Shown here: in pieces, positions 1 to 64,000 of the stretch | Layout of the letters: each line of letters begins with the position of its first letter | How positions within the stretch are numbered: the first letter of the stretch is position 1 | Program-made: the position numbers and the translations under genes | Source: Callorhinchus milii | Taxonomy: Eukaryota | NCBI RefSeq assembly: GCF_018977255.1 | Contig: NW_024704742.1 | Coordinates: 13,828,001 to 13,892,000, forward strand | Direction of reading: 5' to 3' | DNA length: 64,000 nt | The notes under the pieces: model-generated | What the model saw: only the letters and a program-made list of their open reading frames with translations | Told to the model about the DNA's origin: nothing | Databases searched by the model: none

Positions 1-504
1 AGATAGTCTTCTGATGTGAATGTATTGTATTGTAATTGATACCTTTAAGGTTCCCTCTCAAGCCACGCAGAGCGATACTGCTGTACCTGTGTTCACCCAC
101 CATCAAGTCATATGAATGACCAAATGAAATGAAGCTCTTTAAGGCAAAGCAGTTCTTTAACTTATTTTTTAAGGAGCTAATTTATGCAATATTGTGGAAA
201 CCCAGTTGTCAGAGTATATCATCTCTCCATTGCATACAGTGTTGAGACACAGTAGCCCCCTGTACCATTCTGTGATCCCCTTTCTTGGAATGTCTCAGAG
301 TCAACTGAAGAGAAAGTTTGGGGCTTCATTCCATGACATTATGTCTGATGCATCGCTCCATCTAGAAAGTGGCAGGTATCTCCAGTGGGGTGTCATCCTC
401 TTCACATAGTGATGTGCATTCTTTAAGAATACATGGCATGCATAAAAATTCAATGAAACCGAATTATATTCTGACAGAATTGATCCATCTCAAGATATTA
501 ACTC

Positions 505-826
505 GTGGAGTCCTGTAGCTCAGTGGTTAGAGCACTCGCTTTGCAAGCGAGAGACCTGAGTTCAATTCCAGGCAGGGCGAAACCTTGGGCAAGTTTCCTT
601 ACTCCACACAGAGCCTAATAATAATCCCTCCAAAAACCCAAAACAATAATAAATTGGTCATTTTCAATCTACGACTGTTTGTGGGACATTGCTGTGCGCA
701 ATTGGCTGCCGCTTTCGCCCACAAATATACAGTCAATTCACTTTACAGTGTATTCTGTGTAGTGCTTTGGGACGTCCTCCCGACGTGAAAAGCGCGATAT
801 CAAATTCAAGGATTATTATTATTATT
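505..826 (+). mobile_element. Full-length young tRNA(Ala)-derived SINE, short variant (CORE-like + Deu-like body, L2-type tail)
   Basis: A box TAGCTCAGTGG at 516-526 and B box GTTCAATTCC at 560-569. Anticodon arm CTCGC-TTTGCAA-GCGAG (TGC). (ATT)n tail. Near-identical copies at 42253, 46885 and 54967. Confidence 0.92.
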
Positions 827-2676
827 AAAATTTACATTTTACCTACGATCCATGGTGATTGTCGTTTAACATAGACAAAATTGCTTTAGCATTTTGCATA
901 TTTACTAATACAAAGGGAGACATCGCACGTTGCTCACAAAAAATAGAACCTTTTCACTATGTCATCCTAATGGAAAATTCTAGTATAAAGAGTCAAGAGT
1001 TTAGTGTCTGCAGTGATCAATGTAGGAAAGCCCGCAAAGACTTCACAATATCCTTGCTTTTGATATAGTGCCCTTCATATCAGGAGAACATCTCAAAGCG
1101 CTTTGATACATTTGTTTTGCATAATTTTTTTTAAGTAGTTGTATGGTGGCACCGCAGACAAGAATATTCCTGGCTCAAACTCCAGTCTGCTCAGTTTATT
1201 GCTTCAATGCTATTCTGTTTGGATAGGCTGAGCAGAGGTAAGTGTCTACCTGCAGAAAGAAACATGGGATGTCATTAGCGAGCTGTTGCAGCATGAATCC
1301 TAGCAGCTAGCTGAGAATGGGTTTGCCAAAGGACTGTTCTGTCATAGAAAATTTAAGCTAAACGTTGCTGCATATCCTTCACCAGAGACCTTTGTGGAGC
1401 CAAAGGTATATCTATAACTGAATATAAATACAACAGTGCATTTATGCTATTTGAATAGGTCAGAAAAGAAGAATCAAAGTAAGGTGAACTCATTAAACAT
1501 TAAGGTGAATTAGCACATACTAATTGCCATGAAATAGAAAATATAGAGTGAGGGGGTGAGAGCGAGGGTTACAAGGCAGGAATTTCACCCACAATTTGTA
1601 CAGTCGATTTGCTTTACAGTATATTCTGTGAAGCGCTTTGAGATGCCTCAAAGATGTTGATGAGGTGCTGTATCAAAATGCAAGGATTGTTATTTTTGCG
1701 ATTTAAAATGTAAGGTGTTTTCCAAGTCAATAACTTTTGGAGAAAATTGGTTCTGTCAATGTGGTCATGTTAGAGACAATTGTTTTTTTTGCATTTCCTG
1801 TAGCTGCATGGGAGATATTGTTGTTAAGATCACTTTCTCTGGCATGTGGATAAAGGAAAGCTGAGTGATTGCCTACCTGAAATCCCAGAATGTACAGCAA
1901 AGCAGCAGACATTTGACCCATTGAGTTTATACTGGTGCTACCTCTTCCACTTAAAGCTTCCATTTTAATCTCAAAGACCTGTTCTTTCGCTGTAACTTTC
2001 CATATTGTTTCTCACTGAATTTTCTGCACATTTGCTCTGCACTCGCTGCTCTGCAAGTAGTCACCTAATGAATTTCCACATAATTATTGAGTGTATGATG
2101 TGTCAAATCTCATCAAAAGCAAGAACAACATCCACTTCACATAATAGGAAAACATCTCAAAAGTGCTTCACAGAGATGGAGTGTGGCTTGTGCTGGGAAG
2201 GCCAGCGAGGAAGACTTTGGAGAAGTCAAGTCTGAAAGTGTGGCTGAGGGGTTTTACTGTGTTGAGGGTGAGGTCGAGATAGAAGTGGATGATGTGGGGA
2301 TAGAGCTAAGCTTTCTTGGTCAAGGACTGAATTAAAAGCTTAAAGGGAAGTTGAGGGTCAAACAAAATGCTGAGATTGTTCATTAATCCTGATCTGCTGG
2401 AGCCACCAGAAGGGGGATTGATACAGTTAGAGCTAAAGATGAGAAGGCACAGTTGTTTTGTTGATTAGAAAACTTTGAACTGTTATTTTTTCCTGGTTGA
2501 TATTATACTGGGTAGAATAATGCTCTGTAAATATATATAGGTATATTTGACAAAGGTTGTTTATGGTTTGTGATCCTCAGTCTTAGAGGATGTTCTTGCA
2601 ATGTGTACTGTTGGCACAAAAAACATTTTATCTTGATAAATAGAGATAAATTGAGATGGGAATATAGTGAATTAGT

Positions 2677-3023
2677 ATAAACAAAACCCAAAATACTGCA
2701 GATGCTGGAAATCTGATACAAAAACAGAAGTCGCTGGGAACGCTCAGCAGGTCAGGCAGCAACTATGGAGAAAGGAAAGTGAGTCAACGTTTCAGGTCCA
2801 TGACCCTTCATCAGAACTGGGGCATGTGGGAGGGAGAGGCTTTTAAGGTCTAATAGAGAAAGGGGAGGCAGAGCAAGGAAGACAAAGGAGAAAATGGGGT
2901 AGAGGCCAGGGGATGATGGGTTAAAGAGGTGTTAAAGATGCAAAACAAAGGGGCGGCAGGGGGGGTGGGGGGGGGGGGGGGGGATTTCAACAAAACAGGG
3001 GAATAGAGGGGTTAATAATGCAA
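2677..3023 (-). mobile_element. Penelope-like (PLE) short terminal-repeat element containing a hammerhead motif
   Basis: Homologous to 30140-30241, 45745-45890 and 61770-62145. Flanked by the 13-bp direct repeat ATAGTGAATTAGT (2664-2676 / 3024-3036). Confidence 0.75.
2782..2818 (-). ncRNA. Minimal type-I hammerhead ribozyme motif, core intact
   Basis: Minus strand reads AGTT-CTGATGA-A-GGGTC-ATG-GACCT-GAAA-CGTT-GACT: conserved cores, stem II, stem I AGUU/GACU, GUU triplet and palindromic AACGTT stem III. Confidence 0.75.
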
Positions 3024-3276
3024 ATAGTGAATTAGTTGTTGGCATATATTTGACTAAATAAAGGAAATGTGAACTGAATCATGCATCTTTTTATTGCTCC
3101 TCAAATCAAAAAAGCATTGACTCTTGTTCAGCTGGTTAAATAAATACATAAATATTAACAAAATGTAGACTGCATCTGATTATTCAGCTAATAAAATCCA
3201 CATTATGATGACAAACTGTACCATATAAACCCAGCTTCAACCCCCATCACCAATGAGGGTCTTTCAGAGAAGAGGA

Positions 3277-3470
3277 CCAACTATTTACATTTATATAGCA
3301 TCCTTCATGTAGGATAGCATCTCAGAGTGCTTTGCTCCGAGGTTTTAAGGTGGAACGAGGAGGGGTAGAAGGAGGGAGTTCCAGAGGTCAAGGGTATAGA
3401 TTCTGAAGGCTCAGCCACCGATAAGCCCGTGGATGGGGGGGAAGGGGAGGAGGGGCGCGCCTCAAGTCCG
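3277..3470 (-). mobile_element. Old L2 LINE 3' fragment
   Basis: Reverse complement of the L2 tail (catttatatagc) and of the 'ctctggaactccct' ORF2-end motif seen at 63590. Confidence 0.6.
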
Positions 3471-3794
3471 AGTTAAATATTTATTTTCCAGCATTGGTGA
3501 AATATGAAATGTACACTGCAATCAGCATACTTGAAAATCCATCTAGATTTTGGGGATTTCAGTGGAAATTCATAGTGGGTTCTTAACCACTTAAGTGGGA
3601 GCTGCATAGTAGCCAAAGGGTTAAGATGATGTGTAGTGCACTGGGGAGGGAGTCAGGAACAGCTGGCTGTGAAACAAGTAAACTGCAGGCAGAATGTAGT
3701 TTTTGAAGTTTTTGAAGCAAGAGTGTGAAAAATATGTAAGGAAAATACCTGTTTAATGACTATCTGAAAGAAGCTTTGTTGACCGTACTAATTC

Positions 3795-4187
3795 CAACTG
3801 ATTCACTATTTGCACTATTAAACCCTCTATTCCCCTGTTTTGTTGAAATCCCCCCGCCCCTTTGTTTTGCATTTTAACACCTCTTTAACCCATCATTAAC
3901 CCTCTTCCAGGCAGAGGGCGAAACCTTGGGCAAGTTTCCTTACTCCACACAGAGCCTAATAATAATCCCTCCAAAACCAAAAACAATAATAAATTGGTCA
4001 TTTTCAATCCATGACTGTTTGTGGGACATTGCTGTGCGCAATTGGCTGCCGCGTTTCGCCCACAAATATACACTCAATTCATTTTACAGTATATTCTGTG
4101 AAGCGCTTTGGGACATCCTCCCGACGTGAAAAGCACTATATCAAATGTAAGGATTATTATTATTATTATTATCATCCCCTGGCCTCT
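3795..4187 (+). repeat. Inverted partial copy of 2901-3038 (PLE fragment), interrupted by a SINE
   Basis: 3795-3896 and 4171-4187 are reverse complements of 2901-3038. Confidence 0.8.
3905..4171 (+). mobile_element. 5'-truncated young SINE
   Basis: Near-identical to 566-826, with an (ATT)n tail. Confidence 0.92.
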
Positions 4188-5139
4188 GTGGATGTGGGAA
4201 TGTAAAGGCTGATCGTATGGGTATGAAGTCTCAGTTCTGCTATTTCATCAGTTTCAAGAAAAATGAATGATGTATCAGCCTCTTGACCAGCATAGTTTTT
4301 TATTCATAGTAATGAAACTCTTAGAAAATACAATAAAATATTTAACATAAAGGTAGAAGGGCAGAATCCAATAATGGGCAGAGTGCTGCATTTCCCAAAC
4401 TATGGTCTTTTTGATATATATTTACATTGTTTTTTCCATTATCTTTGCTTTCCTCTGTTGCAATTTTCAGTTAATCTCTGCTGAATAGTAGGTAACGCAC
4501 AGTAAGTCGATGATTGGTTTCTAAAATATTGAACATACATTGACTGACAATAATGATATGACATTAATATGGATTTGCTGCAGGGTGAACATTACCCACA
4601 GGATCCATTCTACTGTTCTCAGCACAAAATTGATTTGTCTTATAGATACAATTATTTAAAGGAAAAACTAAACAAAAGTAGTTTCTTGAGTTCAAAATGC
4701 AGTTTATAATTGACAGGTACTTTAATGGTAGATTACCTTCTCTGTTCAATTTTAATCTCTCTAGGTATTGTGATATTGTGTTTAAAAAAATATATATTTC
4801 TCCGATGATTGTAGTTTATGTTCATACTGGAATAGATTATATTCCTCATTTATTGTCCACTATTTGTATCAAATACTAACCAGTCTTTCAGATATAGTTT
4901 AGATTAGAATTGTGGGCTAGATGCACCACATAGTGATGCAGCACATAGTACCAATAATCATTGTTTGCATCTTCCACTCTGCACTCAGGGAAGATGTTGA
5001 CTCCATCTCCCCCCACTCCACCCATTGTCTTCAAGACACATGGAACTCAACTAGTTCATCTTTCAATCACCTTGGAAATTTGGATGAATCCGCAGGCTAT
5101 TAAAACATAATAATATTAAATAATATTAAAACAAAATAA

Positions 5140-5322
5140 TACTAAATTGGTCATTTTCAATCCATGACTGTTTGTGCGACACTGCTATGCACAATTGGCT
5201 GCCATGTTTCGCCCACAAATATATGGTCAATTCACTTTACAGCATATTGTGTGAAGTGCTTTGAGACGTCTAGAAGACGTAAAAAGCACTATATCAAATG
5301 CAAGGATTATTATTATGATTAT
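5140..5322 (+). mobile_element. SINE 3' half
   Basis: Deu-like domain plus gcaaggattattatt tail. Confidence 0.85.
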
Positions 5323-6924
5323 AAACTTCGTACTTGGTTCTTGATTTTTTTTCACAAACTTTTCAATCTTAGTGGTGCACTGATTGCTCCTAGACTCTAT
5401 TTTGTTTCTCCTTAAATAAACTGGTAACTTTACAATTAGTTGCAGATACGGTTATGCTTATGGTCATTGAATTTTCCAGTCACATGACCAATGGGGAAAT
5501 AAAGGTAAACACTAAAAAGGATCCATATACCAATTTAATGACTAAATAAATATTGAATACATTCACTCATCCCATTGATGTACAATTCGTTTGCATATTG
5601 TCACTTCGGTGGGAAGCTGTCTGGGGTCAGGAGTGGCCAGTTCATGAGAGAGGAGTGTTAGGATTTCACTCTTGCCAATGAATTCCCAACCTTGGATTTC
5701 AGAGCTGCTGATTCAAGGAGGTTCATTAGCATGCTGGAAACCTAACCGGTACAGTGACGTCCAATAGACTGGAGTAGCATTCGCCCAAGGAATACTCCTT
5801 TGAAGGTGAAGGATGGTAAAGTCTGTGGATGGTTCTTTGGAGGAGCCCTAGAGGGGAATTAGAAACATTCCAGCTCCCAGGAACCAAAAGTCTGGAGAGC
5901 ATCAGGTCCTTCACTGAGGGTGCCCTCGACACATGATCATCCAGATTTTTTTTATATTGGTCCTAAATAAAGTCAATTTCTTTTGTTACCAATCCCATTT
6001 AGAAATTTATACCACAGAATGAGGTCATTCAGCCCATTGTGTCCATAGCTGGCATCGACTTGCTTCTTTTGCAGCCCTCCCATGACTGCTACACTTGATA
6101 CATGTTCAGTCTGATCATTTCTACCATAGGATAAGGAAGACTAACAATATATCTAAAAAATGTAGAAAAATAAAGTTAATTTCTTTTCCCCTCTGTGAAG
6201 CAGCTACACATAAAAATTATCAACTGTGGTCCTGACTCATCTTTCCCTCAGGGTGCCAGTGAAGGAAAGTGACATTTCTTCCTATCCAAATGATAACGCT
6301 ACTAAAGGACTATTCTGTCAGATGTGACATTTACTCGTCAGTGACGGTGCCATGTGTGCTTGCAATTTCTCTTGGAAAGAAAGCTGAATCCCCAGGTGCA
6401 GAAAATATTCTTGGCTGAGAAGTGAGTTGCCATTCTTCATAATGTTAATTCATGTTCTGTACCCTCAATGCTCTCTGGAAAGTGATAAGTGCATAACAGA
6501 AGTATGGTACAAGAAAAGGTTATTCAACTCTCCAACCCTACTCCTTTCAATAGACAATGTAGAGGTTGTACGCCTGGTGAATTGAACCTGACTTCCTTAA
6601 TCTCTCGAGGAGATAAACTCCCCAAATTATTAACTCATAGACTGCTGGCAGGACAACAGAAACTTCAACCATCATGGGACAAACAGTCCTGTACACTTTC
6701 AGTTTTTTTCAGTGTGACCCTGAAGAAATACATTTACAGCAATAAAGTTATTCAAGTAACAAAAACTGAGGTTCTTTCTGCCTCTTCGTAACATTAACGG
6801 TACTGTGACATTATTTAAAAAGAGAGAAGAGAGTTTCTCCTGGCTAACAATCTTCCAAATTAATTAATCACTCACAACTCTCTGTGTGAAACAATGCTTC
6901 CTGACCTCAGCTCCAACTGCCTTG

Positions 6925-7287
6925 TTCTGAATTTATTATGCTTTGTTTTAGCTATGATGAGAGGAGGTATTTGAAAGGAATTGATGGGTTGGATAGCCTT
7001 CCCTCTGGTAGAGGGATCCGTTACAAGGAAGCATAGACTTAAAATCAGAACTAAGATAATGAGAACTGAGATCAGGAAGCATTTTTTCACCCTTAGGGTT
7101 AGAAGGTGTAGAATTAGAAGCTGTAGATAGTGGTGGAATGAATAGGGATTTTTAAAAGCGAGATGAGCAGATACTTGGATGGTAGAAGAAATAAAAGTTA
7201 GGGAAAGGATGGGACATTGGGATTAAAATATCTAATAAACTGGTGGACCAGGCTCGATGGGCTGAATGGCCTCCTCCTGTTTCTGTT
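6925..7287 (+). mobile_element. CR1-clade LINE 3' fragment
   Basis: Degenerate ORF2 C-terminus. 3' end gggctgaatggcctcctcctgtt resembles 54325-54350. Confidence 0.75.
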
Positions 7288-8239
7288 TTTCTTTGTTCCC
7301 ATTTCACTTCATGGCTGCTTGTGAGATTTTACTGTGCACAAAATATTTACCCGTTTGTCTACACAAAACAGTCACTGCACATGACTGCAATTACTGTGAA
7401 GTATTTTGAGACGCCTGGCCTGATAGATGCTGCATTAAAGCATGCAATTTTGTTTTATTGTCTAGATTTTTTGATTATCTAAATCTGTTCGAATACCCAG
7501 AACCTTCAAATCTGCTCTTAACCAGATGTTCACTCAGATCCTATCTAAAGGAATTAATCAATATAGTGTTAACTGCTTTTGCTAGGCGTCCCTTTTACAT
7601 ATCTGCAGGTCTGTGGATATATAAGAAAATGTTTGATTATTTGATCTTACTTGAGGCTTTGCCAGTATTGTGTTCATGTCCTTTAGTTTTGTGGTGGCCC
7701 ATTGACCCTTCATGTGAAGTTTGGTTTACAGTCTTTTTGGCTGGGCAAGTCTGTGCTGTTCAGGCTGTGACACTATCTTTGCTTTTCATAATATTAAGCC
7801 TGGTTCATAGTTTTTTGTCCATCATTTTTTCTCCAATGTAAACCAATTCAATGCTATGCACCCCTCGTAACTTGGGCTCTTATAACTACAGAGCATCTTT
7901 TCGATTGGGACACAGAATTTGTCTTGCTTTCAGCTTTTGTAGTTTCTGATTGGAACAAATGAGACTCGTGTTTCAGGGTCGAGGAAACCATATGATTCAT
8001 AAAACAACTGCTTTTTAATTAAAAAAATTAATTTGAGTAAATATGGCCAATTTCTTAAATTGGAGTATATACAATATATTGAGTAAACATTGAGAGAATT
8101 AAAGTTTGGAAGCCACCTAACCCAAAAAGTACTCTTTTTTGAAGTTCTAAAGTGATCATTTTTAAAACAATTAACTATTGTGTTCAGTCTGAATGAGTCT
8201 ATGCCTGACTAATAAGAGACCAGAGTGAATCCCAGGAAA

Positions 8240-8560
8240 TAGCAGCCTTTTTTTCTGGGTTTCAACCCTCTTGCCCTGCTCTTTGGAACTCCATCCTGGA
8301 GTCCCTACAACTTGCTTCTTCCCTCACCTCATTCAAGGTCCATCTCAAGACGTACCTCTTTGACCGGGCTTTCAGTCATCTTTCCCCTCCCCACCCCACC
8401 CCACTCAGCTTCCACTTTCAGCTTGGGTGTCCAGCCAGTAATGTTAAGCACTTTGGGACATCCTCAAAACCCTGCTAATTCCAACCCCCAGCTCAGGTGG
8501 AAATCCTTGTTGTTGATATCCTCCCAATGTGAAAGGCGCTGTATAAATGTAAATCTGTAA
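8240..8560 (+). mobile_element. L2 LINE 3' fragment
   Basis: ctttggaactcc...ttcaaggtccatctcaagacgtacctctttgacc, ending in the tail tgtgaaaggcgctgtataaatgtaa. Confidence 0.75.
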
Positions 8561-9524
8561 TGTTTTGAAACTGCTGCAGATTCAGTAAAATGAAATGGTC
8601 CACAACATACTTACTTGCCTCGTGGTCATAAATAAGTTGCTTCTTTTCTGTCTTTGTTCATTCTGATGCCCTGTTCCACTTTATCTTCATTTTTTTTGTC
8701 CCTGCGGTGGTATTCTTTTTTAAAATTTAAATTTAGCTCATTCCCTGATGCTTTCATGTGTCCTTGTTAATGTACTTTCTCAAAATCTATGCCACTTTGA
8801 AAACAATTGAAGGAAGATTTCCTGTATCAGATGTGACTTTCTCTTCAAAAGTAAAAAGCATGCCTTATTACTATTCCATTGCTAAAGCCATTGTAACTAA
8901 AGATAATGCTGTTGCCTATTATAAAATAATCTGAAAATTTGATGTATGTCTTTTAATTCAAGAGGATGGCTCAATGCGCTTTACAGGATTTTACTGACTG
9001 ATTTTCAAATCATAAGATTAATTTAGGGTATGTGGACTGTTTATTTCTCTAACCAACAATCCTTATTTATCTCTCAGAAATATGTAAGTGTTTGGCAAAT
9101 GAAAGGACTACTAGACTCTACTGGCACATGAAACACTAGTGACTATCTGGCTCCAAGTTTATGGTGGTTTCAGTAGTCCAGCTCCTGAGCTAGGTGTGTC
9201 CACAGAACTCCAGGGTCTTCCTGATACCAGCTAGTCTAGCTCATTGATGGTACTTGGAAGGACAGACCTGTCAGTGGTGGCATGGATTCTTCGCTCAGCT
9301 CCTGTTAAACTTGCACACCAAAGCCCTAATGGGTAGGTAGTACCAGGGAAGTAGAAACAAGAATCTCACTCAAATCCTCTATTGCATTCTTAGGCTGTCA
9401 CTTTATGAACTGATTTCAGTTCATGTATACAAAACAACTCAATCACGTAGAATTGTAGTAAATAAGAATAGAATAATGCTTGCATCTGTTATAGTGTCAT
9501 ATTTAAAACACAATGTCTCAATCC

Positions 9525-9662
9525 ACGATTGCTGTGCGCAATTGGCTGCCGTGTTTCACCCACAAAATATATGGCCATACAGTATATTCTGTGAAGTGCT
9601 ATGAGACGTCTCAAAGACATAAGGCGCCAAATCAAATGCAAGGATTATTAGTATTATTATTA
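9525..9662 (+). mobile_element. SINE 3' fragment
   Basis: gctgtgcgcaattggctgcc...gcaaggattatta. Confidence 0.85.
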
Positions 9663-10191
9663 AGTGCTACACACACTGATTTAGTTTGAAGTATAGTGAC
9701 TGTTAAACACAGCAGCTGATCTATTCCAGCTGCAACCTAAAACAGCAATGAGATAAATGGCCAAATAATTAGTTTTTGAATAAAGGAGGAATTGACCAAA
9801 GCAATTTAACAAAAAATCATAGCATAACATAACTAAAACATAAACTTCCCCTTTTCACTGAAGGTCAGAAAAGCTTTGATTCTGAATTCCATTACATTCA
9901 AAACTTTATTTTATGTTTTTCTTTCAGAAGTAGGTCGACCTGCTGTGCATTTCCACCACAACCTATTTTTTTCCCCGTCACTCTCCCAGATTTTCAGCAT
10001 TTGTAGTTTTTCTTTTTATCATTATTCTAGGAAGTACATTTGCCTTTGGCTGTTGCGACTGAGAAAATCCTGCTGTAAGGTTTCTGCTCTTGTTTTGTAT
10101 TCATCCCTATCCTGAATTGTTAGGCTTCATTGTTCAGTTTTCTGCCCAATTCAGTGTTTCACCTGTCCGATCTCTGATAACAGAAAACTGT

Positions 10192-10790
10192 GTCAGTCTG
10201 GAGCAGTGGCAGCACTCTCTCTTCTGGAGGTTATGGTTTCAAGCCCACAATGCAGTGCTGGGAGTGTGTTGGATTCTCGGAGATGCTGTCCTTCAGATGA
10301 AACATTAAACTGGAGTCCCATCTGCCTGTTCGGGTGTCTGTTAAAGATCCCATGGCACTAGACAAAAAGAGAAAGGAGGGAAGTCATTTCTCCTGGTTTC
10401 TTGTCCAACAATCACCCCAAATAAAATTGGCCACTCACTCCATGGCTGTTTTTGGGACTTTGCTGTGTGCAACTATTATAATCCTTACATTTGATATAGC
10501 GCCTTATCACATCTTCGAGACATTTCAAAGCACTTCACAGAATATACTGCAAAGTAAACTGACTGCATATTTTGTGGGAGAAAGTATGGCTGTAGATTCA
10601 GTAAAGTGAAACAAAATACACAGTCAATCCACTCTATAGTATATACTGTGAAGCACTTTGAGACGTCTCAACAATGTGAAAGGCGTTGTATCAAATGCAA
10701 GGTTTATTACTATTATATCCCATGAAGCACTTTGAGACATCTCAACAATGTGACAAGGCGCTATATCAAATGCAAGGATTATTATTAACT
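10192..10790. mobile_element. Cluster: SacSINE1-like DeuSINE (+), SINE tail (-) and two tandem SINE tails (+)
   Basis: tRNA-like head plus 'gtccttcagatgaaacattaaac...aaagatcccatggcacta' body to ~10473. Inverted tail at 10475-10595. Tails at 10615-10715 and 10722-10788. Confidence 0.75.
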
Positions 10791-11819
10791 GATGACAGTA
10801 AGACCTTAAATGTTTCAGATACAGAAAGCACTGGATCAATGGTCCATTTGACCATCTATTCAAACATTTATTTTCTCTGATGCCATAAAACTGGCCCAAA
10901 GTTGTTTTTAACAAAGTTGTTGTTAATCTCTTTGAAAGTTTATGATGAGTGAGGCATATATTTCAATCTCCTGCTACTTCCAAGTTGGATTGGGCTGTAC
11001 AAAGGATATGTCAACAGTGAATAACACATCAAAAAAAATTAAAATTAATGTGCATTCAGCTCCTGTGAAGGGAAGAGTCTATTTTAAATAAAACCCATTC
11101 TTTTGTATAGACCATTTTTTCCAATGCAATGAACAAAATAATATTCCTTGCTCATAAATTGTCTCTTTTATTTTAAAAAGTCTGCAATATGTACTGAAGG
11201 TAGTTCCTGTCATTGTTTGGAACTGTCAGCACACAGCTTGACACTGAACAGGACTCTCTTGCTCCCCACTTTTTAAAGCACATCCTAAAAGCCTGCTGTG
11301 ATAACAATCAATGCTCCCATTCTGTGAAATCATGATAGCTGATAGCTTTTGTGCTGTGGTTGTTAACCCTACTGGTTCTGAATAAATGCCGCATTCATCC
11401 ACTAGCCCACTAAATATGTTTTGTGTATGTCCCTGGGGAGAATATAGAAAATTTAGTTTGAGAATTGGTGTGTTCAATTATTATGATGCAGCACATATGT
11501 CCTATTTCAGAATGATTGCAAGGCAGTAATTTAATCATAAACCACAGAGCATCCTATGATTGCTTCATGAATTGCATCATTCAATTCCCTGGAATGTGTT
11601 ATTTAATATTTTTGCTTTATTCAACTTTAGATCATGTCTTTTGTTACTGATAATCAGTGTCAGTGTGAATGCTGGATGTTGTATTCAATGTACAGTTACT
11701 GGGGGACTGAAGCATCCTCAATGCTGGTTCCTTGAGAAATATTCTAAAGAAATATGCAAATCAAATATGGAGGAGATATTACATAGCAAATAATAGACAA
11801 TAGGTAATTAAAAACACTA

Positions 11820-12250
11820 CATAATAATCCTTGTATTTCATTTAGCACCTTATCACAAGATCAGAGCATCACAACATCAGAAGGGGTTCACAATATTTTC
11901 CGCAACATGTGGTGACTTTGTATTTGCAGTCAAATGCAACAGTCAATTTGAGCACAGCCATGTCCCACACACAGCCATGAAGTAAATTATCAGTTACATC
12001 CAGGGATTGTTAGACAAGACATGGGAGAAACTCTCTTTGCTTTTCGAATGGTGCCATGGGATCTTTAACAAGTAATTTAGGAAAATATTGCAAGTCACGC
12101 ATCTCTAACAATGTTTCTCTTCCCCAAGGGTTGCACTGAAGTGCCAACCTAAACTATGAGCTCAAATGGGGCTGGAACCCCCAGCCAACATGGGGCTGGA
12201 ACCCCCAACCTTCTCACTCAGAAAGTACGAGCTGTTGAGTTAGCCTAACA
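11820..12250 (-). mobile_element. Old SacSINE1-like DeuSINE
   Basis: Reverse complement of tail, Deu domain (tcccacacacagccatgaag), gtgccatgggatcttt and head (aacccccaaccttctcactcaga). Contains a 24-bp internal tandem duplication at ~12166-12210. Confidence 0.7.
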
Positions 12251-13756
12251 CCCAAGAGATTAATAATTATATTAGAACCAGATAATTTATTTATGGTTTC
12301 TTAAGGTGTTTTACATTTGCTCAATTGCCAGTTTGTGTCACTGGCTATAATTCTACTTGCTTGGCTATTTCCTTTTTCAACACATAAAATTTTGATTGTT
12401 ATGTGCTCCAGAAGCACCAGAATCAGTGCAAGTTGTTTTGTTAGTCATCGGTGTTGTGAACACTCCTGATTTAACAGTATTCAGAGTTATCCAAATGTTT
12501 AACAGCAACCAACAAGCCTTGTGAATCAACCAACAAACCTTGCAAGGAATAACACAACACAGTATCAGTGACATAACTGGCCGAAAAGTATAACAAGATT
12601 ACTTTTTGCAGAATAAAAATTGTGATTTTGATGTCAGTCAAATGAATGCCATTTTATATATTACACGCCACCAAAATCTATGACAAAAGAACTTGAATTC
12701 TATATTCTGTACATTTTTATATATTTTTTGGAATGTTCTGACAAAGGATTAATCAATCTCAAAAGTTAAAAGCAACATGAATTATTGACCATATTTTTGA
12801 AAATTGTAATTTTGAAAAAAAATCAACTTAGTTGTAGATTTCTAAATGGCATTTTTTCAGTCATCAATCAATCTTCATGCTGGAAAAACATTTATTTAGA
12901 GAGAAAATGTCACTGACATGAAACCTTTTATCCTTCCTGCGTTTACCATTCAACATTACACATCGAAAGGTAATGGACAAGTGAGAGAAAGAATTGTAGG
13001 ACCCTTTCATGGATTGATGTCCAGAACCAGCCTATTTAGTACCTATTTAGTAGATCTGCCAAGTTACACTTTCCAGCAACAGTCACTGGGGTTCTGTGAA
13101 AATATACTTTTTCTGTGTGTCTCTCAGTGAAATAAATAACCTCAGATTTATTATATTAATAGGTTTTCTATCAGTCACTGTCTCTCTTTTTCTCCCCTTT
13201 CTCCTAATTTTTTTTTGAATCTGATGGTTTGGCCTCAGGATTAGCTAAACTAGTTAATTGAGTCCTCTGTAAAGCCTAGAACTGTGGTGTTCTTTCTTCA
13301 TTGGTGATAGCTTACGACCCAACCCCCATTGGTGTCTGACTGGTAGTGGGGTGTTTCTTGAGACAAGTGGCAATGGAAACAGAAGAGCCACAAAATAAAA
13401 AGGCAGATGTGAATAAAATACAAGTTATAAAAGTTTGAATAATCATTTTTGAAATCAGGAACAAAAATAATCTGAACTTTAAGAACGTTTTATTTTTGAT
13501 GTTATAAATCATTTACAGTTTTGATCCATTTATTCTTGCAATGCTTGAAATCCTTATTTTAAGGAAATGATTTTGTATGAAATAATCCATATAAATCTCC
13601 TCGGCTGCCTCTCCAGCTGCAGTGTCTACCATAGTTCCTGCTGAGGTGCTTGCAGCAGGATACTGAGCAACACAGCGCTAAAGTTATTTCCTTAATTCTG
13701 TGGTGTGCAGCAGACAAGCCCTCTTGTCTTTAGAAGGAAGGTCCTAAGTAGAATTT

Positions 13757-13993
13757 AATAATAATCTTTGCATTTGATATAGACATTCATGGATTCAGTG
13801 ATTTTTTTTGAAGGATTATTATCCCTGGAAAGTGATCTGCCAATCGTCTAACAACCGGGTTCCTACTTACTGCTAGGTAAACAAAAGTGCATGGAATAAG
13901 AAACTTGCCTAATCTTTTGCCCTGCCGGGGAATTGAATCCGTGTCCTCTCGCTTGCGAGGTGAGTGCTTAACCATTACGTTATAGGACTCCAT
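13757..13993 (-). mobile_element. tRNA SINE, long variant, internally deleted
   Basis: Head (ggactcca...gaattgaatcc) plus the ~60-bp segment 'tttacctagcagtaagtaggaacccgg'. Deu domain mostly missing. Confidence 0.8.
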
Positions 13994-14864
13994 TTGAGAT
14001 CCTAAGTAATAGTTGAGGGCACTTGTAGCCTTTGCTACACTGGTGGTGCAGTCGTATTGACTCAATCTGCAGGCCTTTGTGGAGGAGAAGGCACATCTCA
14101 GTCACCTTGATTAGTTTCAGCTCCATCACGTTACGTCCAGGTAGCTGACATTAGATTCACTGCCTGTGGTAGTTGCTTTGAGTCATTTGCTTTCAGTTAT
14201 CATCTGCACTTCCAGACCAGTCTCTCCTTCTCTTCCTACTGATTTACTGAGATATACCTGTCAACAACTGCCACACCCATGCACTCAGGCACAAATCCCC
14301 TCAGTTATTCACTGCTCTCCCTGCTGTGGTGGTAATTCGACATTCTTCCAATTCATTCCTCAGTGACTATAGATCTGACCCAAGTTAAATATTCACTTTT
14401 CAAAGTGTTTCTCAGCAGTGTAACGCTGAAAGAGTCTTCCTGCATCTTTATTTTATGTTTTTCACTCTTTCCTTTCCAAGTCCCACACCTACCTCAAGAG
14501 ATACCCCATGGCATGTAGGTAATGCTCAGTTTTCGATCATTTTAACACAATCTTACCAGATGAATTGGCCTCTATTTTACCCTTTCACTAAAGGATTTTA
14601 GCTTCAGTTGCTGAGGGCAAGTATGCTGAGCGTAGCGCTGAATAGAAATGATATGCTGTCATCTCCTGACCTTTTGCTTGCTTGTACACATCTAGGTTTT
14701 TGCTAACATTTGCTTGCCCATGAATATCATGGCCCATAGGAAGAAGAATAAATTGGTATGACGGGCTTTCAGGAAAGTAAAGTACCAGAATTTAAATGAC
14801 AAAGGTCTAACTAAGAAGTGAAAACGGTTTCTTAATAATATATTATTTCTTAAAAATATAACCT

Positions 14865-15256
14865 GTGCACAATTGCCTACTGAGTTTCACCCACAAACTA
14901 CAGTCAATCCACTGTACAATATATTCTGTGAAGCTTTTAGAGATGTCTCAACAAGGTAATAAGAAGCTATATCAAATGCAAAGATTATTCCAGGCAGGGC
15001 GAAACCTTGGGAAAGTTTCCTTACTCCACACACCTAATAATAATCCCTCCAAAACCAAAAACAATAATAAAAAAAATTGGTCATTTTCAATCTATGACTG
15101 TTTGTGGGACATTGCTGTGCGCAATTGGCTGCCGTGTTTGCCCACAAATATACAGTCAATTCACTTTACAGTGTGTTCTGTGAAGCGCTTTGGGACGTCC
15201 TTCCGACGTGAAAAGCGCTATATCAAATGCAAGGATTATTATTATTATTATTGTTA
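14865..15256 (+). mobile_element. Old SINE tail followed directly by a 5'-truncated young SINE
   Basis: Old tail ends gcaaagattat at ~14987. The young copy starts ttccaggcagggcg and ends in (ATT)n. Confidence 0.9.
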
Positions 15257-16469
15257 ATTATGAAGATTGCAGTTTCACCCTATGTATTTGCTAAAACTCA
15301 GGAATGTGTTACTGATCTTCCACTCATTTCTTTTCAGAATATGGATCATTTTAAATTTAGTCATGGGAAATGGGTTAAGGTATAAGACAGAGAAATGGGT
15401 AAATGGGTAAAGCTGTAACTTTAGGAAATGTGTAAGCTGGGAAAACAGTGAATTTTTTTTCCTTTCAACTGATGCACAGGCTGTAAAGTAAGGAAGGATT
15501 AATTCCCCTTGTGAATGAATGGAACTGGGTACCCAGGATACAAAAATAAAATTAGTAATATAGCCTAAGGCTTATAGCACGTCACATAATAATACGTACA
15601 GAGTACAAACACATAGGAGCAGGTAGACTGATTACAGGGTCCAGAAAGATTAGGTATCAATTACTGATGATACTCTGAAAATCAATTAAGAGTTCAGAAG
15701 ATGATGGGAGATACATTATGTGTCAGTATGTTCCATTAACAAAGGGTCTAAGCTCTTTATTTTAAGGACTTGTAAATCAATATACGAATAGCAGATAAAC
15801 CTTCTGAGGTGAAGAAGGTGTTACAGACAATCTGAACTATCAAAAGTAGCAGCATTTTAAGTGGCCCCCACAAGGGTCACATGCTGATCCTAAATCTGTT
15901 CCCTCAACTAGTGTTTAATCAAGGACTATTTTTCATGCAATAGGAGCCATCGTGGTTCTCAGGTATTCTTTAAAAATATATTTTTGTTACTAAGCCTGTC
16001 TGTGGTCAATATGTAAAGCCCCTTTTCTGTAATTTACGTGAATTTGTAACTCATAGTAATCAGGTCACAGAAGTTGCTCATTGTTTGATCCATGTGAAAT
16101 GGATGGTAGGTAATTGTCAGGAGCTGAGCATCTCTACCTAATACTAGCAGATTGTTTAGATTATTGACCACTGACTGTAGGAAAAATGAGATCATAGCAC
16201 AATGATTTCTGTCAGTTGCAGAAAAGGCCTTTGACCAGGAAGGGTGATTGTATCAAAGATGTGCGAAGACTTTTATGTGTTTGTAGAAAAAATGAGACCA
16301 TTGATTTCTGTAATTCACATTCTGAACATGCCTTTGACCAGGAAGGGTGATTGTATCTCAGATGCTTTATATTTGGGGAGAACTTTTCTGTGGTTTGATC
16401 CTGATCCCATGCTTGAGCCTGAGACTGACACCAGAACTTGTTTTCTCCCCTTTTTAATTAAATGTGAAG

Positions 16470-16680
16470 CTCAGCAATACAGAGCAGAGCTAGGTCAAGC
16501 CTCTGCCAGTACTGATCTCAACCTTGATGGCAGCAAGACACCGAGTATCCTCTGAGGCCCAGGGCTACAGAGGAAAAATATAGTCAGGGTTCCTGCTTCT
16601 GATCACTTTTTAGTAATTCCTGCTGAGAAATGAGTGTCAGCTGAGAACAGGATGGACTGTTATGGCCCTTTGGTTAATGC
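16470..16680 (+). mobile_element. Ancient SINE fragment, tentatively AmnSINE2-like
   Basis: Motif gaggaaaaat..cagggttcctgcttctgatcact..agtaattcctgctg. Related 3' parts at 18680-18860 and 58668-58782. Family name is from recall and unverified. Confidence 0.45.
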
Positions 16681-18129
16681 TGCACATAATGTATAATAAT
16701 AATATATTTATTTATATCTCTGAGCCGTGCAGAATTCTACTAGTTTTATTGAGCAAAACAATAGAAAGTACAGTATATTTTAATTGGGTGCTTAAAAAAA
16801 GGAACCGATTCCAAGGGTACATATATATACATGTTTAAAAATAAACATAGGATAGGTACTTTAATTATCATGCTGTCTGTGTGGATTCACGGAAAACATT
16901 ATTCACAAAAGGTTAATTAGTTCATGAATTAAAGATACCATTAAGCCACCTGAACTCATTAATGGTGCAATTAAAGGTGTTTATTCTATTAATAATGTGT
17001 TGATCAGAGTAAATATGAATTTTCTGTGTATGTGAAATACTGTTTTTTTCCATTTGTTTGAAAGAGCGCTACCAAAATTAAAACAAAAACATCCCCAATC
17101 ATTGTTTGAGATCTCTTACAAGGATTCATAGTGACAACTAGTGACTGACAGTCCAATTTACCAACAGAATCACAGAAATTCGGTGGCTCAATTTGATATT
17201 TGATGGATCAGAGAGGCAAAGATTCCAGTGGTAGAAGAAACAGCATTAACATTTTGGTCTAACACAGGTTTAGGGATTTAAGTGTCTCCTGACATTGTTA
17301 TTCATTCACAGGAAGCATTACTAGTTTTTGAATTTAAAGCTCAAGATTTTTATATTTGGATCCCAGATACCTGGGACTGTGGTGATGTGTCACATTGTGC
17401 TGCATTCCAGAAATACGATTGTAGCATTCTGGAATTAAATGATATCCAGTTACATTTACTGCATTGCTTATCACAGCTGGGTGGATATGAATATGGTACT
17501 AAAATATGCATTACAACCCAACATAAAATTACAAGATGTTCAATTCCATTTCACTAACCATATAGAAGTAACAGATATAGGACAAAATGAGGAGCATGAT
17601 AAGTCAATTGCAAAAGTAATAGTCTTAGCACTGAATTGCATTGAAATCGCGTTTCTGTTGAATAATGGTGATAAAATAATAGCCTTTTTTAAGACAATAA
17701 CTGGATTTAGAAGGTTACATTTTGTAACCTCTACATTTTACTTTTGATAGTTTCCACCCACTATGGTGATCTTTGATATTCATTGGCATGGTATTGAAAT
17801 ATTCCCAAAGAGATGTTGTATGTAGCTTAGTTCTGAAGAAGACCTCAGTTAGAAAATTCATTAATGTATTGATTCAAAACCATTAAGATTCTAAAGGTGA
17901 GATCATGCCACATTTTCAAAGTAAATTCTCTCCATGTTGCAATGGCCTTTCAGTACCAAAGCAAAAAAAGAAAACTGTTTGGGGAAACAAATGTGAGAGA
18001 GCATTTATTGATGTGCAACCTGTATTTGAAAAACAAAATATGGCATTTGCACATCAGCACTAATTTCTGCTTCCCATTTGCAACTGGAATTACAAATGAA
18101 ATCCACTAAAAAATTACAATTCTGAAGAT

Positions 18130-18615
18130 TCATGCTTCCTTTCTGACTGATTTCCCCAGCTCAACCACCCATAAAATCCAACTGATTCAATACACCACTT
18201 CCCGCATTCTCACCCATACCAAACTCCCCCACCACCGCCCCAAACCCTGCCAGGCTCTATTGACTCCTTCTTGTAGAATGGATCGATTTCAAGATCCTAA
18301 CACTTACTTGAAAATTACTTCACTCCCAAGCACCTCCCTACATCTCCAACTTGCTTAATCCAAATTCCCCTACCCACCCTCTTCACTCAGCTGTCTTCTA
18401 TATGTTCCTCATCCCTCTGTTCCACCATCGGCGGCCGTACTTTCAGCCTCTACACCCCAAAACTATGGAACTCTGCCTTGCCCCCTCCTTGCCCATCTTC
18501 AGATTGCATCTGAAGATGCTTTCTCTTTGACCGTGCTTACTGTCACCTACCCTCGCAACATCAAGGGCTCCGAAATGCTACTTGTACAAAAGGCATTATA
18601 TAAAAGCAAGTTTGC
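18130..18615 (+). mobile_element. L2 LINE 3' fragment (degenerate ORF2 end + tail)
   Basis: ggatcgatttcaagatcc (RIDFKI) and tccaccatcggcggccgtactttcagc, homologous to 63300-63680. Confidence 0.8.
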
Positions 18616-19794
18616 ATAGGCAAAAATAGCAACTAATCACCAGAGATCCATGATCTTGACTGCTCTCCTAAACTCTCTGCCATGAGGACCAGGTGTTTTC
18701 TGTGATGCTTCTCCACAGTCAAATAGCAAGTTTAAACTCTCCTCCTACGCTTGCATGGAAAGAACCTGTACTTGGGTGAATTCCAAGTATTTCTGGAACA
18801 ATGCCTCAGCAGGACATGCCTGGATTCTGTGGAGAAGAGGAGGAAAAAATGGGAGAATCAGAAACATGCCAGCCTGTCCATTTATTCATCAGTTAAACAG
18901 CCTATTTACAATTAAATAATATTGGTGCTGCTATTATTTGCCTTGAGGCTAGAAATCCTCCGTAATTAAGTCATTGCTGGCACCCGGTGTTCATCGCATG
19001 TTGGACATTTAATTGGAGAAAACTCACCAAGGTTTCCTGCTATGTTCAGCCAACAGGACACTTCTAATGCCTGTTATCTCAGTATGTATCGCTTGGCCTG
19101 ATGGTTATTATCGCAGCAGATGGTGGAAGGATTTTGTTCCCTGTCCCAGCGGTGCTTGCTGTTGGAACATTAGGATGTAGCTTCACAGATTTACTGCAAA
19201 ACTGGTTTGTCCTTTGAGCTGCATGATATCTCTGCTTTTATCAGTCTGAAAATTAATCTTAGCAGAAGCACTCCACTCACTTAATGTATGCTGCTTATCA
19301 AAACCTCATGATTACCGTTAGATTTATCATCCTCCAAAAATGCTTTTTTCTTGAGCAGTTTCTAATGGATCCTGTGTGTTTGTGTTTTAACACACAAATG
19401 TACATGTTTCATTAAGATCTCCTCAATGACATCTGAGAAAAGTAACCACATTGCACAAGCTGGTTCTACAAATCTTACTTTTTTACAATGTCAGGACATT
19501 CAATTTTTTTAATATAATTACACTTGTGATTTTGGCTCAAGGTTTTACTTGATTTTGAAAAAAAAATGTCATTTCAAATTAGTTTCTTTAAAAAGTGGCT
19601 GAGGGCATCAACAATTTGTTTTCAAGGCTGGCTGAAGTTCTTGGCAAAGCTCATTTTATGTTAGAAGACCGCAGAGGTTTGGATGAATGTTTAGTCCCTC
19701 ACAGCATGTGCATCTTGAAGATTACAAATCAAAAGACAATTTTGGTTTGTGAAACCATTCGCAGGCAGTGAGACAAATTTCTTTCAGATCTGGG

Positions 19795-20110
19795 CAAAAT
19801 GTTGGGTAAGTTTCCTTACATGGCTTTTGTTTATCTAGTAGTAAGTAGGAACCCGGTTGTTGGTCGATTGGCAGATTGCTTTTTCGGGGTAATAATCCCT
19901 TAAACAACAAATAAATAATAAATATAATAATAATTTGATCAATCAATCCATGACTGTTTGTGGGACACTGCTGTGCGCAATTGGCTACCGTGTTTCGCCC
20001 ACAAAATATACAGTCAATTCACTCTACAGTATATTCTGTGAAGCGTTTTGAGTGATCCAGAAGAAGTGATACGGCTATATCAAATGCAAGAATTATTATT
20101 ATATTATAAT
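19795..20110 (+). mobile_element. tRNA SINE, long variant, 5'-truncated
   Basis: CORE-like segment, ~60-bp long-variant segment, Deu-like domain and tail. Confidence 0.85.
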
Positions 20111-21289
20111 TGTATCTACAGTTCAGCAAATACTTAAATAGAGCCTTAACTTTGAGGTCGGTTTTCTTTAAATTTGTTCAAGAACTTCACAAAAAAGGCT
20201 TCAAAGTTAATACTGAATTCAACAATTTGCTAAATCCTAAACACTCTAAAATGCTACATTGATAGAATAAATTTAGACGCAGATGGAATTTCTCCTACTG
20301 AGTAGTGAATTGTCTAATATTCTGATTAATTCGCTAATGTTACAGAATTTGTCGCTGTGTACTTATAAAGAACTGCATTGCGATATTACATGTCTAATTT
20401 CATTAACACTGAGTGAATGGAGCAGAATAATACCATATGTGAATAGAAAAAAGTCCCTTTGGGCCACTGGAGCTATTCATAACATCAGAGGTTTCTCAAA
20501 AATAATAAATGTTAAACATCAAGGAAACTATTGATGCTGAATGTTCTTAATCATACCTTAAGAAGGCGGCACAGCCGGCACAGACACCATGGCCCGAATG
20601 GCCTCCTTCTGTGCTGTCTAATTCTATGATTCTACCTTTTGTTGTTGTGGAGGTTGTCCATTGTCTCGTACGTTTTGCTCAAGAATACTGCAGACTGAGG
20701 TCTTGCTGCCTTGAAAGCATTGTTATGCCCTAAGGCAACAGCAGCTGCAATTCATAATCAGAGCACCTACATTGCAATGTGTGCCCTACCTGAAACTTCA
20801 ACCAAGGATCCAGAAAGGATGTTTTGAATGCAAAGTTCATTTTGAGTTTGATGCATACCACGTGACAGATGGCATTATCCTGTTCTTTACAGGGCAGTTA
20901 AAAGGAACCTGCTCAGAGGACATGAATCAATTGATTAAAGCGATTAAAGTAATCGAAGTTCTGGTGAAAGGTCAACCTGTATTCTACCTTTTGCAAAAAA
21001 AAAGTTAAGAAAATGAATGGAACTGAGATGAGCAGTTGGTGTAATAGTTTGGAAAGACAGCTGCAGCTTTATTAAAGTCTTAACCCTTACCCTTTTTCCC
21101 CTTAACCCATAGAGCGCCTATTGAGATGTTTGTTTCTGTAGGCCAACCTGTTCCATACATTTTCAGCTTGAATACTGCAACACTGAGAAAATAAAAATGT
21201 TACAGTAAGGAAACTATTCAATTATATAAGTAGTTTTACCATTGTAATATTAAATCATAGTTATACTCTTGTAATATTAAACTATAGTT

Positions 21290-21690
21290 TACAACGACAA
21301 CAAATTACGTTTGTATAGCACCTTTCACATCGGGAAGACGTCCTAAGACACTGGACAGTCAGGGATTTGAACCCAAGCTGCGGGTTGGGATCAGGAGGGG
21401 TAGAGGCAAGGAAGGTAAAAGGGTGACCGAAGGTTGAAGAGAAGGGTCTTGAGACATGCCTCGAAAGGGGCAAGGGAGGCAGCAAGGTGAAGGAACTGTG
21501 GGTTAGAGTTCCAAACAATGGGGTCAGAGAGGCTGAAGGTCCGACCACTGAGGGAGCGGACAAGTTGATATGGCGTTAGCAATTCAGAGAGGTAGGAAGG
21601 AGTAAGGCCATGGAGGGCTTTGCAGGTGATGACAAGGATTTTGAACTTTATCCTCTAGGAGATGGGGAGCCAGGTGGGAGTGGGGGATAG
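21290..21690 (-). mobile_element. L2 LINE 3' fragment
   Basis: (CAA)n-like tail, cctttcacatcgggaagacgtcc; homologous to 34354-34838. Confidence 0.8.
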
Positions 21691-24649
21691 AATGATCGAC
21701 TGTGACAAATGGCAGGAGAGAGATCAAGTAGGACAAGGAGACAGAGGGAGCCCTGGTGACAGATGGACAACTTTCTTCAAACCATTTCAAATGTTAGAAA
21801 AATTAGTTTTCTAACTTTCCTCTTTCAGCTCTTGACTTCAACTTTTGATAATAAAAGCCATTTCTTCTGAAGATACTGACTTGTGTGATCATACAGATCA
21901 ATTATACGATCTCTGATATCTCGGCAAAGTGATCATTCTTAATGTGCATCTCCAAATAATGATTGTCACTTCACTCTTCAACCATGGGGCTATCATAGCC
22001 AGGCAGACTTTCAGCCAATCATCCTGATTTCCATACATTCTAATTCAGAGCAGGAATCATTCAGTAACTATGAGGACGATTATTTGTTTTCTTATTTTCC
22101 AATTATGTTTCAGAGTCCCATTGGAATGATCCTTTTGCAGTTGTGATTCAGACCAGCTAAAAATTCAATACAGTGTAATAATTGGAAATAACCCCAGAAA
22201 ATAACTCTTAAGAACTATTACATTTATATATTCAATGTAAAATTTCAGTTATTGTAGCTCTGCCAGTGACTAAGGTTGTTCTGCTTGTGATCTTGTGCAA
22301 GGTATTGCAGCACTGTGCTGTTGAATTGGTACGTGACTGCAGGTACAGTAGTAAATTACTACAGTACGTTGTTAAACACTGATATTCCACAGACATTTGA
22401 TATTGTGCCTTATCGTGTCATTGAAATATCTCAAAATGCTTCACAAGATTTTTTTTTGGAATGTCAGCCTTGAGAGTGCGAGCATGAAGTCCTGTTGTGA
22501 GGCTTGAATTCTCAATCTCCTATTAGGTGAGAGTGCTACCAAGTGGGCCCTGCTGATAAAGAAATGCTTCTTAAAGACAACTTATCTTGCCCTCTCCTTT
22601 TTTGTGGATATATTAGAATCTCTTATGAATCAGACTGAAAGCAGAGTTTAATTCATCAAACTCATTTGAACTGATCCTTGAACATTTCTTGCTTTTGCAA
22701 TAAATCTTAATTTGCTATTACACATATACACATAATTATCTTTTAATGTCACACAGTGCCTGGTACATTTTAATTAGCAATGTCTTGCTAGATTATATTC
22801 TGCAATATACAGTCTGAAAGGAACATATAAATCACAATCTGATTTTACACCTCGTGCATCTATATTTTACTAACTAATTGGTACCCCTCAAGATACCAGC
22901 TACATGCATACATTTCCATATTGTCATTCCACAATTCAGATCTGAATCATGGAGGAGTGAGGTTGGTTAGAAGATGTGCAAGTTCATCTATTTGGAAATT
23001 GATCTGATGCAGAACTTTACCTGGGGTAGAGTTTAGGACAATGGTTGACTTTACATGGTTTACGGAAGGAATGGGTTTAATCGTTTGAATAGTATTAAAT
23101 CCACAGACCATGCAGTTAAGAATGCTTCTGTCTTATTGTCTTATGTCCTGTACTTGGGAAAAGTAGATTAAGAAGATGGTCAATAATCCAGGAGACTGAC
23201 CTCGGCATTTTAAACACTTTTAAAGATCATGAAGAACTGGATTCTGTTTTTTCATAATGATGCTCAATGTGTATAACTATATTATGTTTAATACTTAAAT
23301 ATTAATAGTACATCTCAAGACTTATCTCTTTCCTGACACATTTTAGGTCATTTCTCCTCTCCCTAAGCCCTTTGACTTCCACCCCAGCTCAGGTGTTCAG
23401 CCACAGAGTTCAGCATTTTGAAATGTTCTGTACATGCAATCATTACCATGTTACATGATAGGAACAGGCTACATGGACCATTAAGTTTGCACTGTATTTT
23501 CTCTACATGAACCACCTAGTCTAACCTAACTCTGCTGCTTACTCTCTACGTGTGTGTATATCCCATAATGCTACTGTTTATCTTATGTGCATCACTACTG
23601 AACAATTTTAAATATATAAAACTAAAGAAATACTGAATCACAAAGCGGTGAATTCTTAAACAATCTCCAAGCATATTTTAAAATAATGTGAAAGGTTATC
23701 TCGAACTAAACCTTATATGTTATTCTGAGCAGCACTAGGGGTAAGTAGCCCTAGTTCCGTACCATACAAACTGAACTGATATGATTTGTCGTGATGCATA
23801 GCAAATATTGTTGAATTATGCATCATGAATTCTTTGATTCACCAGTAACAAAACTGTAATTTACTTCACTGCAGATGTATATTGTATAATTAAGACATAG
23901 TGTAGCGTTTATCTGGAATTAATTTCAACAATTTGATCTTGTAAAATGTTTAAACAATTGTAATCTTGTCCTCGTGTTGTTTTCAGCTTCAAGGATTGCC
24001 CTTACAAAGTCAATCAACTGTTGCCCTGTTTTCTCACTTTCCCTCTCACCGACTGTCACTCATTTTGCTTTGCTGAACAGCATTCTTACATTCTTATTCA
24101 AAATGCTGCAGTGCTCTCTCCAGATTCATCACAGAGCCAGGTACTAAAAAAACATATATTGTTACTATAGCAAGTCTCCTGTCCTCCTGATGTTTTCTAT
24201 TAGATCCATGATTGGCGCTGATTTCCAGGAGTGTTCTAGCAGTATTTAAATCTACCCACTGTGGATATTCAGAAAAAAGTTGTTGCCATGTTCATTTTTT
24301 CACAATTCATACAACACACAATGAAACCAAAGATAAGCAACATGATTTAACCTGCATAGAATCTTTAAGTGGTTATGAACAGATGTCATCAGGTCTCCCG
24401 CTTTAGCCATTCAACTCTAATGGCCAAAGGGACCTGGCTCTATTGGTATGCTAAGGGCTTTGTTAGGAGACCATGTTCCTGCCAGACATTTACATGATAT
24501 AGACTGTCAGCTCAGCAACAGTAAGGCCTACAAAATCTTTAGCTCTGTTAGAATAGACAAACAATTCTTGCATTTCATATAGCACCCTATTACATGGGGT
24601 GGTTTTCTCAACCGCAAAGCGTGTCATAGGGTTTACAGCTGGATTTATA

Positions 24650-25030
24650 CTTCCGTGCCCGGCTGCACTGGCTCCCCCAGCATACTGAGTTCATGTTCCT
24701 CACCCTAACCTTTAAATTCCTCCTTAGTCTTGCCCCACGTTACCTCTGTCACGTCCTCAACACCTACAAATCCGGTCACTTCCTCCACTCCACTGAGCAC
24801 CGCCTGTTTCACGTCCCTCTGCCCTACTCACCAGTGTCGGGCTCTCAGCATACCTGCCCCAATCTCTGGAACTCCATCAGGAGTCTCTTCGACTCGCTCC
24901 TTCAAGGTCCGCTTCAAGACATTCCACTTTGATTACACTTTTGTCCATTTTCCCCCTGCGCTCCCACCCCCAACTCTGATGCTGTCCTGGTGGTCCTCCT
25001 GATGTAAAAGACACTGTATAAATTTAACTT
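24650..25030 (+). mobile_element. L2 LINE 3' fragment
   Basis: ctgcactggctccc (LHWLP)...ctctggaactcc...tail. Confidence 0.75.
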
Positions 25031-26619
25031 TAGAATTGTATTGATTCCAAAGAATTGGTGACATAATCTATCATCTTGTTAATGACATTAATAAATCAAG
25101 CACCATATTTCTGAGTTATTTTATTGTGCAGGCTTTGAACTCTAAAATCAGTTGTTCGTTTTATCTTACCTGAGTACTTCCTTCTCAGAGAATCATTTAA
25201 ACATAATGTTGGTTAATCGGTAAACTGTCCTGCCAATATCAAGCTGCAATGTAATCCAATGGATTGTCAATAGCCCACAATAAGAGCAAAGAGCAAATAG
25301 AGCAGCATAACGTATCAGTCAGGCAGCTTGTAGCACTGTTGCCTCTGGGTCAAATGAATGAGGGAATCATAAAATCACAAAATTAGTTCGGATGAAAGGC
25401 CAGCTGATCTCATCCTTCTGAAAACTCACCTACCATCCTCCCAATACGGCATTGAGCTGCTCAAATTAGTCAAATGTCCTGGCTCAACCACCANTTTTTA
25501 TTTTTGCCTGTAAAGATTTCTTAAAAAGACGAACTTCCAAATTAAGACTGTATTTTAGAATTTTCCAGACAAAATGGTCTTGCAGATAGATTTGGTTGAC
25601 ATTTTTGGCCTCCTCTTCTTTTGCGATCTACTGGGCAGCATTCTTGTGGGTTGACAGAAATTCCTTATTAAGGAACCCTTTAAATAAATAATACTGTATT
25701 TGTACAGATATCTGTACATCCTCAGCCTGGGTGTAGAACTATTTGATCCATCCTTCCAGCTGGAGTTAGTGAATTAAGATTAGGTACATTNAAAAAATCT
25801 ATACAGTATATGGTAATTTTTTTCAATTATGAATGGGTATAACATCCCTTACAGATCTGCGCTGTGCAAACTTCCCGCTAAATGGTTTCAGAAATTGAAC
25901 ACTGAACAAATCTGAAGTTTGATTGCCCTGTTTTTTCCTGTGGAAACAATCTGTGAACATTTATACTCCATTTCCTATTAAGGTTGGTGTCAATGAACAA
26001 TATAAATCTGTTCTCAATTAATCATGATATCTTTCATCTGTTCCAATAGATTTTTAAAATAAAAATTGACTGTAGAAATAAAACTTGACATGGCTCAAAA
26101 GTGTATAAACAGTCAGAGTTGAGTTATTTTCCACATTGTTCTTTTTACTTTCATTTTGGCACGAAAGCTGATTTATAACAAAACGAAACATGAAAAAGAG
26201 TCCTGAAACAAAATATTCATTCTACTTACTGAGCAGTGTTTTGATTTAAGCAGTTCCTCTGCCAGAGCTGTGCACACATTTTCTTTAATGTGACATTCGC
26301 AGGTGAGGAAGCCTGCTGGGATTGTTTTCACACTGAATTCTCTTGATTTCAAGGAAATCTGCTTTCTTGGGAGCTTTCCTGCTGGTTGCTCCTTTCCCAG
26401 AGACTTGTTTGTACATCATGTCTGATGTTCCTGGTTGACTGCTGTGCATTATTGTTGTGACTTGTGTTTGATGCTTGGAAGACAGCTACAACAGAATTAA
26501 ACACCTAATTGGCTGCAGAAGTTGGCAATATGGAAAAGCTTTCAGACACTTTTTGTGAACAGTGATACGCTGCGGCCTCAGTGATAGAAGATACTGTGAA
26601 TGTTTGTTTATAGACATTC

Positions 26620-26788
26620 TATACTATTAGTTATAATAGTATTATTAGTTACTCTATAAACAATAGTATTATTAGTTATCTATAAACAATAGTATTATTA
26701 GTTAGTCTATAAACAATAGTATTATTAGTTAGTCTATAAATAATAGTATTATTAGTTAGCATATAAACAAACTAATAATATTATTAGG
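26620..26788. repeat. 27-bp AT-rich minisatellite, about 5 units
   Basis: Unit AATAGTATTATTAGTTAGTCTATAAAC repeated with few variants. Confidence 0.9.
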
Positions 26789-27764
26789 AATGTTTTGGTA
26801 CAATTAGAAAAGTTGAACAATTTGTTTTCATATAATATGGCAGTTTAATGAACTAATTGTCTTTGTAATCTATACCAATGTAGCACATTCATTATCTTAC
26901 TTATACACTGTCATGCAGAAGCTTTGGAAGTATAGTTCAGTCCGCCTACAATATACAGATACATTGCCACCACAGTTGAAAAATAAGGCTTTGATTGTGC
27001 AGAACTACGTTTGATAATTTTGCATTGATATCATTATTATATCCTACACCAAAGTAGAATGGAAGCATATTGTCTTTAAGAAATGATACATGCTCAATGT
27101 TTGTCAGCAATAAACTTCTAATAATAATAAGGAGCAATGCCTTTTTGTTCCCGCCAATATGCTGTCAGATGGCAGGCAGCGGGAGTAGTTGAATAATGAA
27201 ACAACAACATGGTAAGGAATCCATTCAGGTTTTGTGTCTGTAACCAAGATATTTGTTTTGTGGAGGGTTTCTTTGAGGAGTGGTTGTACATAACAGATGC
27301 TTCTTCTGATTTCTTTAGCAATTGAAGTCTAAAAAAGTACCCAAACCATTCTCCATTTCTCTATGGTCTTATTACCTATCTCACAGCACTGCTGATTTGC
27401 CACTATTAAGCTGTACAGGGATTCTCCTTCAGTCAGATGCATGCTGATAGCACAGAACAGTACACAATTGGAAACTTTCTGGGACTCATCACAGCTTGAT
27501 GATTCACAAAGCCCATGAAATAAACATATGTTGCACAATAGTGCTCTCCATTGGGTATCTAACTTTTATACTTGTATCATTAAGTAAATGCAAGGCAAGG
27601 TTACTCCCAATGGCTGCAACATCAGGTTTATTTTACTCCACAGGTTCCATGTAGCAGATGTGTTGATATGGACTGAAAGTTATTTTCTGTTCCACTTGGT
27701 AAAATTTGTGATTTGTCTAATGGTGGTTGTCTCCTTACTTTCCAAGTATAGTATAGTTTGATAT

Positions 27765-28041
27765 ATCACATTTCACATCTTCTGAATGTCTCAAAGCACT
27801 TCACAGAATATACTGCAAAGTGAATTGACAATATATTTGTGGGCGAAACGCAGCAGCCAATTGTGCACAACAGTGTCCCACAAACAGTCATCCATTGAGT
27901 AACTGTTTTTTTTTCTGGATGGATTATTCTCAGGCATGTGGAGTAAGAAAACTTGCTCAAGGTTTTGCCCTGCTGGGAATCAAACCCAGGTTGCTTACTT
28001 GCAAAGATGAGTGCTCTAACCACTGAGCTAAAGGACTCCAC
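27765..28041 (-). mobile_element. Near full-length tRNA SINE, diverged
   Basis: Reverse-complement head gtggagtcctttagctcagtggttagagcac, Deu-like domain and truncated tail. Confidence 0.88.
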
Positions 28042-30099
28042 ATCCTGTATCTACCAGTTTGGAGGGGCAGACCAATCACGAGGGGCAGGGACTCAACCCA
28101 ACAAGCCAAAGTCCCAATGGGTAAGGTGAGCCTAGCTGGAAAAACAGTAGAAAGCTTGCCAGACAGTGCTCTCAATGGCAAGCCATGCGGTTTTATCTAG
28201 TTAAACACCAGGAGTACCCCAATGCACACTCTATGATCCCCAAGTCTCGGCTCTTGCTAACCTTTACCTAATACTCTCAGGGTTGTGTTTTCTCTGGGGT
28301 GAGAGTGTGCATCCGTTTCAGGTAAATTCCCATGTGTGTCATGCATGGAACATTTGGTCTGGTTTGGATACCATTAAACATGGTGATGGGTTTCTGCATG
28401 TGTCAGGCTATCAGCTAACCCCTAAAGTTTTGTACATTTGCCTTTCATTCCCAACTTTGTGTACTCCAAGTAATGAATTCTTTGATTTAAACTTAATGCG
28501 ATTCTGTTCCATTTGGAAAATTAAGACAATTTGCCCTTGAATTCTTCTAAATAAATGTATCGTAGTTTTAGAAGTATGAGTTAGTTTTATATTGACAATG
28601 GCATCTGAAAAGATCCCTAATGGTTTACATGGTTTACATAGTGACATGGTGTGAACAAAAACACTTGCTATGCAAGAAATGTTTTCATGAATAATCGCTG
28701 TAGCATCCAGTGTCAGTAGATTTTAGTTTCAATCAAATATTGGATGCAAAGTGAAGTCTCACAGTTAGGACCCCTTACAGAGGAGGACACATCAAGGAAG
28801 TATATATCTTTATCAACTATCAACTTTCTTTGAGAAACAATTTTCTTTTAGATAACTATGTGAGAAATAAATCTATATCTCTCTATTTTTCTCTTCCTTT
28901 GCATCTTTCCTTTTAGAAAGAAAGTTGATACAGCTAGATTCTTGGGAAGTAAGGGGATTAAAGAATATGGAGAAACATTGGGCAAATGGGAGCACTGAGT
29001 CTCACTTGGTTTAGAGATCATCTTGCTACAAAAATAAAATTACATTTATATAGTGTCTTTCACGTTGAAGGACGCATCAAGGTGCTGGACAGTTAAGGGT
29101 TTTTATCCAAGCTTTGATTCTGGGAAAGAGTGACAGAAATCTATATCTCTTTATTTTTCTTCTACCTTGCATCTTTTCTTTATAGCTTTTCCATTTTAAT
29201 ACTGGAACAAGAAAATGTATAAAGTGACAGGAAAGGCTTTTCAGAATACGATATCAATATCTAAAATAACACACAAGCCAGACAGTAACTTGATGAAGTA
29301 AATCAGTTAATGTTAGAAATAATAACTTAACTACTGTTGTATTGTATTGTAGCGTCTAAGCGGTGAGACTATATTAGAACAAGAAGATATAGGACAAACT
29401 CAACTGTGTATAAAGCAGCAACTTACATTGGAAAACAAACTTAGGCTTTGTGGTCCTTGGTTGAAACATTGCAATCAGGTATCAACCTGACTGAGTTGGG
29501 AACACTCTTGCCTTTGAGTCAGAAGGTTGTGGGATCAGGATTTTGAATTTACATTGCCTCAGGTGACACTCCATTGAGGTACAGTACCTTTATAAATCAC
29601 AGGCCAGGATGCGACTGACTGGGCCGCTTCCCACTTGATGGAATTTTCTAGGGAAAATGTACACCAGAATATTTGATAGGGAAGTGAACTGCCCCCCAAA
29701 TTCTCAAGAACTGACATTAACTTCTTCAATGTTTGGCTCTGGGAATATCTGGCTGAGTCTGTAGCTGTTATGTGTTGGTGCACCAGGGAGCAAATTGTAG
29801 TGTTGTGATATATTAATGAAATTCTATGGTGCTAATTAACATGTGCATTGAACTTTGTGACTTTATAAAATTTAACACATCCACTGGCCCCTGGGTTTGC
29901 TTGAGACAAACACCACTCACTGCCTACAACCAATATCCTCTATTTGAAATGATACCCAAACTGTGCATTGGACTGTCTCATATGTCCCACATTAGTATGT
30001 TTAACTCAACAACAATTAAAAGAAAAATGTTATCTTAGTTATCAAAAATCAACACACCAATCCAGTGTGAGAGCTGGAGGTCAAATGCACATGGTGTAA

Positions 30100-30241
30100 A
30101 CAAAACCAAAATAATGCAGATGCTGGAAATCTAGAAATTGAGTTCTGACGAAGGGTTGTGGACCCGAAACCTTGACTCACTTTCCTTTCTCCATAGGTAC
30201 TGCCTGATCTGCTGAGTGTTCCCAGCGACTTCTGTTTTTGT
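30100..30241. mobile_element. Penelope-like short element with internal inversion and 14-bp TSD; hammerhead at 30140-30178 (+), triplet mutated
   Basis: TSD TGCACATGGTGTAA at 30086-30099 / 30242-30255. Motif GAGTT-CTGACGA-A-GGGTT-GTG-GACCC-GAAA-CCTT-GACTC. Confidence 0.8.
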
Positions 30242-30255
30242 TGCACATGGTGTAA

Positions 30256-30666
30256 GCCTGGCGCAATTAGTAGCATTCTGGCCTCTGAAGGTTGTGGGTT
30301 CAAGCTCCACGTCAAGCCTTTAACTTCACAAAATAAGCTGATGTTCCACTACTGTGTGATCACTGCATTGTTGGCTGTACCATTCTTTGGATGAAGCATT
30401 AAGCCGAGGTCCCGTCTGCCTGTCAAGGTGGACATGAAATATCCCATGGCCCTATTGATGATTGAAGGGAGTTTCACTCGGTGTCTTGGTTAACAATCGC
30501 TAAAATAAAATTGCTCATTCACTTCATGGTTGTTTGTAGGACATTGCTGTGCGCAAATTGGCTCCTAGATTCGCTGACAGAACATACTTTACAGTAAATC
30601 CTATGAAATGCTTCGAAACATCCTCCTGATGTGAAAGAAGCTGTATCAAATGCAAGGATTATTATA
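30256..30666 (+). mobile_element. SacSINE1/LmeSINE-like DeuSINE, near full-length
   Basis: Head (tagtagcattctggcctctgaaggttgtgggttcaagc), body (ttaagccgaggtcccgtctgcc), Deu domain and tail. Confidence 0.8.
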
Positions 30667-31309
30667 AGCATCTTGGCAGGCCTTTGAGAATGTTTTTGGG
30701 GAGTGGGATTCTTTTCAAATCCCATCCAGGTCACCCAGGGACCAGTGTGTTAAATGTCACAAAGTCGCTAAATTGAAAATGTCATAATGTAATTAATATA
30801 CCCACCACCACTAACTTAAGGTTATGTGAACAGACAAAGATTTATGAGTATTATCTCGTGCTACACAACATGGTCCATTTACTCCCTGAGCCAGCAAGAG
30901 AGCATTTTTAAAATTATAATACTGACCTTAGAAGCTGAATGCAAAAGAGCACTCTTACTGGAACAAATTTTGCACAAAATGTATACTCATAGATGTTGGT
31001 TGTTATAATACACTGGAAAAAAACATAATTTAAATCTTAAGATAACCATCCTCTCATGTAACACAAACCTTTTGTGCAGCACTTTAACCACAGATAACAA
31101 CCATTTTCAAAGAGCAATCATCCATAGGTTTAGATTGTGCGTGCCGTAAATATAATGGAAGGAATTCATTTTTTAACAAAAAGGGTTCGGAAATGATTTA
31201 GACACCAATGGTTGAATCACTTTATTTCCAGTCTTGGAAACCCAAATGCAATATTATCTGAATTACTATACCTTTTGCTTCTCAAAAGCTATCGAAAGAT
31301 GCACAGAAT

Positions 31310-31395
31310 AGGTCCTGACCCAACTGTACAGCGCCTTGGGATGTCCTCCCGACGTGAAAGGCGCTCAATAAATGGAATCTTGTTGTTGTTGTTTG
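31310..31395 (+). mobile_element. Young L2 3' terminus
   Basis: Near-identical to 63850-63926, with a (TTG)n tail. Confidence 0.85.
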
Positions 31396-33519
31396 TGAGC
31401 TTTATTAGGAATTCAAAGATTATTTTATTTTGTATTTTGATTGAAGGAAAAGCCTTTCAAAAACAGAGTACTACGTGTCCTGCTGTGAGATAACAATATA
31501 AAATAGTGCAGATGGTTCTGATTTTCTGGCTTATTCTGCTTGTCGTCCTTTCATTTCATTCTCACCTCCGACTGGAACAGACAGAAAGTGTGTCACAAAT
31601 TGTGTACTGCAGACAGATTCCACCCTTCACTTCCACTGCTGCATAACAGAATTGTTATAAAGAACTGTATACAGAATAATACAGAACAGAACTGCTACCT
31701 ATACCACATGGGATATAATAGGTGTCAGGTTTAGTTGAGTGGACAGCAACTTTTGGCCACTGTGGTCCTGCTAGCAATTGTTCTACGAATGACCCCATCT
31801 CTTGCAGAGCATTACAACCTTGTGGTTTCAAAAGATCATCTAAACAGTTTGAATAAGGGAACACAGAGTTGAAATGCAGTGTTTAGCTATAAATTCTGTC
31901 CGGCCATTACCTTAGTTCACAACCCACTAGCAGAGATTTCTGATAATAATGAACGTTTTTCAATCTATCAAAAAATGTGCTACAAGTGTGTTAAATTGGT
32001 TCAGGATCTTAAGACCAGTACATTCTTGTAACATAAACAAATCTACTGTAATGTGAAGATCTACAGTTCTACAAATTAACTTGTGATCTGTTGTATTTTC
32101 TTGCATTGTGGAGTTAGGGCCAAGGTTTTTGACTTTGAGGCAAGCCATTTTCTTGCGAGGCTGCATACTTGCACGTTGGCACATTCGTCATCATTATGGC
32201 AAATCTTTGCAGTTGGTGGTCATTAACAGTGTGGAATGAAATGCCTCACTTTTTCATCTTGTTGTCAGTTCCATCAAACACCTCTAATGCAGATTCCGAC
32301 AGCCGGTGTTGGGGAGATCGATGCCTGGGAACAACAAATCTCCATCACTGGTACAAAACATTTCTCTGGAGACCTGCTATAGTTAATTTTTTGTAAAGAG
32401 ATTTGTGAATGCAATTTTGTTTCCTGATATGGTGCAAGCTAAGTGAATGCTATTTTTCTGCTTGCTGCTGTTTCAGAGGTGCTAAAGCCCTGAAGTGTTC
32501 CAAACTGCATTCTGGAATACCCAGAGTTTACAGAGTTTAATGCCTGATATTTAGTGAACCTGAAGTAATAAATAAGTACCTTTTCTATTCAGCATTAGCT
32601 AGGTAATGCACTTACTTGACTGTCTGGTGGCTGTCCATGCTATGAATCGCTGACTGGGATATTACAATGGATGTTTTGTATTCCAAGTCACCATCATAAT
32701 TTCAACCATAGTTAATTGAGTTCTTTTTCCATTAATTGTCGTAAGCTTCCAACAAACCAAATGCAGATCTAAAGGACAGATTTACAATTCAACAGCTAAC
32801 ATTTATATAGCGGCTTGCGCATAAAATAAATCTTAGAAACGACAATACAAACAAGAGAATATAGAATCAAAGGAAGTTTTAACACTTGGATTTTCCCCAC
32901 CAAATAATTGTGATGTATTTCAGTATTGTATACCATGAACACTGACTTCTATGGTGTTTACATCAAACTTGTCTCCCTTGTTCGGCATCTAACTCCACCT
33001 TTGTTCAGTGCTCTGAGATGCTATCCTGTGTGAAGAGCACTATATACAAGCAAGTTTTGTTGTTGTAAACATGATGCACAACACTTGCTCCCACCATCTC
33101 AGAACAAATGGCTGAGGTTTCATTCACTATATGCACTCGAATACTCTCCCAAAGCATTTTGAAACAATATCGTACATGAAAGGTGCTATACAAGTGCAAG
33201 GTATTATTTGTCACAAAAGTCACAAAATAAATTCTAATTACAGAAATGTCGTTACACTTTTGCAGTTCTTACTCAGTGATGTCAAGATATCCATGTCCAC
33301 TTGGAATATATCTGGTTCTCTCTCTAACTCTCTTGTGGTTTTTATTAATAAGCTGTATCTTATGTACACGAAGCAATGGGAGATCTGAGTGAGAGTTTAA
33401 TCTTGCCTGATCTTGCCAGGAAAACGTCCGATCTTACAGTATCAGTTGCTTTTGGAGACAAGTCCACAGTGTAAAAGCGGTAATAGAAAAAGCGACATTA
33501 AGGTATTGTTGGAAAATTA

Positions 33520-33838
33520 TTTCACATACCAAGAGGCAGCGGCCTGCTCCACATCCCCTGACCCACCATTGGCGGGAGAGCCTTCAGCCACTCTTCCACC
33601 AACCTCTGGAATTCCATCCCCCAATCACTCTGCCTCGCCCCCTCCGTAGCCTCCTTCAAGTCCCACCTCAAGACCCTCCCCTTCGACCATGCCATCGGCC
33701 ACCCCCTTCCCCTCCCCTCCCTTCTCCCTCCCTGACTCCAGCTTGGATCTGAAATGCTGTACACTGTCCAGCACCTTGGGATGTCCTCCCGATGTGAAAG
33801 GCGCTATACAAATGTAATCTTGCTGCTGTTGTTGTTGT
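33520..33838 (+). mobile_element. L2 LINE 3' fragment
   Basis: ORF2 end, 3' UTR and (TTG)n tail. Confidence 0.88.
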
Positions 33839-34353
33839 GGGCCATTTAAAGCTAGTACAATGCTGTTATTTGGAGATTTAGGAAAAACAAAAGTGGATGA
33901 GACAGCAACAAGAAGGTATGAATTTACAACACAATTCATTAAAATAAAGAAAGCCTGGAGGGTGGAATGGTAAAGGGAAGCAGACTGCCAACATTTGAAG
34001 GTGTTAAATTTGAGGCAGGCTGAGGTGTCCTGCAAAAAAGATAAGATAGCATCTCCTGAGGTTTGGTGCTAGGCTTGGTTGGAGATAAGAGGCCAATGTT
34101 AGAGGTACAAATGGGGAGGCAAGTGGTGAATCCCGGTAGTTCAGGTTCTTGTTTAAAGGCAGAAAGGAAATCTTTAAAAATTATTAGCCTTCAGTTAGTT
34201 CACAATGATATAGAAGAGGTAGCACTGCAAACAAGGAAAAGGCGGGGCAGGAGAGGCGGGGGGAGGTGGGAGGGAGAGGTGGGATGCGGTGGGGGCAACC
34301 TCTGACTTGTTAAACAGAATGTATAAAGCTGCACAAATTCATTGCCTCTAACT

Positions 34354-34838
34354 CAACAACAAGATTACATTTGTATAGTGCCTTTCATGTCGGGAGGATG
34401 TCCCAAGGCGCTGGACATTGTACAGCATTTCAGACCCAAGCAGGGGTTGGGGGTTAAGGGAGGGGAAGGGGGTGGCCGATGGCATGGTCAAAGAGGAGCG
34501 TCTTGAAGTGGGACTTGAAGGAGGCTAAGGAGGAGGCGAGTGGAGTGATTGGGGGATGGAATTCCGGAGATTGGGGGCAGAGTGGCTGAAGGCTCTCCCA
34601 CCAATGATGGGGCGGGTGGGTCGGGGGACGTGGAGCAGGCTGGAGCCGGCTGAGTGGAGGGAATGGGCGGGTTGGTAAGGGGTTAGGAGGTCGCAGAGGT
34701 AGGGTGGGGCGAGGCCATGGAGGGCTTTGTATGTGAGGACCAGGATCTTGAATTGGATCCTCTGAAGGATAGGGAGCCAATGGAGTCGGGCGAGAATAGG
34801 GGAGATGGGGTTATGGAGTTTGGTGCGGAAGAGGATAC
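34354..34838 (-). mobile_element. L2 LINE 3' fragment
   Basis: Reverse complement encodes degenerate PILARLHWLP..RIQFKILVLTYK. (CAA)n tail at 34354. Confidence 0.9.
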
Positions 34839-35235
34839 TATTATATTATATTGACACATAAATTGACACAAAGCCAATTTATTGGCCATTTTACAATCAG
34901 CGTACGATCAGTGAGCTCCTGACAACTTCCTTTAAAAATCTGAGTGAGTTAAATGCCACTGTCATTTTTCCAGCTCTTCCAGCTGCCCCTAGATGACTTC
35001 AGCCAACACATTTAATGCTATTTTCACTTAGGCATACCACACTAATTAAGCAGACGTCAGTCAGTCTAGCATAGAATACAGAACTGTGCAAATACCCAGA
35101 TACCAGCAATAAATAACTGCCATAAATAAGGGATTTACACATGCCAGACCTTTCACCTGATAATGAAAGTATAATCTAATATGCAATTTATTTGCATAAA
35201 GCATTCAGAGATATTTCTTTTATATGAAAGGCACT

Positions 35236-35496
35236 ACAACAACAACAACAACAACAAGATTCCATTTATAAAGCGCCTTTCACGTCAGGAGGACGTCCCA
35301 AGGCGCTGCACAGTTCGGTCATGACCTGAGCAGGGGGGAAATGGTCAGGGTGAGGGGAGGGAAGGGAGGGACCGAGGAGGGGGGAAATGGTCAGGGTGAG
35401 GGGAGGGAAGCGAGGGACCGAGGAGGGGGGAAATGGTCAGGGTGAGGGGAGGGAAGGGAGGGAGCGAGGAGGGGGAAGGGAGTCGAGAGGGGCTCA
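35236..35496 (-). mobile_element. Young L2 3' UTR with three 46-bp tandem units
   Basis: Reverse complement of ~63682-63926; period 46 (35341/35387/35433). Confidence 0.92.
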
Positions 35497-35714
35497 CTAT
35501 ATAATTTTAGGTTGTTGTGGTGGTAATACCAATGGCTGTAGGTATATCATTGGGTGACATTGGTACTCCTCTAGATATTGGAAATAATTCCATTTCTAGC
35601 TAGAGCTTGTGGATTGTACACTATAATTAGAATTATTTCAAATACCTGGATAAGGCAACCAAGGCATGAATAAGGCTTTCAGCTACATTGGGTATTGGAT
35701 AGGGTGATGTGATG

Positions 35715-36240
35715 TGGCAAAGATAAACAAACGCAGTCTTAGTCAGTGACCGAATCTAAGGAAGGAAAGAGAGCCCTGGGTCAAACAGAGTGTGCGCAGA
35801 CTCAATGAGGTAGAGAGAGCATCTGGGAATGTTGAAGTTATCAGAACCAGAGATAAGGAGGGGTTGGCGGGAGCTGAGTTAATTTCCATTTTATCTATAT
35901 TAATCTGAAGGAAGTTAAGCCTCATCTAGAACATGATATGTGGCTGACAGGTGGTCAGGACATCAATCGACCTGAAATTAAAGGTGCAAGTGGGAGAGAG
36001 AGATTTGAATGACATCAGCAGATGTGTGAAAATCTATCCCATGTCTGCAGATGATATCGTCCAGGGAGAGCATATAGATCAGGAAAAGGAGGTGATTAAG
36101 GATGGTGAGCAGAGACAATGGTAATTTGAAAGGCAGTATCAGAAGATGGGTAGGGAGGACAAGAGAGGTCAAGGAATCTTTCAATGGTTTTCGTGTTGGT
36201 GATGGGGGTGAAGGAGGATGAGGGATAAATGTAGCCAAAG
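35715..36240 (-). mobile_element. Old L2 reverse-transcriptase fragment (pseudogenised)
   Basis: ORF 35978-36238 LLFLIYMLSLDDIICRHGIDFHTSADVIQ is a degenerate YADD region. Downstream LFDPGLSFLP*IRSLTKTAF matches 63069 ORF. Confidence 0.85.
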
Positions 36241-36782
36241 GTGCATTTTAATGTCGGATATGTATGCGAGAAAAGAGGAGCTAATTTTCAACACCTCTTT
36301 CACTTAGCTAAAATTGATTTGCTGCATTTCTTTAAATAGCGTGTTTACTCAGGTTAGTGATTATTCTACAGCCTGCTGTTAATCACGTTTCTGGGCTGCA
36401 TTCACCAAAGAAAACAAAAGCGATTAAGCTATTTCAATCTTTGTTTCACGATCTACATTATGTCATGCCTTTCACAGAATGTTTTAAAATGTAACCTGAT
36501 TATTTTTTGGTCAACCGGTCTGACATAGAAATGCATCACCAGGTTTAAAGCATTGTGAACCAGACTGAAAGTTCCACATATGTATTGCCGGCTGCATATA
36601 GAAATGTTCCTGTATGTAGAATACCGGGAATACAGAGAGAGACATTTTTGTAATCCTGGAAAGTATTAAATGAAGGTTGGTGAGCCCCAAGACTTTGGGG
36701 ATCCTTATTTCTGGCCTTTCAATTATTCATGCAGCATTTTGAAAACTGAAATCATGCGATTTATCTTGTGTGTCTTTTGTCA

Positions 36783-37428
36783 GTGTCAAACTGGCACAGT
36801 TGATAGCTCTTTCTTCTAAGGTTGTGAGTTCAAGCGCCACATTAAGGCTTTGAACAGGGTGGTCCAAATGGCAGCCTGCAGGCTGCGTCCAGCTCACGGG
36901 CAGAATTCATCCGCCCCCCCCACCCACATCTCTCTCCATTTCATGTGGCTTTCATTCTGCTCCCTCCATAACCCGTATATGTTATGCTTCTGGAAAGGAA
37001 ACACATAAATATTGCTTATGCGGCCCGCGCACATTTCTAAAATAGGACATCTGGCCTTCAGCAGCCAAAAGGTTGGATCACCCTGGTCTAGGCTGACATT
37101 CCAAAGCAGTGATGGGGGAGTGCTGCATTGTTGGAGCCATCGCCCTTCGGAGGAGTTGTTAAACTGAAGCCCTGAATGCTTGTTCAGGTAGATATTAAAG
37201 ATCCATGGAATTATTTGAAAAGAGGAGAGAGTCTCTGGATAGCATGGTCAAGAATCTCCCAAATAAAATTGGTCATTTATTTCATGGTTGTTTGTGTGCA
37301 AATTGGCTGCCATTTTCACCTACAAAAATACACAGTCACTACACTTTACAGAAAATGCTGAGAAGTGCTTTGAGACATCCTCCAGAAGTGAAAGCCACAA
37401 TATAAAATGCAAGGTTTATTGTTGTTAT
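36783..37428 (+). mobile_element. SacSINE1-like DeuSINE interrupted by a MITE
   Basis: Head at 36783-36854. Body resumes at 37086 (gtctaggctgacattcc) and runs through Deu domain and tail. Confidence 0.8.
36855..37085. mobile_element. Non-autonomous hAT (Charlie-like) MITE, 231 bp
   Basis: TIRs CAGGGTGGTCCAA / TTGGATCACCCTG (12/13 match), subterminal GCGGCCC motif and right flank GTCTAGGC. Confidence 0.75.
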
Positions 37429-38624
37429 TTAACAAACTACATTGTATTGGGGACTATGTTTTTGACTTTTACATTCGAAATTGCAGCAGAAAAGTTGTGC
37501 TATACTCTAATAGATGTCATCAATTCAATCACAATTACTATTGTGTCAACTTTTTGACTGTGACTATCACTTTGAGAAGTGAAAAACAAGGTGCATTATA
37601 CTTATGTCAATAATAGCATGGTGATTTTTGTCTTGTTTCCTGGAAAAAAATATGAAATCCAGTATGTGACCACACATCACTTTAAAATAGTCAGTCTGAT
37701 TTTTCTTATGGATTTCTTGTTTAACATTTAAGGACTTGGATTTTAATGGAATCTATGGAAAATATTGTTGTGCCAAATGTAATGCATTCTACGAAAATCC
37801 CATTGATCCTGTTTGTGACTTATGGATCATTTACAATAAACATCCTGGAATGCACCTATCTGCAATAATTATGTTACATCGCTGACAACCAGAAACTTGA
37901 CCAGTCTCAAAGCACAATTTGTATCTCAATGATAATTAAACAGTAGAGTGTTATTAATTCAGAAAAGCCTATGCAAAACTGTATTTAAACTAGAATCATA
38001 ACCAGACCATTTAATGTATTAAGGAGCATGTGAATAGGAAGGGAAATGTGGATGGATGAAGACTGTTGGATATTCTGCCACATCAGTACTTAATAGACTG
38101 TGGAAAATGAGTTGTTGAACATGGGCTAAATAAGGCTGGGAATAGTTTCATTGATACCATCCACTAACTCAGCTCCCAGTAGCAGGGATTTTGTTACAGT
38201 AATCAGAAAATGAATTTTGATTAATGATTTTCTAGTATATTACTAGTTAAAAATGTATGGTCAGTGGTTTTCTAATGGATGGGAATCCATTAGCAAACAA
38301 ATGATTGATAGAGCATGAATCTAAAAGGGCATTAGTCTTTTTCTAAAAAAAATTGAAAAAAAGGACCGTACATTGTACAGAATTTATTCTGAGCACTTCA
38401 TCAGCAGAAATTACTATAGCAGCTACATCTTATTTTCAGCTGTGATAAATGCTACAAACATATTGTTTTGTTTTGTAAAATGGATACGCAAAGAGAGATG
38501 AGAGCAAATTTTTGTTGAGCTTTATCTTCGCCTTGTTCTAAATTTCAGAAAAAAATTACCAAGAATTTCCTTCTTAAAACATTTCAAATCCTTCCAGAAC
38601 TCTGCAAAGCTCAGGAGGAACATT

Positions 38625-38915
38625 GAATAGCTTAGGAACCCAGTTGTTAGTCAATTGGTGGATTGCTTTCCGGGGGTTATAATTCCCTCAAAAACAAACA
38701 AACAAGCAAGCAAGCAAGCAAGCAAGCAAACAAACAAACAAACAAACATCTTCAATCAATCCATAACTGTTTGAGAGGCACTGCTTTGCATAACTGGTTG
38801 CCACATTTCACTCACAAAATATATAGTCAATTCATTTTACAGTATATTCTGTGAAGTGCTTTGAGACATGTCAACAACATGATAAGGTCCTATATCAAAT
38901 GCAAGGATTATTATA
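38625..38915 (+). mobile_element. Long-variant SINE 3' part with internal (CAAA)n/(CAAG)n microsatellite
   Basis: taggaacccagttgttagtc...ataattccctc, microsatellite at 38690-38748, Deu-like domain and tail. Confidence 0.85.
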
Positions 38916-39069
38916 AACTCTTCAGGATGAGATAAGCAAGGTGTATTCTTCCAGGAAAAGAAAGTAGTCAGGCTCACCATACCAGACAAATGGATATTTC
39001 CACAGTGTTAAGCAATATGGTGGATTTCCACATATATAAGTTATCTGGCTGACCAAAAAATATCTGTTC

Positions 39070-39345
39070 GACAACAACTGCATTTATATAGCATCTCTCA
39101 CGCAAGGTAGTGTCCCAGAGTGGCAGAGCGGATGCCAAGCTGGGGAAAGGGAGGTAGCCGTAGGCATGGTCAAATAGGACGGTATTCAGGCGCGGTCTGA
39201 AGATAGGGCAGGAAGCGACAAGGAGGAGGGATAGAGGGGCAATGCAGACAGATAGAGGAAGAGTGTTCCAGAGTTTGGGGACATAGGGGCTGAAACCATG
39301 GCTTCCAATGGTGGAATGGAGAGCACAAGGGATCTCATCAAGACC
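39070..39345 (-). mobile_element. Old L2 3' fragment
   Basis: caacaactgcatttatatagc tail and gtgttccagagtttggg motif. Confidence 0.65.
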
Positions 39346-39494
39346 TCAGTCACCTAGCCAACCAGCTTGGATTTTAAGACCAGGTTTTGTTCTTCCGAAT
39401 ATCAATGCACACCGACAATTAGATTGAACAAAATCAGGAAAAGCAGTCTCAGTTGTACAAAAACTGGATGGTGCAATTAAAAAAAAAGAGTTAA

Positions 39495-39562
39495 GACATG
39501 AGCCTGGAAATTGTAGATCAGTTAGCCTAACATCTGTATGAGAAAATACTTGAATGGATAGT
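39495..39562 (+). mobile_element. CR1 RT N-terminal fragment
   Basis: cctggaaattgtagatcagttagcctaacatctgta = PGNCRSVSLTSV, the CR1 PGNYRPVSLTS motif. Confidence 0.6.
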
Positions 39563-40716
39563 TACATAAAATAAAGAAAATTTTCCTGAGGCCCATCAAA
39601 TCCAACAACAATAAATTACATTTGTATATCGTCTGTCATGTCGGGAGGATGTCCTAAAGTGCCAGACAGTCAGGGATTTGGACCATCCACTATAATTTCC
39701 CCCTTCTCATTCCAACTCCCACACAACATTCTAACCATACTAACTGCTCTCCTGTCTCCTCCAACTGAAAACTAACAAATAGAGAAAAATAGCTCATTTG
39801 GAAAAACAATATCTTTAATTTTACTTAAGGCTATATCTAACATGCACTGGCATTGTAAAGAGTTGTTATATGTTCAGTCTTTTTAGGGATAATATTAGTT
39901 CTTGGTTAGTTTTTCGATGATCCAGTATAACAAAATGACTTTATATGCTAAGACCAGATGCAATTTCAAGGCTAATAATGCAGCAAAATGCCCAGAGTGG
40001 ATGGCGTTGAATGCATGATAAGGTAGATGCACAATGGTTTATGGAAAAAATTACCTTTGAAACATTCTTACATGATGGGTGTTTTATACGTAAATGCAAA
40101 TCATTGTTATGAACTGACTGACTTATAATTGATTAGCTATAATGAATAATTCTGAGTCTTCAGATCAGGAATAAATGTGTCTGCCAGTAGAGGACTCTCT
40201 AACTGCAAAAACATATTCATTAATTTTGCTTGATTGGGGTTCCACTTCCCTTGTTTAAGACTTTTCCATGTCCACATTAATACTGGTTACTGGTGTGTGT
40301 TTCCACTGGAGTTCTGCCAGAAATACCAACTTGCACCTGAAACGTACTGAACTCTCATAAACCATTCAGGCACCCTACAGGGACAGCTTGTAAGAAATTG
40401 ATTTAAACATTGGACAATATATTTTTCCTATATGATCCCATTGCATATTGCAGGCATTTACCTACAAACACTGTATCTACACTTTACACTGAATCCTGTG
40501 AAGCACTTTGCACTAAATCCTGTGAAGCTCTCCCGACTTGAAAGGCATTATAACAAATGCAGGGATCATTATTATATTAATAGGTATGTCTCATGGGGGA
40601 AGGGGCTTAAAGGAAATTATATCATTATTCCTAATTTTGTTGTAAAGCTCCGAAAATGTGCACAAGGCAAATCCTGAATCTATTCTTTTTATGGGATGAA
40701 AAATGTGGTATTTGGT

Positions 40717-41740
40717 AACACATAAAAACATAAGAAATGCTAGACGAAAAAAAGGCCAAGGCCAAGTTCGCCTTCCACATTCCTGGTGGTCGGGTGCACA
40801 TATATCCCGAACTACCTATGTACTATGTTCCATAATGTCATTTGCTAAAAGAAAAATATCTAATCTGTGTTTGAAGGAATAAACATTTCCTGCTTCAAGC
40901 GTCTCCCTAGGGAGCCTGTTCCACATGTTTACTATTTGTTCACTGAAATCGTGTTTTCATAGATTTGTTCTGAATTTACCCGCCTTCAATCGCAGGCCGT
41001 AAACTCTGGTTTTACTATTCTGAACTAGTTGAAACAGCCTGTCATGATCTACATTGTCTTACCCCTTTAGAATCTTAAAGACAGTAATCATATCTCCTCT
41101 CAATCTTCTCTTTTCCAGTATGAACAAGCCCAATTTACTTAGTCTCTCCTCATAATTCAGTCCCTTAATTATTCTGGTTGCCCTTCTCTTTATCCTCTTG
41201 ATTTCTCCCATATACTTTTTGTGCTGTGGTGACCAGAACTGTACGCAGTACTCTAAGTATGGTCTCACCAATGATTTATACAGGTTCAGGATTACCCCAC
41301 TATTTTGGCTCGCTATTGATCTTTTGATACATCCACAGCCACAGAGCATTGTTTAGAGAGCTTCAATTTATTGTCAATCAGGACCCCAGGTCATTTTCAT
41401 TTTCCATACATATTATTTTCCTTCCATTTAAATAATAGTCCCTTCCTGGATTTTTTGTCCCCATGTGAAATAGTTTATATTTTTCCAATTCCCAAGTATA
41501 TTCAAATCCTCCTGTAACCTATCTTGTTCAGCTTTGCAATCTTCCACCCTCATTAGCTTGGTGTCATCTGCAACTTTAGCCAAATTTAGCCTGCGACTCC
41601 TAGTTCCAGATTATTTATAAAAATATTAAACAAAAAAGGTCTCAAAACAGACTCTTGTGGTTCTTTACTGGTAACATTTTTCCAGTTTTATGACATTCCC
41701 AGTACCACCGCCCTCTGGATTCTTCTGGTCAACCAGCGTA
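40717..41740 (-). mobile_element. CR1-clade LINE, 5'-truncated, decayed RT + C-terminus + 3' UTR
   Basis: ORF 41059-41349 LYKSLVRPYLEYCVQFWSP..YEERLSKLGLFILEKRRLRGDMI. KVADDTKL (FADD-like) at ~41555-41578. (TTATG)-type tail. Confidence 0.92.
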
Positions 41741-41819
41741 TCCATCAAATCTGTTATGAAACAGCAGAATCACAGTCAATACCAATCGCCTGGTTTAGGG
41801 TATGAACATCCCCTGAGTT

Positions 41820-41998
41820 ATAACAATAATCCTTGCATTTGATACATGCCTTATCATGCCTTCCAGACTCCTCAAAGTGTTTCCCAGAATATACTGTAAA
41901 GTGAATTGGCTATATTTTGTGGGTGAAACATGGCAGCCAATTGCACACAGCAGTGTCCCACCAACAGTCACGGATTGAGTGACCAAATTATTATTTTT
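41820..41998 (-). mobile_element. SINE 3' half
   Basis: Reverse-complement Deu-like domain and tail. Confidence 0.85.
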
Positions 41999-42252
41999 CT
42001 GCAGCACAGTGATTGGGTTAGAAGAATTCCGTGATCCCAATCGCAGAGAACAACATTTTTATGAAACTAAAAATAAGATCCACATAACTTAACCAGTATC
42101 CTGTTAAGTAGCATTCAAATGCTGCCTCTGGGAACAAGAAGACATATTTTGCAGCCCACTATAATAAAGCAGGTATTCAGGAACTGAACAATTTTGAAAG
42201 TAGGCTTCAGATCAAACCATTGTGCTGAAGTTTGAACAGGTGAGGGAAGAGG

Positions 42253-42573
42253 AATAATAATAAATAATAATCCTTGCATTTGATATAGCGCTTTTCACGT
42301 CTTCTTGACGTCTCAAACCGCTTCACTGAATTTGCTGTGAAGTGAATTGACCGTATATTTATGGGTGAAACGCGGCAGCCAATTGCACACAGCAATGTCC
42401 CACAAACAGTCGTGGATTGAAAATGACCAATTTATTATTGTTTTGTTTTGGAGGGATTATTATTAGGCGTGTGGAGTAAGGAAACTTGCCCAAGATTTCG
42501 TCCCGCCTGGAATTGAACCCAGGTCTCTCGCTTGCAAGGCGAGTGCTCTAACCACTAAGCTACAGGACTCCAC
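42253..42573 (-). mobile_element. Full-length young tRNA SINE
   Basis: Reverse complement of 505-826. Confidence 0.92.
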
Positions 42574-43333
42574 AACAGGAATTCATACCCCAAACCAATT
42601 GTTAGTTATTGATTGAATTCAACTGTTTCTTGACAGATTCAATGTGGTAATTATTCCACCTATTCTTTTATGAAGCATCACATTTTTATTCCTAAATATG
42701 ACAAATAGGAAAAAAATATTCTTAAAGATTGTTATAAATATAACTTAGGAAATAACTTAAGAGATTTGAATGTTATAATATCACATGCTCTTTGATTTGT
42801 AGGAGTGAGAATTCAGTTTCAAATTGCACTTTACAGTATAACAACACCAAACAACTTGCACTTATATAGTGCCCTCCATGCAGCGTAGCGTCTCAGAGTG
42901 CTTAAAACATAATACTAGAATAGATTTAATTTGCTGTACTATAACATGTAAAATAATAAAATAAAATAATAAATACCATTTCAAACAAACTACTCCCTCA
43001 ACTAACTATGGTGACTTTTGCTTAATTGGAGATGTTCAGTAGATTATCTGTAAGAAACAATATTTTGATGAAATTAAAAATTTGTCTGTGACATACACAC
43101 ACTCATATATTCCAATAATGCATTACATACTACAGTAGAAGGAAAGAGTTTTTGCTTGTGACTTTATAAAATAATCAGTCCCCCTCACCCCCGCATATCA
43201 GCAGAAATACAATAGTACTGTATGATAATTATCCTCTCTGCATGCCACACTAATATATATCAGGAAGCAAGAGAAAATGCAGTTGGTTAATATTAATGGT
43301 TGTTGATTAAAGCAGAGGGAACATTTATAAACT

Positions 43334-43610
43334 CAATAATAATAATAATAATAATCCTTGCATTTGATATAGCGCTTTTCACGTCGGGAGGACTTCCCAA
43401 AGCGCTTCACAGAACACACTGTAAAGTGAATTGACTGTATATTTGTGGGCGAACGCGGCAGCCAATTGTGCACAGCAATGTCCCACAAACAGTCGTGGAT
43501 TGAAAATGACAATTTATTATTGTATTTGGTTTTTGGAGGGATTATTATTAGGCTCTGTGTGGAGTAAGGAAACTTGCCCAAGGTTTCGCCCTGCCTGGAA
43601 TTGAACTCAT
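43334..43610 (-). mobile_element. Young SINE truncated at the B box
   Basis: Reverse complement of ~558-826. Confidence 0.92.
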
Positions 43611-44044
43611 TTGAATTGAACAATGGGCTTGCATCAATGAGCTACTCCTGAAGGTTTGTGTCTAAGAAGAAACATGATTTGTTCGTATTAATAAAAACTT
43701 ATTGGACTCAGGTCTTGTTTTGTAGAATGTTAATTACATTAGTCGTGCTGTCTGATGCAATGATTATTCTGTAATACATCTGTGGTATTTTTCTCCAAAT
43801 GCTTTAAAATGCTCAAAGCTTGCTTAAATTTTCAAGAGCAAAAGATTACAGAATGGTTGAAACAAGGGACCGGGATTGAAATTCCAAGTGGGCCTAGATA
43901 GTCTGCATATTCTTAGCATTTCAGAACCCAAATCTATTATTTTCTTTTCTGTGAGTTTTTTTTAAACAACTACAGAAAAACGATTTCAAAGACTGACAAC
44001 AATTTAGAAAATAGAGTAAATTTAAGTCCAGGTGGAATTGCCCC

Positions 44045-44462
44045 GCACACCCACCCACACACACCCACACCCCACCCCACCCCCACACCCCACCCCCACA
44101 CCCACCCCCATCACCCACCCACATCCACACCCACAGTCACCCACACACACCCACAGCTACCCACACCCACCCCACCCTCACAGTCACCCACAGTCACCCC
44201 ACCCTCACAGCCACCCACGCCCACAGCCAGCCACGCCCACAGCCACACACACCCACAACCATTGCCCTCCCCCCAGCCATCCCACCCACAGCCACCCACA
44301 CCCGCAGCCCCACAACCACAGCCCCCCGCAGCCGCCCACACCCACACCCACCCCACACCCACCCCACATCCACCCACACCCACAGTCACCCACCCCACCA
44401 ACACCCACAGCCACCAACACCCACCAGCCACCCATACCCACTCACACCCACATCCCCTCCCC
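44045..44462. repeat. Degenerate (CACCCA)n low-complexity repeat, about 420 bp
   Basis: C/A-rich hexamer periodicity with cacagt/cacagc variants. Confidence 0.9.
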
Positions 44463-45274
44463 TGAGCACTTGGTGAAAATGAAATACTTCTTCAAGTGGC
44501 TGAGGTGTAGCACAAGCTAGAACATTTGGGGTGTAACTATTGATGATTCCCCAAATTTCCTCAGCTTGTGATGTGTGTAAATAGGATGAAAGCTATACAA
44601 ATAGTATAGTTACTATACTGTAGTTAGTTTAAACTGATTTTCAAAATGTTCTTGTTTACCTGCCTCAACAATCATATGAACTGTATATAACTTGTAAAAT
44701 AACATTCATGTTTATATTTAATTTTGCACAGCTGTAATTTAAGCATTGTGAGATTCTGCCCCGTGTGAAGGGAGCTATATAAATTCAAGTTGTTGTTGTT
44801 GACTTTAAACAATGAACCTCTGTGCGCTCCATGCTTTTTTTGATGTAGGTGACATGCTACTTTCTTCCATTTGGCAAATTCACTGAATTTATGTACTTAT
44901 AAATAAAGGCAATGCAATTTTAAACATTAGCTGATTAAAATTTAAAATTGCATGATGTTCATTATATAAATGGAAAAGGACTAATTTACTAAACTTGTTA
45001 AACAGCATTGAAAAGGGCTTAGCCCACATTGACAAATTTGCTACAAATAATAGAGTGCAAAAAGCAATAGAAGTCCAAAGTTATTTAGATATTTTGGGGG
45101 AATAAAGTACCCTTATGTGTTTTAGGGTTACCAGTTTTGTGGTACATACAATTTTATTTAACTATTGATGTGCTTAGCATCCAAGTATTTTAACATCCAC
45201 CATACAGACCTTATTTTTTAAGAATAAAAAGTTCTGTATCAATCTTTACTTTGTCCCATATCTCTTCTTGTCAC

Positions 45275-46240
<966 letters not shown>

Positions 46241-46884
46241 TATTATGATGATTTGTCTTTTGGCTTTTCATTCCTATTCATTTATAAGCTTTATATAAAT
46301 TTGAGATGCAATTATTAAGGAGCTTTTGGAATGCTCTGTCTCAAATGGACCTCTTTTATCCTATAAGTCGTACGACCATTTACATATTAAGTTAACATGT
46401 GGTTAGATTATAAAATTTTAACAATATGTACACTTTATATTTATGATGATTCTAAGTTAAAAGCACTTGGCAATATACGCCATAATCATTGGTTTATGAC
46501 TGTTAGTCATTCATTTGTGGGAGAAAGGTTGAATAATGCATTATATAATAAATCTAATACAATTTTGTAGAGTTGTTTTCTGTGGTGCCTGTATTGTTTT
46601 TCAAAGTTGCTACGAATCATTTCAAATGTTGGAGAAAGGCTTTAGTTACAGTGGGCCATGCAATTGATTTTCAATAAAGTGGATGTCTCCTAATCATTAG
46701 GAAGAATAATGGATTCAGGCAATCTGAGCAAATTTATATTGTTTCAAACAAACAACAAGCAAACAAAAATGTTTGGGACTGGAGGAAAAGTCTGTCCAAA
46801 AGAAATCCAAATTCCATTTTCTTCCAAACAGAAGGTGAACAGAAATGTTCAGAATTCAGAACATCACTCACATTAGGTACCATT

Positions 46885-47207
46885 GTGGAGTCCTGTAGCT
46901 CAGTGGTTAGAGCACTCGCTTTGCAAGTGAGAGACCTGAGTTCAATTCCAGGCAGAGGGCGAAACCTTGGGCAAGTTTCCTTACTCCACACGCCTAATAA
47001 TAATCCCTCCAAAAAAACAAAACAATAATAAATTGGTCATTTTCAATCCATGACTGTTTGTGGGACATTGCTGTGCGCAATTGGCTGCCGCGTTCGCCCA
47101 CAAATATACAGTCAATTCACTTTACAGTGTGTCTGTGAAGCGCTTTGGGACGTCCTCCCGACGTGAAAAGCGCTATATCAAATGCAAGGATTATTATTAT
47201 TATTATT
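46885..47207 (+). mobile_element. Full-length young tRNA SINE
   Basis: Near-identical to 505-826, with intact A and B boxes. Confidence 0.93.
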
Positions 47208-47432
47208 GCACTCTTTCACAAAGACCTTTAATCTGATCACTCGTAGTGGCAGAAGCAGAGGAAAAAGAAGATTCTCCAACTTTCTTTAGTTCTTCAGCTG
47301 CAAGATGACACTCAGTGAAATAAAATGCAAAGTACTGGATAACTTACAACAGGGGGATACTGTGTTGGTTTTGATCCCATAGAAACTAGCAGAGCCACAA
47401 TGGGTTATATTCCTCTTCCACCCATCTTGGCA

Positions 47433-47836
47433 TCAGCCTGACTCAATTAGTGGCATTATCACCTCTGGGAGAGAGAGTTATAGGTTCAAATCTAGGTCAG
47501 ATATTTGAGCTTCTAGTCTGTGCTGACACTCCAATGCTAAAGCAGTGCTAGTTGTGTGCAGCATTGTCAGAGGTGCTGTCTTTTGGATGAGACGTTAAAC
47601 TGAAATCTCAAAAGGAGAAAGGTATTTCTCCCGATGTCCTGGATGACAGTTCCCCAGATAAAATTGGTCATTCACTTCATGGCTATTTGTGGGACATTGC
47701 TGTGTGCAAATTGGCTGCCGTGTTCACCTATAAATGCACAGTCACTACAGTTCACGGTAAAATTCTGTGAAGCTCTTTAAGACATTTTCCCAATGTGAAC
47801 ATCTTCCCAACTTCACCAAATGCAAGGATTATTGTT
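47433..47836 (+). mobile_element. SacSINE1-like DeuSINE
   Basis: Head, gaggtgctgtcttttggatgagacgttaaac, Deu domain and tail. Confidence 0.8.
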
Positions 47837-48783
47837 ACTTTTTTTAATCTCTCTACTAAATGTTATACATTTTCATTATCTTATTTGAAAATGTTTGATT
47901 CTTCTTGACGCAATCTCAGATACCATTCAAGTTTACTCGAAATTTGACTCAGTTGGTTTGCAACAATGACAATGAGGATCGACCACCACACAGCTCAATT
48001 TGTTGATAGTGGATGTGTAAATGTCTACTACAATTTTTTTTAATTAAACCAAATCATTTGCTTTTTAGTGTCAATTTTATTGACATCTCCAGCTCTTCGC
48101 AACTCTGTTTTTGTTCTATCTCATCAAATCACAAGAGACACAATAATCAGTGCATTGTCTTGTGAATGATAAAATTGCTATCTACTGTTATGAATAGTTG
48201 ATTCTAATTCTTTTCCAAAAGCTGTCAGTGCACATTAAGCAACTCAGTAGAGAGATAAAGAGGATCATATGTGTAAAAGTGCCAGGCACTCTGGCTCTTA
48301 TCTGATATTACCACTTTATAGATGGATCACTAAGTAAAAGGATCATTGGAGCATGTGTAAGTATAAAAATGTGTCACAATCATCTGCAAGATGTTGTAAT
48401 CCCTCCCTCTATAAATGCAGTTTAATTCACTCTCATACCCCTTTATTTTGTTCAGAAAAAAGGAAGTATAAAATTAATTAAAAGTTTTAATTACAGTGAT
48501 TATGAAAACAGCATCTGCAAATCATAGGTTTCAGCATTCAAGAGTCTACTGACTCCTCTAAGGAATCATTTGTACTAAGCTTGACAGTAAATGTCCACCT
48601 TCTCATTCATTACTCCATCAGTGATGTTTTGGTTAACGAATGGTGTAGGAAAGACATCCTTTCATTTGGACTGTTAGGCTGTTCAGGATAAAAACATGCC
48701 TTGTACATTACAATGGATGTCTGACTCATGTGGAAACTTACCAATGTGCTTAACACTATCCATACCAAACAGCGCCATGTGTC

Positions 48784-49101
48784 CTACCTACACATGGAAA
48801 TTCCAGAGATATTCATTGAAATTGAAAGTGCACTCTCTCCTTCGAGGGTATTAGGTGTCAGTTTGGAAGAGCCATGACTTGGGAACTCCATGGTGTACCC
48901 TGAGGTACTGATGGAGTCTACCCAGCTAGTCCGCATAGCTTGCCATTGAGAGTCCTGCCAGGCCAGCCTTCCTGCTGCTTGTCCAGCTGGGACCATCCTA
49001 CCCATTGGGGCTTTGTCTTGCAGGGTTAACAGGAACTGAGTGGGAAGTGTCCCTTCCACCAAGGCCTGCCTTTCCAAGACCTGCCTATGAGCCAGTCTCA
49101 T
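48784..49101 (-). mobile_element. Probable DIRS-like (tyrosine-recombinase retrotransposon) RT N-terminal relic
   Basis: AGRLAWQDSQWQAMRTSWVDSISTSGYTMEF fits the GRL..W..WV..I..GY.(L/I)EF signature. Locally GC-elevated. Confidence 0.45.
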
Positions 49102-50734
49102 TGGGCTGTCATCAACAGTGCCCTGTAGTAGTACAGACTTGCCTGGCTCAGGAAATGAACAATTAAGCCAACAGATGGTTGGCTTAATTCTGACATTCTG
49201 TTGCTAAACATGTTAGCTTGGAGCCAATTCAGTTCCAAGGAAACCCCACCCCCACCAACGACATTAAATGTTGAGCTTTATAATATGAATCATTTTTTCA
49301 AGGAAACACTAATAATTATTATCTCATTGTGGGTGCCTGTTAATATAGGGTTTCAGTCAGCAGGTGAGTTTGTGGTGAATGGACTCAATAACCAATGAGT
49401 AAAATATTTGGTAAACTGGTTGAATACAATTTAAATGTATTTGGTACCTTTCACATTGGGAGGTACCTCAAAGTATTTTGCATGGTTGGCTGTGTCCTAA
49501 ATAAATACTTTTCCATTGGATTAATGTGAAAATAATCTAACCTTTGAATTGGAATATTCTTCTTAATTAAGCAACAATTGTTCCCTTTTAGCTCTTATCT
49601 AATTTTTTCTATCACGTTTTATTAGATTGTATGATTCAGTGGAGAAACTCTCATGTGATATGTTACCTCACATGAATTTCAACAATACAACAAACAATAT
49701 ATGCACTATGTGTGTGGCATGGTGTGATGTAATGGGCTATAATGATAATAATAATTCTTAAATTTGCTAAAGTACCTTATCACATCATTGTGCATTAAAG
49801 ATGACACAGTTGAATCCAAAATATCAACAGTGACCTAAAGGACTCAATGTGTACCATGATCTGTTGTCATAACCATAAACAAAATACTACAATGGAAAGA
49901 ATTCCACTTGATACACCCGAATATTACTCACAGTATATCATTGTTGGATCACAATAGAAATACCTTATCTCAACCATCCTTCATGTTATTTTTTTCCAGT
50001 TGTTTATTCTCTGTGTGTGAAAAAATACTTTCTGGTGTCTGTCCTGAAATTATTCTTTGCAAACCTAAACATTGGCCCTCTTAGTTCTTCATAACGCAAC
50101 CCTTTAACACTGGGGATCAACATTTAAAGAGGACCACAGAGCAGAACCCAACCTATACATACAGTCTTTGAGGCTTTAACGCTTGCAGCACATTTCCCTA
50201 CTTGTTTGCATATTAATTAGAACAAGATATTATCCAGTCAAGAGCAAAGATCTTTTTATATCCAGTCACGTGTAAAAACACAACTATCACACAATTATAC
50301 TTGTATTCCTTATTTAACTTATTTGTTTAACCATGGCAATCAATATTATTACTACTCATCTGAAATAAACAATGCCCATAACAATTGGTAGTTTCAGCAT
50401 CAAAATGTTTTTCTCTTATTATAACCAACATAGATTGTTACATGTAGTGTTAGAAAGGATATTTAGACACATCTGGCTCTACACTGACAACATTTCTATT
50501 AGGAATGGGGCGAGGTGTGCTGAATGTTTTATTTAAACTGCTGGACACAGTTGTTTCCAGCAGCAAAATGATTGAGAGCAGAGATAGGATTTGCACTTTC
50601 CTCTGAAGCACATTGGATGTGGGCTGTGGAGAGTTCTGTGTGTGGGCAGAACTCCACTAATGGGTGTTACTTTTTCAAGAGTTATGGAGGGGCAGCCATG
50701 CGACCATCTCTTCAGCATCTTTAAAAATATATGA

Positions 50735-51242
50735 CTGGATTATTGGACACAGTTTTGGACACCCCATTCCAGATGGATATGAAACCAATAAAAAAAGTGT
50801 AGTGTAGACTCAATTTATAGGGTTGACGGGTTTCAGTTATGATGAGAGATTTGAGAAATGAGGGTTGTTTTCACTATGTTTTCAATGGTCGAAGGGGTGA
50901 CCTGGTAGAAGTATTCAAGATCGTGAAGGGTTATGTAGGGAAATATTAGAATTTTTCCACTGACCCGCAAGTCAGTATCCAGAGTGTACAAATTTAAGAT
51001 ATTCACAGAAAGGAATAAAAGACAAGGTTAGAAAAAATCCACACGGAATATGGATTCTCTCCCACAAACCATAATTGAGAGTTTATGAAATCTTTTAAGA
51101 GGGAATTGGATAGATGCTTGAAGAGGAGAAATATTATATGCAAGATAGTAGGATTAGATTGGTTCTTTTGGACAAAAATACAAGCACAAATTTGATGGAT
51201 TGAATGACCTGTTTCTGTGCTTTAGCATTCCATGATTCTATG
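50735..51242 (+). mobile_element. CR1-clade LINE 3' fragment
   Basis: cagttttggacacccc (QFW.P), ggggtgacctggtagaagtattcaagatc (GDLVEVFKI) and tail atgattctatga. Confidence 0.82.
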
Positions 51243-53649
51243 AGGTATTCGTTATAAGATTATACAACTGCAGTTGTCCATTAGACAAGAGGCTTTTCCT
51301 CTACAGGCAGTGCATTTTTCCTAATAAATCGGAAGAAAGGACGTGGAGAGGGATGTTTTATTTGTTTAAAATCCAATAAAATGTGTCAAATTTAAGAAGT
51401 ATTATTGCTGAGACAAGTTTTCAATCAACTACACAATCTGACAACGCACTTGCAGGCTGCCCACACTATCTTGAATGGGATTAGTTTTAAGCATCACTGA
51501 ATAGGATTCAACTGCACTGGTCTAAACTTTGAGTTCTGACACTTGAAGACTAATTTATCAGCTGCTTGCATTTGGTTTTGATTTATTTTTGTTTTGCACC
51601 AATCTGCCAACCATATTCTGAAAGCCTTTTTTGCTGCTGCCAGTTACAATTTGCTATTTTATGGATCTTACTTACATACAAGATATTTTAATGCAATATT
51701 TGCCTTCCAGTCATATTACAGCAGACTGAGTTTCGGAATACCTCATATTATATGATTTGAACAACTCTATCTGGCATTAAGTTTTGCATTGGTGCCACAA
51801 TTCTGCACATTTCCATCGAATTAATATTACGTATTGTAAGTACGAAAGAACTAAAGCACAAATAGCAACGAATAAAACATACAACTTCTCAAGAACACAG
51901 TCTTTGTGATTGAACAGTTGAGAAGATACAGAAGTGACCTTGAGTGTGCAATAATACCCTCAGCCTTCAGCTTAAACATTATAAGTCACTATATGTCACT
52001 CTGATAGCCTTGAAATCAATAATTTACTACTATAACCTTCAAATGTTCAGGGACGTTTGTATAGTATAACATCCGCACATTGTGGCCCATTGAATAACAA
52101 TGCCTAATCGGCAAAATTACAGAAAGAATGAATAGTGCCCCAGTCGGGATGACTTTGTTTTCATGCATACTCCTGATTTCAGGGTAGAAGAATATATGGG
52201 CATGAATAACCATAATAATTGAACCAATAAAGGAGTTTCTATCACAAAAATACATCATGGAAGTAAAGGAAATTCAACTAAAACGTCATAAATAATTTAC
52301 TTCATTGTTAGAATGTAGTACAGATTGCCATGTTCACTGACAAATACACAGTCAATCCACTTTACAGTAAACCTGTGAAGCACTTTGAGACATCCTCTTG
52401 ATGTGAAAGACGCTATATCAAATGAAAGGATTATTATTTTTTATGATTATTATTATTTATAAGGTGATTTTATCCAGATAATATTGTGAACTTGTGGCAC
52501 TCAGTATGCAACCCAAGTTCTCTTCTGCACAAGTTCCATACACTCACTATTCCCATCCTAATCAGGCTCCATTGGCACCCGGCATCTCAGAGGATTGAGT
52601 TTAAAATTCTTGTCCTGGTATTCAATGTTCTCACTCCACCTTACCGTCATTCCTGTAACCTCTGATCTTCAAATACCCAGGAATCCATTAACCTCATTTG
52701 GTCTGAGACTGACTTGTAAAGATTGACTCTAGGTAGCAGACTGAGTTGCATTCATTGCAAACTTCTTTCCCAACCACTAACTGAAACATTTCTCCATGTG
52801 GATTTCTCAGCCTTCCTTTGAGAAAAAATGTAACAGCCTAATTTCTTATGGTTTTAATTTGTAAGTTGATATTTAATTGCATCAGTGTCATTGTTACTAG
52901 CAGCTACTTTAAAGACTGCTCCTGTTTCACAAAGTCCTATAAAATATAACTGTATACAAACAATTGAGTAGAATTATTAAAAACTAAGAATGGAGATATG
53001 AAGTTACAGGTATATCTGTTTCATTAAAGTAATTGAAGATATCACATAAATATCCTTATTGTCTTGGCAATGTAATCTTTCATTGATTTACTGTAAGATC
53101 AGGAAGGTTGGGCTTTGGCCAACAGTCTTGCATTGAATTACTTTTAGACAGTTTTATAGAGTGATTTACTCTTACTTTAAGTGCACTTTTGTGCATGTGG
53201 TCCCAGATTTCTGAATTGTGGACCTGCATAGTAGACTATTACAGCTCTTCTGTACATTTTTTGTTGCATGGTATCACAACACAAAAGATTGAATTGAGGT
53301 TATATGTGGAAGTCACCCAGCTCTGATCACAATATAACAGTAATCTCCAGATGTCCACTTGTCGATTCAGTTGGGAAACAAAAAGTCCTGCCAAGAATAT
53401 TTTTTAAAAGAAAATAAACAACAATAAAAATGAAACTATGCAGACTTGACATGAATAAATACCATGGGATATTTGTGCTCTAATCTGTGTAATTCGCCCG
53501 AAGCTAATGTTACTAATGGATTCATTTCTGGATTCTGTGAATTTCCATATTGTATCTATCCTCTGTTTATCCTGTCTAACCAAATTAAGATCTTATAATT
53601 GAAATGTAATGATCATGTTACTTCTTATAACTATTTGTTAAGGGTTACT

Positions 53650-54363
53650 GTGTAAAGGGACTTGGGTGTCCTTGTACACCAATCACAGAAAGTTAGTCTG
53701 CAGGTGCAGCAGCAATTAGGAAGGCGAATGGTATGTTAGCATTCATTATGAAAGGATTAGAGTATAAGAGTAGGGAAGTCTTGCTGCAACTGTATAGGGC
53801 CCTGGTGAGACCACACCTGGAATACTGTGTGCAGTTTTGGTCTCCTTATTTAAGGAAGGATGTACTTGCCTTGGAGGGGGTACAGCGTAGATTTACTCAA
53901 GGATGAAGGGGATGAGCTACGAGAATAGGCTGACCAATTTGGGCCTATATTCTCTAGAATATAGAAGAATTAGAGGGGATCTTAGAGAAACCTATAAGAT
54001 CATCAAAGGGTATGATAGGGTAGATAGTGGGAGATTGTTTCCCCTGGTTGGAGAAACTAAAACCAGGGGCCACAACCTTAAAATCAGAGGCAGCCCTTTC
54101 GCACTGAGTTGAGGAAGAACTTCTTCACTCAAAGGGTGGGGAATGTATGGAACTCACTACCCTAAAGGGCTGTTGACGCTCAGTCTTTAAACATATTCAA
54201 GACTGAGATAGATATATTTCTTATTGCAAAAGGGATTAAGGGATATGGGGATAAGGCAGGGTCAGGTTATTAGCTGGAGTTAGATTAGAAGATCAGTCAT
54301 AATTGAATGGCAGGGCAAGCTCGAAGGGCCGAATGGCCTACTCCTGTTCCTACATGTTATGTT
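53650..54363 (+). mobile_element. Relatively young CR1-clade LINE, 5'-truncated
   Basis: RDLGVLVH..LYRALVRPHLEYCVQFWSPY..YENRLTNLGLYSLEYRRIRGDL. 3' end gggccgaatggcctactcctgttcct. Confidence 0.93.
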
Positions 54364-54589
54364 AAATAAAGCTGAGAATACTAAACCTTACTCTTATTTA
54401 TACATTAACCCTTAACATTTGGTATCCTCAGAACACAGTAATTAAAGTGAATGTCTCAGTTAAAATTGATCCAATTATTGTTGGCATTGATATATTGAGC
54501 CACATTGAATTGCTGCCTATAGTTTCTGATACAATACAATGTGGTTCTTAGCAAGGTTCCTATCAGCAGTGAAAGGAATAAAACTTCAA

Positions 54590-54915
54590 ATGCCCATCAG
54601 CCCTGTCCTCGCCAGGCTGCACTGTCTCCCATATTATTTCCCAGCAGATTGACTTTAAATTCCTCACCCTCACCTTTCACACCCTCATAAGTACCTAGCT
54701 CTGTGATCTTTTCCTGCCTCATTCTTATGAGACCCCCTCCACTCCACAAACTCAGGCCTGCTAAATACATCCATTCCCATTTGCCCCACTATTGTCAGCT
54801 GTGCCTTCAGTCACTGTGCCACCCCCCTTCGCAACTCCACCCCTCAACTCCTCTATCTCAACCCCTCCATAATTTTGTTCAAAAGTTACCTGAAAACCTA
54901 TCTCTTTGACCATAT
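54590..54915 (+). mobile_element. Old L2 3' fragment
   Basis: cctgtcctcgccaggctgcactg (PVLARLH)...gattgactttaaattcctc...ctctttgacc. Confidence 0.7.
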
Positions 54916-54966
54916 ATATGCTATTTTGGGTGGCCTTAGGCGGCACGGGCTGCAGAGCAGGCACAA

Positions 54967-55286
54967 GGAGTCCTGTAGCTCAGTGGTTAGAGCACTCGCT
55001 TTGCAAGCGAGAGACCTGAATTCAATTCCAGGCAGGGCGAAACCTTGGGCAAGTTTCCTTACTCCACACGCCTAATAATAATCCCTCCAAAACCAAAAAC
55101 AATAATAAATTGGTCATTTTCAATCTACGACTGTTTGTGGGACATTGCTGTGTGCAATTGGCTGCTGCATTCGCCCTCAAAAAAGTCAATTCACTTTACA
55201 GTATATTCTGTGAAGCGCTTTGGGACATCTAGAAGACGTGAAAAGCGCTATACCAAATGCAAGGATTATTATTATTATTATTATTA
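54967..55286 (+). mobile_element. Full-length young tRNA SINE
   Basis: Near-identical to 505-826. Confidence 0.92.
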
Positions 55287-56355
55287 AGTTGGCCGAGTTA
55301 TGCTTATAAATTTGGTAGAAATATGTAGTATCCGTTTTCTTTGGGACATGCAAGCTTTCTCATTTTTCAAATATGCCATTTAGACTTTACTGTTGGTAAC
55401 ACTGGGTCAGTTTTTGCGGCAGCCATAGGGTATCAGACTTGTCCATAAGCATTGTCCAAAAGATTAATCTATAATGTATGTGATAAACAGCTGAACTTTA
55501 ATCTTTTGTTTGTTCTGAGGTTTAGAGGAATGGGGTTTGTTCAGGCAGATGACACATCTGAGCATTACATATATTATTCTCCACTATATTCAATGCTTGG
55601 AAGGTTAAAGAGCACATTCCTTCAAAATGTTTTGACTTCAAAGCAACCAATAATGCACTGTAAGAGACATTAAGACAAAGTGAAATTTAAGATTATCCTC
55701 AGAATAATATTAATAATATAATAACCCTCATATTGTTTAATATCCATGTGCCCTTCTACATTGAGATGATGTCTTGAAGCACTTGACAGGCTTTACTTCA
55801 AAGTTCAGTGACTGTGTATTTGTACGTGCAAAATGTCAATATTGGCAAATCTGGTGTAAAATCAGAAGTTCTGAACAGAAGACTGCAAAAGATTAATTGA
55901 TCAATATCAGGACAATTGTCAGCACTTGGCAGATTGCAATTTAGCGCTAAATACAATGCCTTTTATGCAATTCAGAGTATGAGATACTAAAATGATCTTT
56001 ATAATTCAATTTCCCATTGTAAACACATGGAGAAAAAGAACACCTTTCTTGTCAAGAATAATCCTTGCGTTTGATCTTGTGCCTTATCACGTCTTCGAGA
56101 CGCCTCAAAGCTCAGCACAGAATATACTGTAAAGTGAATTGACTGTATAACAGTCAACATAGAGTATCCCTATTTGACAGGATTCTTAGCTTTTCAGATT
56201 TTCTTACACCTGACCCTTAGACTCCAACTAAATCAGAAGCATCTTGAATTCATGTTGAAACTTGAGATTTATAAGTAGTCAGCTGATAAGAGAAAGATTT
56301 CTACAAGTTTACAGCAGAAATGCCTCCTAAAATGCACCCCACTGCTAACACAAAA

Positions 56356-56373
56356 TGCTCCACCTAGTGGTTC
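56356..56373 (-). promoter_or_regulatory. Candidate CTCF binding site
   Basis: Minus strand GAACCACTAGGTGGAGCA closely matches the CCAC(T/C)AG(G/A)TGGC(G/A)C core, in unique-looking sequence. Confidence 0.55.
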
Positions 56374-56619
56374 AGTCTAGAATTTACATAATTCTGCCAA
56401 GCAGGTCACTTAATTACTTTGGACCATAGTAACTGGTCAGGGTGATTCAAATCCAAGTTACATGAAGGAATCCTCATTTGTACCACTCAGATTCCTTGTT
56501 AAATAATCTTGTGAAGAAATACCACAAATTAGACTTACATAATGTGTACAATTGGATTGGGATTTTCCATTACAAAAATACATAACTAAGGTTGGTCAAT
56601 ATCTGACAAGTGGAGAATA

Positions 56620-56870
56620 CAATCATAGAACGTTACAGCAGAGAAAGAGCCCATTTGGCCCATTGTGCCCATGTCAGCTCTTTGAAAGAGCAATCCATTA
56701 ATGACATGTTCTCCTATTTTTGCTACAACCTCTTTTCTTTTTGTAGTATTTGTCTAGTTTCCTTTTAAAAACTTGATAGGTTTCTGCTTCAACCACCATT
56801 TATGGTAAGACATTCCAATGCCTTAATAACACTCTGCTTAAAAAGATATCCTCCGCTCCTCTCTCTTCAT
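56620..56870 (-). mobile_element. CR1 3' end
   Basis: atcatagaacgttacagcagagaaagagcccatttggccc is the reverse-complement CR1 terminus. Confidence 0.7.
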
Positions 56871-57337
56871 ATATTTCTGGGAAATCCTTGTTAAATTGCT
56901 AAAAGTACCACCTTATTCAGCAAGGGAAAGATGTTTCTATGCTGAAACGTTGACTAGAAAGTAGTGCAACTGACTGCCTAAACATGCCCTCATATCTTAT
57001 GTGATATGAGTGGCTATTTATGCTCTTTTGAATTCACTATGGCATTATGGGAAATAGTGCATCGGTAGTTCTGGACATATGTGTATGCGACTACGAGGAA
57101 GGTGGAAGGCAAACTAGATGAACCTTGATCTTTTTTCACCTAACATTTCTTATGTTCTTATATGTTCTTATGTATGGGTGAACAAGGCCCTTGGGCTCAT
57201 CTGATTTCATCCAACAGAACACCTATCTCCTGTCCCCCCATCATAGGATTATTTGTTTTTTAAATGAGTCCGGTGTCCTGGCCAACTTTCGTAGCAAGCT
57301 GTTCTATTCAACCATATTAGATGCCTGATGTGGATAA

Positions 57338-57575
57338 TATGGGGTATTCACAAAAGGATTAGCAAAGAGTGAATTCTACATGTACCTGGACCTGGCTCAC
57401 AACAGTCTGTCAGAACTCAGATATCAATCCAGTTTTCAACTTCTGTTCAACTGGATTCCGGCAAAAGTCTCAGCAGGAGATTGGTGTCCGACCAGAGTTT
57501 CAGCAGGTTACTGTGAGGGCCATCCAGGTACATACCGGATTCACTAATTGCTCAAATCCTTTTGCGAATCCCATA
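57338..57575. mobile_element. Palindromic MITE-like element with ~65-bp imperfect TIRs
   Basis: tatggggtattcacaaaaggattagcaa..agtgaatt..atgtacctgga versus the reverse complement of the right end tatgggattcgcaaaaggatttgagcaattagtgaatcc..atgtacctgga. Confidence 0.7.
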
Positions 57576-58794
57576 AATTACTCCAATACCCCGACCCCCA
57601 GCAAGATTAAGGATACGCACATTCCCAGGTCAGGCAGATAGTTGGGGACCAAATTTTCAACTGTCAAGAAAGCTTGAATTAATCTTAAAATGGAAATGTA
57701 TTTCACAACAGACAGCCAAAGACATGGCAGTGAAAAATACCTCCTCCCCTTAAGGGAAATTAAATTGAGAACAATGTTTAATTTCCATTTTGTGACTGGT
57801 GATGTAGTATGATTATAAAGCATGACCCTCCTATAATCCTGACAAAATTGCTTTCTTTTCAAATGTAGTGTTCACAGAATAAATGTCAATGACATGAACA
57901 GCAGCTGGTGAGGCTGCACAATCTCCTGCAAACAGAGCTTTGCTTGGACTGTAAAACATGTTGTGAAGGTCACATTGTGATTATTGAGACGCAAAGTGGA
58001 GTGAATAGAAATGAAACCTCGTACTTTTACTACTTATATTGTATGGGAAGGGTTGATTTGACTTGTTGTTTGTTTGCATTGAATTGATGCAGAAGGTTTA
58101 AGATCAGATTGATCTGATTCCAGGCGGCCATGCTCCCAAAACCTCATGAACCAGATCAATTCATCGGTTACAGCATGGACTTCACCCAAATTTGAACTAA
58201 ATTTTGAACTTTATAAAGAGTTGAAGGTGTATTCAGATTGTTCATTGAACCAGTTCTCAAATAACATTCAGAAAAAAGCTAACCACCATTTGGTGGAGTT
58301 AGTAGAGTTCTACCATGTACTTATCGAGCACAGCTCTGCACGATAAGCTCGATAAGGCAATGGTTGCTCCAGCTGTTATAAATGAGGTATAAGTCTATCA
58401 AAATAATTTGCTTGACTCTGAAGCCTGGCCCTCCATACATTCATGCATGCATTTTTATACTTTCAATGGAAGGCTTAGGCTCCTTCAAGTCTTCCCAGAC
58501 ATGCTTTTGAATTATTAAATTGTGCAGTTAGATGTCTGATTATATGATTTACTGAAAAATTGTAGAGGAATTAAATATTATTGATCAGATAGATAGATTT
58601 TACCATCAATTTTAAGGAGATTTAAGGAATGTTCCCTGAATATTAACCCAGGATCGGGTTTACGTAAGGGCAGGATCGGGCTCAATCAGGAATCCTCTCT
58701 TCACCACAATTGAAGAAGCCTGCTGACACTAGCAAAGCACACACATGATTAATGGTCACCTGTGTGAGGACCTGGAGGGCTACTTTAGAGATAA

Positions 58795-59132
58795 ATAATA
58801 ATATAATAATCCTTGCATTTGATATAGCACCTTATCACATCGTTGAGACGTCTCAAAGCGCTTCACAGAATATACTGTAAAGAGATTTGATTGTATATTT
58901 TGTGGGCGAAATGTGACAACCAATTGCGCACAGCAGTGTCCCACAAACAGTCATGGATTGAGTGACCAAATAATAATTTTTATTTGGAGGGATTATTATG
59001 CCCAGAAAAGGGATCCGCCAATCGACTAACAACTGGATTCCTACTTACTGCTAGGTAAACAGAGGCATGTGGAGTAAGGAAACCTGCCCAATGTTTCGCC
59101 CTGCCTGGGAATCGAACCCAGGTCCTCTCGCT
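58795..59132 (-). mobile_element. tRNA SINE, long variant (head partly lost)
   Basis: B box GTTCGATTCC, CORE-like segment with ~60 extra bp, Deu-like domain and tail. Confidence 0.9.
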
Positions 59133-59269
59133 ACATTTCGATTTAGTTTACAGTATATTTTGTGAAGCGCTTTGAGATGTCTCAAAACATGATAAGGCCC
59201 TACATCAAATTCAAAGATTATTACTATGTTTCAACGGGCACTCTTTTCCATATCTTGCAGCTGATATTA

Positions 59270-59600
59270 TAATAATAAATAATAATCCTTACATTTGATA
59301 TAGAGCATTTCATGTCAGGAGGATGTCTCAAAGTGATTCACGGAAAATTCTGCAAAGTGTAGGCGAACATAGCAAACAATTTGCACACAGCAATGTCCCA
59401 CAAACAGCCATGAAGTAAATGTCTAATTTTCTCTAGGAGAATGTTGGCCAAGATACCAGAAAAAAAACTCCCTTCTGCTTTTGAATAGCGACACCATAAA
59501 TCTTTAACTTGAACAGAATATCGGCCCTCGGTTAAACATCTCATGCAAAGGACAACACCTGCACATAGCGCTCTCCCAGCACTGCACTGGAGCATCAGCT
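59270..59600 (-). mobile_element. SacSINE1-like DeuSINE, 3' three-quarters
   Basis: Reverse complement of tail, Deu domain and ggccctcggttaaacatctc. Confidence 0.8.
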
Positions 59601-61769
59601 TACGTTTGTCATGTCACTAACGGATGTGTTAATTATCTAGTTTAGATCCAAATTGACTTTGAATGGTGTTCAACTTTGTGTTCTTTTATGTGTTGTGCCA
59701 GATAATGTTTAATGAAATACACATGCTGCAGTGATGTTGTTCTATAATTTAAATTTGGATTCTTGTTATTTTGGTTAATTGCATTCCTGTATCATGTTAC
59801 TGAATGTTTGAACATTAAACTGTTTAAATCAATGTAACTGAATATAAGCTTCATTAAGAGCAGCTTACTGTCTTGATATCCTTGTGAGGGATGTCAGCCT
59901 GTACTAATACTACTGCACTCAACCAATATTGAGCTGGAAAATATTGGAAGTATCTGTTGTAAATATAGGTCTTGTCTACCAATGACAACAAAAATCAATC
60001 AGAAAAAGTAACCCTGCTCTCAACAACAACAACAGCAGAATGCTCTCCTATCTAATGTTCTCCAAAGAAATCCTTCAAAAGCAATCTAGTAATCAATCTC
60101 ATTGGGAAAAAATGTCTTTATTCTAACCTATCGTTCACCTACAAAAACACACAGTCACTACACTTTACTGTATATCCTGTGAAGGCGCTTTGACAAATTT
60201 TAACATGAGAGATGCTATCTATAACAAATGTAAGGATTAATAATAGTGTTTCTCCAACACGCCTGTATTGGCCATTGGGTAAGCAATAATGGGGTGAAAT
60301 TACGATGTTGTGTTCTGTTAATGGACAACAACGGTGACTTTTGATAGTTGATACATCAATTACTCCACAGATGTGATCTGCCTCCCTTCACCATGACTAC
60401 GCAATAATCATACCGAAATGTTGAAATTACGCTGAAACACATATTGGACTTGTGTCGCATGGATCATGGCATGCATTGCCGGTTAGAAGCTTTATTAAAG
60501 GAAAAAGGTAAAGCCAGTATCCCTTTGATTGTCAATTTAATGTTGTGTGATCTGTATACTGGAAGGCCAATGCATGGCAGCTCACATTACTTCATCATTT
60601 AGTGAAATTAATAGTTTGCTGATCTGGTTCTCAGGAATCCTGGAAAATGTTGACTCCTGCTTGTACACCTTTTACATGCACCATGTATCATGGTAGGTTT
60701 GAAATTTTCTTTGTGAGTTTGGTCAGACTGACAAAAGATTCAGTAAATGTGCCTGCAACAAATGTAATTTTTCTCAGAAGCACTTTGGATGGTTACCGCT
60801 TCCCAGGATACTCATAAGTAACACTGATCTGAATAGCTTCTTATTTGAAAACCGTTTGGATTTTGTTTGAGATGAAAGTGCACACCATATGATTTGTTCT
60901 ATTTCACTGAGAGGTGAAAATTGCAATATATCTTAAGAGATTTGGGGGTAGAAATTCCAACTGGGTCTAGATTTGCTCTAAAAACATACACTTTCAGAAT
61001 GTCTGGGATTTATCAAATTCTGAAACACAGTCCTTATTTTGAAGCCATCCTCCCAGTCAACCTCCCACCCACACCTTCCTTGTCCTCCACCCACTTGATT
61101 GCAATCCCCAGCTTGGTTGCAAATTATTGACTGCCCAGTCAATAATAATAATAAATAATAAATAAATCTTTGCATTTGATATAATGCCTTATCACTTCTT
61201 CGAGACATCTCATAGAAAATACTATAAAATTGACCATATTTTTGTGGAATGTCCTCCTGATGTAAAAGGAGCGATATAAATGTGATTTGTTGTTTGTTGT
61301 TAATGCACCTTATCCCTCTGCCCAGTGTATCTCCTGAAGGAAGATTCTGCAAAGTTTTTTCCTAGTTTTAAAAGTAATCAAGCAAAACTCTACAAGAACA
61401 GCCTAAATTTAAATCCACATTAATCATCTCTGACTGACAGCTTTCTGTTTCGTGACACATCTATGCTCCAGGCATCTTAGGAACAGTCATATTCTACAAA
61501 GTACCTCATCATCACTATCTATACTTATCTTCATTATCTTCAGTCCAGTTCCTAAGCAGATATTTATCCAGCTCTTTTTTTCCCCTCAAGATGTTAATTG
61601 GCATTGACAATCGGTTGTAAATGTGCATGTCGGAAAAGCAGAAATGATGCCTTAGCTCTGGAAAACGTGTCTCTGCATCTGAAGTGAGTGAAATTAAGAA
61701 TTGAGATGTGACAAAGGCATGGACCAGAGTTTCAGAGGCTTTTGGGGGAGAGCTTACCTTACCCCCTCC

Positions 61770-62145
61770 CCCTCTTTCTGTTACCAGAAGAGTTATCTTC
61801 TGTTATCATTACAATCATCACCCAAGACACTCTTTGTCTCTCTTGGTGTGTTGCCTGTTCTGCACTATTAACACCTCTTCTCCCCAGTTTTGTTTCAACC
61901 CAGCACCCACTTTTGTTTTACACCACTATCACCTCTTTAACCCATAAGCTAACACATTCTCCCCTTTGTCTTTTTTTTTGTCTTATTTGTCTTCCATGTC
62001 CTGTTTCCCCCTCTCAACATGCCTCAGTTCTGATGAAGGATCGTGGACCTGAAATGTTGACTCACTTTCTTTTCTCCATGGATGCTGCCTGACCTGCTGA
62101 GCTTTCCCAGCTCTCTCTGTTTCTGTTCCAGCTTTACAGTTCTCT
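61770..62145 (+). mobile_element. Penelope-like element, longest copy; hammerhead at 62026-62062 with a C>T change
   Basis: Homologous to the reverse complement of 2690-3020. Motif AGTT-CTGATGA-AGGATC-GTG-GACCT-GAAA-TGTT-GACT. Confidence 0.72.
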
Positions 62146-62169
62146 GGGACACAACTTGGAATGCTCCAC

Positions 62170-62455
62170 AACAATTATTATTCCACAATAATAATCCGTC
62201 CAAAAAAAAACAATAATAAATTGGTCATTTTCAATCTACGACTGTTTGTGGGACATTGCTATGCGCAATTGGCTGCCACGTTCGCCCACAAATATACAGT
62301 CAATTCACTTTACAGTGTGTTCTGCGAAGCGCTTTGGGATGTCCTCCCAACGTGAAAAGCGCTATATCAAATGCAAGGATTATTATTATTATTATATTCT
62401 GTGAAGCACTTTGAGACATCTAGAAAGATGTGAAAAGCCTATATCAAATGCAATA
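62170..62455 (+). mobile_element. 5'-truncated SINE plus a second tandem tail
   Basis: Deu-like domain and tail to ~62395. Second tail atattctgtgaagcact...atcaaatgcaa. Confidence 0.88.
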
Positions 62456-62609
62456 ATATTATTATATTAATAATATTAATAATAATAATTATAATAATAT
62501 ATTAATAATTATAATAATATATTAATAATATTAATAATATTATTATAATATTAATAATATTATTATAATATTAATAATATTATTATAATATTAATAATAT
62601 TATTATTAA
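62452..62609. repeat. 158-bp pure A/T palindromic tandem repeat
   Basis: No G or C. Later part has 20-bp period TTAATAATATTATTATAATA. Confidence 0.92.
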
Positions 62610-62880
62610 CTTCATGGCTCTCTGTGTGAAGAAATGTTTCCTGACCTCAGGTTTAACTCTCTTAGTTCTGACTTTAAGGCAATGTCTCCTCGTAATGGAT
62701 TTCTCTACCAAAGAGAATAGTCATCATTATCTAACCTATTAATTCTTTTCATTATTTTAAATACCTCAATCAAATCTTCCTTATCCTCTGCTCTAAGGAA
62801 TATAATCCAGTCTATGTAGCCTCTCATCATAGCTAAACCCCTTCAGCTCAGTTAATAATCTAGTGAGCATATATTATCCA
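62610..62880 (-). mobile_element. CR1 fragment
   Basis: tgtgtgaagaaatgtttcctgac...ccagtctatgtagcctctcatcatagct (YDERLHRLD on minus). Confidence 0.75.
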
Positions 62881-63072
62881 TGTCTATCAGCATTGTAAAG
62901 AATAATGTCCTCTCTCAAACTTATTTCCTCTATCAAAAGATTTTATTTCCATCGATATCTTTTTATAAAATGTCTCTTTTGTTTCTCTAAGTCTTCCCCA
63001 ACTTCTCAATGCAATTGTACAGTACAATTATACAATAGGCTATTGTATGCCTATTGCCTATTGTATAATTGC

Positions 63073-63926
63073 CATTCAGGAACCTTGGTGTTCTGTTCGA
63101 CCCTGAGCTGTCCTTTCTTCCTCATATCCGCGCCACAACTGGCACCGCCTTCCAACACCTCCGAAATATTGCCAGACTACGGCACTACCTCACCCCTCAC
63201 GCTGCTGAAACTCTGGTCCACGCCTTTATCATCTCAAGGCTGGACTATGGGAACTCTCTCCTCACCGGCCTTCCCGGCACCTCCCTCCACAAGCTGCAGG
63301 TCATTCAGAACTCTGCAGCTCGTGTACTGTCCCGCACCAGGCTTCGCGACCACATCACTCCCACCCTCGCTCGCCTCCACTGGCTCCCATCCCCCAGAGG
63401 ATCGAATTCAAGATCCTCATCCTCACCTACAAGGCCATTCACGGCCTTGCTCCCTCCTACCTCTCCAACCTACTATCCCCCTACCTACCTGCTCGTACCC
63501 TCCATTCCTCTGGCTCCGGTCTGCTCCACATCCCCCGCCCCAACGGCCCTACCATCGGTGGTCTGGCCTTCAGCCTCTCAGCCCCCAGGCTCTGGAACTC
63601 TATCCCCCAGTGCCTTCGCCGCCTCCTCCCTTTCCTCCTTCAAGGCCGGTCTCAATACCTTTCTCTTTGACCGTGCCTTCAGCTCCCCTCTTGACTCTCT
63701 ACCCCCTCCTCGCTCCCTCCCTTCCCTCCCCTCACCCTGACCATTTCCCCCCTCCTCGCTCCCTCCCTTCCCTCCCCTCACCCTGACCATTTCCCCCCTC
63801 CTCGCTCCCTCCCTTCCCTCCCCTCACCCTGACCATTTCCCCCCTGCTCGGGTCCTGCTGTACAGCGCCTTGGGACGTCCTCCCGACGTGAAAGGCGCTC
63901 TATAAATGGAATTTTGTTGTTGTTGT
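63073..63926 (+). mobile_element. Young L2-clade LINE, 5'-truncated (ORF2 C-terminus, 3' UTR, (TTG)n tail)
   Basis: RNLGVLFDPELSF..HAFIISRLDYGNSLL..QNSAARVL..HITPTLARLHWLP. One frameshift at ~63390 (continues QRIEFKILILTYK). CpGs retained. Confidence 0.95.
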
Positions 63927-64000
63927 GGCCACATATAAAGTTAGGCTAACTTGTTTCAGCTGACATTTATCGTTCAGATGAATCCCAGGGATAACTTTAT

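What the first reader, a model, noticed from the sequence alone, without database searches (positions are those of the whole stretch)
2664..3036. Hammerhead-carrying Penelope-like element with a 13-bp TSD and an intact ribozyme core
Seen: the minus strand at 2782-2818 holds CUGAUGA and GAAA cores, stem II, stem I, a GUU triplet and a loopless palindromic stem III (AACGUU). The 347-bp element sits between ATAGTGAATTAGT direct repeats. Known: Penelope-like elements carry minimal type-I hammerheads that cleave efficiently as dimers via the palindromic stem III. Inference: a short non-coding unit that was mobilised on its own and may still self-cleave if transcribed.
Basis: partly seen in the sequence, partly recalled or inferred. 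Interest (0 to 1): 0.7.

Follow-up and report, generated by a model that had tools for sequence, protein, structure and literature searches.

The report
Truncated Penelope end with aged hammerhead
This 347-base insert between 13-base direct repeats is likely the cut-short tail end of a very abundant Penelope-type jumping gene, carrying that family's already described small self-cutting RNA motif in an aged form that probably cuts poorly or not at all here, so it is ordinary genomic debris.

Summary
Observation confirmed; interpretation partly supported. The exact 13-bp repeats (2664-2676, 3024-3036), the 347-bp insert and a minimal type-I hammerhead on the minus strand (2818-2782) are there. 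The repeat is host DNA: family contigs from four organisms stop matching at 3024 and run on into more family sequence. So the TSD is real (12-13 bp), and the 5' end is a truncation point, not the end of a defined unit. The family is very abundant, with three more copies in the window. All invariant core bases are present. But this copy has G10.1-U11.1 where 79% of family depth has G-C, a low-ranked GUU site, no tandem partner, and a fold lost in its own flanks. No compensatory change was seen among four copies. Published cleavage of such motifs is low even as dimers. This scan has noted the same kind many times (379 findings, 143 in this genome). One extra: an inverted duplicate of the 5' end plus TSD lies at 3795-4187 and may mark a 756-bp inversion, a scar known from LINE-1.

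The parts
2664..2676 (.). Left TSD copy, next to the element's 3' end (likely the priming side)
   Evidence: locus-unique contigs end at 2705-2708, just inside the element (table 8)
2677..3023 (-). 5'-truncated end-piece (pseudo-LTR-like) of a very high-copy Penelope-like family
2677..2717 (-). About 41-nt 3' extension, likely the PLE 'tail': present in one arm and absent from the other arm of the 30-kb copy
   Evidence: tail concept from PMC8557442 and PMC11167929
2782..2818 (-). Minimal type-I hammerhead motif; predicted cut between 2786 and 2785 (after GUU)
2794..2806 (-). Stem II, 5 bp, 3-nt loop; first pair G-U here, G-C in most family depth
2787..2790 (-). Palindromic ACGU (positions 15.1, 15.2, 16.2, 16.1), no loop
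3024..3036 (.). Right TSD copy; first base shared with the family (1-bp overlap)
   Evidence: X1 depth 1671 at 3016-3023, 153 at 3024-3031, 13.4 at 3032-3039, 7.3 beyond
3039..3794 (.). 756-bp host segment between the two inverted copies; candidate local inversion (untested)
   Evidence: (organism-B contig aligns only from 3038)
3795..3896 (+). Inverted duplicate of 2913-3038 (element 5' part, TSD and 2 more bases)
   Evidence: 99 of 102 aligned bases match, 24 gap columns (23 in the C-run)
3905..4170 (+). 5'-truncated copy of the window's abundant tRNA-headed SINE, inserted into the duplicate
4171..4187 (+). Remainder of the inverted duplicate (2901-2917), 17 of 17 identical
30086..30255 (.). 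Second family insertion: two arms pointing outwards, one with the tail and one without, 14-bp TSD; palindrome broken (ACCU)
45727..45884 (+). Third family copy, stem II damaged
61861..62139 (+). Fourth family copy, stem II and palindrome damaged; its upstream sequence lacks the 13-mer

Best explanation
The 347-bp insert is likely a 5'-truncated retro-copy of the hammerhead-bearing end of a Penelope-like element (PLE), probably written in by target-primed reverse transcription, and its ribozyme motif is predicted to be weak or silent at this site. Steps. (1, inferred) A PLE endonuclease nicked AT-rich DNA after 2676, and reverse transcription began at the family's usual outer start, about 108 nt downstream of the hammerhead cut site, on an uncleaved RNA longer than the insert. 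(2, shown) The copy stops at 3023/3024, where relatives carry on; the junction has a 1-bp overlap and 12-13 bp of host DNA are duplicated. (3, shown as differences, inferred as decay) The copy differs from the family majority at three CpG positions inside the motif, one of which turns G10.1-C11.1 into G-U. (4, predicted) The motif has no stem III loop and would need a second motif to cut; the nearest other copy is 27 kb away on the other strand, and in its own flanks stems I and II are out-competed. (5, inferred) At or after insertion the 5' 123 bp plus TSD were duplicated in inverted orientation 756 bp away, and a SINE later landed in the duplicate. Whether the longer donor RNA coded for the PLE protein or was a non-coding derivative was not shown.
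For: Motif matches the published metazoan PLE min-HHR features: extra base between 9 and 10.1, 4-5-bp helix I, palindromic 15.2-16.2 (PMC4209133 parts 1-2). High copy: X1 summed contig depth 457,419 at 2726-2796 against 6.5-10 in 2442-2654 (an order of magnitude only, not a copy number). 5' end is a truncation and the 13-mer is host (the 62-kb copy has other upstream sequence). Two family copies end near the same 3' point, and the 30-kb copy shows the tail/no-tail two-arm layout with a 14-bp TSD, as described for PLEs (PMC8557442, PMC3846280 passages). Family variants at 2794 (79%), 2801 (68%) and 2810 (58%) are CpG transitions at which this copy has the minority base. Stem I/II pair probabilities fall from 0.55-0.95 (37 nt alone) to 0.02 or less with 10-40 nt of flank, while the 30-kb copy keeps 0.78-1.0. 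GUU ranks low among cleavable triplets (PMC8879150 passage). A same-type motif sits about 85 nt after a GIY-YIG frame in L052.
Against: No RT or GIY-YIG frame of this family was found in the window: 0 such hits in 150 of 249 non-repeat frames and 3 other window frames. So PLE membership of this exact family rests on motif and insertion anatomy. Only 1 of 14 metagenome frames tested (of 31 listed) hit GIY-YIG. All invariant core bases are intact, GUU is an allowed triplet (PMC3138052 passage), U17 is in 4 of 4 window copies and in 4 of 25 stem-I-bearing metagenome motifs, so low activity is a prediction only; fold programs ignore tertiary contacts, co-transcriptional folding and protein help. 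No empty orthologous site was seen. Stem II is 5 bp, shorter than the 7-8 bp reported for Schistosoma min-HHRs.
Confidence: 0.85

Rival explanations
1. A defined non-autonomous unit (retrozyme monomer or SINE-like element) of about 350-360 nt that moves as such, perhaps through a circular RNA.
For: No coding frame in the insert; 347+13 = 360 bp is close to the 363-bp mean retrozyme consensus length given for the one cartilaginous fish sampled (10.64898/2026.07.22.740005 part 2).
Against: No tandem array; relatives run on past 3024 in four organisms; the 13-mer is not family sequence, so there is no terminal redundancy; four window copies have four different 5' ends; neither end is at the predicted cut site.
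Confidence: 0.07
2. The 13-mer is part of the element, or a remnant of recombination, and not a TSD.
For: A third copy of the 13-mer at 3797-3809 adjoins the same element sequence. The organism-B contig aligns only from 3038 and does not extend through the 13-mer.
Against: Depth drops to about two single-copy loci across 3032-3039, and the contig listed as carrying 3024-3038 besides the locus's own has the length and depth of the contig that covers the 3795 duplicate (564 nt, depth 7). That duplicate shares rare variants with this copy, so it is a local copy and not an independent insertion.
Confidence: 0.03
3. This copy is a working ribozyme that cuts a host transcript, alone or by pairing in trans with transcripts of other copies.
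For: It is the best preserved of the four window motifs (core, both stems and palindrome all present); the family is abundant enough for trans partners.
Against: G10.1-U11.1, GUU site, predicted misfolding in context; single motifs gave no detectable cleavage in PMC4209133; no reads ended at the cut site for the Anolis element (PMC11167929 part 2); no compensatory change.
Confidence: 0.05

Closest known systems
Minimal hammerheads (min-HHR) in pseudo-LTRs of metazoan Penelope-like elements (Cervera and De la Pena 2014, PMC4209133; parts 1-2 of 4 read)
   Same: Type-I layout, extra base between A9 and 10.1, 4-bp helix I, loopless palindromic 15.2-16.2; mostly single dispersed motifs attributed to truncated PLEs; thousands per genome in fish, coelacanth and frog.
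   Different: G10.1-U11.1 in this copy (the paper calls G10.1-C11.1 highly conserved); helix II of 5 bp; U17 across the four window copies. Cartilaginous fish are not named in the parts read; supplements not seen.
Endonuclease-positive PLE insertions with 5' truncation, optional 30-40-bp tail, inverted arm and TSD (PMC8557442, PMC3846280 passages; PMC11167929 parts 1-2 of 4)
   Same: 5'-truncated end-piece, tail of about 40 nt, AT-rich target, TSD; the 30-kb copy shows the inverted two-arm form; HHR lies about 100 nt upstream of the 3' end (85-92 nt in the Anolis element, computed from the paper's figures for cut site and RT starts).
   Different: No coding frame linked here, so the clade (Neptune or Poseidon) is undetermined; TSD 12-14 bp against 8-10 bp in the rotifer examples.
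Non-LTR retrozymes (PMC7229834 passages; 10.64898/2026.07.22.740005 parts 1-3 of 5)
   Same: Non-coding, type-I HHR, about 350 bp, PLE-related.
   Different: Defined by tandem units each with an HHR; this is a solitary piece whose relatives run on beyond its 5' end.
LINE-1 insertions with inversion or inverted duplication at the reciprocal end (10.1101/2024.12.14.628481 passages); staggered-break inversions (PMC1885836 abstract)
   Same: Inverted copy of the TSD at the far end of a sub-kilobase neighbouring segment.
   Different: Here the duplicate includes 123 bp of the element itself; the inversion is not demonstrated, and the timing relative to insertion is open.

Membership tests
Metazoan PLE min-HHR | Invariant core C3 U4 G5 A6 N7 G8 A9, G12 A13 A14, A15.1-U16.1, H17 | tested here: met
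Metazoan PLE min-HHR | Helix I of 4-5 bp and helix II, with an extra base between 9 and 10.1 | tested here: met
   4 bp and 5 bp, extra A at 2807
Metazoan PLE min-HHR | Palindromic 15.2-16.2, no or tiny loop 3 | tested here: met
   ACGU; 2 of 4 window copies keep it
Metazoan PLE min-HHR | G10.1-C11.1 pair | tested here: not met
   G-U in this copy; 79% of family depth has G-C, so met for the family and not for this copy
Metazoan PLE min-HHR | Covariation in stems across copies | tested here: inconclusive
   0 of 9 pairs with a two-sided change in 4 copies, 94% of 35 cells paired; six family variants shown are CpG transitions, 28 rows hidden; stem I enriched in distant motifs, 25 of 73 against mean 4.4
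Metazoan PLE min-HHR | Self-cleavage as a dimer | not testable with these tools
   needs an in vitro assay
EN+ Penelope-like element | RT plus GIY-YIG open reading frame linked to this end-piece | tested here: inconclusive
   none in 153 window frames scanned; no genome held; absence is expected for truncated copies
EN+ Penelope-like element | 5'-truncated copies sharing a 3' end, with optional tail and inverted arm | tested here: met
EN+ Penelope-like element | Target-site duplication | tested here: met
   12-13 bp here, 14 bp at 30 kb; empty site not seen
Non-LTR retrozyme | Tandem units each carrying an HHR | tested here: not met
   one motif at the locus, next one 27 kb away on the other strand
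Non-LTR retrozyme | Defined monomer length or terminal redundancy | tested here: not met
   relatives run on past 3024; the 13-mer is host DNA
Non-LTR retrozyme | Accumulates as circular RNA | not testable with these tools
   only contigs were available; no RNA holder listed
Rfam hammerhead families | Score at or above the gathering threshold | tested here: not met

The most novel reading that the evidence does not exclude
The locus froze a PLE integration intermediate: second-strand synthesis, primed from the TSD overhang, copied only the first 123 nt of the new cDNA, then the reciprocal end was remodelled so that 756 bp of host DNA (3039-3794) flipped and the TSD plus partial second strand landed inverted at 3795-4187. 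That would be a base-precise record of PLE second-strand priming and of a PLE-made micro-inversion.
Probability: 0.2. Interest if true: 0.4.

Novelty: new member of a known kind. Interest (0 to 1): 0.12.

Why it matters
As filed it matters little: dispersed truncated PLE ends with minimal hammerheads number in the thousands in several vertebrate genomes (PMC4209133), and this scan holds 379 similar notes. Two modest uses remain. The copy is a natural G10.1-U11.1/GUU variant for cleavage assays. The neighbouring inverted duplicate, if an outgroup confirms the inversion and its timing, would show PLE insertions leaving the same local rearrangement scars as LINE-1 and would speak to how PLEs prime their second strand, which is not yet established (PMC11167929).

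Tried and rejected
Rfam: no hammerhead family at gathering score in 64 kb or at E<=10 in 2600-3100; the five weak hits there were unrelated. Own genome not held, so no genome-wide end histogram or full-length donor. Viral contigs: 0 matches to the motif pattern. Metagenome contigs: 82 loci, 85 matches, none with BLAST similarity to the 347-bp element at E<1e-3, so they bear on the motif class only; the pattern fixed the base of stem II, so stem II was not scored as evidence. Sequencing runs: no RNA holder listed, which says nothing about expression. No empty-site joint was among the rows shown (765 joints and 10 loose ends hidden), and the loose end before 3038 of the organism-B contig was not shown. 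A short motif from that contig's loose end behind 3179 had 0 matches in the window with up to 3 mismatches. Host gene: 150 of 249 non-repeat frames of 50 aa or more gave one sub-threshold Pfam hit (AP5B1_N, 20 bits, cut-off 21.2), rejected; the strand of any host transcript is unknown. Circular-permutation reading of the 13-mer rejected. Whole-motif folding z-scores are unremarkable (-0.3 to +2.0). The stem II register printed for the 45-kb copy is off by a gap; searches give the better register. No number for the effect of G10.1-U11.1 was found in two searches or passages 44-46; that it lowers activity is my recall plus its stated conservation. Earlier notes by sequence and near this place: none.

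Full report
Observation. The window shows ATAGTGAATTAGT at 2664-2676 and 3024-3036 with 347 bp between. On the minus strand, 2818-2782 reads as stem I (AGUU/GACU), CUGAUGA, an extra A, a 5-bp stem II with a 3-nt loop, GAA, the palindrome ACGU and U17. A core pattern, written after seeing the copies, matches 4 times in the window against 0.04 expected. Rfam has no matching hammerhead family. The layout fits the min-HHR features in PMC4209133 (parts 1-2 of 4 read). Stem III is ACGU only; the 6-base palindrome includes A14 and U17 and could form a stronger off-pathway duplex (-3.5 against -1.7 kcal/mol; relevance inferred).

The family. Three more copies lie at about 30.1, 45.7 and 62.0 kb, 86-92 of 101-102 bases identical to this one over 2718-2818. 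Contigs from four runs of the same organism give summed depth of about 4.6e5 at 2726-2796 against 6.5-10 in the left flank; the tool warns this is no copy number, so I take it only as very abundant. The family is also in three other organisms. That the host is a cartilaginous fish comes from my recall of such repeats and from unchecked scan notes, not from a test here.

Is the TSD real? A bare 13-mer repeat at this spacing arises by chance in 4 of 30 shuffles of the window, and a third, inverted copy at 3797-3809 adjoins the same element sequence, which raised the possibility that the 13-mer is part of the element. settles this. In run X1, depth is 1671 at 3016-3023, 153 at 3024-3031, 13.4 at 3032-3039 and 7.3 beyond. 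Loose ends behind 3024 occur in 29 of 111, 22 of 28, 19 of 19 and 6 of 8 contigs laid from the four organisms (10 rows hidden), with a shared start resembling the element's own internal sub-repeat (agreement 0.54-0.57; sub-repeat). So the 13-mer is host DNA, the TSD is 12-13 bp with a 1-bp overlap, and the family continues beyond this copy's 5' end. An empty orthologous site was not seen.

Unit or truncation? The four window copies begin at different points, there is no tandem array, and the hammerhead lies 108 nt inside the 3' end. The 30-kb copy has two outward-pointing arms, one ending with the roughly 40-nt tail and one stopping before it, inside a 14-bp TSD. This matches the PLE anatomy in PMC8557442 and PMC3846280 (passages) and the two RT starts in PMC11167929 (parts 1-2 of 4). 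No RT or GIY-YIG frame was found in 153 window frames (150 of 249 non-repeat frames plus 3 others), so a coding donor is inferred. In metagenome contig L052 a same-type motif follows a GIY-YIG frame by about 85 nt (1 of 14 frames tested, of 31 listed).

Is the ribozyme intact? Invariant bases yes. The six variants listed inside the motif are all CpG transitions; at 2794 (79%), 2801 (68%) and 2810 (58%) this copy has the minority base (40 rows shown, 28 hidden). The 2794 change makes G10.1-U11.1, a pair PMC4209133 calls highly conserved as G-C; 22 of 25 stem-I-bearing metagenome motifs have C there and 21 of 25 have GUC. GUU is cleavable but low-ranked (PMC3138052, PMC8879150 passages). Stems I and II have pair probabilities 0.55-0.95 in the 37-mer and 0.02 or less with 10-40 nt of flank, whereas the 30-kb copy keeps them. 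No two-sided change occurs in 9 pairs over 4 copies, too few to test covariation. Across distant motifs stem I is enriched (25 of 73 against mean 4.4, maximum 13 in 2000 permutations), so the class is structurally real. Against my reading: this is the best preserved of the four motifs, U17 is in 4 of 4 copies, and folding programs ignore protein help, which the Anolis motif needs. Published activity is low or patchy; the paper titled for dimer cleavage was seen only as a reference-list entry. Supplements of the cited papers were not read and may list cartilaginous-fish motifs.

The inverted duplicate. 3795-3896 plus 4171-4187 is a reverse copy of 2901-3038: 99 of 102 aligned bases and 17 of 17, split by a SINE. 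It shares this copy's minority bases at 2906, 2936 and the position read at 3846, where 923 of 952 depth units differ, so it is a local copy. It lacks the hammerhead. An organism-B contig aligns over 3038-3179 only and does not extend through the 13-mer, which fits a rearrangement break at 3038/3039 but could be divergence. An inversion of 3039-3794 with a staggered break (PMC1885836 abstract) or by LINE-1-like remodelling of the reciprocal end (10.1101/2024.12.14.628481 passages) would give this layout. My odds: inversion or template switch after insertion 0.55, plain inverted copy 0.25, made at insertion 0.2. The nearly private shared base leans towards a later event.

Verdict. A correct observation of a known kind: a truncated PLE end with a real TSD and an aged min-HHR. 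Retrozyme membership fails on tandem layout and defined ends (PMC7229834 passages; 10.64898/2026.07.22.740005 parts 1-3 of 5). The scan has noted the same kind in 379 findings over at least 29 genomes and 143 in this genome, and PLE-linked local inversions twice; these notes are leads, not support. Interest 0.12.

Noticed in passing
window 3795-3896 and 4171-4187; 3039-3794: Inverted duplicate of the element's 5' 123 bp plus TSD plus 2 bases, 756 bp away; possible micro-inversion of the host DNA between.
   Followed up: partly
window 3786-3794: Nine bases identical to the reverse complement of 2669-2677 (left TSD junction) sit directly before the duplicate; could be an old short tandem duplication or templated repair.
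   Followed up: no
window 30086-30255: Two-armed family insertion with a 14-bp TSD; the arms cover adjacent, non-overlapping parts of the end-piece, one with and one without the tail.
   Followed up: partly
window 2786 and the copies at 30.1, 45.7, 62.0 kb: U17 in all 4 window copies, whereas 21 of 25 stem-I-bearing metagenome motifs have C17; the family may have fixed a weaker cut site.
   Followed up: partly
window 505-827, 27757-28042, 42253-42575, 46883-47207, 54967-55290 and many truncated copies: Very abundant tRNA-headed SINE ending in ATT repeats; five Rfam tRNA hits are its heads, not tRNA genes (SINE label inferred).
   Followed up: no
window 62452-62609 and 26634-26786: Self-complementary stretches of about 150 bp.
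   Followed up: no
window 62899-63926, 34354-34828, 35245-35492, 33540-33855: Related C-rich fragments whose translation looks like a LINE (CR1/L2-type) C-terminus by my recall; no Pfam hit.
   Followed up: partly
L059 1501-1584, L066 1501-1584, L060 821-976: Pairs of minimal hammerheads on opposite strands 26-90 bp apart in metagenome contigs, like the head-to-head PLE ends seen in this family.
   Followed up: no
window 3038-3179: Single-copy flank conserved in organism B (15 substitutions, 3 gaps), which diverges or carries an insertion after 3179.
   Followed up: partly

Follow-up and report, generated by a model that had tools for sequence, protein, structure and literature searches.

The four hammerhead motifs in the window (a stretch of 64,000 nucleotides of Callorhinchus milii DNA) are very probably minimal type I hammerhead ribozymes (min-HHRs) from the 3′ end of an old, high-copy family of endonuclease-bearing Penelope-like elements (PLEs). 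They do not represent a new kind of ribozyme, min-HHRs having been known in PLEs since 2014. The genomic copies of the family show that many of the RNAs used as templates for insertion had their start right at helix I of the hammerhead, on its 5′ edge, and almost none at the ribozyme cut site.

The motifs are located at 2782–2818 on the minus strand (copy 1) and at 30140–30178, 45756–45791 and 62026–62062 on the plus strand (copies 2 to 4). All four retain the CTGAYGA and GAAA boxes, and AACGTT is kept in copies 1 and 3 and lost in copies 2 (AACCTT) and 4 (AATGTT); in these respects the sequence reads as claimed in a preliminary description of this DNA. A blastn comparison of copy 2 with the window gives matches of 91% over 101 nt (E = 2e-36), 82% over 105 nt (E = 4e-25) and 82% over 99 nt (E = 2e-22), and an nhmmer profile of 30 genomic tails finds matches in the window with E values of 5e-96, 2e-42, 6e-38 and 2e-34, and no fifth hammerhead-bearing copy there. 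Because approximately 100–290 nt of sequence is shared around the motifs, they are not chance matches, and the four are homologous copies of one repeat. They are spaced 15–27 kb apart, use both strands, and none is in tandem.

Copies 1, 3 and 4 are plain 5′-truncated tails; copy 2 is a member of a short class with its start at the helix I edge. Copy 1 (2670–2999, minus strand) is a 5′-truncated PLE 3′ end approximately 330 nt long with no coding part; nhmmer matches it from 2956 to 2670 (E = 5e-96), and blastn to longer genomic copies extends it to 2999. Its hammerhead is the only one in the window in which core, palindrome and stems are all intact, with C3 at 2814, G8 at 2809, G12 at 2793 and a predicted cut between 2786 and 2785. 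An A/T-rich box, CTTAAAAG (2840–2847, minus strand), lies about 30 nt 5′ of the start point of many genomic copies; it is identified from the sequence and the family profile, and may have a promoter role. We note that the loose contig ends at 2817/2818 and 2718–2720, from four runs presumed to be RNA, are junctions already known from DNA copies and carry no independent weight.

The short unit of copy 2 (30140–30241, plus strand, C3 at 30145) runs from the 5′ edge of helix I to past the T-run. Head-on to it lies an inverted piece of about 40 nt from the extreme 3′ “tail” (30100–30139, minus strand, by blastn; 30132–30090, minus strand, by nhmmer), and the whole is enclosed by a 14-bp target-site duplication (left, 30086–30099; right, 30242–30255; plus strand). 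The core of copy 2 is intact and its palindrome is lost (ACCU). Copy 3 (45726–45899, plus strand, C3 at 45760), identified by nhmmer and from its sequence, is a 5′-truncated tail of the second, B-like subfamily, in which a deletion damages stem II. Copy 4 (61750–62139, plus strand, C3 at 62030), found by nhmmer, tblastn and blastn, extends into the region following the endonuclease domain; its palindrome is lost (AUGU) and its stem II has one mismatch. A small fragment of the same PLE family, from the part immediately 5′ of the tail, lies at 3811–3896 (plus strand; nhmmer and blastn) and carries no hammerhead. The 22 ORFs of at least 110 amino acids in the window have, by eye, the appearance of repeat or low-complexity products.

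The motif is laid out as CUGAYGA, one unpaired A, a 5-bp helix II with a G-C closing pair, GAAA, a loopless ACGU, U17 and a 4-bp helix I, and so has every trait given for PLE min-HHRs in PMC4209133. The family profile and each of the four window copies have the core boxes CUGANGA and GAAA, U16.1 and a base other than G at position 17; the four copies also have the unpaired A, which is changed in only 1 of 99 genomic copies. Helix I (AGUU/GACU) has four pairs, one of them G.U, and is predicted in the minimum-energy fold of intact copies. The helix III hairpin is absent, and the profile, like copies 1 and 3, has the palindromic ACGU (15.2–16.2). Two subfamilies differ in a compensatory manner at the closing pair of helix II (10.1/11.1), which is G-C in subfamily A and A-U in subfamily B, and also at 2.1/1.1 (U.G against U-A). 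In copies 1 and 4 the closing pair is G.U after a C-to-T change. Stem II had been described as varying between the window copies yet largely staying paired; the variation that keeps it paired is mainly C-to-T change that leaves G.U wobbles, and not compensation. Searches with the Rfam hammerhead models, both at the gathering threshold and with E values of up to 10 allowed, give no match in the window, and a 3.3-kb locus searched at the looser setting gives none either. Self-cleavage of the motif after H17 is putative, and related min-HHRs are weak in vitro (PMC4209133).

The repeat is the last 300 nt or so (pseudo-LTR region plus “tail”) of a canonical PLE family with reverse transcriptase (RT) and GIY-YIG endonuclease. 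Longer genomic copies contain a 470-aa open frame, approximately 200 nt 5′ of the hammerhead and on the same strand, which aligns over 421 residues (47% identity, E = 2e-129) to a protein that scores for both RVT_1 and GIY-YIG in Pfam. The alignment corresponds to residues 384–800 of that protein and includes YIDD and the GIY-YIG stretch; the closest named relatives are shark and ray proteins, with 56–63% identity. The frame's own Pfam score for GIY-YIG (E = 0.13) is under the cut-off, and six shorter broken ORF pieces gave no Pfam scores. In the element, the hammerhead follows the RT-EN frame at about 200 nt, with some 120 nt left to the 3′ end, and the typical PLE traits are present: frequent 5′ truncation, inverted 5′-truncated partners and a 30–40 nt “tail” extension. 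An ATG-led open frame in the tail extends to the tail end, and enters unrelated repeats in all five copies examined.

No RT or GIY-YIG part was found in the window by tblastn of the 470-aa frame, whose sole match there (61750–61868) is to residues 430–470, a non-domain stretch; this bears out the preliminary statement that no such ORF accompanies the copies. The autonomous partner that it proposed to look for is found in part, as the RT and GIY-YIG frame 5′ of the tail, but among the 80 PLE matches listed every one longer than 250 residues has in-frame stops, and therefore no intact autonomous copy was seen. No full-length element with a 5′ pseudo-LTR was found in the genomic loci examined, and two copies that reach the N-terminal region have no tail upstream within the examined flanking DNA.

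Pattern counts put the genome copy number at approximately 7,000–25,000. A strict pattern matches 1288 times in the whole genome, against none in the reversed control, and a generic pattern 5751 times, against 334 in the control, in agreement with the earlier proposal of a PLE-related hammerhead family present in thousands of copies. That proposal was made on the condition that the density in the window is typical, which it is not: the window is several-fold richer in copies than the genome average, with two strict matches against 0.083 expected and two generic matches against 0.37 expected. The strand counts are even (654/634 for the strict pattern, 2288/2208, and 2875/2876 for the generic pattern).

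The decay of the dispersed copies was examined in 100 genomic copies picked irrespective of the motif. Changes affect G8 in 23 of 100 copies, G12 in 26 of 99, and the other CpG sites of the motif in 18–32%. The core is intact in 40 of the 100 copies, the core and ACGU together in 22, and everything in 9, copy 1 included. The stems do not covary among copies, 828 of 890 cells being paired compared with 827 ± 1.9 in shuffles. Decay after insertion is neutral-like and fastest at CpG; we note that two catalytic bases, G8 and G12, fall at CpG sites, as does the ACGU palindrome. Core A/U sites are changed less often, in 11 of 799 cells; the figure for the flanks is 172 of 4480, and old CpG sites hidden there may be a partial cause of the difference. 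The few changes at core A/U sites, together with the compensatory pair change between subfamilies A and B, suggest that the source lineage was under constraint.

The lower variability of the core A/U positions would also be expected had the host taken over dispersed copies, for example for intron cutting or transcript regulation. We regard such a take-over as extremely improbable, given that G8 and G12 decay (23–26%) like the other CpG sites of the motif, that pairing is no better than in shuffled copies, that only 9 of 100 copies are intact and that the strands are evenly used. The suggestion that copies could cleave host introns, including by trans-dimerisation, is not supported: few genomic copies keep all features (9 of 100), the one intact copy in the window lies on the strand opposite to the other three, and published min-HHRs are poor even as dimers (PMC4209133) or, in the part of PMC11167929 available to us, protein-dependent.

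The ends of the copies show how they were made. Among 30 + 30 genomic copies, the position of the 5′ end varies and the 3′ end is sharp. The genome contains 571 head-to-head pairs, against none in the control, and duplications of 10–14 bp bound pairs and short units in four of five examined. Together, the sharp 3′ end, the variable 5′ truncation, the duplications and the inverted pairs show that copies were made by target-primed reverse transcription from the 3′ end. Nested insertion was considered as the origin of the head-to-head pairs and was rejected, because whole pairs lie within one target duplication.

In 49 distinct head-to-head pairs, 33 of the 98 arms begin within 5 nt of the helix I edge (p = 3e-16 against a uniform distribution), and 17 of these start at a single base. 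Only 2 of the 98 start at the ribozyme cut site, which is no excess. The genome has 2555 occurrences of the 14-mer at the helix I edge, of which only 854 have the upstream CCAG, compared with an expected retention of about 0.81; about half of the genomic hammerhead copies form a discrete short class beginning at this edge. We have found no report, in the papers on PLE min-HHRs that we consulted, of 5′ ends that cluster at the helix I edge and are lacking at the cut site, and neither this family nor this genome is named there, although the supplements of PMC4209133 and 10.64898/2026.07.22.740005 may list species or families.

We tentatively propose, as a reading that is plausible but falls short of probable, that the hammerhead marks the first nucleotide of the element RNA, that hammerhead-plus-tail RNAs of approximately 100–150 nt were the commonest templates, and that cut RNA was rarely copied. 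The promoter would lie in the pseudo-LTR, its A/T box near −30 and its start at CAGTT, and would initiate transcription exactly at helix I, on the hammerhead's first nucleotide; as no full-length element with a 5′ pseudo-LTR was found, this promoter is unproven and is something we infer. The near absence of arms beginning at the cut site in the 49 pairs would suggest that hammerhead-cut RNA is rarely copied back into the genome and is not the usual template. The ribozyme would be relevant solely in the element's own RNA, where, lacking helix III, it would need a second copy, pairing through ACGU, and would probably depend on an element-encoded protein. If the proposed reading is true, the ribozyme would serve to take the capped leader off the element RNA or to hold templates back, and would not be the processing step from which templates come.

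The pile-up at the helix I edge could also have arisen with no transcription start, by recombination to solo pseudo-LTRs, from a 3′ splice site, or from a 5′–3′ exonuclease or reverse transcriptase stopping at the folded hammerhead. The upstream sequence is pyrimidine-rich and ends in CAG, an intron of Drosophila virilis Penelope stops at helix I, at its 5′ end (PMC4209133), and the modal first base is G or T and not the A expected of an initiator (the mode falls on the G that directly follows this A in CAGTT). Against this, copies starting at the edge share no upstream exon, whole pairs within one target duplication fit template ends rather than later recombination, and a polymerase block would be expected 3′ of a structure, not 5′. 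We consider this alternative a serious one, albeit somewhat doubtful.

The preliminary description favoured solo, retrozyme-like, non-autonomous PLE derivatives. For such units, tandem copies would be transcribed and the transcripts cut by two hammerheads, circularised and copied back by a PLE enzyme. The PLE origin stands, as does a discrete short class that makes up about half of the hammerhead copies and shares one start, and animal retrozymes have been argued to derive from PLE pseudo-LTRs (10.64898/2026.07.22.740005, in the part accessible to us). The window copies, however, lie far apart and form no tandem, those genomic pairs that were examined have an inverted, head-to-head arrangement rather than a direct one, and copies end at the helix I edge and hardly ever at the cut site, where a processed or circular monomer would begin. 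Furthermore, the short units are single insertions with target duplications, and in longer copies the tail is continuous with the RT and EN frame, so that it is the 3′ end of a coding family and not a separate element. We therefore consider retrozyme-like units very unlikely.

The same lack of ends at the cut site raises the question of whether the motif cleaves at all, or is a hammerhead look-alike at the end of the PLE RNA, conserved for protein binding or for structure. It has no Rfam match, no helix III and a helix I of only 4 bp, and, in the available part of PMC11167929, ribozyme mutants of lizard Poseidon show normal insertion in vitro and the cut site is not the end of any RNA-seq read. 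However, the family consensus has every core nucleotide, as do both subfamilies, between which helix II shows a compensatory change; an equivalent design cleaves weakly in other species (PMC4209133), and the Poseidon hammerhead cleaves when protein is present, according to the same part of PMC11167929. A motif that never cleaves is thus unlikely.

The thousands of ancient insertions constitute a natural record of which RNAs were reverse transcribed. The distribution of ends in the sample examined agrees with the one biochemical study, in which Poseidon ribozyme mutants show normal insertion (PMC11167929, in part). The helix-I-edge ends in the 49 pairs provide a concrete, testable idea of where the element RNA starts. 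For annotation, these motifs should be masked as PLE tails and not recorded as host ribozymes.

The catalytic core is shared with Rfam Hammerhead_1 (RF00163) and with the other Rfam hammerheads, whereas the motif here lacks the helix III hairpin and the canonical type I loop–loop contacts. The HDV-like ribozymes that R2 and L1Tc elements carry at their 5′ ends are alike in placing a self-cleaving motif at the start of a retroelement RNA (PMC6765202), but they cut at their own 5′ edge and thereby define the RNA start, whereas a hammerhead cuts near its 3′ side, and a start at helix I is therefore not ribozyme-made. The non-LTR retrozymes of animals (Cervera and de la Pena 2020, PMC7229834; Li et al. 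2026), as described in the portions available to us, likewise carry a type I hammerhead whose helix III is weak, do not code for protein, are related to PLE pseudo-LTRs and are often present as solitary “monomer” copies; they form direct tandem arrays that give circular RNAs, whereas the copies here are dispersed or inverted and, when longer, continuous with a coding PLE.

The Anolis Poseidon element PAc (Frangieh et al. 2024, PMC11167929) offers several parallels in the part of the report that we could consult. Both strands are primed in PAc, which fits the head-to-head pairs; internal initiation leaves a 30–40 nt “tail” signature, comparable to the two classes of 3′ end and the inverted tail of copy 2; and insertion needs no ribozyme cutting, which fits the 2 of 98 ends at the cut site. 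The PAc ORF begins inside the hammerhead, whereas here the hammerhead lies about 200 nt past the RT-EN frame.

Cleavage of min-HHRs as dimers is attributed to Lunse, Weinberg and Breaker in the available part of a review (PMC6765202), and PLE min-HHRs cleave poorly even as dimers (PMC4209133). Compared with the metazoan PLE min-HHRs (Cervera and de la Pena 2014, PMC4209133), the motif differs in helix II, which is 5 bp here and 7–8 bp in Schistosoma, and shares the topology of type I, the two boxes CUGANGA and GAAA, the unpaired base that follows A9, G10.1–C11.1, a palindromic ACGU with no helix III, a helix I of 4–5 bp, a site near the 3′ end of an RT and GIY-YIG element, and an occurrence as thousands of mostly solitary copies, with opposite-strand pairs 100–700 bp apart.

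Direct reading of the sequence found all four hammerhead sites of the preliminary description, at 2782–2818 (−), 30140–30178 (+), 45756–45791 (+) and 62026–62062 (+) (copies 1–4), each with CTGAYGA, a short hairpin and GAAA. The palindrome AACGTT is, as had been stated, present in two copies (1 and 3) and lost in two, where copy 2 reads AACCTT and copy 4 AATGTT. Approximately 100–290 nt of common sequence surrounds each motif, and the motifs are therefore not chance matches. In a blastn search of the window, copy 2 matched the other three at 82–91% identity (E 2e-22 to 2e-36), and a family profile built from 30 genomic copies recovered all four (E 2e-34 to 5e-96), with no fifth hammerhead-bearing copy in the window. 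A family fragment without a hammerhead lies at 3811–3896 (+), some 800 nt from copy 1 and oppositely oriented. The profile matches 42 nt of this fragment (3855–3896) and also an inverted 43-nt piece that adjoins copy 2. Copies 1, 3 and 4 are ordinary 5′-truncated tails, the tail being the last ~300 nt of a Penelope-like element (PLE).

In the 991.5 Mb assembly containing the window, 4560 first-look candidates were returned for a 271-nt query around copy 1; in the best 30 of these, the 3′ end is sharp and the upstream reach variable. An upstream walk with a 597-nt query added 1429 candidates, again with variable 5′ ends. Longer genomic copies contain disrupted frames that include RT-like and GIY-YIG-like stretches, and at one locus a 470-aa open frame on the same strand ends ~200 nt before the hammerhead. 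Pfam scores this frame weakly (GIY-YIG, E 0.13); its database relatives carry RVT_1 and GIY-YIG, and one of them aligns with it over 421 residues at 47% identity (E 2e-129), spanning YIDD and the GIY-YIG stretch. Among named proteins, those of sharks and rays are nearest to the frame, at 56–63% identity. The architecture is that of a canonical endonuclease-bearing PLE, with the hammerhead within its 3′ non-coding end. The units had been described as retrozyme-like PLE derivatives: a PLE-derived, high-copy hammerhead family is what we find, and the retrozyme part of that description falls away. No coding part accompanies the window copies, as had been noted, the RT and EN parts being absent from the window. 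Of the autonomous PLE partner, for which a search had been suggested, the frame aligning with an RT and GIY-YIG protein was found, but no intact copy: with a shark PLE protein as query there were 9308 first-look candidates in the genome and, among the matches listed, all those longer than 250 residues have in-frame stops.

The minimal hammerhead of PLE pseudo-LTRs was defined by Cervera and de la Pena 2014 (PMC4209133), and the family profile has all the traits listed for it: CUGACGA, an unpaired A, GGGUC-GUG-GACCC, GAAA, CG, UU and then GACU, which pairs back with AGUU. The Rfam hammerhead models do not report the motif, even at E up to 10, which fits its lack of helix III. Without that helix, activity could arise only via pairing of ACGU with a second copy.

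Across the whole genome, a strict family pattern gave 1288 matches (654 + 634) against none in the reversed control, and a generic pattern (CTGANGA, 10–22 nt, GAAACGTY) gave 5751 against 334; for a 21-mer of the tail the count is 4496 (control 0). When 100 copies were picked by flanking anchors only, the strict pattern fitted 18 and the generic 22, and from these rates the copies holding the hammerhead region number roughly 7,000–25,000. The expectation of many thousands of units is thus borne out, but its premise, that the density in the window is typical, is not: against expectations of 0.083 strict and 0.37 generic matches, the window has two of each, and is several-fold richer than the genome average.

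Decay after insertion was followed in the first 100 of 412 genome matches to two anchors flanking the motif, a choice that avoids selecting copies by the motif itself, aligned to the profile. The four CpG dinucleotides of the motif are its most heavily changed sites; N7 is changed in 32/99 copies, G8 in 23/100 (22 to A), G12 in 26/99, C15.2 in 19/100 and G16.2 in 28/99. The core is intact in 40/100 copies, the core and palindrome in 22/100, and all features including both stems in 9/100, copy 1 being one of these. Non-CpG C/G sites of the core change as frequently as C/G sites in the flanks (19/199 versus 337/4345). Core A/U sites are altered less than flank A/T (11/799 versus 172/4480; p = 2e-4). 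Over nine stem pairs, one-sided changes comprise 61 that keep the pair (mostly as G·U) and 59 that break it, and of the double changes four pair and three do not. Paired cells number 828/890, compared to 827 ± 1.9 on shuffling partners, and there is therefore no covariation among copies in these nine pairs in the 100-copy sample. The impression that stem II stays paired is due to C-to-T wobble.

Of the first 100 generic matches, about 20 come from a second subfamily (B, the other source lineage being A), to which copy 3 also belongs. This subfamily has A-U for G-C at 10.1/11.1, the loop AUC for GUG, and A for G at 1.1, which turns U·G into U-A. On these sequences, constraint is visible between source lineages only; our reading is that the motif was maintained in active elements and decays freely after insertion. 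The suggested cleavage of host introns finds no support, with most copies dead and the sole intact window copy, copy 1, on the strand opposite the other three.

The window also contains five closely similar tRNA-like sequences with the anticodon loop UGC, at 509–580 (+), 27965–28037 (−), 42498–42569 (−), 46893–46955 (+) and 54969–55040 (+). None adjoins a hammerhead copy, and most probably these are not tRNA genes but the heads of a tRNA-derived SINE family. A low-complexity tract at 43917–44520 is probably a degenerate microsatellite of the CA/CCA type; its open frames on both strands give long runs of His/Pro/Thr or Gly/Val/Trp. By eye, a 223-aa open frame at 63069–63740 (+) resembles the C-terminal end of a reverse transcriptase ORF of LINE type, with similar short pieces at 38974–39345 (−) and 34454–34810 (−). 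In the tail itself, an ATG ~24 nt past the predicted cut site (after GUU) opens a frame of 25 residues in five copies that reaches the element's 3′ end (for example 2670–2762 (−) and 62084–62139 (+)). Since the ORF of the lizard Poseidon element begins inside the hammerhead, this ATG may open the ORF of the following unit; in those five copies the frame runs on into unrelated DNA.

At the loci examined, truncated copies often start just before CTGA (11/39 within nine positions), and several of these are head-to-head palindromes. Genome-wide, 571 loci have two outward-facing tails 10–160 nt apart (control 0), and at 26 head-to-head loci the hammerhead starts abut within 0–8 nt. Taking the first 50 pairs (L175–L224), minus L202, which duplicates the structure of L201, we extended each arm (one tail of a pair) against the family profile to place its start. 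In the resulting 49 pairs, 33/98 arms start within the five bases CAGTT at the edge of helix I, 17 of them at the G (p = 3e-16 versus a uniform spread); at least one arm does so in 28/49 pairs and both in five. Starts no more than two bases from the predicted cut site account for only 2/98 arms. For the 14-mer that begins at the second T of CAGTT there are 2555 occurrences (control 13), but only 854 with upstream CCAG; the decay table predicts CCAG retention of ~0.81, and therefore only some four in ten of these copies extend further upstream. A minor group (11/98 arms) starts within the AACGTT palindrome or next to it; cDNA ends at this point would be self-complementary, and two of them could anneal.

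A single 10–14 bp target duplication encloses each of two pairs and two short units, among them copy 2 (14 bp, 30086–30099 and 30242–30255); a fifth case examined has none. Nested insertion was rejected for these pairs and short units, since one target duplication each implies one insertion event. The 3′ ends fall into two classes, after a run of five T or ~45 nt beyond (in the window, 2718–2720 (−) and 30241 (+)), and in some insertions, copy 2 and locus L020 among them, the extra 45 nt stands inverted at the opposite end.

Two cDNAs growing toward each other would place tails outward and heads inward. Heads can meet at one base only if many RNA templates ended there, and we infer that the RNA 5′ end lies at the first base of helix I. 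Transcription start would be its simplest cause: subfamily A has an A/T-rich box, CTTAAAAG, ~30 nt upstream of the start, copy 3 has a similar box at equal distance, and the start itself, CCAGTTC, is initiator-like. Alternatively, a 3′ splice site, solo pseudo-LTRs or a nuclease stop, rather than a promoter, might set this end; a pyrimidine tract and CAG end at the helix I edge, as a splice site would have it, and in the Drosophila virilis element an intron was reported to end at this edge (PMC4209133). Copy ends are nearly absent at the cut site, which suggests that RNA cut by the ribozyme seldom served as a template.

The family is a further instance of the PLE hammerhead type already described. 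In the PLE literature searched, we did not find the clustering of starts at the first base of the ribozyme or their scarcity at the cut site described, and this 5′-end pattern is the only part of our results for which no published counterpart was found. Published PLE biology accounts for most of the end pattern: passages in PMC11167929 and PMC8557442 have both target strands nicked and extended and RT initiating inside the RNA, leaving a 30–40 nt ‘tail’ at one end, a signature that the two 3′-end classes and the inverted 45 nt resemble. The rarity of cut-site ends likewise matches the lizard element, for which a passage in PMC11167929 reports that ribozyme mutants insert normally and that no reads end at the cut site.
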